This document shows, piece by piece, positions 1 to 64,000 of a stretch of 64,000 nucleotides of DNA (the stretch's first letter is position 1; the number at the start of each line of letters is the position of its first letter). Position numbers and translations under genes: made by a program. The stretch spans positions 2,294,001 to 2,358,000 of the forward strand of contig CATNEN010000037.1 of the NCBI GenBank assembly GCA_950097015.1. The letters are read 5' to 3'. The notes under the pieces were generated by a model. The model had not been told where the DNA came from and did no database searches. It saw only the letters and a list, made by a program, of their open reading frames with translations. The stretch is from Macrostomum hystrix (Eukaryota > Animalia > Platyhelminthes).

Positions 1-1960
1 TCAGAGTCAACCTTGATAGTATTGTAGATCTGCTCTTCCGTCTGACCCGCGTTTAGCCAATAATAGAAGCAGAAAAAGTTTCTATGCTTCTTAGCAGCCT
101 CTTCGGCACATTCACGAACTATGTTTCCCTCTGAAAGGGTCAGTGCCAGTTGAATCATAGCGGAATCTGATCGACGAGTTGCCTAAGTATGTAGACTGAA
201 TGCGGAAAATCGGCGATCGGAAAAAATCAACAAAGTCAGTTAGGCTTTTCTTAGTGGCATCGCTCATATTAAAAAACTTAATAGAGTACTGATAAACAAA
301 GGCCAGATTATCTGCACCAATGCGACAGCATAGCCACGAAATAAAATCAAAATCGCGCAAAATTTCCAACTTATTGTCGAGAGAAATCACGTCACAACTA
401 ACTAAATGATAGACAAGGTTGTATGCCAAGTAGTGGAACTCATCGCTGCTATCGATCTCAATCCAGCTACTCAAGTTCTTCTTTAGGCTCAGGACATTCT
501 CCACAAACTGGTTGTTGTAGCTAGTTCTCTTTTCCTTGAATTCGTTCTTCATTGCGCTTACGAATCAGATCGTGCAGAGTAAGAAGCTGCACGTCTTGTT
601 GGTAAGTCTCAATTGTGGCAATTGAACGTCTGGAAAACGCTACCATTAAATCCAAACAGTCATCCTCTGCGAGTGGACTGCCATCTTCATCTCGCCAGCA
701 GAAAGTTGAAAGGAATCCAACAGAAAGAAATGTGTCTTCCGGAAAAATAGTTAACTGGAGATAATGCTCTTTGTACTTGTATTCCAGATCGTCAATACTA
801 ACCAAGATGGCATCCTTAATAGATTCGTATTGATAGTCGCCAGGCTCTAAATCAACATTATTAAGAAGGTTGTCCTCATACTTCTTTAGGAATCTCTCGA
901 ATTGATTAAGTCGGCCACGAAGAAGACCTCCAAAAATGGACACAATAAAAGGATTGCCTTTGCATTTCGTATGTAGCCTGTGAATGCGCTGCAAGTCTTG
1001 GTCGCTGAATGAGTCGGAAACTTGACCCTGCGAGTGTTCACTGTTGATCATTTGGGTCAAAAGTCTAACTGCTGCGTCTTCAGTGAAGCCTTCATTAACA
1101 GAGATTGTGACGCGTCGACTAGGATCTCCAGTTTGAATGTTTCTAAAAATGTCTTCCTTCCTTGAAGTAACAACAATTCTTGCTTGAACGTTGAAATGTC
1201 GTAAGATTTTTGGTTCCCACACGTCATCCAGGACAATCAGACCGCATGGATACTTCTCTATCATGACTTTGCGCAATTCATTTGTGGCATCTGTCAGACT
1301 ACCTGGTGGCGTAGCGCGTAACTCTGGATTCAAACGAATGCAAATATTCTGCATTTTCGCCAGGAGCAATGAATCCAATTCGTCGCTGCGCAAATTTCCA
1401 ATTGTGAACCAGAACACATGATTGAAGAAGTAAGAGGCAATGGGACTACCACTAGCAGCAGTGCCTCTGATGGCCTGGGCCGTTATTACCGACTTCCCAG
1501 CGCCGCCGTGGCCTTTCACAAGAATCCAGCCACCGTCAGAGCGGGCTGACAACTTGACTAAACTTTCCTTTAGTTCGGACACATACTTGAGCTCAATGTT
1601 GCCTTGTGGAGCAATTGGAATACCACCATTTATGAAGACGGCCTCATAATCACTAGTTGATTTGGTTAGATAAATCTGTGGACTTTGCTGATAATTTGAG
1701 AGCTCACTTGACCAAAATGAGTAGGGACCAGCCAGGCTAGAAATCAGGCAGTTAAACGTTCTGGTGTCACTCTTTTTCACTAGAAGGTCCACTAAGGTGC
1801 TAGTTTGCTCATTTGTGCTGCCTGCTTTCATTATTATTTGCTTGTCCTCAAGGGTAATAAGGCCAGAGCTAATTAACGAATCCTCAATGTCACGAAAGTC
1901 AACATCCCTGGCCAAAGCACCCTTAAGGGCCATCAGGGCAGCTTTATGTCGCAGGTCCAT
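1..1960 (-). CDS. APAF1: Apaf-1/CED-4-like apoptosome protein (CARD + NB-ARC + helical domain), intronless, two apparent +1 frameshifts, continues past the left edge
   Basis: ORF 521..1990 has a CARD-like N-terminus (MDLRHKAALMALKGALARDVDFRDIEDSLISSG, ATG at 1960), P-loop GHGGAGKS, Walker B LIVLDDVW, GxP (GNPF) and MHD-type LHD. ORF 112..552 continues with HYLAYNLVYHL (Apaf-1 helical-domain-like). A third frame from ~179 to the edge reads MIQLALTLSEGNIVRECAEEAAKK...YYWLN, resembling the Apaf-1 segment before the WD40 repeats. Orthology versus paralogy is not established. Confidence 0.85.
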
Positions 1961-4678
1961 TGATTTGCAGTTTAACCACAGAGGCTGCAAATTTCTTCAA
2001 TACTCTGATGCAATTCAGATGTATAATTTGTCTGGAATGCAAGGTGTGAGCATTGTTTGTATTGAAGAATTCAGCATAAAATTTAAAAGAAATGTAAATT
2101 GTAATGCACAAGATTCCCTGTTTTAAAGTCTGCCACAGTTGATCAATGGACAAAGAAGAAGATATAAATATTAACATCAATCTATAATAAGCACAATTGT
2201 CACATCTCTGTAGGATAAAATGTGGAAAGTTATAATTCAAAGGCTCTTACATTAGCATTAGCTAGTTTTATAACCCTTTATAACCAACAAATATAGTTGC
2301 CACAAAGGCATTTAGTTTTATTATAGGTAGAAATAAAAGTACATGACCAAGGTAAGACTATTATATATTAGTTTTGCTGACCATATATCACCATAGATAA
2401 TATATAATGAAAGATAATGGCAAACTCCTAGTTTGCTGCGTTAAATTATTTTTACACTTAAAACCTTTTAAAAGTTAAAATAGCGAGTGTGAAAGTTAAA
2501 ATGACAGAGTTAAAAGTTTTTAAAAGGATGTAGTCAACAATCAATAGTAACTAATACCATTGAGGGATTGTGGGCACAAGTGAAAGACAAGTTCCGGAGA
2601 ATGCATGGCACAAGTGACACTATTCGAGAGTCACGATAATTATCACAGTTGCCATTAGTAACTTTTTGGCTATTGAGTATGATTTCACTAGGGATAAGAC
2701 CTGATAGTCTATCTTTCAGTGATGAAGAATATAGGATGGCTAGCTCAGATTTTAAATAGGCCTAATTATTTCTTAGGTTAAGGATAAGAAATCTATATTT
2801 GGTCGGTCTGAACCTGATGCAAACACTAGACATAAAAATGACTATATTAGCTATGCTTACTAAGTAAACTAAGTCAAAAACCAGTATGTATCAATACATA
2901 AATATATCATTAATATATGTATCTCCTGAGCTTCTCTCCCAAGGACCCCTAGGCCCTATCCTAGGTTAGGTAATTGTTCCTATATGCAGAAATAGTACTA
3001 AGGAGCTAGCTATCCTACTTCAACATAACCTAATAGGAAAATAGAAAGTCATAGGCCTAACTGTAATAGGGCTTATAACTCTATCTTCCTCTCTCTTGGT
3101 AGCATATCACTTGGCATGAGTGGTTTATCCTTCTAAAGCACTGGTCTCTTATTCTCCAGTCTTTGCTATAGATGCGTTTTCCGTGGATCAGAGGGTTACA
3201 GCCTCAAATAACCAACTCAACACTTTAACACATTCTTACTCAGTTATACTTATTTGCTTTTTGCCACACTGGCACATTGATTTTTCTCACAGGAATTGCA
3301 CTTGTTTATATACACAAAAAGTTTTTGTTAAAGTGAATGAACTTGACAGAATTAATATTGATTATATTTTCCATATAAAAAATTAGCACATTTAAACAAA
3401 GAGCATAGGTACAAATTTGACTTCTGTGGCAGCCACTCTCTCCAGTGACCTCTGTGGTACTACGGGCAGCCATCCCAACTTTGACTAGCAGTTTAGCACT
3501 AAACTAAACTATAAACTAAACTTCGGTTCATGTTCTGATATAACCTTTGCCTTTGGTATTGTAAATAAATATGACTGATTATCTGATAATGTGCGTTAAT
3601 TTGCCACTTGAATTAATTATTTTCCAGCAATAAAGAGTTGTATAGTGACCAAATACTTTGCTCTGTTTCATGCGTTGGTGTTTGCATATATGTAACGTCG
3701 TTTTTATTTATCGCTTTTTGTTTTAATAAGTAACCTCGAAGTCTTTTTGAAACGCAAAAAATGAAATTTAAATATGAGTTTTATTAGCTTTAATAAACAA
3801 CTGAATTTAACGCACCTAAAGTCTTCCGTCACAAGTATTAACACCTAAATACTCTACAAGAGTTTACAATTGGCATAGACTAGGCCTATCAATATAAGGA
3901 TATCAAGTAAAAATGCACGGAATAGTGAATAAAATATAAAATATTAACGAATATTTCTTACGTCCCTATGTGATATCTTCTAAGGTGGAATTAGCTTGTG
4001 AAAGTTCTATTGACGCTGTGTATATTTATAGTTAAAGAAGTCATCATATATACTTTGTTTTGTTTTATTTTACAAAAGTAACGTTATCAAACACTAATAG
4101 TTAATGCTGTAAGTTAGGTACTGTTAGCTACTATAACAATTAATTAAATAAAAAGTTTTTTGGGCTACATTTTTTTGTTCTAATGGGTATATAAAGTTTT
4201 ATTAGCGTCTGGAATGAAAGTAATAAAAAATATATTTGCCAAAGAGTACAAGCAATCTTGATTTATTTTACTAATAGTATATGTTAACTGTTTAGAATGT
4301 TAACTTTTTAGATATTAACTGTAAGTTTTTTATAATGCTCATCAAAAGTTGAAAATTAATATATTAAAATTCCTTGACTACTTAAATACATATTTAAGTT
4401 AGACATATTGGCTGAGAAAGTATTTGTAAGGAATAGCTTCTATTTTTGCTATTAATGCCTATCTTAATTATAAAGAATATAAAAACAGATTATATAAAAA
4501 AGACATATTATATCAGGGTTTGTTTCAGTTAAGTAAAAACTCAATCTAAAATTGTAATTCTATCTATATATAATGCTTACTGTATTCAAAATTACTTAGC
4601 CTATTATAGTTTTTTGAAGCTTCTTAGATGAGTCTTAACATGCCTTGAATATTACAAGCATAATGCAAAAAAATGTTA

Positions 4679-5060
4679 TGTGACAGGATGCATTATCCCT
4701 ATGCCTTGGGCAATCAGGCAACAGAAACTAGGTGTGGCAAAGAATCCAGAGGCGTGAGCCAATAAGCTGACTTTATCAGTTGAGGGTTAACTCTCATCTT
4801 GATTGAAATGCTAGGGGTGGTTTTCTCTTAAAAATAAACTAATTTGTTTAGACTAACTGGTTCAATTTTTGTTTTGACTGCTCACACACAAGTGAAATCA
4901 ATGATGACTGGTCGAGCCAACCCACAACTAGCATCCTTCTGGCATCAGAGTATTAGAGCTCAAGAATACAGAGCTCTAATCTTGTGTGTAAACTCACACT
5001 GGCAATTATCCCTGTGTGGTAAGGATTAGAATGGCATGGATCCCCAACCCTTATTCGACA
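4679..5060. mobile_element. Solo LTR (382 bp)
   Basis: Begins TGTGACA and ends TTCGACA (TGT...ACA). Flanked by a perfect 5-bp direct repeat TGTTA (4674-4678 and 5061-5065). Internal AATAAA near 4832. Confidence 0.65.
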
Positions 5061-5226
5061 TGTTAGTGAAGCATAATCACACATAAGTCGATTTGTTAGC
5101 TCTGAATTTGAGTCTGCTGCTGTTTAAGCTGGGTATCTTAATTTATTAGGTTTTTATTTTTATTTGGCTTTTATTACTTCTCAGTAGGATTTTAGGGATA
5201 TTTCATTACCCACCTTTGTCAATGGA

Positions 5227-5267
5227 ATTGGTTGCATTATCATTGGCCGCTCCGATGGCCAGCCAAT
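5227..5267 (+). promoter_or_regulatory. Cluster of three CCAAT/ATTGG boxes upstream of the nuclear receptor
   Basis: ATTGG 5227-5231, ATTGG 5242-5246 and CCAAT 5263-5267, about 110-150 bp upstream of the acceptor TCTTCAG ending at 5377. Confidence 0.35.
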
Positions 5268-5477
5268 CAAAAAATGCTTGCCTTTGTTGTTTAAAGATGT
5301 CTGCGAATAAACCCGATAAGAAGAATACTTTGTTAAATAAACCCCTCATCAACCGCCTTATCTCCACATGTCTTCAGTTGGCAACTGGCCAACAATGCCG
5401 GCCCAGTACCAGCCGTGGCCTCGGCAGCTGACGAAAGGCCGCTAAAAGCAGCAACAGCAGCAGTAGCAGCAGCCATT

Positions 5478-5766
5478 ATGAGCTGGGATTATCGTCAGCC
5501 GGCTCAGCCGCCCCACACCGTCGGCAGCATCTCTCTGCCGTCGCCGGCCACAGCTTCGACTGGTTCCTCGTCGGCGAATTCTGCGACAAGCGCCGCTACC
5601 GCGCCACCTCCACCACCGTCGCCTCTGGCTGCGTTGATTCCATTGTGTAGACGACAAGCCCCATTGCCACCACAGCAGCAGCAACAGCAGCCGGCGCCTT
5701 TGCCGCCTCCGTCGCTTCTTGCTCCGCCGCCGCATTCTTTGCAAATTCCCACAACAGGCTACCATA

Positions 5767-5797
<31 letters not shown>

Positions 5798-8700
5798 CCC
5801 GCACCGTCAAAACTCAGAATCGGACTGCGGCATCGGCAGCAGCAACGGCGGCGGCAGCGGCGGCTTCACGCCTTGCAAGGTGTGCGGCGACAAAGCTAGC
5901 GGCTACCACTACGGTGTGATCTCGTGCGAAGGCTGCAAAGGCTTCTTTAGGCGCAGCATTCAAAAGCAGATTCAGTACAAATGCCTGCGCGACGGCCGCT
6001 GTCCTGTGGTGCGGGTGAATCGGAATCGCTGCCAGCACTGCCGCTTTCGTAAGTGCCTCGCCGCCGGCATGTCCAAGGACTCCGTGCGCTACGGCCGGGT
6101 GTCCACCGCCGCCAATATTTCAACGACAGCTTCTTCGGCGGCTACAGCTACGGCTATATCGATGCCGGCGACAGCTACTAGACCAGCTGAAGTGCCGATT
6201 CCTCATCATCAGCATCCTCAATACCAGCCGCAGCATCATCCGAGTCACATTCAGCAGCATCAGCAGCTGCATCACTATCAGCAGCAGCTGCCGTCGGATG
6301 ATCCGGCTAGTCAGCGTCAGCTGGCGGCCAGCGTTCACCAGGCGTTCCGGACTGCCAGCGCCTACTGCGACGTCAGATTAGCCCAGCTGGCCGGCACGAG
6401 GCACTGCTCGCTGGTGAGTTTAGTGGTAGTTTTGTTTTTCGTTACTTTCCCCTACTTCATTAGTTTATTGCCTCGCTAATTATTGAATCGCTTAGATAAT
6501 TCACTCGACCTCTAAAATCAGTAATCTAAGTACCAAGGGCATTGGTTTGCAATTTTTAAGGCTACATTAGAAAATTATAATTCTAAATATTATAATAGCC
6601 TCAAGCATAATCTATTACTCTATTCACAATCTGTGTGCATCTCTGCCATCTCTGTGACTGCAATTCTCTTTGTTGCGCAAGCTGTAAGGTGTTTATCCAC
6701 TATTCTATACTTGTAATAAGGCCCCATTCAGCCTATAGAAAAAAACCAATTTATTTCCGAATGCTTCAGTTGCATTCCGCAAAGCTAGCTGCAGCGTCCC
6801 CTGTTGCAAGTCTTAAATTTGCAATATAGCTATGTATTCCTTGTCAAATGCTACTGCGGTCTAGCATTCCTCTCTTACATATTCTTTGTTCGCCGACCTC
6901 CGACACACAAAAAAGTCTTCTTCAAAAGAGCCCGTGACCTTGTCAGCTGTCAGCTGCCAAAATTGTTGTCTCCGAATGCACAGATGCCGACTTGGTGTGC
7001 AATTCAGATTGTCTTTTATTTTGCTTGGCCTCGGTCTAGCTCTTATAGAGTCTGTGCTATACAGTTTCCTTGAGTGTCTTTGCCCGTGTAAATTGCACCC
7101 TCCATTTTCTTTAGCTGCAGTTCCAAATCTTCATCCTATTGTTTCAGCCTTTCAAGTCAGAAGTAAAATTTTCCTAGCCGGTGAGGAAAGAAATTGTTCT
7201 CCCCTAATTAGCGGATCTCAATCGGGCAGGTAGCCGTCCCTTGTCACACACTGTGTACACACACATACTAAGCTCTAACTGATACACTTAATAACACAAT
7301 TCACGGATAGCTTGTGCAAATTTTCTCCCTTCTATAAACTTTGTCTGTTCCTCTTATCTTTTGCGCGTTGATTCTTAAGTCATCATCTCGAATTATAAAA
7401 AGGCTCTACGATAGACATTTGACAGGGAGTGGGCTATACGACCCCACTTCTAACTGTTCCTCTCTTCAATTGTCTACAATATCCATCTTTATCTTCTTCA
7501 GAAGGTGTCATTCTAAAGTGAGCTGCTTATTGGAAGGCGTCTCAAACAATGAGGGTCACACCAGCCAAGACTTATATTTGCTCTAATTGTTGGTTGCTTC
7601 ACTGCAGCTACTGAGGATCCCGAATCCAAGTTTTCTTGTTCAACTGCTATCTCTATATTCTTTTTGTGGCTCTCTTGTGAATTTCTAGTTTCTCTCTTTT
7701 CTTGCGGTCGTAATTTATTAGAATTGTTTGAGATTGCTTTTTTCTCTTTCAATTCCGTTTCGACAGGTGTTACTGAAAGGAACTGGTTCAGTAAATTAAA
7801 TTAACAACAAAGAATTCCGTTTTTTTATTGTGCCCTTCGCTACTTATTTGAGTTCGTGTGCTCAAGTTGAAGTAATACTCGTACAATCGCTCTGTGTTTT
7901 CTAAATAGCTTTCGCAAATTAAGTAGCCGAGATTTTTTAGTATTTTTTTATTAGCCGATATGTATCCAAGGGGATGGCCTTATTGTTAACTTTTCTTTGC
8001 TTAGCAGTTTGCCATCTTTCATTCTTCTAGTTCGTTAGGGTGCTATAGTTTAGTAACAAGTGGTTATATTCCGCTGTTAGAGGCGTGCTTAACAACAGCT
8101 AAAATCTCTTCGATTCTCAACTGAAAGGAATCGAAATTCAGTTTTTAGATTCAACTTTTTTTTCATAGCTAGATGGTTTATAGAATTCAGTTTTTCTTGA
8201 AAAAAATGCTCCACTATAACTAGGTCTATACAAGCTGTCCTCAAGCCTATACACACGGCCAAATCTTCAATGCACATATATATAACTAACCAACCGTTTT
8301 TTTAATATTTAAAAATATAAATCGCTTGTTTGTGTTGAATAGAAATGTTTGAAAAAAATCATCCAGTCTATAGCTTAACCGTTTTTTATCTGATCCGCTC
8401 ACAATCTGTCATCTGTCCAGTTTTAGTATTCTATTTGCTCTGGCTCAAGCAAACCTTGTAGTGGACTCGGGTTATGGAACCTCGTTTACTTCATCAAACA
8501 ATGCACCTTTTTATTATTATTTATATCCACACACAAAAAGCGACATCGGATTCGCGTAGAATATTTACGTTAAAAAAGGCATTCGATATAGATCCAGATT
8601 CTAGATTATGAAAAGCATATAGTTGGATAGTTTTTTATGACCCTACCAGCCTCGTCTCGGGTGCCCAGTTGTTGCGCAACAATGAGATAGGCTTCTCTAC

Positions 8701-11700
8701 ATAACAGAGATTCAATAAAAAATAACGGAATTAGCCGGATCTACTGTCTCTAGATTTCATCATTCAACCAATAGCGGTTTGTTCGATCTAGTCATTGAGC
8801 CTTTTGATTTTATTTCCAACGTGTACAAAAGTTGCTCTGTTGCACTATATTGAAGGCTTGTCTAGTCTTGTAGTATTGTTCTAAGCAATCTATTATATAT
8901 GATTACTATAGATGCACAATTATAGAATTACTGCTGTAGAATCGAGGGCCAACTCTCCTATGATGCAGGTGGGGGAATTGCAAGACTGTCTGTGCCAGCT
9001 TCAAAACACAAGATTTATTGCCAGTTGCCAGTTGTTATAGTTTTGCTTTTTCTATCTGCCGCTATTTCACCCAGCCTTTTCCTATAGTACCAGCTTGACA
9101 CGAATGCTGTAAGAACCACAAAAAATATATAAGTGGCCAGTGGAATTCTACCTTTCCTTTGTTTGCTGCAGCAGCCGGCGCCGCCATCATATAGCTTTTT
9201 TCTCATTGCCAAGACTTATGCGTCAGTCTCGAGCCTTTGTAGTCTTTGTTACGCCCCATCAAGATAGGCCCACCGGCTCCATTTTCTGGAGCCGCTACTA
9301 CAGACTGGCTACAATATTTATTACTCTATTTTAGTAGACAAGGACCTGCTGTGTGGCTTGTGATCGATATGACACAATTTTTGCAGTTTTTTGCTAAACG
9401 TTATTTTGCTCTACTTCGCACAGAAATAGCTGATCATTCTTAGCAGTGGTTCTAGTTTACCAACTAATAGAAATAATAGAGATGGACAGAGATGAGACAG
9501 GGTAGAGATGAGACAGGTTAGAGATGAGACAGGTTAGAGATGAGACAGGTTAGAGATGAGACAGGTTAGAGATGAGGCAGGTTAGAGATGAGACAGGTTA
9601 GAGATGAGACAGGGTAGAGATGAGACAGGTTAGAGATGAGACAGGTTAGAGATGAGACAGGGTAGAGATGAGACAGGGTAGAGATGAGACAGGTTAGAGA
9701 TGAGACAGGTTAGAGATGAGACAGGTTAGAGATGAGACAGGTTAGAGATGAGACAGGGTAGAGATGAGACAGGTTAGAGATGAGACAGTGTAGAGATGAG
9801 ACAGGTTAGAGATGAGACAGTGTAGAGATGAGACAGTGTAGAGATGAGACAGGTTAGAGATGAGACAGGGTAATGATGAGACAGGTTAGAGATGAGACAG
9901 GTTAGAGATGAGACAGGTTAGAGATGAGACAGGTTAGAGATGAGACAGGGTAGAGATGAGACAGGGTAGAGATGAGACAGGTTAGAGATGAGACAGGTTA
10001 GAGATGAGACAGGGTAGAGATGAGACAGGGTAGAGATGGGAGGGGTTTAAGATGAAACAGTTTAGAGATGAGACGGGTTAAGATGAGACAGGTTAGAGAT
10101 GAGACAGGTTAGAGATGAGACAGGTTAGAGATGAGACAGGTTAGAGATGAGACAGGTTAGAGATGAGACAGGTTAGAGATGAGACAGGTTAGAGATGAGA
10201 CAGGTTAGAGATGAGACAGGGTAGAGATGAGACAGGGTAGAGATGGGAGGGGTTTAAGATGAAACAGTTTAGAGATGAGACGGGTTAAGATGAGACAGGT
10301 TAGAGATGAGACAGGTTAGAGATGAGACAGGTTAGAGATGAGACAGGTTAGAGATGAGACAGGTTAGAGATGAGACAGGTTAGAGATGAGACAGGGTAGA
10401 GATGAGACAGGTTAGAGATGAGACAGGTTAGAGATGAGACAGGGTAGAGATGAGACAGGTTAGAGATGAGACAGGGTAGAGATGAGACAGGTTAGAGATG
10501 AGACAGGTTAGAGATGAGACAGGTTAGAGATGAGACAGGTTAGATATGAGACAGGTTAGAGATGAGACAGGGTAGAGATGAGACAGGTTAGAGATGAGAC
10601 AGGTTAGAGATGAGGCAGGGTAGAGATGAGACAGGTTAGAGATGAGACAGGTTAGAGATGAGACAGGTTAGAGATGAGACAGGTTAGAGATGAGACAGGT
10701 TAGAGATGAGACAGGGTAGAGATGAGACAGGTTAGAGATGAGACAGGTTAGAGATTAAAAGGTTAGAGATGAGACAGGTTAGAGATGAGACAGGTTAGAG
10801 ATGAGACAGGTTAGAGATGAGACAGGTTAGAGATGAGACAGGTTAGAGATTAGACAGGTTAGAGATTAGACAGGTTAGAGATGAGACAGGTTAGAGATGA
10901 GACAGGTTAGAGATGAGACAGGTTAGAGATGAGACAGGTTAGAGATGAGACAGGTTAGAGATGAGACAGGTTAGAGATTAAAAAGGTTAGAGATGAGACA
11001 GGGTAGAGATGAGACAGGTTAGAGATTAAAAAGGTTAGAGATGAGACAGGTTAGAGATGAGACAGGTTAGAGATGAGACAGGTTAGAGATTAAAAAGGTT
11101 AGAGATGAGACAGGGTAGAGATGAGACAGGTTAGAGATGAGACAGGTTAGAGATGAGACAGGTTAGAGATGAGACAGGTTAGAGATGAGACAGGTTAGAG
11201 ATTAAAAAGGTTAGAGATGAGACAGGGTAGAGATGAGACAGGTTAGAGATGAGACGGGTTAAGATGAGACAGGTTAGAGATGAGACAGGTTAGAGATGAG
11301 ACAGGTTAGAGATGAGACAGGTTAGAGATGAGACAGGTTAGAGATGAGACAGGTTAGAGATGAGACAGGTTAGAGATGAGACAGGGTAGAGATGAGACAG
11401 GGTAGAGATGGGAGGGGTTTAAGATGAAACAGTTTAGAGATGAGACGGGTTAAGATGAGACAGGTTAGAGATGAGACAGGGTAGAGATGAGACAGGTTAG
11501 AGATGAGACAGGTTAGAGATGAGACAGGTTAGAGATGAGACAGGTTAGAGATGAGACAGGTTAGAGATGAGACAGGTTAGAGATGAGACAGGTTAGAGAT
11601 GAGACAGGTTAGAGATGAGACAGGTTAGAGATGAGACAGGGTAGAGATGAGACAGGTTAGAGATGAGACAGGTTAGAGATGAGACAGGTTAGAGATGAGA

Positions 11701-14700
11701 CAGGTTAGAGATGAGACAGGTTAGAGATGAGACAGGTTAGAGATGAGACAGGTTAGAGATGAGACAGGTTAGAGATGAGGACAGGTTAGAGATGAGACAG
11801 GTTAGAGATGAGACAGGTTAGAGATGAGACAGGTTAGAGATGAGACAGGTTAGAGATGAGACAGGTTAGAGATGAGACAGGTTAGAGATGAGACAGGTTA
11901 GAGATGAGACAGGTTAGAGATTAAAAAGGTTAGAGATGAGACAGGTTAGAGATGAGACAGGTTAGAGATGAGACAGGTTAGAGATGAGACAGGTTAGAGA
12001 TGAGACAGGTTAGAGATTAGACAGGTTAGAGATTAGACAGGTTAGAGATGAGACAGGTTAGAGATGAGACAGGTTAGAGATGAGACAGGTTAGAGATGAG
12101 ACAGGTTAGAGATGAGACAGGTTAGAGATGAGACAGGTTAGAGATTAAAAAGGTTAGAGATGAGACAGGGTAGAGATGAGACAGGTTAGAGATTAAAAAG
12201 GTTAGAGATGAGACAGGTTAGAGATGAGACAGGTTAGAGATGAGACAGGTTAGAGATGAGACAGGTTAGAGATTAAAAAGGTTAGAGATGAGACAGGTTA
12301 GAGATGAGACAGGTTAGAGATGAGACAGGTTAGAGATGAGACAGGTTAGAGATGAGACAGGTTAGAGATGAGACAGGTTAGAGATTAAAAAGGTTAGAGA
12401 TGAGACAGGTTAGAGATGAGACAGGTTAGAGATGAGACAGGTTAGAGATGAGACAGGTTAGAGATGAGACAGGTTAGAGATGAAAAGGTTAGAGATGAGA
12501 CAGGTTAGAGATGAGACAGGTTAGAGATGAGACAGGTTAGAGATGAGACAGGTTAGAGATGAGACAGGTTAGAGATGAGACAGGTTAGAGATGAGACAGG
12601 TTAGAGATGAGACAGGTTAGAGATGAGACAGGTTAGAGATGAGACAGGTTAGAGATTAAAAAGGTTAGAGATGAGACAGGTTAGAGATGAGAAAGGTTAG
12701 AGATGAGACAGGTTAGAGATGAGACAGGTTAGAGATGAGACAGGTTAGAGATGAGACAGGTTAGAGATGAGACAGGTTAGAGATTAAAAAGGTTAGAGAT
12801 GAGACAGGTTAGAGATGAGACAGGTTAGAGATGAGACAGGTTAGAGATGAGACAGGTTAGAGATGAGACAGGGTTAGAGATGAGACAGGTTAGAGATGAG
12901 ACAGGGTTAGAGATGAGACAGGTTAGAGATGAGACAGGGTTAGAGATGAGACAGGTTAGAGATTAAAAGGTTAGAGATGAGACAGGTTAGAGATGAGACA
13001 GGTTAGAGATTAAAAAGGTTAGAGATGAGACAGGTTAGAGATTAAAAAGGTTAGAGATGAGACAGGGTAGAGATGAGACAGGTTAGAGATGAGACAGGTT
13101 AGAGATGAGACAGGTTAGAGATTAAAAAGGTTAGAGATGAGACAGGGTAGAGATTAAAAAGGTTAGAGATGAGACAGGTTAGAGATGAGACAGGTTAGAG
13201 ATGAGACAGGTTAGAGATTAAAAGGTTAGAGATGAGACAGGTTAGAGATGAGACAGGTTAGAGATTAGACAGGTTAGAGATTAGACAGGTTAGAGATGAG
13301 ACAGGTTAGAGATGAGACAGGTTAGAGATGAGACAGGTTAGAGATGAGACAGGTTAGAGATGAGACAGGTTAGAGATGAGACAGGTTAGAGATTAAAAAG
13401 GTTAGAGATGAGACAGGTTAGAGATGAGACAGGTTAGAGATTAAGACAGGTTAGAGATGAGACAGGTTAGAGATTAAAAGGTTAGAGATGAGACAGGTTA
13501 GAGATGAGACAGGTTAGAGATGAGACAGGTTAGAGATGAGACAGGTTAGAGATTAAAAAGGTTAGAGATGAGACAGGGTAGAGATGAGACAGGTTAGAGA
13601 TGAGACAGGTTAGAGATGAGACAGGTTAGAGATTAGAACAGGTTAGAGATGAGACAGGTTAGAGATGAGACAGGTTAGAGATGAGACAGGTTAGAGATGA
13701 GACAGGTTAGAGATGAGACAGGTTAGAGATTAAAAAGGTTAGAGATGAGACAGGTTAGAGATGAGACAGGTTAGAGATGAGACAGGGTACGGTTGAAGCA
13801 GCAGAGAAAAGTTTTAAAATAACTAAATACTAGCTATACTCCCTAATATGTTCAACACCTGACATGCTGCGGTTCCATTTCTAGCTACTTTCAGTTTGAG
13901 CTTATAGCTAGGAGAACTCAAATGGCATTGTCAGAAGTTTGATAAACAAATACTAGTCTAATTTAGCTGTTATCCGCGGTTATAGATTGCCTCATGGCAA
14001 TAGGGAAATAATAGAAATAGAGAAAAAGAGAGAGAATGAGCAGTGGCGCCGCCTCCTCCCCTAATTAATTATGCATCCTCCCGTTCTCTTTTTCTGTGGA
14101 TCCGGGGCGGGGGTGGTGGAGCCTTGAGCAAAGCGGTGCGGGATGAGGCTGCTGCTGCCAGTGTCCAAGCCACAGCCACTGCTGCCGATGATAATGATGA
14201 CGCGATCGCTGCCAATAGCGCACGCACACCCCAACCGACCCCGGGGTCGACCCCGACCCTGACCCCCGCAGTTGCCCCCCCTGAAAAAAAAGAGAGCCAA
14301 TTGCCTGGGCCATGCGCTTGGAGTGAAATAAGACTTAATCATATCCGTACCCCCTCTCTCAGTTATACAGCGCACAGATAGATAGATTGAGGGAGAGTGA
14401 ATGAGAAGATATTGGAAGTATCTGGCTATCGTACTGTGTTTGCAACAGTCAGTTTATGCGGGTATTATACATATCTATGTATTTTTCTGTGTGTGTATAT
14501 TCATAAATAGTGTTCCACCAGTGCAATTCAAGCGCGTACTACACCGCCTAACCTCCACAGCCACCCCCAGATGCTGGAGCGCTGTTTTTACACTCCGACA
14601 CATCATTTTGCTTCGGGTTTTTATCGCTGCGGCCTGCCGTGTAGCTTTATTGTTGTTGGTGTGGTCTTAGAAAATAAAACTGTAATTTTTGTGTGTCTAA

Positions 14701-17700
14701 TTAATAATCACGTGACCAAACTTACATCTCATCTCTTACTTGACTTACTTGACTTAAATCTCATCTCACTGTGGCACTGCTTCCATCAAAGTAACAAATA
14801 AGTTTTCTAAACAGCCTGCTTAGTTACTGACCTATTTTAAAAGCCACAGCGTTAAGTACCGCCAAATTTCTACCCACTGCCGCTTGTGTCTTTCCCTCTC
14901 TTTCTCCCCGTCTCCCTCTCTTTCTCCCCGTCTCCCTCTCTTTCTCCCCGTCACCCTCTCTTTCTCCCCGTCTCCCTCTCTTTCTCCCCGTCTCCCTCTC
15001 TTTCTCCCCGTCACCCTCTCTTTTTCCGCGTCTCCCTCTCTTTCTCCCCGTCTCCCTCTCTTTCTCCCCGTCTCCCTCTCTTTCTCCCAGTCACCCTCTC
15101 TTTCTCCCCGTCTCCCTCTCTTTCTCCCCGTCTCCCTCTCTTTCTCCCCGTCTCCCTCTCTTTTTCCCCGTCTCCCTCTCTTTCTCCCCGTCACCCTCTC
15201 TTTCTCACAGTCAACCTCTCTTTCTCCCCGTCTCCCTCTCTTTTTCCCCGTCACCCTCTCTTTCTCCCCGTCTCCCTCTCTTTCTCCCCGTCTCCCTCTC
15301 TTTCTCCCCGTCTCCCTCTCTTTCTCCCTGTCTCCCTCTCTTTCTCCCCGTCACCCTCTCTTTCTCACAGTCACCCTCTCTTTCTCCCCGTCTCCCTCTC
15401 TTTCTCCCCGTCTCCCTCTCTTTCTCCCCGTCTCCCTCTCTTTCTCCCCGTCTCCCTCTCTTTTTCCCCGTCTCCCTCTCTTTCTCCCTGTCTCCCTCTC
15501 TTTCTCCCCGTCTCCCTAACTTCTGTTTAACGATGTCTTAAATAAAAACACATTATTGACAAGCTATTTTCCTTCTATCAAGCATAGACGTGTATTTTGG
15601 TAGACTTGTGCTGAAATTTTACAGCAAAGCCATTATCTGTCTCTGTTCCAGTAACTCTAGGTGGGTTTTGTATGCGCTGAAACTGAACATTTCTTGTTTT
15701 TAATTGTCCAACTGCCAACTGTCAGTCAGTCAGTCAGTCAGGCTAAGCCAAAGTCAAACCCTTGATTAACACTTCTTCGACTAAGGCATACAATTTTGTA
15801 GTTTTGAAACGTTTTATTTAATTCATTCTTAGCCAACGCTGCCAGTTTGTTAATTCTTATATGCTATTCGCGATGGGTATGCCCGTTCAGGCGAGGCAAA
15901 GGATTTCTATAGCGACAGCCTCCAGCCTCCCTTTGCAACCCAAGTCTATCCTCTTTTTCTCACTCTCTCTCTCCTTTCAAACGCTTCTTCTTATAGTTGA
16001 GTTCTATTGTATTTTGAAGGCTTACTAGACCCTTGCTATTGCCATCATTTTCACGACAAAAATGCTGCATTTGAAACAGCACCAGCAACACTGTAACTTC
16101 AATATGTAGTTCAGACAGTCATTTTAATCTGTCGGCATTTCTTACGCAATCAGGCAGTAGCTTTTAGACTTGAAGAAAATTGCGTAATTCAAGACTAGCT
16201 GACAAAAACAGCTTGGGCCAAACCAGTGCTTTGTACACACACTCCATGTTTCAACTGTTGACTGGCAAAATATCGTAATCGATTATCGAGCTTATTCAAC
16301 TATGTTTATTATGTTACCAATTTCATAAGTGCTTCTTAAGCTTGATTTAAAATGGTCTTTTAAGTGATTTAAAGGTCTCACTCTACTTCTCTTCTTCTCA
16401 CTCTACCTCTCTTGTTTCACTCTACCTCTCTTGTTTCACTCTACCTCTCTTGTTTCACTCTAACTCTCTTGTTTCACTCTACCTCTCTTGTTTCACTCTA
16501 CCTCTCTTGTTTCACTCTACCTCTCTTGTTTCACTCTACCTCTCTTGTTTCACTCTACCTCTCTTGTTTCACTCTGCCTCTCTTGTTTCACTCTAACTCT
16601 CTTGTTTCACTCTACCTCTTTTGTTTCACTCTACCTCTCTTGTTTCACTCTACCTCTCTTGTTTCACTCTGCCTCTCTTGTTTCACTCTAACTCTCTTGT
16701 TTCACTCTACCTCTCTTGTTTCACTCTACCTCTCTTGTTTCACTCTACCTCTCTTGTTTCACTCTACCTCTCTTGTTTCACTCTACCTCTCTTGTTTCAC
16801 TCTAACTCTCTTGTTTCACTCTACCTCTCTTGTTTCACTCTACCTCTCTTGTTTCACTCTACCTCTCTTGTTTCACTCTACCTCTCTTGTTTCACTCTAC
16901 CTCTCTTGTTTCACTCTACCTCTCTTCTTGTCCATCTGCTTTGCTCATTCATACTCAATTTGTAAGGTTTAGCTGTGCACGGGTGTAATTTACTATGCTG
17001 TGATAACGGCACACAGCGATTTATAGTTAGTTTGCATATTAGCTAGTCATGAATATACTGGATCACACTGGATTGGCCTTGCAGTGTTGATGACATAATC
17101 ACTAAAAGACTAGAAGATTTACAGTCCTACAATTTAGTTATAGAAGCAGATTGTGTTGCCTACAGGTGCGCGTCAAGCTATGCGAAAATTTCAGTTACTC
17201 GTGTCACGTGCTGAATAATATGAATAGTTGTGTCTCGCGAGCAGCTATTAAAGTTTGTATTAGTCAGGTACGAACTAGTCGCATACAAACAGGTTGCTTA
17301 GTTTAAATATATTCGATTGACAATCGTGACTAAAGGTTGATGAAAACACATTGACAAAATTGTTTGACTATTTTTCTATATTTGCTACAGTAATGCCAGT
17401 GCACTTTTTCTTCAAATCATAAAAGTATCTAGTTCCTAGATTTGGATTAGTCGTTAAAGTATCTAGTTCCTGTATTTGGATTAGTCGTTAAAGTATCTAG
17501 TTCCTAGATTTGGATTAGTCTTTAAAGTATCTAGTTCCTAGATTTGGATAAGTCTTTAAAGTATCTAGTTCCTGTATTTGGATTAGTCGTTAAAGTATCT
17601 AGTTCCTGGATTTGGATTAGTCGTTAAAGTATCTAGTTCCTAGATTTGGATTAGTCTTTAAAGTATCTAGTTCCTAGATTTGGATTAGTCGTTAAAGTAT

Positions 17701-20014
17701 CTAGTTCCTAGATTTGGATAAGTCTTTAAAGTATCTAGTTCCTGTATTTGGATTAGTCGTTAAAGTATCTAGTTCCTGGATTTGGATTAGTCTTTAAAGT
17801 ATCTAGTTCCTGGATTTGGATTAGTCGTTAAAGTATCTAGTTCCTAGATTTGGATTAGTCTTTAAAGTATCTAGTTCCTAGATTTGGATTAGTCGTTAAA
17901 GTATCTAGTTCCTAGATTTGGATTAGTCGTTAAAGTATCTAGTTCCTAGATTTGGATTAGTCGTTAAAGTATCTAGTTCCTAGATTTGGATTAGTCGTTA
18001 AAGTATCTAGTTCCTAGATTTAGGATTAGTCTTTAAAGTATCTAGTTCCTAGATTTGGATTAGTCGTTAAAGTATCTAGTTCCTAGATTTAGATTAGTCT
18101 TTAAAGTATCTAGTTCCTAGATTTGGATTAGTCGTTAAAGTATCTAGTTCCTAGATTTGGATTAGTCGTTAAAGTATCTAGTTCCTAGATTTGGATTAGT
18201 CGTTAAAGTATCTAGTTCCTAGATTTGGATTAGTCGTTAAAGTATCTAGTTCCTAGATTTAGATTAGTCGTTAAAGTATCTAGTTCCTAGATTTGGATTA
18301 GTCGTTAAAGTATCTAGTTCCTGGATTTGGATTAGTCGTTAAAGTATCTAGTTCCTAGATTTGGATTAGTCCTTAAAGTATCTAGTTCATAGATTTGGAT
18401 TAGTCGTTAAAGTATAGAATTGATAGATTAAAAAAAGTACACAACACACGTTAACTGTAGATTGATCATTGAATGACGCATAGTTAATAACGCTTGGTTG
18501 GTGATAAAACACGCGCATGCTGAAAATGAAACAAAAGTCTACCAATTTAATGCTACATCAACTCAATCCGCAGGCTCCGGAGGGCCGAGACCTCAGGCCA
18601 GACGGCCTAGAAGAGCACAGGCTGAGCATGCACCAGGCCCTGTCCCAGCTTCTGGTGCCCTGCATCGAGCAGACTGTGGAATTCGCCAAACGGGTGCCGG
18701 GCTTTGCCAAGTTCAGCCAGGACGACCAGCTGACCCTGATCAAATCTTCATTCATGGAACTGTGGCTGCTGCAGCTGTCCAGGTGCTTCTCCACATGTCA
18801 GACTGGCCGGCTGCTATTACCTGGCGGCCTGCTAATTAGCCAGCACGAATTGGACTTTGTCTGGTCACCGACTCTCCTAACTTCTATGCGAGATTATCTG
18901 AGAGCTCTAGACTCTATGCGGCTTACCGAGCGTGAGGTGGCGCTGCTCTGCTCTGTTATGCTCACTAGACCAGGTGAGTTTCGTGGTCTCAACCCGTGCC
19001 GATTCATAGTCCCAATTCAAAGTCCCAACCAGAGTCCAACCAAGTCCCGATTAATAGTCCTGATTCGAAGTCCCGATTCAGATGGGATGAGCTGCAGGTC
19101 TAATGTGTTTTCCTCTCGCACCAAAGTCCCTGAACTCGATTCCGGGGTAAGGCCACATTCATTTGTGGCTTGGGGGCTTGTCGTGTAATTTACGCCCTTT
19201 AAGGGCCAACCTCCAAGGCACAGTGAAGTGTACACTGCCTGACGATGAGAAAGTCAGGGCAGATGTACACACCTGTGTGAGCGCGTGCCTGCGTACAGTA
19301 TCTGTGTGAGTGTGTGCTCAGGAGTCAGCGAAATGGACAGAATTGCCTCCTCGCTGGCTGCGAGTCTAAATGGGACCAAATGATGTGCCGAGTTCTGATT
19401 CGAAGTCCCGTTCCATAGTCCCAACCATGTCCTACCAAGTTCAAGCAAATCCAACCAAGTTTAAATTTACTTTTCCTACAGAGTACCGAATCACAGTCCC
19501 ACAGAACATGTCTCAATTCTTCGCACCAATTTGAAATCCCAAGATCCCCATTATTGAGTTATCGGGCTTCCAGCCCAAAGCTCTCAGCCCAAACGTCGCT
19601 CAGCCAACCTCCCCATTCGCCTGTCAAGATCGCCCCGGCCTCATCGGCGCCGACGACGTGTCGGGCGTGCACTCGCGCCTGCTGCGCAGCCTGGGCCAAG
19701 AGCTGGACTCACCGGGAGATCCACAGCTAACCGAGTCCGACGTGGCCAAACGCAAATCGCGGCCTCCCCTCGGCCTGGCCCAGCTGAACAGTGCAATGCG
19801 ACAGGCCTGCAGCCTCAGCCAGTCTGTGCAGCACTGCATGCATTGGTACAGAGAGAACTGGCATCGCAGTCACCTGCCGCCTCTATACGCTGAAATGTTC
19901 GACATTCAAAAGAATACTAACGGCGGAAATCATCAGCTGCCTTACCAGCATCAGCACCAGCATCAGCACCAGCATCAGCCAGTTTCCTGCCAGCCAAGCT
20001 ATCATCATCTCTGA
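5478..20014 (+). CDS. E78: Nuclear receptor, E78 (NR1E) type; exons 5478-6413, 18574-18973, 19629-20014
   Basis: C4 zinc-finger [46 protein letters not shown]...SVRYGR. LBD signature [26 protein letters not shown] across the exon 2/3 junction, and C-terminal WYRENW...[11 protein letters not shown]. Donors CTG|GTGAGT (6413) and CAG|GTGAGT (18973) and acceptors CCGCAG (18573) and TCAAG (19628) are phase-compatible (0, 1). First in-frame ATG is at 5478; an upstream exon joining at acceptor 5377 is possible. Confidence 0.93.
9490..13787. repeat. Minisatellite, 16-bp unit GAGATGAGACAGGTTA, ~4.3 kb
   Basis: Directly visible tandem array inside E78 intron 1, with variant units (GGGTA, GATTAAAAAGG). 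Confidence 0.99.
14890..15515. repeat. Minisatellite, 20-bp unit TCTCCCTCTCTTTCTCCCCG
   Basis: Visible tandem array; it produces the low-complexity ORFs 14832-15530. Confidence 0.98.
16378..16925. repeat. Minisatellite, 19-bp unit TTGTTTCACTCTACCTCTC
   Basis: Visible tandem array, period 19. Confidence 0.98.
17422..18415. repeat. Minisatellite, 34-bp unit AAAGTATCTAGTTCCTAGATTTGGATTAGTCGTT
   Basis: Visible tandem array ending ~160 bp before the E78 exon 2 acceptor. Confidence 0.98.
19076..19394 (+). mobile_element. tRNA-derived SINE copy in E78 intron 2
   Basis: Shares the core CACTGCCTGACGATGAGAAAGTCAGGGCAGATGTACACACCTGTGTGAG with five other loci in the window. B-box-like GAACTCGATTCC. 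Flanked by the 16-bp direct repeat CTGATTCGAAGTCCCG (19060-19075, 19395-19410). Confidence 0.8.
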
Positions 20015-21981
20015 TGATCGATCTCTGACTAAAAATGTTTTATTAAAATTAATCTGCCAAAACACGACGTTGTTCGAAATATTGAAAAGTACAGACCGAC
20101 CTTATGTTTGTTTCGTTCGTTTAAATGAATTGAACACTTTTAAATTCGCGCTAAATTTAACAAACACACTCTTTACTAATTAGAACCAGTTTGTTCCGGA
20201 TAGATTTCCGGATTTTTTTACATTTTACGCGCGTATTCAAAAATTAAAAGAAAATTAACCGAACGAGGTGTTGATGAGCTGCAATTTTTTAGTAGTGTCT
20301 TTTAGCTGTTAGGTATGCTATGAAATCTATATTTCCCACATTCGTTATACCTTTTATAAATAATGAGTGGCATTATATTATTTGTAAATTAAATTCGTGC
20401 AGACAAGTGTGTACTGGTACAACGAGTAAAACAGATTTTGTTCTTATTTGTAAGTCTCTGTGCCACCTCTCAAATGCTGACATAATAATTGCAGTTTTTT
20501 GTTATATTGTGTTATTTTGTTTAATTGGTAATTTTTCAGGTTACGAGAATAATAAACATTTATTTTATCAGTCTTAATGTATTTTTGACGCTGCCTTTAA
20601 AGACACTACTGGTACGAGAAAACGGATCAGTAGTAAATGCAGTGTATATTCAAAATTCAAAGTCTAAGTAGACAGTTGAGAGTTTGTCTTCAAAACTGTC
20701 TTTATTAACTTGTCCAGCGATTACTATAATTCGTCGATTTATTTTTTACTTTTGTAGTTTTTGTTTCTCTTCAGTTGTGTTATAATCGAATGTGTCTCAA
20801 ATTACATTTTTAATCTTTGCAATGTATTCGTACTTGTATCGGCTGTCATTTTTCTGTCAAATTTATTGTTGTTTTTAATATCTCAAATGAAGATATCTTA
20901 ATAGTCCAGTCAATTATTTTACAATATATCTATCATCTGCTAAAAATAAGTTTGGGTCTATGAATTTGTTTGTCTCAGGGATTTTCTGTCGCATTGTTAT
21001 TGTTGTCTACTTTTTTGAAGACATTTTTTTCTCCGTTCATATACTAACCACTAATTTAATCATTAATTAATACATACCAGTCAGTCGAAAATAGAAAATT
21101 TCTTATGTTTTTGTTCATTTTTATCGTTTGCTAATTAGACAGTGGAGTAGGTATCAAAAATTAGTAAACATCATCAATAAAATAAGATTGCTAATAACTC
21201 CTAGTCCATTTGTTGTTGTGACCGTTTGTTTATTTATATTGTTTTTGTTGTGTCATTGTCGGGATCTATACTTAAGATATGATTCTGCGTTGACAAGTAA
21301 CTGTTTACAAAATCGATATTTCTGCAATTAATTGTGAAACTTTTTTCAGCATATTCTACTAGTAGTAATGTGTCTATGAGTAACAATTTGCAGCTGTTTT
21401 TTTATCATATTACCTACCTCCGTAATTGCAGGCTTTGGAATATTTTTTGTTGTAGACTGAGTTAGCTACATTCTCTATTTTTATCAAATTGGATTTTTGG
21501 TCTATATATGACGACCGTGGGTAGGAAAACTTGCTGTATTTTTTCATTCTTTTTTTTCTATAAATTATAGAACAACGCGTGTTTTTTATTTATTGGTGAC
21601 TCTGCCTCATTCAAATATTTATTTATGGTAAACTTTTTTTGCTAAAAGGTTTAATATAATTCTACTTTTAAATCTGTAGTTTCTGTGTTCGCTAATGCAC
21701 GAAACATTTCTTAACACTAATGTCTTAATTCTGCTGTTTTAATCTTCTGCAAGGCATAACTCTTTGTAAACTCTTGTTTATTTATTTTAATTTCTACACT
21801 ATATAATAAGTTGATTATAATGAGTGAAACTGAAAAAAATAAACTGTTTCTCTCATTGACTATACTGCCTTAGCGACTTTATTTTATTGTAGTATATTTT
21901 GTAAATTAATATTATTTCAGTGCAACGATCAACCATTTTTACTTGTAGTGTCAATTTAAAACAAAATATTTTCAAACAAAA

Positions 21982-22725
21982 GTGTGATCCCATGAGGATA
22001 TCAGAGCAGCGTGATCCCATCTAGATCTCAGAGCAGTGTGATCCCATCTAGAAATCAGAGCAGCGTGATCCCATGAGGAAATTAGAGCAGCCTGATCCCA
22101 TGAGAATATCAGAGCAGTGTGATCCCATGAGGATATCAGAGCAGTGTGATCCCATGAGGATATCAGAGCAGCGTGATCCCATCTAGATCTCAGAGCAGTG
22201 TGATCCCATCTAGATATCAGAGCAGTGTGATCCCATGAGGAAATTAGAGCAGCCTGATCCCATGAGGATATCAGAGCAGTGTGATCCCATGAGGATATCA
22301 GAGCAGTGTGATCCCATCTAGATATCAGAGCAGTGTGATCCCATGAGGAAATTAGAGCAGCCTGATCCCATGAGGATATCAGAGCAGTGTGATCCCATGA
22401 GGATATCAGAGCAGTGTGATCCCATCTAGATATCAGAGCAGTGTGATCCCATCTAGATATCAGAGCAGTGTGATCCCATGAGGATATCAGAGTAGTGTGA
22501 TCCCATGAGGATATCAGAGCAGTGTGATCCCATGAGGATATCAGAGCAGCGTGATCCCATCTAGATCTCAGAGCAGTGTGATCCCATCTAGATATCAGAG
22601 CAGTGTGATCCCATGAGGAAATTAGAGCAGCCTGATCCCATGAGGATATCAGAGCAGTGTGATCCCATGAGGATATCAGAGCAGTGTGATCCCATGAGGA
22701 TATCAGAGCAGTGTGATCCCATCTA
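21982..22725. repeat. Minisatellite, 27-bp unit CAGAGCAGTGTGATCCCATGAGGATAT
   Basis: Visible intergenic tandem array with two alternating variants (ATGAGGATAT / ATCTAGATAT). Confidence 0.98.
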
Positions 22726-23928
22726 GCTGTTAGAAGTACATTGGTTCTAGTAAAGTTGAAGTTTTTTTAGACGCAAAACTTTTAGCCACCGTTAGTTCGA
22801 CGTGATAGTGTTGATGTTGTTGCACCGAAAAAAATAGTTTTAAATATTACATAATTGCTTGCCTCGGTTGTAGTTTTCATTTTTTAAAGCGTGCATCGTA
22901 CAGTACATGAAAATCATTTTGTAAATAAGGGCTATTTTATTGCTGCTAATTTATCTCATCTGAGCTGCTAAATTGATTTTTTGCTCATTTATACAAAATA
23001 TGAGCTAATTTAATTAGTTATTATGCAGTTTTTGCTTCCTACATAAATAGTTAAATTGTTCATCTTGTTTGCTTTTTGTTATACTATATGAGCTGACAAA
23101 TTACTTTTTTTGTTTAGCTGACTGTATTAAATATAGAAATTCAACAGATATTTGTTGCAGTGATTTTAAGAACTCCTCTCAGTTTTTGTTCTAATTTTTT
23201 CGTGATTTATAGATCAGATTGTAAAAAATTGACTTGGAGATTTAGATGTTAGTATTTGTTTATTATTTGGATCTTTTTTGAACGAATTCGTTTGATTCAT
23301 TACTCGCCAGTTTTTACTTCCAAAACAACAGAAGACTCAGCTTTTGTTCTATTGTTTATTTTATTAATAATAATATTCAACTTTACCTCAAACTGATCAG
23401 TTATTTATAGGGTGTAGATGTGTTTGTTTTTACTTTTTACGCGTACTTTTGTTTATATTTCCGTGTACTTTTGAATTACCGTTCACTTTATTGTTTTCTG
23501 GCCGTGTTTTTTACTTCGACTTGCTTGTATTTTATATTTTGCGAAATCTCCCCACATCATTAGCGGCACGGCCCATCTGGCTTGCATGTTAAAACAGGCC
23601 ATTGTTTTATTGGAACTCGTCATTAATTATTGTTTTGCTTCAAATTAACATTATAAAGTCCCATTTTTAACAGTGTTGAACAGCTTTGGCTGTTGACAGA
23701 AGAAGTATTGATTTTAAATATTCGTTTCTTGTTTAAGTTTTTTATTTGAAGCACAAACTTTTAGTAACGTTCAGCTTTACATTTTACTAGCAGTAGAGTG
23801 CGTAACATTTTACTAGAACAAAATAAGAACTAATTAGATGACGAAGGATTATTGTTTAAAATTCGTTAATAGTTACTCACGCCGTTTACCAACTTATAAA
23901 TATTATCAGATCTCTATCGAAATACTAA

Positions 23929-26630
23929 ATGGCTAACAACAACAACAACAACAATTCGGACGATGACGACGCCGGCTCCGATGTCGTCGAAGATAACGAC
24001 GAAGTAGACAACAATTACTACGCGGCTAATAATCGGTCCCTATTAGCCAAACTGTCGCCGCCGCCTAGGCCGGTGCCCAGCCTCTACGCGTTGTGCTTCG
24101 CCGAGCTGGCCGACCAGGCCCGGGATCACACCGGCTGGGCCAGCCAGCCCCGCCTGCAGGGCTACTGGCGCCTTGCCGGCCAGGTGTTGGCCCACCTGTG
24201 CGCCAATCAGCCAAGGTCTGTTCGCGGCCGACACCTTCTGGACCTGGCCGGGCCGGGCATTGTCGAGTTGGACTTGGCCGCTTGCTGCCTTCTGTCACCG
24301 GCTGATCTGCGGGCCGCCCTGCCGGCCTGTCGCAGTGTTCGCCGACTGCGCCTAGCCCAGTGCTCCCAGCTGGTGTTGGACAAGCGTCTACTGACTGATC
24401 TGCCACGGTTGGCGCCACGGCTGCGCTGCCTGGAGCTGGACCAGTGCGACAGCCTCACGGGGGCCGCTCTCCGCTGCGTCCTGCTGTCCGGCCGGCGACG
24501 CCTTCGACACCTCTCCGCTGCCGCCTGTCCGCTCGTCTGCGACGCCGCTTTCGCCGGCCTGCCAGCGGACGGCGGACGCCTGCGTCGGGTGAATGTCAGC
24601 GGCACCCAGGTCAGCTGCCTGGGCCTGCGAGATCTGGTTGGCTTCTCTGGCCGATGCCTGCGATCTCTGACTGCCTCGCATCTGGCCGATCTGCGGCTGC
24701 TGTTCGACTGCCTGGCCGAAGCCAACGGCAAGGAGATGGCGGCCGCGAATGACCGGATGAAGCTTCAGGATGCTGGTGAGTGCTGAATGGCCGGGTTTCA
24801 TTCTGTTAGAGATTCGGATTCATCTGTTAGCGATTCGGATTTATCTGTTAGAAATTAGTTTTTTTCGGTTAGAGATTCGGGTTCTTCGGTTGCAGAAAAA
24901 TGTTTTCCTGATCGAGAACCGAGCTTCTCGGTGAAATACGATTGTTTTATGGTCATGAGTCATGATTTTAGTTTTATTTGCCATGACTATTCATTCATTT
25001 TCACCACTCCAGGAAATGCAGACGAGCAGCTGGAGCTGCAGTCGGTCTCCAGCTACTACAGCTGCAACAGCGGAGGCACGGACATAGACTATCAATGCCA
25101 GGAAGGGGAACCGGAAGCAGACAACGATTTTTTTGACAATCTCGACGGAGAAAATTTTGAAGTTGACGACAGCGGCGACAGTGTCGAATATGACGAGGAT
25201 GAAGACGATGACGAACTGGCCGCCAAGTTGGAGCCACTCGGCCTGGCCGAGCTAGACTTGGCCTGCTGCACATCGTGGCCTACGGCGCACGACTCCCTGC
25301 TGCACCTGTGCGGCATGCGAGGCCGCTGGATTCGCTCGCTCAGTCTGGCCAGCGCAGCCGGCATTACTGAAGCCGCTGTATCGGCCGTCTGCCACCTCTG
25401 CCCCGGCCTGATCTGGTTGAGCCTTCGCGGCTGTCGCCTCCAGCTGGCCGGCCTGACCGTGGCGCTCTCCGGTCTCGCCGAGCTCTGCGGCCTCGATCTC
25501 AGCGAACTTCTAGTCACCGAGCCGGCCGACTTCGACTTCCTGAGCCGGCTTACTAAGCTTCGGACTCTGCAACTGGACGGCTGGGAGGATGTCACACCCG
25601 GCGAAGCGCGTCGCCTGCTGGCCTCGCTGACCTCGCTGCCTCAGCTGCGCTGCCTGTCGTTGAACTGGTGCCCGCAGCTGACTCAAGAGGCCTGCAGAGA
25701 CATCGGAGCGAGCCTGGCCGAGCTGCGTCAGTTTGCCTGCCGGTGCAACCTGGCGGACGGTACGGATCTTGAAGCGGTGATAGCCGGCTGCGGCAAGCTG
25801 GAGTCGCTAGATTTGTCCTTCATCAAAGGCACCCGGCTGGTCACAGATCGGCTGCTCTACTGCATAGCTGGCAGTTTGCAGCAGCTGGTTAAACTGGATG
25901 TCAGCTTCAATCCGTGAGTACTGCATCGTTTAAACGCCTAACCGAATAAGCCACGTTAATTTGAGCTCATTTTGAGTCGCAAGAGACGCGTCTTAGTAAG
26001 ACGACATTATCTTGCGTGAAGCTGGAAAAACATGTGAAAAATCCCACCCCACTCCCGCACAGCTTCATCACCGACCGCGGCGTCTCGGCCATTCTCAAAG
26101 CCTGCCCCAGCCTGCAGGAGGCAGATTTTAGCGGCCTGAAACAGATCACCTGCGATCCATTCCTGCCAATCATTCACGATCTGCTCAACTGGCGTCGAAC
26201 CCTGGCCCTGCTGCGACTCCGCCTGGCCGAGCGGGCCGCCAAATGGCGTCGACGGGCGGCCGCTAACGCATCGGCCAATACCGCCGCTTCTGTTTCCATC
26301 TCCGCCCCGGCTGCCGCGCAGCGCTGCCCTGTTGAATTGCCTCCAGACGATGACGAGGCCAACAATGAGTATGACAGCAGCGGCGACGAAGACTTCGAAG
26401 AGCTGGAATTGCCGCGTCGCAGTCGGGTCTACGCGCCAAATCTGCGCACCCTCCGCCTGCTGGTGTCGGACCTCATCAATGACGACTGCATGCGAGAGAT
26501 AGTTGCCGTCTGCCGTGGCTCCCTAGCAGTTTACGGCTATTATGCGGACTCGCTCGAACCGCGCTGGATTACCATCAATCCGGGCCGGCAGCGGGTGCTC
26601 GAGTCCGCTCTGCTCAGTGCGGATGTTTAG
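23929..26630 (+). CDS. Cys-containing (RNI/AMN1/FBXL-like) leucine-rich-repeat protein with N-terminal BC-box-like motif; exons 23929-24775, 25013-25913, 26063-26630
   Basis: Repeated LxxLxLxxC..LT units in all three ORFs (23929, 24931, 26016). Junctions G|GTGAG/TCCAG| (phase 1) and CC|GTGAG/CACAG| (phase 2) join the frames. Motif PSLYALCFAELA lies near the N-terminus. Confidence 0.85.
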
Positions 26631-26764
26631 TCCCACCCGGATGACTAAAGTGTTTGTCTATATTCTCATATTCTGCTTCGCCATCTGTAATTACATTTCT
26701 AGTCGTATTGTCACATAGATCAAGCCCACTGGCAAGGCTTCTAATTGCCTAACGCAAGGACAAC

Positions 26765-27508
26765 TTAATAACTCTTAAGAACTGCTTGAGATGTTCTTGG
26801 CCTCTTTCGCCCAGAACATACAACATAGAAGATGACCTCGTCCTGTAGACGTTCGGCAGTTGAGCGATTGAAATAGCTGAACAGCTTTAAAAGGTCAGTG
26901 GTTTCGATTGGCTCGTATCGCTTCACACTTCCACCTGAAGCCTGAAAGTCCCGGACTTTCATTCGCAGCATACGATTCGCGCTGCCGAACTCAGGCGAGT
27001 CGATAATGTTGATCTCGCGTTTTACAATGTAGTTGAAAAAACGCTGTATCCCAGCCCTGATGCAGACAAGGCTCGATGCAGAATACAGTCCGCCGTCTGG
27101 CTTGGCCAATCGAAAATAGTACAGACGAAGGTACTCATTTAGCTTCTCCTGTTTCACCGTCTGCAGATCATCTAGTTGGTAGCCGAGAGAGTTCATGTAG
27201 TCCGCAAACTTGTGTCCATGTAGGAGCATTTGATCTCGCGTGGTTCTTGGAAGAGACTCCAACTCCATTTTGTCAATTGCACTCATGTCGGTTCTTTCAG
27301 TTGACACGCTCGCACTCTCCGGCAGTTCGGGCAGCTCTACTCCTGCGATGCTGTCGTCATTCTTGCTAAAGTCGGTGATGAACTGGATAAAGCGCTCTAG
27401 TTCTTTATCCTTACTATGGTCTTCACGACTCAATTCGCTTATCACTTCCAGTTGCGTTGTTGACACACCATCAAGGGAGTCAACAGGCAAATGACTCCAG
27501 TTTATCAT
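26765..27508 (-). mobile_element. Crypton-type (DUF3504-associated) tyrosine-recombinase relic, truncated and frameshifted at the start of the catalytic domain
   Basis: LNEYLRLYYFRLAKPDGGLYSASSLVCIRAGIQRFF...IIDSPEFGSANRML...YEPIETTDL resembles the N-terminal region of animal Crypton/DUF3504 proteins as I recall it. In the +1 frame near 26820 the sequence reads VLGERGQEHLKQ, matching the G-x-R-G-x-E-x-L catalytic-Arg motif. Confidence 0.7.
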
Positions 27509-28015
27509 CGTTGTAATCTCAAATTTATAATCAGTAGCGAAGGCACAGACTAGTTAGTCTCTTTCTAGCTTCTTTCTTGTCTCTTTCCACCGAAGGAAAG
27601 GCTTATGAAGGGGAACAACTATACAACGTTGTCTATGGTAAAAAGTAGACATGCATTGCCAATTGTCACACACATTATGAGTGGGCTTGATCAATAGGAC
27701 AATAATATTGTCTGTATGGTTTCATCATAGACAACTAACCATTGTCAGTTTCTGTTTGGTTTGCTTCTATGAAAACTATAGGATTATTGATGATAACATT
27801 CCATTGTATTGTTATGACAGTAGTCCATTTTTGTAAATAAATAGAAGTCTACAAGCAAGATTTTCATTTTTAGTATATAAGAAGACTTCAGTATACTTCA
27901 AGTATTTCTGCGATTAAAAGAAGCGAAAGACTCATTTATAATTGGTTTATTTTTGTTCGCAATAGACCAGTAAACTAACTGAAGCCGCCTCTGTCAATTA
28001 TCTTGGATTTGGCCG

Positions 28016-28927
28016 CTATTCTCCATGCAGCAACTTCGACTGCTGCCGGTTTGTTCGGGAGATTGCCTGAAAATAGCGCGTGGGAATAGTGAATTGTGAA
28101 TAATTATTCTAATTACCCATTAGAAGCCGGTGTACCCAGCAGACCGGGGTGGGTGTACAGGTTGGGTGGGTTTAACTACTGGCTCACACCCTGTCCCAGC
28201 CACCAGACACCCGCTGTCCCACACCCTGTCCCAGCCACCAGTCACCCGCTGTCCCACACCCTGTCCCAGCCACCAGACACCCGCTGTCCCACACCCTGTC
28301 CCAGCCACCAGACACCCGCAGTTTCACACCCAGCCGCACCTGGCCAATCCTAGGCGGGGTGGAGGCCCTGGGCCGCAGCCGGTACTCGATGACCTGGTCA
28401 TAGAAGCGGTCGAGTTTGACAGCATTGGTGGTGCCGGCGCTGAGGGACCGGGTGTGCACGCAGCTGAGGAGGATCTCCGGGCAGCCGATGCGCACCGCCG
28501 CTTCGCCGCCGTTCTGCCGCCTCGCTAGCGCGTCCGGCTTGCAGAGGTCGCTTTTAGCCCCGATGACTAGGACTGGCGGCGAATCGGCGCCCAGACTGCA
28601 CTCGTGCAGCCAGCGGGTCAGGTTCAACTCCGTCTTTCTGTTGGTGAGGTCGTGCACCAATAGGACGCCGTGTACGCCGTGGTAGAACACTGCCCGACTG
28701 TTCTTGTGCATCGGGTAGCCGCCGATGTCCCAAAACTCGAGGAAGAACAACCGCTCGGCCTGGCCGGTCAGCTCGGAGGCGTAGGCGTGCAGGCCGACCT
28801 GCAGGGAGCAGCCGACAGTCCAGGCCGGATTGGTCAGCTCGCTGTGATTGGTCAGCAGGTGTACAAGTGAAGACTTGCCAACGCCGGAGTCGCCAAGCAC
28901 TAAGATTTTTACTCGCAGAGTGTCCTC
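28016..28927 (-). CDS. RABL3: Rab-like protein 3; exons 28927-28340 and 28066-28016; no genomic ATG found
   Basis: EDTLRVKILVLGDSGVGKSSLVHLL...PAWTVGCS...FWDIGG...RAVFY..VHGVLLVHDLTNRK matches RABL3. Donor CAG|GTGCGG at 28340 and acceptor TTTTCAG| at 28067 give the tail AISRTNRQQSKLLHGE*. Confidence 0.93.
28185..28325. repeat. Minisatellite, 35-bp unit, in the RABL3 intron
   Basis: CACACCCTGTCCCAGCCACCAGACACCCGCTGTCC, about 4 copies. Confidence 0.95.
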
Positions 28928-28965
28928 CTGAGGGCCAATTAATTAATTGGCTCAATTAGTACCCC
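28928..28965 (-). promoter_or_regulatory. Unpaired 3' splice acceptor (putative trans-splice site) of RABL3
   Basis: Minus strand TACTAAT (branch-like)...GGCCCTCAG|GAG; phase 0 with the ORF; no upstream ATG-bearing exon seen. Confidence 0.7.
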
Positions 28966-29039
28966 AAGATGGCATCACCTGTTTAATTACCTCAATTACA
29001 GGTCCTATATTGAATTACCTGTTTAATTACCTTAATTAC

Positions 29040-29730
29040 AGTTCCTAGATTGCATCACCTAATTAACTACCCTAACTAAAGGCCCGAGATTGCATCACCT
29101 AATTAACTACCCTAACTACAGATCCTAGATTGCATCACCTGTTTAACTACCCTAACTACAGGTCCTAGATTGCATCACCTGTTTAACTACCCTAACTACA
29201 GGTCCTAGATTGCATCACCTGTTTAACTACCCTAACTACAGGTCCTAGATTGCACCACCTGTTTAACTACCCTAACTAGAGGTCCTAGATTGCACCACCT
29301 GTTTAACTACCCTAACTACAGGTCCTAGATTGCATCACCTGTTTAACTACCCTAACTACAGGTCCTAGATTGCACCACCTGTTTAACTACCCTAACTACA
29401 GGTCCTAGATTGCATCACCTGTTTAACTACCCTAACTACAGGTCCTAGATTGCATCACCTGTTTAACTACCCTAACTACAGGTCCTAGATTGCACCACCT
29501 GTTTAACTACCCTAACTACAGGTCCTAGATTGCATCACCTGTTTAACTACCCTAACTACAGGTCCTAGATTGCACCACCTGTTTAACTACCCTAACTACA
29601 GGTCCTAGATTGCATCACCTGTTTAACTACCCTAACTACAGGTCCTAGATTGCACCACCTGTTTAACTACCCTAACTACAGGTCCTAGATTGCACCACCT
29701 GTTTAAACACCTGAATTAAAGGTCCTAGAT
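29040..29730. repeat. Minisatellite, 40-bp unit GATTGCATCACCTGTTTAACTACCCTAACTACAGGTCCTA
   Basis: Visible array in the TMEM223-RABL3 spacer; degenerate copies continue to ~28970. Confidence 0.98.
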
Positions 29731-29992
29731 TTAATCACTTATTTATCACACATTTTATAGACGTTTTTATAGACGAAAAGTAAAAATAAGGCGAGCCAAA
29801 GCGAAATGCGAAAAATCTTGCTATGGAAGCATAATTTTAATTACATTCCTAATTGAGACAGATTCTATTTCCTAGATTTTTCGATGAAATTGCCTAAATT
29901 GCCTAAATTGCCTAATATATAGCGAAATTCTAAGCATACTACTAGAAGTCTTAGTAGATAATAAGGAAAACGCGCCAGAATAACTGTTTATT

Positions 29993-30947
29993 TCAAAGCG
30001 TTGCTAACGATTGTTCGCGAATTCGTTTGAACAGCGACGCAAATACGACCGGCTGTTTAATAAAATGCGAGTCCTTAGCAACGGCTAGCAACCGAGGCCT
30101 AGCCGACGAATTGCCGACAGTCGGCAGCTGCTGCACCAGCAGGTGGTTATCGTACAGAGGCGCCATGTCAATCCAGCGCAGCTTAGAAGCCGAGCTAATC
30201 CGCAGCTGATCCAGTCTAATCCGGCGCGCGCCGGTCAAGGTGGCCACGGCCAGGTGCTGCCCGCCTGGCTCCAGGACCAATCGGCGAACGATGCGCAACG
30301 GATGCACCGCGGTGAACAGGCCGGAGACAGCGGCGACCACGCCGAACATGCCGCAGATGAGTAGGCTAGCCGGGCTGCCCAGACTGCTGCTAGGCAGGTA
30401 CCTGGCTATCCAGGAAGCTCCGCTCTCTTCGACATCGTCGGCGTTGTTGCCGTCATCGCCAGCTTCTTCATAGTCGCCGGACATCAGGCGACGCCGCAGA
30501 TTGGCCTCCTCCAGGCTGGCAACTGACCAGCTGTGCCGCAGGTGGTCAAACAGATTATAGAGGCTCAGCAGGGCGATCAAGCCGCTGAGGCAGTGTCGCC
30601 AGTACAGCTTTCTAAAGCCGGCCTCGAACACAAGGACCGGCTCAGTCGGCGCTAGCACAGCAGCGTGAGCATCGTCGTCATCGTCGGGGCTCCGATTGCG
30701 ACTGGACGACGGCGTAATTTCTTTGACTCTGCGAAGCCGGCTGGTCGCGCAGTCGACGCGCCAGACGGCCCAGATCACTGCCGCCGCCGCCGCCGCCGCC
30801 GCCACCGCTAACGAAGCATAGCTGATTGATCTGTGATTGGCCGTGAGCCCGTAGCAGCAGTCTGTACATCTGCCGCTCGCTGCAGACTAGGCGGCAGCGG
30901 AGGGTCCGGCTGGCGCCGATGACTGAAGCGGCTGCTACGCTGAAGGG
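29993..30947 (-). CDS. TMEM223: TMEM223-like mitochondrial inner-membrane protein, single exon, one apparent +1 frameshift near 30686-30689
   Basis: VLVFEAGFRKLYW, two hydrophobic segments, PLRIVRRLVLEPGGQHLAVATL and C-terminal DSHF..PVVF resemble TMEM223 (VLLFEH...SLRSVRSVVLRAGGQQVTL, recalled). The Arg/Ser/Ala-rich N-terminus lies in the neighbouring frame (ORF 30678..31049, ATG 30869). AATAAA immediately follows the stop (29992-29987). Confidence 0.72.
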
Positions 30948-31049
30948 CTGGAAACAGGTGGATTGAACAAAAACTATCCTATCAAGGATAACATTAGCAA
31001 TAATATTTGCAGCGTACCTGAAGCCAGGGATCCACAAGCACACACACAC

Positions 31050-31053
31050 GCGG

Positions 31054-31090
<37 letters not shown>

Positions 31091-31410
31091 AGTCTTATTT
31101 GCAGGAGGGCTGCGGGCAACATCATTTTGTGACACTGGACCTGCAGCCAGCGAGGAGGCAATTCTGCCTAGTTCGCTGACTCCTGAGTACACACGCACAC
31201 GCTCACACAGGTGTGTACATCTGCCCTGATGACTTTCTCACCCATCGTCAGGCAGTGAACACTCTCACTATGACTTGGAGGTTGGCCCTTTAAGGGTGTA
31301 AATTGCACGACAAGCCCCCAAGCCTTCTCTCCGCGGCTGCGGCCCAAAATGAATGTGGCCTCGGCGCGGAATTGAGCTCAGGGACCTTGGTGCGAGAGGC
31401 AGACACCCTA
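31050..31410 (-). mobile_element. tRNA-derived SINE copy with (ATT)n tail
   Basis: Same core as the other copies. B-box-like GAGCTCAATTCC near 31370-31381. 3' end CCCTCCTGCAAAT followed by an (ATT)n run at 31053-31095. Confidence 0.85.
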
Positions 31411-32118
31411 TCCCTATGTAAGGTAAAATATAGTTTATGCGATAAGGAAAACAAAGATACACTAGCCAAATTTATTTACGCTATAAAGCGCAGAAAAAAA
31501 CGCGAAAACAGGCTAATGCGATTGATTAAAAGTCACAAAAGTAATAGAAAAACATTGATTTATTACAACAATTGATAGAAAATAAATCATAAAAATATGC
31601 AAACAAGCAAAAATTACTTCTTATAAAAGAGGTCAATGTTAATGAAATTCAGACAAAGATGGTGCGGAGTCCAAAAAATGTTTATAAGAGGCTGGTGTAC
31701 ATTCAAGTAGTTTATGATAGGCAATGAGAGAATGTACATTGAGAGTGAGCTTAGTGTTAACAGGAGGCTGGTGTACATTTAAGAAGGTTGCGATTGACTA
31801 AGAGCGAGTGTACATTAGGGTACTGAGGTTCAGGTTTGTTAAAAGCTGATGTACATTCAAGCAGGTTGTGATTGGCTAGGAGCGATTCTACATCGGGGTA
31901 GCGTGGTTCAGGTTTGTTAGAGGCTGATGTACATTCGAACGGGTCGTGATTGGGTAGGAGAGAATGTACATTGGAAGTGAGCTTTGAGTTTGTGGGAGGC
32001 TGATCTACATCGCGAACTTAGGTACACTAAAGTGCGGTGCTGTGATTAGCTAGGAGCAAGGTACATGTCATGGATTTGCGGAATGTGCCACATCGGCTAA
32101 GCTGCAAGGATTCATTAA

Positions 32119-35100
32119 TTAAGAGTACCTAGTCCTAGGACAGGCGTGATTATACCGCCTAGCGTGATCCGGCTTATTAAACTGAGTCCTGCACTCGCTG
32201 CCCCAGTGACAATTGGGCCTATTGGCTAGTTCGGCTGGCAGGGCATTGGCCTGCAGTTCGCATCGATAGGCCAGGGCCAGCTCGCGCAGGCACGCCAGGC
32301 CGCAGGAGTAACAGACGGGGGTGTCCGGCTGCACCGGCCGGCTGCAGGTCCAGTCGCCGGAGGCTAAACGGACGCAGCACTCGCGCAGGAGGTCGCGGAC
32401 GCCGAGATCGTTAGCCAGAAGGTAGTCGGTCAGAATCTGGGGGTTGGTTGGGGATCAGATTTGAGTCGTTAGAGGATTGTGAGTCGTTAGAGGATTGTGA
32501 GTCGTTAGAGGATTGTGAGTCGTTAGAGAATTGTGAGTCGTTAGAGGATTGTGAGTCGTTAGAGGATTTTGAGTCGTTAGAGGATTGTGAGTCGTTAGAG
32601 GATTTTGAGTCGTTAGAGGATTGTGAGTCGTTAGAGGATTGTGAGTCGTTAGAAGATTGTGAGTCGTTAGAGGATTGTGAGTCGTTAGAGGATTGTGAGT
32701 CGTTAGAGGATTGTGAGTCGTTAGAGAATTGTGAGTCGTTTAATGATTGTGAGCCGCGAGAGGATTGTGAGTTCTTTGAGGCCCATGAGTCGTTAGAGGA
32801 TTGAGTAGTCAAAATAATTGTAAAGAAAACGTACTTTCGCACCTTGGACTCAACCTGGTTGCCATTGACAACGTCCTCCAATACGCGCCGACCGAAGGTG
32901 AAGTCTTCGAATTCGGCTAGGCAGCCCAGGCAGCCGGGCCGGCGGCAGCCCCAGTAGGCGTGGCAGAAGAAGCGCTGGCAGAGGCCGCACTGGAAGCGCC
33001 GGTTCTCAGGCGGGCACGCTTGATCAGCCCGACGATCCGGGAAGGCCTGCCAGCAGCACTGGCACAGCAGGTGGGCCTGGTTGTCCGGACAGCTGGGAAG
33101 AAACGGGGGGTGAAGCGAAATACGGACTGGAAGGAGACTAAAGACCTGGACTGCACGACAGTAAGAACATAGGATGAGGACAGGCTGATGACAGGATGAG
33201 GACAGGCTGATGACAGGATGAGGACAGGCTGAGGACAGGCTGATGACAGGATGAGGACAGGCTGAGGACAGGCTGATGACAGGATGAGGACAGGATGAGG
33301 ACAGGCTGATGACAGGATGAGGACAGGCTGAGGACAGGCTGATGACAGGATGAGGACAGGCTGAGGACAGGCTGATGACAGGATGAGGACAGGCTGAGGA
33401 CAGGATGAGGACAGGATGATGACAGGATGAGGACAGGCTGATGACAGGATGAGGACAGGCTGAGGACAGGATGAGGACAGGATGAGGACAGGCTGATGAC
33501 AGGATGAGGACAGGCTGAGGACAGGCTGAGGACAGGCTGATGACAGGATGAGGACAGGCTGAGGACAGGCTGATGACAGGATGAGGACAGGATGATGACA
33601 GGATGAGGACAGGCTGAGGACAGGCTGATGACAGGATGAGGACAGGCTGAGGACAGGCTGATGACAGGCTGATGACAGGATGAGGACAGGCTGAGGACAG
33701 GCTGATGACAGGATGAGGACAGGCTGATGACAGGATGAGGACAGGCTGAGGACAGGATGAGGACAGGCTGAGGACAGGCTGATGACAGGATGAGGACAGG
33801 ATGAGGACAGGCTGAGGACAGGCTGATGACAGGATGAGGACAGGCTGATGACAGGATGAGGACAGGCTGAGGACAGGCTGATGACAGGATAAGGGCAGTA
33901 TAAGGGCAGAGAAGGACATATTAAGGAAATGATCAGGACAGGATAAGGATAGGTTAAAAACAGAACAAACAGGATAGTAGAGGCCACTCACACGTGAGCA
34001 ACTTGCAGGGGCTCCCAGCGCAGATCGTCAAAGTGCGGACAGCCATCTGGCTGCTGCTGCTGTTGCTGATGAGGCGCCGGCGGCTGCGGCCGAGCAGCCT
34101 GGTAGCCGGGGCACTGTCTGCAGACATGTCGCAGATGTGGCGGCGTCGCGATTCGATGCAGGGCGTGCACAGCGAAGGCCTGATTTTGTCCTGCGAATGC
34201 GCCAAAGACGCCAACGTAGCCATGGCCGCCGTGGTCATAATCGTCTTCGTCATCGTCGCCTTCTTCACTGTCATTTCCTTCATCGTATTCATCTTCTGCA
34301 GCCGGCGATTGTCTAACCCTAGCGGCTGGGAAGGCCTCCTCGCGACCAATATTGTTGAGCTTGTCAAGCCTGATGCAGTGAGGCAAGTTATAATTAATTC
34401 GAAACATATCGGCTAGCCATTAGTGCTTCGATACATATAGGTTTTTTACTATTTTGTCGATACATGCAGGTCATTTACCATTATTTCTATAAATATCGAC
34501 TACGAACTTGTATTTTGTTATGTATCGGCAAGAATATTTTGATATTTTTCTATACATATCGGCTAGGTAATATTTTTCGATACATATCGGCTAGGTAATA
34601 TTATTTCGATACATATCGGTTAGTTACATAAGTTAGTTCGATACGAAATACATAACTCTCTTTTCTCACCTGTCCAGTTCGTCCTTTGGCCGGCGCCGAT
34701 CCGGATGAAGCGCTAAAAACGCCTCAGCTAGATTAGTTACCAGGGCATTTTTAGTGACCCGGTCAGGTCGGACGCGGCACTGCGGGCAGACCGGATTAGT
34801 CCGGCGCCATTCGCTGTAGCAGCCGGCGCAGTAGCCGTGCAGGCAGGGAATCAGGGTGACGCAGTCGTGAAAGATTTCGCAGCAGATCGAACAGTTCAGA
34901 TTGGCCTCGATGGGGTCTAGTGCGGCTGCTGCAGCAGTTGAGGAAGAGGCAGCGACGTCCGGCTTGTTGACAGTGCTGACAGTTCCGGAGACAGCGACTT
35001 CTGGCGAGCTCTCAATCAATGGAGCTGCAAAATGACAAGTTTGCCAGAATTTGAAATTATATAAATATTTACTACTTGAAACCCACAAGCCTACTATTAG

Positions 35101-35656
35101 TAGAAAAATAGGGACATTTTAGGAACAATAACTGACCAGAACTGATCGAAGATGTTTCCTCTGCAGGCGGCTCTGTTCGAGTCCGTTTTGTCGGCGGAGG
35201 CGAACTGGAAACAGTGGACTCTTGAGCAGCTGGTTGAGCAGCTGGTTGAGCAGGTTCCACAAATTCGCCGCTGTCAATCGGCAGAGTGGAGTCGGAACTG
35301 TTGACAGCATTACCGGTATTAGCTGCCGGTTCTTGATGGCCATTGATTTGCAGTCGGAAGGCCACCGTGGCGTTTCCAGGCAACGGGCAGACTGTGATGA
35401 TGTCATCCTGCTTCAGTTCCGCTACGTCGTTTAGAATGCGCACTCCATTGACTAGGGTGCCATTCATGCTGGTGTCCTGCAGCCAGACGCAGCCCTCAGG
35501 ATCCTTGAATAGGGCGCAGTGGTGTCCGGAGATGTACTGGTTGCCAGGCAGGCTGACATCGCAGTCGGCCGCGCGTCCAATTGAGCACCTATCAGACAGC
35601 AGATCGAGTGCTACACTGCCGTCCGAGCTGTTCAACAGCTGCGCCCACGCGACTGC
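32119..35656 (-). CDS. CHFR: CHFR E3 ubiquitin ligase (FHA - RING - Cys-rich - PBZ); exons 35656-35137, 35024-34670, 34369-33992, 33092-32843, 32436-32119; no genomic ATG found
   Basis: FHA (IGRAADCDV...ISGHHC...DTSMNGT), RING CSICCEIFHDCVTLIPCLHGYCAGC...CPQCR, Cys-rich HLLCQCCWQAFPDRR and C-terminal PBZ CHWGSECRTQFNKPDHARRYNHAC. All four introns are GT-AG with matching phases (1, 2, 2, 0). Confidence 0.94.
32460..32800. repeat. Minisatellite, 18-bp unit GAGTCGTTAGAGGATTGT, filling CHFR intron 4
   Basis: Visible array. Confidence 0.97.
33170..33890. repeat. Compound minisatellite of 10/14-bp modules (GAGGACAGGCT / GATGACAGGAT), CHFR intron 3
   Basis: Visible array with shuffled sub-units. 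Confidence 0.97.
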
Positions 35657-35700
35657 CTAGCGGATGGTTGAGTTTGAGAAGGGAGAGTGAGACTGTGAGG
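35657..35700 (-). promoter_or_regulatory. Unpaired 3' splice acceptor (putative trans-splice site) of CHFR
   Basis: Minus strand CTCACTCTCCCTTCTCAAACTCAACCATCCGCTAG|GCA GTC GCG TGG: pyrimidine tract, phase 0, no in-frame ATG. Confidence 0.65.
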
Positions 35701-35749
35701 GGGAGATGGAGAGAAGGAGGAGGGGGTAGGTTGATGGACAGGGAGGGAA

Positions 35750-36320
35750 GGGAGATGGACAGAGAAGAAAGGGAGATGGACAGGGAGGGAAGGGAGATGG
35801 ACAGAGAAGAAAGGGAGATGGACAGGGAGGGAAGGGAGATGGACAGGGAGGGAAGGAGATGGACAGGGAGGGAAGGGAGATGGACAGGGAGGGAAGGGAG
35901 ATGGATAGAGAAGGAAGGGAGATGGATAGAGAAGGAAGGGAGATGGACAGGGAGGGAAGGGAGATGGATAGAGAAGGAAGGGAGATGGATAGAGAAGGAA
36001 GGGAGATGGATAGAGAAGGAAGGGAGATGGACAGAAAGGGAAGGCAGATGGACAGAGAAGGAAGGGAGATGGACAGAAAGGGAAGGGAGATGGACAGAGA
36101 AGGAAGGGAGATGGACAGAAAGGGAAGGGAGATGGATAGAGAAGGAAGGGAGATGGACAGGGAGGGAAGGGAGATGGATAGAGAAGGAAGGGAGATGGAC
36201 AGAAAGGGAAGGGAGATGGACAGAGAAGGAAGGGAGATGGACAGAAAGGGAAGGGAGATGGATAGAGAAGGAAGGGAGATGGACAGAAAGGGAAGGGAGA
36301 TGGACAGAGAAGGAAGGGAG
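35750..36320. repeat. Minisatellite, 21-bp unit GGAAGGGAGATGGACAGAGAA
   Basis: Visible array in the TAF7-CHFR spacer; pyrimidine-rich on the sense (minus) strand. Confidence 0.97.
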
Positions 36321-36689
36321 AGAAAGTGAGCATCTCTAATTAAAAAAGAGTTTTATTAAACTCGCAAACACTTCGAAATCTGTTTTGCTTGTTAGAAAGT
36401 TTATTTTATAGTATTTATAAAAGCGGAGGCAATTCTCGCAGAATAATTGGAACAGAAATGCACAACACGCGGTGCAAGGGCACTTAAGATGGTGCAAGAA
36501 ACAAGCAGAATTTTATTTTGCAGAACAGGTTAATAATACAAACGACACTGAAAAATTATGCACAGCATAAGCAATGAATAAGATCGCAAGTACTCTCATA
36601 GATTGTGCACTTGGCTTCAGATAAATGTTATAATTTACAAAAGAGGAATTCTGTATGGAAAATGTTTACATTTTAAAGCTATTTGCAGG

Positions 36690-37180
36690 ATTGGGACTAA
36701 TCGATAAATGGGACTATTAGAATCGGGACTAATCGATAAATGGGACAATTAGAGTCGGGACTAATAGATAAATGGGACTATTAGAATCGGGACTAATCGA
36801 TAAATGGGACAATTAGAGTCGGGACTAATCAATAAATGGGACAATTAGAGTCGGGACTAATCAATAAATGGGACAATTAGAATCGGGACTAATCGATAAA
36901 TGGGACAATTAGAGTCGGGACTAATAGATAAATGGGACTATTAGAATCGGGACTAATCGATAAATGGCACAATTAGAGTCGGGACTAATCGATAAATGGG
37001 ACTATTTTACAATCGGGACTAATCGATAAATGGGACTATTTTACAATCGGGACTAATCGATAAATGGGACTATTTTACAATCGGGACTAATCGATAAATG
37101 GGACTATTACAATCGGGACTAATCGATAAATGGGACTATTACAATCGGGACTAATCGATAAATGGAACTATTACAATCGA
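36690..37180. repeat. Minisatellite, ~32-bp unit CGGGACTAATCGATAAATGGGACTATTAGAAT
   Basis: Visible array beginning ~30 bp after the TAF7 stop codon. Confidence 0.96.
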
Positions 37181-37211
37181 GAGCAATTATAGAACGAGTG
37201 TCAAGCGAGCT

Positions 37212-38514
37212 TCACTCGAAGCTGGCCAGAACGTCAGCTGACTCGTCCAGCTCCTCGTCTTCTTCAGCTTCCTCCTCTTCCTCATCGTCTTCCACCAGAT
37301 CCTCTCGTTCGTCATTGTTATCCGGCTCATTGTCGGGCGCATCGCCGGCCGCTGCTGCTTCGCCCAAGTCGCCGACTTCCTCGTTATCAGACGCGGAAGA
37401 GGAAGCCGAGGAAGAGGAGTCACTGATGTCGCCGAAGAGCTGAGTGGTCGTCATGAGGTTATTGCCACCGCCGCTGCCCGGTGCAGCATCATTTTTGGAA
37501 TCTGGCTGCTGCTGCTGCTGCTGCTGAGTAGCTGCTGAGTCTAATTTCGCAGCTTCTTCTTCAGTTAGGACCTAGAAAAAAACGAAGAAAATTTTTTTTT
37601 TACCTGTGACGAAGATCCCGGGTTCGAATCCTCAGAATGTGGCGTCAGAGTGGTTGAGTTGGAGAGAAGGCTTGGGGGCTTATCGTCCAAGGCACAGTGA
37701 GAGTGTACACTGCCTGACGATGAGAAAGTCAGGGCAGATGTACCTGTGTGAGTGTGTGTCTGCGTACACTATCTGTGTGCGTGTGTGCTCAGGAGTCAGC
37801 GAAATGGGCAGAATTGCCACCTCGCTAGCTGCGGGTCTAGTGTCACCAAATGTTGTGCCATTGCCCCCAGCCCTCCTGCAATTATTATTATTATCCTCAG
37901 AATGTTGTACAAACAGGCCTCACCTCGCACTTGACATCGAAAGCCTCGGCGTCGTTGCGTAGCAACCGTTTAACCTCTCTCTCCAGGTCGGGCATGTCCA
38001 GGCTGCGATTGCGCAATATCCGGCGGAAGCGCCGCTTTCTGACATTCTTCAACGGCGGCGTCAGGCCGTGGTCCCATTGGTGCGCGCGCTCCTCCGCCGT
38101 TGGCACCACCGTAGCCGAAGTCGACTCTGATCGGCGACGATCTCTGCGACGCAACGTCGACGGCGACGGCAAATCGGCGACGAATTCTCGGCCGCAAATC
38201 AGCATCTGGGTGATGTTGGCCACCTTGTAGAAGGTGCGCGAGTCGGCGGTCTTGTGCGCCTCGACAATGCAGGGCAGGTCGACCAGGCGGCCTGGGAGGC
38301 TCTCGCCATCGTAGGCGAGGACGAAGTTGCGCAGATCCTGGCGAGCCTCAAGGCTGAGGTGATCGTGCAGCTGGACGCCGGACTCGATGTCGGCGCGTAG
38401 GCGGTCGGCGATCGGCTGCGGCAGTCGAAGAATCATGCACTGCTCCGGCTCCACCGGGGCGTGGCCGCGAAGCTGCGGAGTCTGCTGCTGCTGCTGCTGC
38501 TGCTGCTGCGACAT
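37212..38514 (-). CDS. TAF7: TFIID subunit 7; exons 38514-37924 and 37571-37212
   Basis: EQCMILRLP, RLVDLPCIVEAHKTADSRTFYKVANITQMLIC, HGLTPPLKNVRKRRFR and EREVKRLLRND are TAF7 hallmarks. GAG|GTGAGG donor and TTTTCTAG| acceptor, phase 0; acidic exon 2. Acceptor TTTCTTTCAG ends at 38526, 11 nt before the ATG. Confidence 0.94.
37641..37892 (+). mobile_element. SINE copy (internally deleted head) in the TAF7 intron
   Basis: Shared core and (ATT)n tail; 13-bp target-site duplication ATCCTCAGAATGT (37628-37640, 37893-37905). Confidence 0.88.
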
Positions 38515-38562
38515 TGCACTTTAAGCTGAAAGAAACATTTCTTCTCATTCTTAATTCTCTCA

Positions 38563-38770
38563 CTGATGACACCTGATAATCCGATCCCCAATGACACACC
38601 TGATAATCCGATCCCTAATGACACACCTGATAATCCGATCCCTAATGACACACCTGACAATCCGATCCCTAATGACACACCTGACAATCCGATCCCTAAT
38701 GACACACCTGATAATCCGATCCCTAATGACACACCTGATAATCCGATCCCTAATGACACACCTGATAATC
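38563..38770. repeat. Minisatellite, 27-bp unit GATAATCCGATCCCTAATGACACACCT
   Basis: Visible array ~35 bp upstream of the TAF7 acceptor. Confidence 0.96.
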
Positions 38771-39332
38771 GGTGGCACAATTAGCTTCCTCTAGTCAGCT
38801 CATACTAGGTTGCTTTATTTTTCTGTATTAACTGCACTAAATCATCAACACAGACAGTCTAAAAATAGGTTCTATTATAAAAGGGCAATAAAAGCAGCAA
38901 GCTTTCTATTTAAACAGTTGAGGATTAGAAAAAATGTTTGGAAAAACTCAATAATGGCCTCTAAAAATAGAATTGAATCAAGGAAACAGGATGTAATCCC
39001 AGTTGGATCGAAGAAGCATAAGAAGAAAGAGCTTGGTATAGTTGGCGACGATTTCAACTTGGTTGTCAGCGGATGGAGACAGAATGAGGGAAGCTGGATT
39101 CGCATCCGGGATAGGGAGAGTTGAAAAAAAACACAATAACAACAGCCAGCAGGAATCGTCTGTTAATAGTTATAGATAGTTCGGCCTGCAAACAATTTGA
39201 GGGAATTGAGTGAATGCGGAAAACTTTTTGCTTCCTTTGATTTGATTGAAGAAAGAGAAAATGGGAGAGAAGAGGAGAGAGAAGAGAAAAGAGAAACGGT
39301 GGGAGAGGACAAGAAGGTGGCAGAGGAGAGAT

Positions 39333-42300
39333 TCGATAAATAATGCTATCCCTCGATAAATGATGCTACTCTTCGATAAATGATGCTACCCTTCGATAAA
39401 TAATGCTACCCTTCGATAAATGATGCTACCCTTCGATAAATAATGCTACCCTTCGATAAATGATGCTACTCTTCGATAAATGATGCTATCCTTCGATAAA
39501 TGATGCTACTCTTCGATAAATAATGCTACCCTTCGATAAATGATGCTACTCTTCGATAAATGATGCTACTCTTCGATAAATGATGCTACTCTTCGATAAA
39601 TGATGCTATCCTTCGATAAATGATGCTACCCTTCGATAAATGATGCTACCCTTCGATAAATGATGCTACCCTTCGATAAATGATGCTACTCTTCGATAAA
39701 TGATGCTACCCTTCGATAAATAATGCTACCCTTCGATAAATGATGCTACCCTTCGATAAATAATGCTATCCCTCGATAAATGATGCTACTCTTCGATAAA
39801 TAATGCTACTCTTCGATAAATGATGCTACCCTTCGATAAATAATGCTACTCTTCGATAAATGATGCTTCTCTTCGATAAATGATGCTACCCTTCGATAAA
39901 TAATGCTGCCCTTCGATAAATAATGCTACCCTTCGATAAATAATGCTACCCTTCGATAAATAATGCTATCCCTCGATAAATAATGCTACTCTTCGATAAA
40001 TAATGCTACCCTTCGATAAATGATGCTACCCTTCGATAAATAATGCTACCCTTCGATAAATAATTCTATCCCTCGATAAATGATGCTACTCTTCGATAAA
40101 TAATGCTACTCTTCGATAAATGATGCTACCCTTCGATAAATGATGCTACTCTTCGATAAATGATGCTACCCTTCGATAAATAATGCTACCCTTCGATAAA
40201 TAATTCTATCCCTCGATAAATGATGCTACTCTTCGATAAATGATGCTACTCTTCGATAAATGATGCTACTCTTCGATAAATGATGCTACCCTTCGATAAA
40301 TAATGCTACCCTTCGATAAATGATGCTACCCTTCGATAAATAATGCTACCCTTCGATAAATGATGCTACCCTTCGATAAATGATGCTACTCTTCGATAAA
40401 TAATGCTACACTTCGATAAATAATGCTACCCTTCGATAAATGATGCTACCCTTCGATAAATGATGCTACTCTTCGATAAATGATGCTACCCTTCGATAAA
40501 TAATGCTACTCTTCGATTAATGATGCTACTCTTCGATAAATGATGCTACTCTTCGATAAATAATGCTACCCTTCGATAAATGATGCTACCCTTCGATAAA
40601 TGATGCTACTCTTCGATAAATGATGCTACCCTTCGATAAATAATGCTACCCTTCGATAAATGATGCTACCCTTCGATAAATAATGCTACCCTTCGATAAA
40701 TGATGCTACCCTTCGATAAATGATGCTACTCTTCGATAAATGATGCTACCCTTCGATAAATAATGCTACTCTTCGATAAATGATGCTACTCTTCGATAAA
40801 TGATGCTATCCTTCGATAAATGATGCTACCCTTCGATAAATGATGCTACCCTTCGATAAATAATGCTACCCTTCGATAAATAATGCTATCCCTCGATAAA
40901 TAATGCTACTCTTCGATAAATAATGCTATCCTTCGATAAATGATGCTACCCTTCGATAAATGATGCTACCCTTCGATAAATAATGCTACCCTTCGATAAA
41001 TAATGCTACCCTTCGATAAATAATGCTACCCTTCGATAAATAATGCTACCCTTCGATAAATGATGCTACCCTTCGATAAATAATGCAAACCCCTCGATAA
41101 ATAATGCTATCCCTCGATAAATAATGCTATCCCTCGATAAATAATGCTATCCCTCGATAAATAATGCTATCCCTCGATAAATAATGCTAACCCTTCGGTA
41201 AATGATGCTATCCCTCGATAAATAATGCTACCCTTCGATAAATGATGCTATCCCTTCGATAAATAATGCTACCCTTCGATAAATAATGCTACCCTTCGAT
41301 AAATGATGCTACCCTTCGATAAATGATGCTACTCTTCGATAAATAATGCTACACTTCGATAAATAATGCTACCCTTCGATAAATGATGCTACCCTTCGAT
41401 AAATGATGCTACTCTTCGATAAATGATGCTACCCTTCGATAAATAATGCTACTCTTCGATAAATGATGCTACTCTTCGATAAATGATGCTACTCTTCGAT
41501 AAATAATGCTACCCTTCGATAAATGATGCTACCCTTCGATAAATGATGCTACTCTTCGATAAATGATGCTACCCTTCGATAAATAATGCTACCCTTCGAT
41601 AAATGATGCTACCCTTCGATAAATAATGCTACCCTTCGATAAATGATGCTACCCTTCGATAAATGATGCTACTCTTCGATAAATGATGCTACCCTTCGAT
41701 AAATAATGCTACTCTTCGATAAATGATGCTACTCTTCGATAAATGATGCTATCCTTCGATAAATGATGCTACCCTTCGATAAATGATGCTACCCTTCGAT
41801 AAATAATGCTACCCTTCGATAAATAATGCTATCCCTCGATAAATAATGCTACTCTTCGATAAATAATGCTATCCTTCGATAAATGATGCTACCCTTCGAT
41901 AAATGATGCTACCCTTCGATAAATAATGCTACCCTTCGATAAATAATGCTACCCTTCGATAAATAATGCTACCCTTCGATAAATAATGCTACCCTTCGAT
42001 AAATGATGCTACCCTTCGATAAATAATGCAAACCCCTCGATAAATAATGCTATCCCTCGATAAATAATGCTATCCCTCGATAAATAATGCTATCCCTCGA
42101 TAAATAATGCTATCCCTCGATAAATAATGCTAACCCTTCGGTAAATGATGCTATCCCTCGATAAATAATGCTACCCTTCGATAAATGATGCTATCCCTCG
42201 ATAAATAATGCTATCCCTCGATAAATAATGCTATCCCTCGATAAATAATGCTATCCCTCGATAAATAATGCTAACCCTTCGGTAAATGATGCTATCCCTC

Positions 42301-42570
42301 GATAAATAATGCTATCCCTCGATAAATGATGCTGTCCCTCGATAAATAATGCTAACCCTTCGATAAATAATGCTACCCTTCGATAAATAATGCTATCCCT
42401 CGATAAATAATGCTATCCCTCGATAAATAATGCTATCCCTCGATAAATAATGCTATCCCTCGATAAATAATGCTACTCTTCGATAAATAATGCTACTCTT
42501 CGATAAATAATGCTACCCTTCGATAAATAATGCTATCCCTCGATAATTAATGCTATCCCTCGAAAAATAA
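39333..42570. repeat. Minisatellite, 20-bp unit TTCGATAAATGATGCTACCC, ~3.2 kb
   Basis: Visible array making up most of the TOP3B-TAF7 spacer. Confidence 0.99.
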
Positions 42571-43149
42571 TGCTTCTTATATTTCTGAATCTAATAACGT
42601 TGGCAGCTACGTACGAGCGTATGCTCGAAATTCCTTCCTCAGTTTTGTATCAAAAAATATATAACATTCTTTTTTTCAGAGCGAGAAGAGTGTAATAAAG
42701 CAAACAACTATTCGCCTCGACAGTAGCTAATCAAAACCGCTCACTATGAAGTTAATTGTATCCAAGAAAACTAAAAAAAATAAAAACCTGTTACTTACTT
42801 TTCTAACTGTTAATGAAAGAAGATTAGAACTGCAATTTAACTATAAAAAATATTGAAAATGAAAATAAAAAAAGTGGTGTAATTGGGTTCGATAAGGCCT
42901 CAAACGATCGAACAGTTTGTTAATTTTTAATTGATTTTTGACAAAGCTTGCCTAATTACCTGTACTCATGAAGCTTCAATAAAGTTCAGTATAATAATTA
43001 GCACTTGAGCAATAAACAAAACAAGAGAACCTGTCAGTTTTAATAAGCGTAAATGAAAAAAAAACAAAGAAAACATAGGATTACTCAAAGGTTTTCATAG
43101 CCAATATAGGATTATGGAAAATAATCCACACTTCAAAAGCTGTTCTCGA

Positions 43150-59757
<16,608 letters not shown>

Positions 59758-60074
59758 AGTGCGGATGGATAACTGAATATTCTTTGATCTGCAAACGGAA
59801 ATATTGAGGAGAAATCTGATTTTAAATCAATTTTTGTAGGCCATGCGATTTGATAATCCATTTTCAAAATATCGTTTGCGGGATTTTGGATTTTAAAGTA
59901 ATTATTGATCTAACTATTCTTTGGGACTTAAATGGATTACAAAAATATATAGATAGATTAAAATCTTATTAGGAAATTTAAGGGATTACTTATAAAAAAA
60001 TCTTTGGGGATGTTAAGGAATTACGAATTGAAACCCCAACGGAGATATTAAAGTATTGTGGATTGAAATCTCAG

Positions 60075-60600
60075 TGGAATGTAAAGTGATTACTGATTCA
60101 AATCTCAGTGGGATGTTAAAGGATTACTGATTCAAATCTCAGTGGGATGTAAAGTGATTACTGATTCAAATCTCAGTGGGATGTTAAAGGATTACTGATT
60201 CAAATCTCAGTGGGATGTAAAGTGATTACTGATTCAAATCTCAGTGGGATGTTAAGTGATTACTGATTCAAATCTCAGTGGGATGTAAAGTGATTACTGA
60301 TTCAAATCTCATTGGGATGTAAAGTGATTACTGATAAAAATCTAACTGTGGATGTTAGGGATTACTGATAAAAATCTAATTGAGTATGTTAAAGGATTAC
60401 TGATAAAAATCTAATTGAGGATGTTAAGGGATTACTGATAAAATCTAACTGAGGATGTTAAGGGATTACTGATAAAATCTAACTGAGGATGTTAAGGGAT
60501 TACTGATAAAATCTAACTGAGGATGTTAAGGGATTACTGATAGAAATCTAATTGAGGATGTTAAGGGATTACTGATTAAAATCTAATTAAGGATGTTAAT
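60075..60600. repeat. Two related 32-34-bp minisatellite sub-arrays (GATTACTGAT...AATCT...GGATGTTAA)
   Basis: Visible; the unit changes around 60330. Confidence 0.93.
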
Positions 60601-61439
60601 AGATTACGGATCAAATATCGTTTGTGATTTAAATAATTATGTTCCACGTTTGTGAAAGATGAGAAATACAAACGTATTGTAATTGTACCGGTGATTCTCT
60701 ATTAAATAAAAGCGTTTGTTTTGTATGGAACTAAAATTATCCAGCTATATTTACACCTTTGTCCGACAGACCTTTAAATAGAAACAATGAATGGCAAAAC
60801 TGGTATAAAATATTTTCTTCACTATAGCCAGAAAGCAAGTACGTTAAAAGTACTTCTACTCTAATTGATTGCCTTGCCACTATGTAAGCCGCTTTTATCA
60901 TCAAACAAACCTACTTTTTGTTCTGCCGTCAAGCGAGATAAAAGTACACTAACCAGTCACTGCAAAAAACATGAATCTAAATATTCTGTTGGCCCAGTGT
61001 GCTCAAGTGCGAGTACTCAAGTGCGAACGCACCCATCCCCTTACTACTGCTGAGGAAGAGGAGTAAGGGCAGTGAGAACTGAGACCAGCCTGCGTGAGTG
61101 TTCTATTCCTGTCCTTAAAATCAGGACTAAGCTGCAAATAAATGCTAGAGAACGCAACTGTGATTGGTGGGCAACAGCAAATAAGAGTGTAGGTTGTACT
61201 TTAAGGGTTGCGAGTCTGAGAAATAGAGACACCAGAAAACTGATAAACAAGAAGGCACGCGCCATAAAATTACATTAACTCTATAACAGCCATAGAAAAA
61301 TGGTGGAATTTGTTGACTGAGCTAATCCCTGATCCTCAGGTAGCACTTGAAACTCACAAGCCTAGAGAAATTTTTTTTCGGAGCTGCGAACGATGATTTA
61401 GGGATTTTGGGGGGGGTGACACAGGGGGTTTTAGGGGTG

Positions 61440-61860
61440 ACACGTTGATTTTAGGGATGAAATGTTGATTTTAGGGATGACATGTTGATTTTAGGGATGA
61501 AATGTTGATTTTAGGGATGAAATGTTGATTTTAGGGATGAAATGTTGATTTTAGGGATGAAATGTTGATTTTAGGGGTGACATGTTGATTTTAGGGGTGA
61601 CATGTTGATTTTAGGGATGAAATGTTGATTTTAGAGATGACATGTTGATTTTAGGGATGACATGTTGATTTTAGGGATGAAATGTTGATTCTAGGGATGA
61701 AATGTTGATTTTAGGGGTGACATGTTGATTTTAGGGATGAAATGTTGAATTTTGGGGTGATATGTTGATTTTAGGGGTGACATGTTGATTTTAGGGGTGA
61801 CATGTTGATTTTAGGGGTGACATGTTGATTTTAGGGGTGAAATGTTGATTTTAGTGGTGA
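61440..61860. repeat. Minisatellite, 20-bp unit ATGTTGATTTTAGGGATGAA/C
   Basis: Visible array. Confidence 0.97.
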
Positions 61861-62619
61861 CAAAAATAATTTTTGCTGTGGAAACGATGATTTCGGACAG
61901 AATTATTTTTTACAACAATGACCTATCATAATGTAATTTTCATAGCGTTATTTTTATTTCTTGAATTAAAAAGAAAAAAGTGCTAAAATTAAAAATTTCT
62001 AGCAAACAATTGAGTAGCAATTCAACATTACACTCGGCTCATACATATAAAGTACAATAGAGAATGCTGGAAGGTCGATACGCTGCTGAAACAAAAGCCC
62101 TTAGTCTGGAGCTAAGTTAGTACCAAAGTGTACTCTTATAGGTCTGTACTCTCTTTAGGCGCGGAGAAGGGAATTGTCTAGAACTAAATTAGATGCAGCA
62201 CTGGCGGGCAGAAAATTAAAATAGCAAAGACAGTGGCGGAGATGTTCCATTCATTGTTGCAGGCAAATTTATGTAACAATGCTTTATGCAATTTATTTAC
62301 TCATTTGCACTTATTGCCATAACAAATTGATTAAGATCAAGTCATTTTAAGAAAAGAATTATGAGTATCAGTATGAGAATGAGTAAAAAAGGACTAACAA
62401 ATAACTGTTTATATCGACACACATTAACATTAGACAAAAGCACAAGATGATAAAAACTAGAAGCACAACACTAAACCATATGAAAGTAGATCATGAAAGT
62501 AAAGGTTTAAAGTTACAAATTTGATCGAAACAATGCATTAACTATAATAAGGCAGAGTACTACAATATGCGATCAATTTTTTTTTGTTTGTTCAAGACTG
62601 TATGAACATGAACTCTAGG

Positions 62620-62900
62620 GTAAGAGGTTGCGGAGTTGATCAGGAGTGGGTACGTACATCGGGGGTAAGAGGTTGCGGAGTTGACCAGGAGTGCGTACGT
62701 ACATCGGGGGTAAGAGGTTGCGGAGTTGACCAGGAGTGCGTATGTACATTGGGGTAAGAGGTTGCGGAGTTGACCAGGAGTGCGTATGTACATCGGGGTA
62801 AGAGGTTGCAGAGTTGACCAGGAATGCGTATGTACATTGGGGAAAGAGATTGCGGAGTTGGTCAGGAGTGCGTATATGTACATCGGGGTAAGAGTTTGCG
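62620..62900. repeat. Minisatellite, 44-45-bp unit (GGGGTAAGAGGTTGCGGAGTTGACCAGGAGTGCGTATGTACAT)
   Basis: About 6 visible copies. Confidence 0.94.
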
Positions 62901-63765
62901 GAGTTAGATTGGTGTGTGCACACTAGGGTAAGATATTTCGGCGCTGGCCGGAGTATACCAAATACTAAAATTATTTTCTACAGGATTTTTGTGCGGCACA
63001 AAAATTTGATGACTGATCAAGCTTTATAACGAACTTTTTATTTTACGTAGCTTAATACAGAACGTTTTAAGCGTTGCTTGGAAATGCTATTCTTATCACT
63101 TCTTATTACTTTTTGCCTATCCGATATTTCGAGCGTAAACAGAAGCGATAATGTACACTACAATGTGCGAGCATCGACTTGCGCAAGCATAAAATCAAAG
63201 CTCTTTTTTTAAGAATGGCATTGAATAACAAGACTCAGAATTTTCTTAGCAAACTCTAACAACAGTGTGGCGAAAATGAATAACAACAGCAGCTTAACTA
63301 CTTGATGAGAGTTTAAACAACATTAAGTAAAAAGTAGTTCTAGTTAAAATATACACGTCAATCAGACATCCGAATACAGTCTGTTGCTAATCTTTCGACT
63401 AAGAAAGTAAGCATTTATTGACAAAAGAAAAGGTAATGAAGCACAGAAACACTGGCATTAGATAATACACAGACAAATATAGAAATGAAAGATTAGCAAA
63501 GTTAACCTGCGTTGCTAACGAATGTATTTAAAAGTGCATTGTCAACATTTTTAGAAACAGCTGAGTGGAATATATTTTATCAGACTGATAAAATTCTTCC
63601 TTAATAAGAGTACAATCTAACAGAAGATTGTAGCAAAAATGCTTGCATTGACTTGTGTTGGTTGGTGGAAACCATTTCCGAGACTATGTTTCATGACACA
63701 CGTCAGAATTTGTGAGGGCTTCGCAAAGAACAATGTCCAACTTAAGCCATGTAATTAGCTCAGGG

Positions 63766-64000
63766 CTACTGCAACCTTGGCCTCTTCCTTGGCGGCCCAA
63801 GCGGCGGCGTGGCCTGCATTGCCAGGGCTTTGAAGGCCTCCGCAACCAGGTGCGGCTGCCGCCGTACCATCTGGGCCCAGCCAGCCGACTCTGTCACTTC
63901 GTTGGCGTGGCAGAGCAGGTAGTCACAGGCGTGCTGGCGCAACTGCTCGGCCGAGTGAAGGTCGGCCAGCACTAGACAGTCGCAGACGTTTTCCACAGTC
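63766..64000 (-). CDS. SPOP: SPOP/roadkill-like BTB Cul3 adaptor, last exon (partial, enters from the right edge)
   Basis: ENVCDCLVLADLHSAEQLRQHACDY...HPHLVAEAF-like segment and terminal NLS LGPPRKRPRLQ match the SPOP BACK-like region and C-terminus. Confidence 0.88.
   Translation of the reverse strand, partial: TVENVCDCLVLADLHSAEQLRQHACDYLLCHANEVTESAGWAQMVRRQPHLVAEAFKALAMQATPPLGPPRKRPRLQ

Follow-up and report, generated by a model that had tools for sequence, protein, structure and literature searches.

The RABL3 gene of the flatworm Macrostomum hystrix raises the question of how a conserved gene is translated when its locus appears to encode no start codon. The gene lies in a stretch of genomic DNA of 64,000 nt, referred to here as the window, and is encoded on the minus strand, as are all features of the window described below. 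An earlier note, made from the sequence alone, had identified the gene as RABL3, had placed the opening of its coding sequence (EDTLRVKI) at 28927, in phase 0 and right after CCCTCAG, and had proposed that the AUG at the end of a spliced leader (SL) supplies the initiator methionine. To our knowledge, every flatworm spliced leader reported so far has AUG at its end.

The sequence at the gene's 5′ end is as described in that note. The minus strand reads ...aattggCCCTCAG up to 28928, and the codons GAG GAC ACT CTG CGA GTA AAA ATC follow from 28927. Across the acceptor, the text is ...ccaattaattaattggCCCTCAG/GAG GAC ACT CTG CGA GTA AAA ATC TTA GTG CTT GGC GAC TCC GGC GTT GGC AAG TCT. Exon 1 (28340..28927; 588 nt, 196 codons, phase 0) has GAG (Glu2) as its first codon, contains no ATG ahead of the P-loop GDSGVGKS, and is translated as EDTLRVKILVLGDSGVGKS. 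Its last codons encode ...PPRIGQ and are followed by GTGCGG, the beginning of a cis intron of 273 nt (28067..28339; GTGCGG...TTTTCAG). The coding part of exon 2 (28016..28066; AISRTNRQQSKLLHGE) ends with the stop TAG at 28018-28016, and the C-terminus that it encodes is identical in the RABL3 protein of Macrostomum lignano. An AATAAA polyadenylation signal is present in the 3′ UTR (27946..27951). The sole intron consists mostly of a G-rich tandem repeat (35-bp x 4.2, 28185-28331), which would lengthen the frame of exon 1 by about 50 codons if it were read through. The corresponding intron of M. lignano possesses a different repeat of 23 bp (4607-4935 of L001, one of the three M. lignano loci L001-L003 included in the comparison). 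An ATG-started ORF of 247 aa (MINWSHLPVDSLDG...; 26765-27508) lies a short way downstream of RABL3 and in the same orientation.

The identity of the product as RABL3 is supported by structure match, Pfam and orthologue names alike. Among solved structures, the top match is Rab-like protein 3 (6vih, E 1.2e-42, 149 bits), followed by Rab35 with 63 bits, so that the product best matches RABL3 and not other Rabs. Matches to Pfam families include Roc (1.3e-16) and Ras (1.8e-15), and the orthologues found in the databases, with 42-49% identity, are named rab-like protein 3. The G1 (GxxxxGKS) and G3 (DxxG) motifs are intact as GDSGVGKS and WDIGG, and both are invariant in the alignment with orthologues. 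Similar to the solved RABL3 structures 6vih, 6vii and 6vij, the predicted protein also possesses WTVGCS, WD(I/V)GG, LVHDLTN(R/K)K, and the C-terminal block NAVKL..F.D.VIE. With 213 aa it is shorter than RABL3 orthologues, which mostly have 225-250 aa. In an alignment with 11 invertebrate RABL3 sequences, ten of the eleven have M plus five residues ahead of the conserved V(K/R)(I/V), a length that holds for arthropods, annelids and molluscs, and both Macrostomum sequences lack exactly the Met of column 1. The solved chains 6vih, 6vii and 6vij carry tags.

The region upstream of the gene was analysed for a possible source of the start codon. The outron, or intergenic spacer (28935..29992), is AT-rich and lies between the stop of the upstream gene and the acceptor CCCTCAG (28928..28934, AG at 28929-28928). 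Counted from 28928 to 29992, it comprises 1,065 nt with a GC content of 0.36-0.47, and contains a minisatellite (40-bp x 19.5, 28967-29745) as well as a small 9-bp repeat. The nearest upstream in-frame TAA (28943..28945, read as 28945-28943 on the gene strand) is found five codons before the acceptor, and the sequence between this TAA and 28927 contains no ATG. In total three in-frame stops precede the acceptor, and read-in from unspliced RNA is thereby blocked. The start codon might instead be carried by a cis-spliced exon further upstream, the SL form being just one isoform. The scan of 28928-29992 for exons running from ATG to a GT donor in phase 0 found none, as none of the 15 ATGs opens a frame with a GT donor at a codon boundary ahead of its first stop, which argues against such an exon and agrees with the earlier description of about 1 kb of AT-rich spacer plus minisatellite, free of ATG-bearing donor exons. 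The Rfam scan of 27000-31500 (E ≤ 0.1) detected no family, and nothing was found in a scan for promoters and terminators of bacterial type, which is uninformative for a eukaryote.

Tandem arrays are very common in both Macrostomum genomes, with at least seven distinct ones in the 8.8 kb of L001. In both species an array of about 775 bp ends 40-57 nt before the RABL3 acceptor (window 28967-29745; L001 3170-3943). The window array (40 bp x 19.5) and the M. lignano array (30 bp x 25.8) have units that look unrelated except for CAGGTGA, which resembles a 5′ splice site and occurs in every copy (CAG/GTGAG in M. lignano). A kinship of the two minisatellites was considered, but this 7-mer was all that they had in common by eye, at an estimated chance of about 0.15, and it was treated as coincidence. 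The shared placement of the arrays upstream of the acceptor may be a coincidence too.

Sequencing runs revealed how the 5′ end of the transcript is built. Four runs of a single study contained every sampled word of exon 1, with a further run containing part of them, and the assembled contigs of the four runs were compared with the repeat-free stretch 28332-28966 (635 nt). Three runs have one contig each (770-810 nt) matching 28339..28928 without any difference; the fourth has two short internal contigs only, which are uninformative on the 5′ end. At their low end, before 28339, the contigs run on, reverse-complemented, as CAATCTCCCGAACAAACCGGCAGCAGTCGA, which in the genome is found from 28066 on, right after the acceptor CGCTATTTTCAG. 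This loose end is therefore exon 2, and the contigs reach 158-198 nt past the junction of exons 1 and 2. Since the 273-nt intron is absent, the contigs represent processed RNA. The kind of these runs is not on record, and they were taken as RNA because the intron is removed and a leader is attached.

This leader is found at the high end of the contigs, where all three continue past 28928 with the same 22 letters (ATGCAATAAATTGAGTCTTCGC on the plus strand, GCGAAGACTCAATTTATTGCAT on the gene strand). The G at 28928 fits the acceptor AG and the last base of the leader ATG alike. Together with this G, GCGAAGACTCAATTTATTGCAT gives 23 nt on the contigs, which correspond without mismatch to nt 13-35 of the published 35-nt spliced leader of M. 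lignano, CGGTCTCTTACTGCGAAGACTCAATTTATTGCATG, which ends in ATG (PMC8629364). The transcript reads ...AATTTATTGCATG/GAGGACACT, and the mature mRNA ...UUGCAUG/GAG GAC ACU.... A search of the 64-kb window for the leader 23-mer, allowing up to three mismatches, gave 0 matches, so the window holds neither a nearby cis exon with this sequence nor an SL gene. SL-bearing RNA joined at 28927 had been named in the earlier note as a check of its proposal, and the contigs of three runs have the leader 3′ end exactly at this acceptor, with the AUG first and in frame. Regarding the cis-spliced exon, contigs from one study, used here in place of raw reads, show neither rare isoforms nor abundance, and a rare variant would drop out of them. 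Nevertheless, three of three contigs have the leader at the acceptor, and the six public RABL3 records of M. lignano all start at or just after the acceptor, none with Met. Together with the empty exon scan, this makes a start codon in an upstream cis exon very unlikely.

For the analysis of the reading frame, the mRNA was reconstructed by script from the published leader, exon 1 and exon 2. The leader has one ATG, formed by its three final bases, which becomes the earliest AUG of the mRNA (index 32). Reading from it in frame 0 gives 213 codons, MEDTLRVKILVLGDSGVGKS...QAISRTNRQQSKLLHGE, which extend to the TAG of exon 2. The added AUG thus completes RABL3 as had been proposed, giving MEDTLR... 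in frame and with the N-terminal length of ten of the eleven invertebrate orthologues. The second AUG is Met74 in GGYPMHK, 219 nt downstream, past both the P-loop (G1) and WDIGG (G3). Translation might nonetheless begin at Met74 or at a non-AUG codon, the leader AUG being skipped. The context of the leader AUG (UUGCAUGG) is compatible with this, as position -3 is U and not optimal, although +4 is G. However, because of the position of Met74, a start at any other AUG would give a protein devoid of the nucleotide-binding core GDSGVGKS plus WDIGG. The N-terminal EDTLR is moreover kept between species at a dN/dS of 0.05, and it is the leader Met that gives an N-terminal length equal to that of the orthologues. 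We therefore judge a skipped leader AUG to be even less probable than an upstream cis exon. Ribosomal initiation at the leader AUG is what we infer from its position as first AUG, its frame, the conserved N-terminal length and the precedent in schistosomes.

The comparison with M. lignano is in agreement with a start supplied by the leader. The closest database protein is BOX15_Mlig000840g2 of M. lignano, labelled 'partial', with 212 aa and 93% identity, which starts with EDTLRVKI. Its 90% cluster has six members, four from NCBI (all flagged 'partial') and two from UniProt: PAA58111.1, PAA53964.1, PAA76629.1, PAA58096.1, A0A1I8GD81, and A0A1I8HED9. None of the six begins with Met. Their first residue is E, D or T, corresponding to starts at or just past the acceptor, and it varies among the records though the three loci examined are identical there. 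The Met-less records are an annotation artefact of leader trimming. The loci L001-L003 are 99% identical around the 5′ end, where they read ...ccgccggcacag/GAA GAC ACG CTC CGT GTG AAA, and possess an AG acceptor directly ahead of the same Glu codon as in the window. Upstream of the acceptor, the sequences of the window and of M. lignano are unalignable. Exon 1 shows 84.7% DNA identity between the two, with dS 0.79, dN 0.042 and dN/dS 0.053. Judged from the genomic sequences, position and phase of the acceptor are kept between the two species across a dS of 0.79.

These values also bear on the reading of the locus as a pseudogene or a non-coding transcript that has lost its start codon, for which the absence of a genomic ATG could be taken as a sign. 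A dN/dS of 0.053 at a dS of 0.79 indicates strong purifying selection on RABL3, whereas protein identity for the neighbouring gene is just 54%. The gene is in addition expressed, correctly spliced and trans-spliced, and its frame of 213 codons is intact. The pseudogene reading was rejected on the basis of the dN/dS, and we hold it to be the least probable of the three alternatives.

In M. lignano, an in-frame ATG precedes the acceptor by 14 codons, and the stretch between them is free of stops (MSDQFSKTPQPPAQ-EDTLR; L001 3959-4000, and the same in L002 and L003). Unlike in M. hystrix, unprocessed RNA of M. lignano could thus in principle yield an N-terminally extended RABL3. In the window, the in-frame stops prevent such an extended protein from unspliced RNA. 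As no public model of M. lignano starts at the upstream ATG, the records suggest that its transcripts begin at the acceptor as well.

The gene upstream of RABL3 in the window (29993..30805) is co-oriented and weakly similar to TMEM70/186/223. The label TMEM223, given to it in the earlier note, is weak: the gene matches Pfam TMEM70/TMEM186/TMEM223 (E 0.0016) with 18.9 bits, below the cut-off of 22. The gene is syntenic with the one upstream of M. lignano RABL3 (L001 1532-2476), which is its homologue (54% identity, E 7e-62), so the head-to-tail pair is conserved. Ustyantsev and Berezikov (PMC8629364) regard co-oriented genes as operonic when the repeat-subtracted intergenic distance is below 1 kb. 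The adjusted distance is 257 nt in the window (1,065 - 779 - 29) and 465 nt in L001 (1,524 - 285 - 774). As far as the distance goes, the TMEM223-like gene and RABL3 may therefore form an operon with RABL3 as its downstream cistron, and the main conclusion is unaffected by this. The N-terminal part of the upstream gene (GGGGSDLGRLARRLRDQP, corresponding approximately to M. lignano residues 45-60) lies out of frame with the long ORF (30678-31049 versus 29993-30805), and a short intron, a frameshift or an assembly error may be present near 30680-30810. A candidate ATG for this gene is found at about 30869.

Taken together, it is highly probable that the RABL3 pre-mRNA is SL trans-spliced at 28929-28928 and that the leader AUG is the start codon for complete RABL3. 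The RNA structure is seen directly in the contigs: trans-splicing of the pre-mRNA to the SL at this AG sets the leader-terminal AUG directly before GAG (Glu2), in phase 0. A scanning ribosome would start at this AUG, as reported for schistosome mRNAs. As a consequence, full-length RABL3 would be made only from trans-spliced RNA in M. hystrix. For this species the earlier claim that the gene is translatable only after trans-splicing thus holds, the in-frame stops barring read-in from unspliced RNA.

RABL3 represents a clean case, backed by RNA, for Macrostomum, a genus that serves as a model for transgenesis: a conserved gene can have no start codon other than the SL AUG. Its main value is that of a well-documented annotation case. 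Such genes will be truncated or lost by gene callers if these cut off the entire leader or require a genomic ATG, and in the design of transgenes, fusions of promoter and outron for such genes must hold the acceptor in phase. Because the acceptor is found at the same codon in two species about 0.8 dS apart, dependence on the leader AUG might, instead of being a one-off, be a state that selection conserves in a sizeable class of Macrostomum housekeeping genes; to this we give even chances. If so, trans-splicing would act as an obligatory licence for the translation of such genes, and current annotations would systematically file them as 'partial'.

The mechanism itself is already known from schistosomes since 2006, and the case of RABL3 leaves the knowledge of it unchanged. 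Flatworm mRNAs using the 3′-terminal AUG of the SL as initiator Met were described by Cheng, Cohen, Ndegwa and Davis (J Biol Chem 2006), as cited in PMC9851317 and PMC12582326. According to the account of that work in PMC9851317, where such mRNAs are called slORFs, the leader AUG of Schistosoma mansoni is in frame in 28% of the transcripts that are trans-spliced, and over 40 cDNAs require it for translation to begin in the correct frame. At the sequence level, RABL3 shows every feature of an slORF: the mature RNA has, attached at an AG acceptor of the genome, an SL that ends in AUG, this AUG shares its frame with a conserved ORF and gives the N-terminal length of the orthologues, and the gene has no AUG of its own able to give the full protein. 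In Macrostomum, leaders are highly conserved among M. cliftonense, M. hystrix and M. lignano, and their final ATG is likely the start codon (PMC10468722). Our literature search found no paper listing SL-AUG-dependent genes of Macrostomum, and PMC10468722 merely remarks on the final ATG.

RABL3 of M. hystrix can thus be compared with three known systems. It differs from known RABL3 genes in that the locus does not encode its first codon. Compared with SL trans-splicing in M. lignano (Wasik 2015; Wudarski 2017; Ustyantsev and Berezikov 2021), this gene belongs to another species, with exon 1 being 85% identical in DNA at a dS of 0.79, and its acceptor CCTCAG is not a full fit to [T/C]TNCAG, the motif enriched at the SL acceptors of M. 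lignano (PMC8629364). Nevertheless, the two leaders have the same last 23 nt, the acceptor likewise ends in CAG, and RABL3 is a conserved gene, a class reported to be enriched among trans-spliced genes (PMC8629364). The slORFs of Cheng et al. (2006) differ in organism and gene, as the window comes from a free-living macrostomid and the gene is RABL3, known here from its RNA structure. As in those mRNAs, the leader on RABL3 ends in AUG and is joined at an AG acceptor so that this AUG matches the frame of a conserved ORF, and the essential residues are not preceded by any AUG from the gene itself.

What the first reader, a model, noticed from the sequence alone, without database searches (positions are those of the whole stretch)
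28016..64000. Six conserved genes in one orientation: candidate SL-resolved polycistronic operon SPOP-TOP3B-TAF7-CHFR-TMEM223-RABL3
Seen: all six are on the minus strand with stop-to-next-acceptor gaps of about 4.0, 4.6, 1.6, 1.2 and 1.1 kb, much of it minisatellite or SINE filler. Each downstream gene has a 3' acceptor at or just before its coding start (59773 or 59789, 38526, 35657, 30948, 28928) with no visible upstream donor exon. Established: SL trans-splicing and operons occur in flatworms. Inference: one or a few polycistronic units linking genome-stability and proteostasis genes (topoisomerase, checkpoint E3, Cul3 adaptor), a TFIID subunit and a mitochondrial membrane protein. I know of no description of this particular cluster.
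Basis: partly seen in the sequence, partly recalled or inferred. Interest (0 to 1): 0.78.

Follow-up and report, generated by a model that had tools for sequence, protein, structure and literature searches.

The report
Trans-spliced flatworm gene cluster, probably part operon
Six ordinary housekeeping genes sit head-to-tail in a Macrostomum flatworm genome, and at least the last two receive the known spliced leader, which also supplies their start codon. This is a typical, already described kind of Macrostomum operon rather than a new system.

Summary
SPOP (last exon only), TOP3B, TAF7, CHFR, a TMEM223-like gene and RABL3 all lie on the minus strand. The stop-to-acceptor gaps are 3976, 4623, 1554, 1170 and 1064 nt, mostly minisatellite or SINE.

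RNA contigs from three runs carry the Macrostomum spliced leader (…GCGAAGACTCAATTTATTGCATG) joined exactly at 28928 (RABL3). One listed loose end plus two 24-25 nt overhangs place it at 30948 (TMEM223-like). The leader's AUG completes both reading frames. CHFR also opens at its acceptor without an ATG, here and in M. lignano.

The window is not the M. lignano reference, but M. lignano keeps the order TOP3B-TAF7-CHFR-TMEM223-RABL3. Its annotation names TMEM223 and RABL3 as g1 and g2 of one transcriptional unit, in two copies.

After removing repeats, the three short spacers leave about 90-250 nt of unique sequence. That meets the published M. lignano operon criterion. TOP3B→TAF7 is borderline and SPOP→TOP3B fails (2.7 kb unique).

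No RNA contig bridges a spacer, so co-transcription is inferred, not shown. Leader addition at CHFR, TAF7 and TOP3B was not tested with reads.

Verdict: a new member of a known kind. It is most likely a TMEM223-RABL3 operon, possibly reaching up to TAF7. One six-gene unit is unlikely.

The parts
63766..64000 (-). Last coding exon of a SPOP-family gene (BACK domain end plus a PPRKRPR tail). The stop codon is at 63768-63766; the rest of the gene lies outside the window.
   Evidence: Sequence read. Pfam BACK_BPM_SPOP E 2.7e-5, below cut-off because only 77 aa are present.
59790..63765 (.). Spacer S1, SPOP stop to TOP3B acceptor, 3976 nt. It holds three minisatellites (60061-60584, 61429-61862, 62618-62905). 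2730 nt are not tandem repeat, and the spacer is AT-rich.
   Evidence: No interspersed repeat was detected within the window. It fails the <1 kb repeat-adjusted criterion.
43150..59789 (-). TOP3B, 16.6 kb. Candidate acceptors are at 59789 (TTGCAG) and 59773 (ATTCAG). It has its own ATG at 59757-59755, an RGG tail, and a stop at 43152-43150. The introns hold minisatellites, SINE copies and a LINE fragment.
   Evidence: Pfam Toprim, Topoisom_bac and Zn_ribbon_TOP3B across ordered exons; sequence. SL use was not tested with reads.
38527..43149 (.). Spacer S2, TOP3B stop to TAF7 acceptor, 4623 nt. Of this, 3243 nt is one 20-mer minisatellite (39332-42574, 162 copies) and 202 nt a 27-mer array. 1178 nt are non-repeat, including the TOP3B 3' UTR.
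   Evidence: Borderline for the 1 kb criterion.
37212..38526 (-). TAF7. The acceptor TTTCAG ends at 38526, the gene's own ATG is at 38514, exon 1 ends at 37924, one intron holds a SINE copy, and the stop is at 37214-37212.
   Evidence: Pfam TAFII55_N E 1e-42; sequence. It is 75% identical to M. lignano TAF7, which also has a TTTCAG acceptor 24 nt before its ATG. SL use was not tested with reads.
35658..37211 (.). Spacer S3, TAF7 stop to CHFR acceptor, 1554 nt. It holds a 32-mer array (36693-37179) and a CT-rich 21-mer array (35733-36321). About 477 nt are non-repeat, including the TAF7 3' UTR, with AATAAA signals at about 36515, 36405 and 36355.
32119..35656 (-). CHFR (FHA, RING, zf-CRD, C-terminal PBZ-like finger). 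The reading frame opens at 35656, directly after the AG at 35657, which itself forms an in-frame TAG. There is no genomic ATG. The stop is at 32121-32119 and the 3' UTR reaches about 31540.
   Evidence: Pfam; sequence. The intron 32437-32842 is spliced in RNA contigs. The M. lignano orthologue also opens exactly at an acceptor.
30949..32118 (.). Spacer S4, CHFR stop to TMEM223 acceptor, 1170 nt. It contains the CHFR 3' UTR, a SINE-like element at 31096-31406 and (TAA)n at 31054-31091. From poly(A) site to acceptor is about 590 nt, of which about 240 nt are unique.
   Evidence: (contigs end near 31631; depth in bin 31401-31600 fits an end near 31540).
29846..30947 (-). TMEM223-like mRNA, a single exon. 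The SL is joined at 30948/30947 and its AUG starts a 318-codon frame. The stop is at 29995-29993 and the 3' end at about 29846-29859. The genome carries one extra base at 30715 relative to all RNA contigs.
   Evidence: SL loose end in X5, 24-25 nt overhangs in X3 and X4, and '1 left out' at 30715 in all three runs; the frame is restored and both halves align to the M. lignano orthologue. Searches give the family leads.
28929..29845 (.). Intercistronic region S5, TMEM223 3' end to RABL3 acceptor, 917 nt. Of this, 779 nt is a 40-mer minisatellite (28967-29745), leaving about 138 nt of unique sequence.
   Evidence: RNA contig depth is 0 at 29401-29800 and traces (0.4-1.9) at 29001-29400.
27876..28927 (-). 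RABL3 mRNA. The SL is joined at 28928/28927 and its AUG gives MEDTLRVKILVLGDSGVGKS…. The intron is 28066-28338 (GT..AG), the stop 28018-28016, and the poly(A) site about 27876. The protein is 213 aa.
   Evidence: the same SL loose end in X3, X4 and X5, the joint 28065>28339 in all three, and a T-run loose end at 27876; 93% identical to M. lignano RABL3.

Best explanation
This is a conserved, co-oriented block of housekeeping genes in a Macrostomum species other than the M. lignano reference. Its members are matured by trans-splicing of the single Macrostomum spliced leader.

Shown: the leader is joined at 28928 (RABL3) and at 30948 (TMEM223-like). Its terminal AUG is the only start codon available to both genes.

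Inferred: CHFR works the same way. TAF7 and TOP3B have their own ATG and use the strong acceptors just upstream of it.

Most likely mechanism: TMEM223-like and RABL3 are transcribed as one precursor. That precursor is cut by 3'-end formation of the upstream gene and SL addition to the downstream one. The unit probably extends upstream through CHFR to TAF7, because those spacers shrink to about 90-250 nt of unique sequence once minisatellites and a SINE are discounted. TOP3B may or may not belong. SPOP most likely has its own unit, with the TOP3B promoter or outron lying in the 2.7 kb of unique spacer.

In short, the block is one to three polycistronic units of the kind already described genome-wide in M. 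lignano, not one six-gene operon.
For: 1. Spliced leader. One search shows the loose end ATGCAATAAATTGAGTCTTCGC on the + strand. This is the reverse complement of GCGAAGACTCAATTTATTGCAT, the 3' part of the published M. lignano SL. It sits at 28928 in three runs, and at 30948 in X5, with 24-25 nt overhangs in X3 and X4. No copy of this sequence exists in the window, so it is added in trans.

2. Reading frames. Adding ATG at these acceptors gives conserved full-length proteins of 213 and 318 aa.

3. CHFR. Its frame opens directly after an acceptor with no ATG, in this genome and in M. lignano.

4. Synteny. M. lignano scaffold NIVC01002410.1 has TOP3B-TAF7-CHFR-TMEM223-RABL3 in the same order and strand, followed by a convergent gene. 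A second copy is on NIVC01002993.1.

5. Transcriptional-unit names. M. lignano names TMEM223 and RABL3 Mlig000840g1/g2, and Mlig015061g1/g2 in the second copy. The prefix denotes the transcriptional unit from which genes were cut using SL and poly(A) data.

6. Distances. Repeat-adjusted stop-to-acceptor distances are 477, 929 (618 without the SINE) and 256 nt here. In M. lignano they are 615, 506 and 465 nt. The published threshold is 1 kb and the mode about 100 bp.

7. Conservation. Between the two species only exons align. Conservation starts at the acceptors, and no conserved block is present in any spacer.
Against: - No RNA contig bridges any spacer; depth is zero at 29401-29800. Contigs cannot exclude rare precursors.
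- M. lignano CHFR (Mlig022451g4) and TAF7 (Mlig026986g7/g9) carry transcriptional-unit prefixes different from each other and from TMEM223/RABL3.
- Contig depth of CHFR (about 8-10) is 2-5 times lower than that of TMEM223 (23-33) and RABL3 (38-51) in all three runs. This hints at an extra promoter or different mRNA stability, but the tool warns that depth is a poor measure.
- Macrostomum has one SL for all targets, so SL addition does not by itself distinguish an operon from a monocistronic gene with an outron. About 60% of SL genes in M. lignano are not in operons.
- If the SL were joined at 38526, its AUG would open a long out-of-frame ORF over the TAF7 start. The true TAF7 acceptor is therefore uncertain.
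Confidence: 0.6

Rival explanations
1. All the genes are separate transcription units. Each spacer holds its own promoter, and each primary transcript starts with an outron that is replaced by the spliced leader. Co-orientation is inherited synteny with no shared transcription.
For: About 60% of SL trans-spliced genes in M. lignano are outside operons, and one SL serves both classes. No bridging RNA contig was seen, and steady-state depths are unequal. CHFR and TAF7 have separate transcriptional-unit names in M. lignano. Raw spacers are 1-4.6 kb. In M. lignano, regions up to 2 kb upstream suffice as promoters.
Against: TMEM223 and RABL3 share a transcriptional-unit name in two M. lignano copies. 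Only about 138 nt of unique sequence lies between the TMEM223 3' end and the RABL3 acceptor, and about 240 nt before the TMEM223 acceptor. No spacer sequence is conserved between the species. The authors of the operon survey note that transcriptional units tend to break in repeat-rich spacers.
Confidence: 0.3
2. This is the reader's maximal version: a single six-gene operon. One promoter upstream of SPOP drives a primary transcript of at least 36 kb that is resolved into six mRNAs.
For: All six genes are co-oriented with no opposite-strand gene in any spacer. Strong acceptors lie close to the TOP3B and TAF7 start codons. Operons of up to nine genes are reported in M. lignano.
Against: SPOP→TOP3B keeps 2730 nt of non-repeat sequence and TOP3B→TAF7 keeps 1178 nt, against a 1 kb threshold. 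SL use at TOP3B and TAF7 is untested. SPOP-TOP3B linkage could not be checked in M. lignano. In the second M. lignano copy no TOP3B exon lies within 10 kb upstream of TAF7. Three different transcriptional-unit prefixes cover TAF7, CHFR and TMEM223/RABL3.
Confidence: 0.07

Closest known systems
Macrostomum lignano SL-resolved operons (Ustyantsev & Berezikov 2021, PMC8629364; transcriptional units of Wudarski et al. 2017, PMC5730564)
   Same: It uses the same 35-nt leader ending in ATG, and the same YTNCAG-type acceptors at TMEM223, TAF7 and TOP3B (59789). The genes are conserved housekeeping genes. Intergenic distances are inflated by repeats and collapse to a few hundred nt after repeat subtraction. 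The orthologous TMEM223-RABL3 pair is already annotated as one transcriptional unit in M. lignano.
   Different: It comes from a different Macrostomum species: exon identity to M. lignano is 66-89%, and spacers and introns do not align. The minisatellites in the spacers are unrelated in sequence. TMEM223 uses the SL AUG here but has a genomic ATG in M. lignano. Co-transcription was not observed directly here.
Caenorhabditis elegans operons
   Same: Co-oriented housekeeping genes are resolved by 3'-end formation plus SL addition. The unique intercistronic sequence is of the order of 100-250 nt.
   Different: There is no specialised SL2-type leader; the same leader is found on both tested genes. 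Raw intercistronic distances are 0.6-0.9 kb (and up to 4.6 kb if TOP3B belongs) because of minisatellite and SINE insertions.
Flatworm SL 3'-terminal AUG used as initiator methionine (Cheng et al. 2006, J Biol Chem 281:733, as cited in PMC12582326)
   Same: The leader ends in AUG. In RABL3, TMEM223-like and (inferred) CHFR it is in phase with a frame that has no ATG of its own.
   Different: Translation from the SL AUG was not tested here. Three ATG-less genes in a row, and a switch between genomic and SL-donated start codon between two congeners, are details not taken from that work.
Candidate operons of parasitic flatworms (PMC12582326; Schistosoma mansoni median intercistronic distance 99 bp)
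   Same: The operational definition is the same: same strand, short distance, SL on the downstream gene, and the pair conserved between species.
   Different: That study uses a threshold of 300 bp or less on raw distance, and none of the spacers here meets it without repeat subtraction. None of these gene pairs was looked for among the conserved operons of that paper.

Membership tests
Macrostomum SL-resolved operon (criteria of PMC8629364) | Adjacent genes on the same strand, not interrupted by an opposite-strand transcript | tested here: met
   All six genes are on the minus strand. No plus-strand ORF with a family hit lies in any spacer. Opposite-strand elements (a LINE fragment, a noted nested gene) lie only inside TOP3B introns.
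Macrostomum SL-resolved operon (criteria of PMC8629364) | Downstream gene carries the spliced leader | tested here: met
   Met for RABL3 (28928, three runs) and TMEM223-like (30948, one listed loose end plus two overhanging contigs). For CHFR the evidence is indirect only (an ATG-less frame opening at the acceptor in two species).
Macrostomum SL-resolved operon (criteria of PMC8629364) | Repeat-adjusted intergenic distance below 1 kb | tested here: inconclusive
   Met for TAF7→CHFR (≤477), CHFR→TMEM223 (≤618; about 240 from the poly(A) site) and TMEM223→RABL3 (≤256; about 138 from the 3' end). Borderline for TOP3B→TAF7 (1178 including the 3' UTR). Not met for SPOP→TOP3B (2730).. Only tandem repeats and one SINE family could be masked; no genome-wide repeat library was available.
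Macrostomum SL-resolved operon (criteria of PMC8629364) | One promoter and a polycistronic precursor RNA | tested here: inconclusive
   No contig bridges a spacer, but assembled contigs of mature-RNA libraries drop rare precursors. Indirect support: the M. lignano orthologues of TMEM223 and RABL3 share one transcriptional-unit name in two copies, whereas CHFR and TAF7 do not. Promoter mapping is not possible with these tools.
C. elegans-type operon | Specialised downstream leader (SL2) and raw intercistronic distance of about 100 nt | tested here: not met
   The same leader 3' sequence is on both tested genes and equals the general M. lignano SL. Raw distances from 3' end to acceptor are about 590 and 917 nt.
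SL-donated initiator AUG (flatworms) | The leader ends in AUG, and the recipient frame starts at the acceptor, in phase, with no genomic ATG | tested here: met
   The leader ends …TTGCATG. For RABL3 and TMEM223-like the RNA junctions place the ATG in phase with conserved proteins. For CHFR the evidence is from sequence in two species only.
SL-donated initiator AUG (flatworms) | Translation actually initiates at the SL AUG | not testable with these tools
   This needs N-terminal proteomics, ribosome profiling or reporter assays.

The most novel reading that the evidence does not exclude
All six genes (or at least TOP3B to RABL3) form one conserved operon of more than 30 kb. Its intercistronic regions have been inflated to 1-4.6 kb by rapidly turning-over minisatellites in two Macrostomum species, without breaking co-transcription. 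The genes have also handed their start codons to the leader to different degrees in different species: TMEM223 has a genomic ATG in M. lignano and the SL AUG here. That would make it one of the largest flatworm operons. It would also be a natural test of how much junk an intercistronic region can tolerate.
Probability: 0.1. Interest if true: 0.5.

Novelty: new member of a known kind. Interest (0 to 1): 0.27.

Why it matters
The cluster is a clean worked example of three things already described for Macrostomum. Its value is for annotation and comparison rather than as a new mechanism.

1. Gene models that look 5'-truncated (RABL3, CHFR, TMEM223-like) are complete once the leader's AUG is added. 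Annotation pipelines should not flag them as partial.
2. Kilobase spacers between SL genes can hide operon-like intercistronic regions of only 100-250 unique nucleotides.
3. Order and orientation are conserved between two congeners whose non-coding DNA no longer aligns.

The switch of the TMEM223 start codon between genomic and leader-donated is a small but concrete case of start-codon outsourcing evolving within a genus.

Tried and rejected
- I looked for this species' own transcripts in the protein collection using TAF7 exon 1, RABL3 exon 1 and the CHFR zf-CRD region. Only M. lignano relatives came back at 75-93%. The planned route to Logan RNA contigs for the CHFR, TAF7 and TOP3B 5' ends therefore failed.
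- I searched the window for an SL RNA gene and found none. An Rfam scan of 26-64 kb found nothing at gathering score.
- A whole-window repeat search was swamped by minisatellites and was uninformative, apart from one 142-nt inverted pair that belongs to the SINE family. A TRF-masked self-BLAST worked instead.
- I searched papers and the operon paper's supplements for the M. lignano gene identifiers and found no mention.
- I looked for the SL sequences of M. cliftonense and M. hystrix in the supplements of PMC10468722 to name the species. They were not held as text. The species is left as 'Macrostomum, not the M. lignano reference'.
- I considered that the extra base at 30715 might mean a pseudogene. 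This is rejected: all RNA contigs lack it, and both half-frames align to the M. lignano protein.
- I considered the minus-strand ORF 26765-27508 as a seventh member. It has no M. lignano counterpart and only a faint QRICH1 hit, so it is left open.


Full report
**What is there**

- RABL3: Roc/Ras.
- TMEM70/186/223-family protein: weak, E 1.3e-3. It is supported as a lead by ESM-Atlas clusters named TM223 at 0.91.
- CHFR: FHA, RING and zf-CRD, plus a PBZ-like C-terminal finger read.
- TAF7: TAFII55_N, E 1e-42.
- TOP3B: Toprim, Topoisom_bac, Zn_ribbon_TOP3B and an RGG tail, spread over 16.6 kb.
- SPOP-type gene: the last 77 codons only (BACK_BPM_SPOP E 2.7e-5).

Stop-to-acceptor gaps are 3976, 4623, 1554, 1170 and 1064 nt. 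Tandem repeats make up 31, 75, 69, 21 and 76% of them. The CHFR→TMEM223 gap also contains a 311-nt SINE-like element with four more copies in the window.

**RNA evidence**

The run search returned four runs of one study that hold about half the words of 28000-34000. Laid on 27801-33800, three of them (X3, X4, X5) behave as RNA. Their contigs skip 28066-28338 and 32437-32842, with GT..AG ends on the minus strand.

At 28928 all three runs carry the loose end ATGCAATAAATTGAGTCTTCGC on the + strand. This is the reverse complement of GCGAAGACTCAATTTATTGCAT. At 30948 the same loose end is listed for X5, and the X3 and X4 contigs overhang that position by 25 and 24 nt.

This sequence is the 3' part of the published M. 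lignano leader CGGTCTCTTACTGCGAAGACTCAATTTATTGCATG (PMC8629364). It does not occur in the window, so it is added in trans.

With the leader's ATG:
- RABL3 reads MEDTLRVKILVLGDSGVGKS… and closes after 213 codons.
- The TMEM223-like gene reads MPFSV… and closes after 318 codons, once the base at 30715 is dropped. All RNA contigs lack that base.
- Both halves of the TMEM223-like frame align to the M. lignano orthologue. The extra base is therefore an assembly error or an allele, not a pseudogene.

The 3' ends are as follows:
- RABL3 ends at about 27876, where there is a T-run loose end.
- TMEM223 ends at about 29846-29859.
- CHFR contigs reach 31631, and the depth in the next bin fits an end near 31540, just after the AATAAA at 31564-31559.

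No contig bridges a spacer. Depth is zero at 29401-29800.

**Acceptors not covered by reads**

*CHFR.* Its frame starts at 35656. The acceptor AG at 35657 is part of an in-frame TAG, and no ATG precedes the FHA domain. In M. lignano the annotated (partial) CHFR coding sequence likewise begins immediately after CACCTACAG, and RABL3 after CCGGCACAG. The M. lignano gene boundaries were set from SL-read peaks. I therefore take SL addition at CHFR as strongly inferred.

*TAF7 and TOP3B.* Both have their own ATG, 12 nt and 16 or 32 nt downstream of good acceptors (TTTCAG; ATTCAG or TTGCAG). M. lignano TAF7 also has a TTTCAG, 24 nt upstream of its ATG.
- A leader joined at 59773 would be in frame with TOP3B.
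- A leader joined at 38526 would open a long out-of-frame ORF across the TAF7 start, so that site is uncertain.
- I could not test these sites. Also, this species' transcripts are absent from the protein collection.

**Whose genome, and synteny**

The best protein matches are M. lignano proteins at 75% (TAF7) and 93% (RABL3, CHFR zf-CRD). There is no identical entry. Exons align to M. lignano at 66-89% nucleotide identity, while introns and spacers do not align at all. The window therefore comes from another Macrostomum species. Assemblies of M. cliftonense and M. hystrix exist (PMC10468722); I could not tell which, if either, it is.

M. lignano scaffold NIVC01002410.1 carries TOP3B, TAF7, CHFR, a 314-aa TMEM223-like gene and RABL3 in the same order and strand. 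They are followed by convergent genes, the farther of which is the orthologue of the window's plus-strand LRR gene. A second copy lies on NIVC01002993.1.

Conservation between the species begins at the acceptors. No spacer block is conserved.

**Evidence bearing on co-transcription**

1. *Transcriptional-unit names.* In the M. lignano annotation the name prefix marks the assembled transcriptional unit, and the g-numbers mark the genes cut from it with SL and poly(A) data (PMC5730564).
   - TMEM223 and RABL3 are Mlig000840g1 and g2 on one scaffold, and Mlig015061g1 and g2 on the other.
   - Two unrelated neighbours sharing a prefix in two copies means one assembled precursor.
   - This is an inference from the naming rule, but a direct one.
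   - CHFR is Mlig022451g4 and TAF7 is Mlig026986g7/g9, which are different units.
   - The operon survey warns that such units break in repeat-rich spacers.

2. *Distance criterion.* That survey defines operons as same-strand SL genes with a repeat-adjusted distance below 1 kb, with a mode near 100 bp.

| Spacer | This window, stop to acceptor minus tandem repeats (nt) | M. lignano (nt) |
|---|---|---|
| SPOP→TOP3B | 2730 | not available |
| TOP3B→TAF7 | 1178 | 1294 |
| TAF7→CHFR | 477 | 615 |
| CHFR→TMEM223 | 929 (618 without the SINE) | 506 |
| TMEM223→RABL3 | 256 | 465 |

   Measured from the RNA 3' ends, only about 240 nt and about 138 nt of unique sequence precede the TMEM223 and RABL3 acceptors. 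From the candidate TAF7 poly(A) signals, about 90-250 nt precede the CHFR acceptor (sequence).

3. *Against co-transcription.*
   - Contig depth of CHFR is 2-5 times lower than that of the two downstream genes (a poor measure).
   - One leader serves operonic and monocistronic genes alike.
   - About 60% of SL genes in M. lignano are not operonic.

**Conclusion**

The most likely reading (0.6) is a TMEM223-RABL3 operon that probably extends upstream to CHFR and TAF7. TOP3B is uncertain and SPOP is separate.
- Fully independent promoters with outrons is the main rival (0.3).
- A single six-gene operon is unlikely (0.07).
- The suggested functional theme has no support. Operon partners in metazoans are generally unrelated housekeeping genes (my own knowledge), and the survey reports only that SL genes are enriched for conserved genes.

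**Comparison with what is known**

Leader, acceptor motif, repeat-inflated spacers and gene type all match the M. lignano operons already described (PMC8629364). SL-AUG initiation in flatworms is known (Cheng et al. 2006, as cited in PMC12582326). This is a new member of a known kind. The specific cluster is not discussed in any searchable paper, but it is present and partly annotated as polycistronic in the public M. lignano genome.

One small new detail concerns TMEM223. It has a genomic ATG in M. lignano (…gcatgcccATGCCAAGC) but relies on the leader's AUG here. Both proteins start MP.

**Limits**

Spliced protein models were never sent to a search tool; exons were searched singly, by reference. 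Joined frames were only checked inside local scripts.

Noticed in passing
window 30715: The genome has one base more than every RNA contig of three runs. With it the TMEM223-like frame breaks after 90 codons; without it the frame is a 318-codon ORF whose two halves both align to the M. lignano orthologue. It is probably an assembly indel or an allele.
   Followed up: yes
window 30947 versus L003:7532: The TMEM223-like gene takes its start codon from the spliced leader here, but has a genomic ATG in M. lignano. Both proteins begin MP. This is a start-codon switch between congeners.
   Followed up: partly
window 31096-31406; also 19105-19386, 37686-37884, 45794-46001, 58744-58969: A SINE-like interspersed repeat has at least five copies in the window, in a spacer, in the TAF7 intron and in TOP3B introns. 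RNA contig depth over it is 400-3400, far above the flanking genes. There is no Rfam or tRNA match at gathering score.
   Followed up: partly
window 44855-45646 (+): A plus-strand ORF with RNase H and zf-RVT hits. It is a non-LTR retrotransposon fragment inside a TOP3B intron, antisense to the gene.
   Followed up: no
window 26765-27508 (-): A 247-codon ATG ORF lies 368 nt downstream of the RABL3 poly(A) site on the same strand. It has a faint QRICH1-domain hit (E 0.003) and no counterpart in the M. lignano loci. It may be transposon-derived or lineage-specific.
   Followed up: partly
window 32033-32102: RNA contigs of X3, X4 and X1 skip 70 nt just after the CHFR stop, with non-canonical ends (TG..GC), whereas an X5 contig reads straight through. 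It looks like a length variant of the 3' UTR rather than an intron.
   Followed up: no
P0158 (UniProt A0A1I8FKN3, M. lignano): An 826-aa gene model fuses a TAF7 N-terminal region with CHFR FHA and RING domains. It is only 42% identical to the window's CHFR zf-CRD. It is either a chimeric model across a TAF7-CHFR pair at a diverged paralogous locus, or a messy prediction.
   Followed up: partly
window 43436-43812 versus L001:9513-9930: A 28-30-mer minisatellite of the same family sits in the last TOP3B intron here, but directly upstream of the TAF7 acceptor in M. lignano. It is the only non-coding similarity between the two loci.
   Followed up: no
window 1-27000: The neighbouring genes have mixed orientation. 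They are an NB-ARC/CARD (APAF1-like) ORF at 521-1990 (-), a nuclear-receptor DNA-binding domain at 5415-6479 (+) and ligand-binding domain at 18517-19188 (+), and an LRR gene at 23929-26630 (+). The LRR gene converges on RABL3 and is orthologous to the convergent gene in M. lignano.
   Followed up: partly
run X1 (organism A): A 2024 run filed under a different organism code holds RABL3, TMEM223 and CHFR exon contigs at 99-100% identity. It therefore contains the same species or a very close strain.
   Followed up: no
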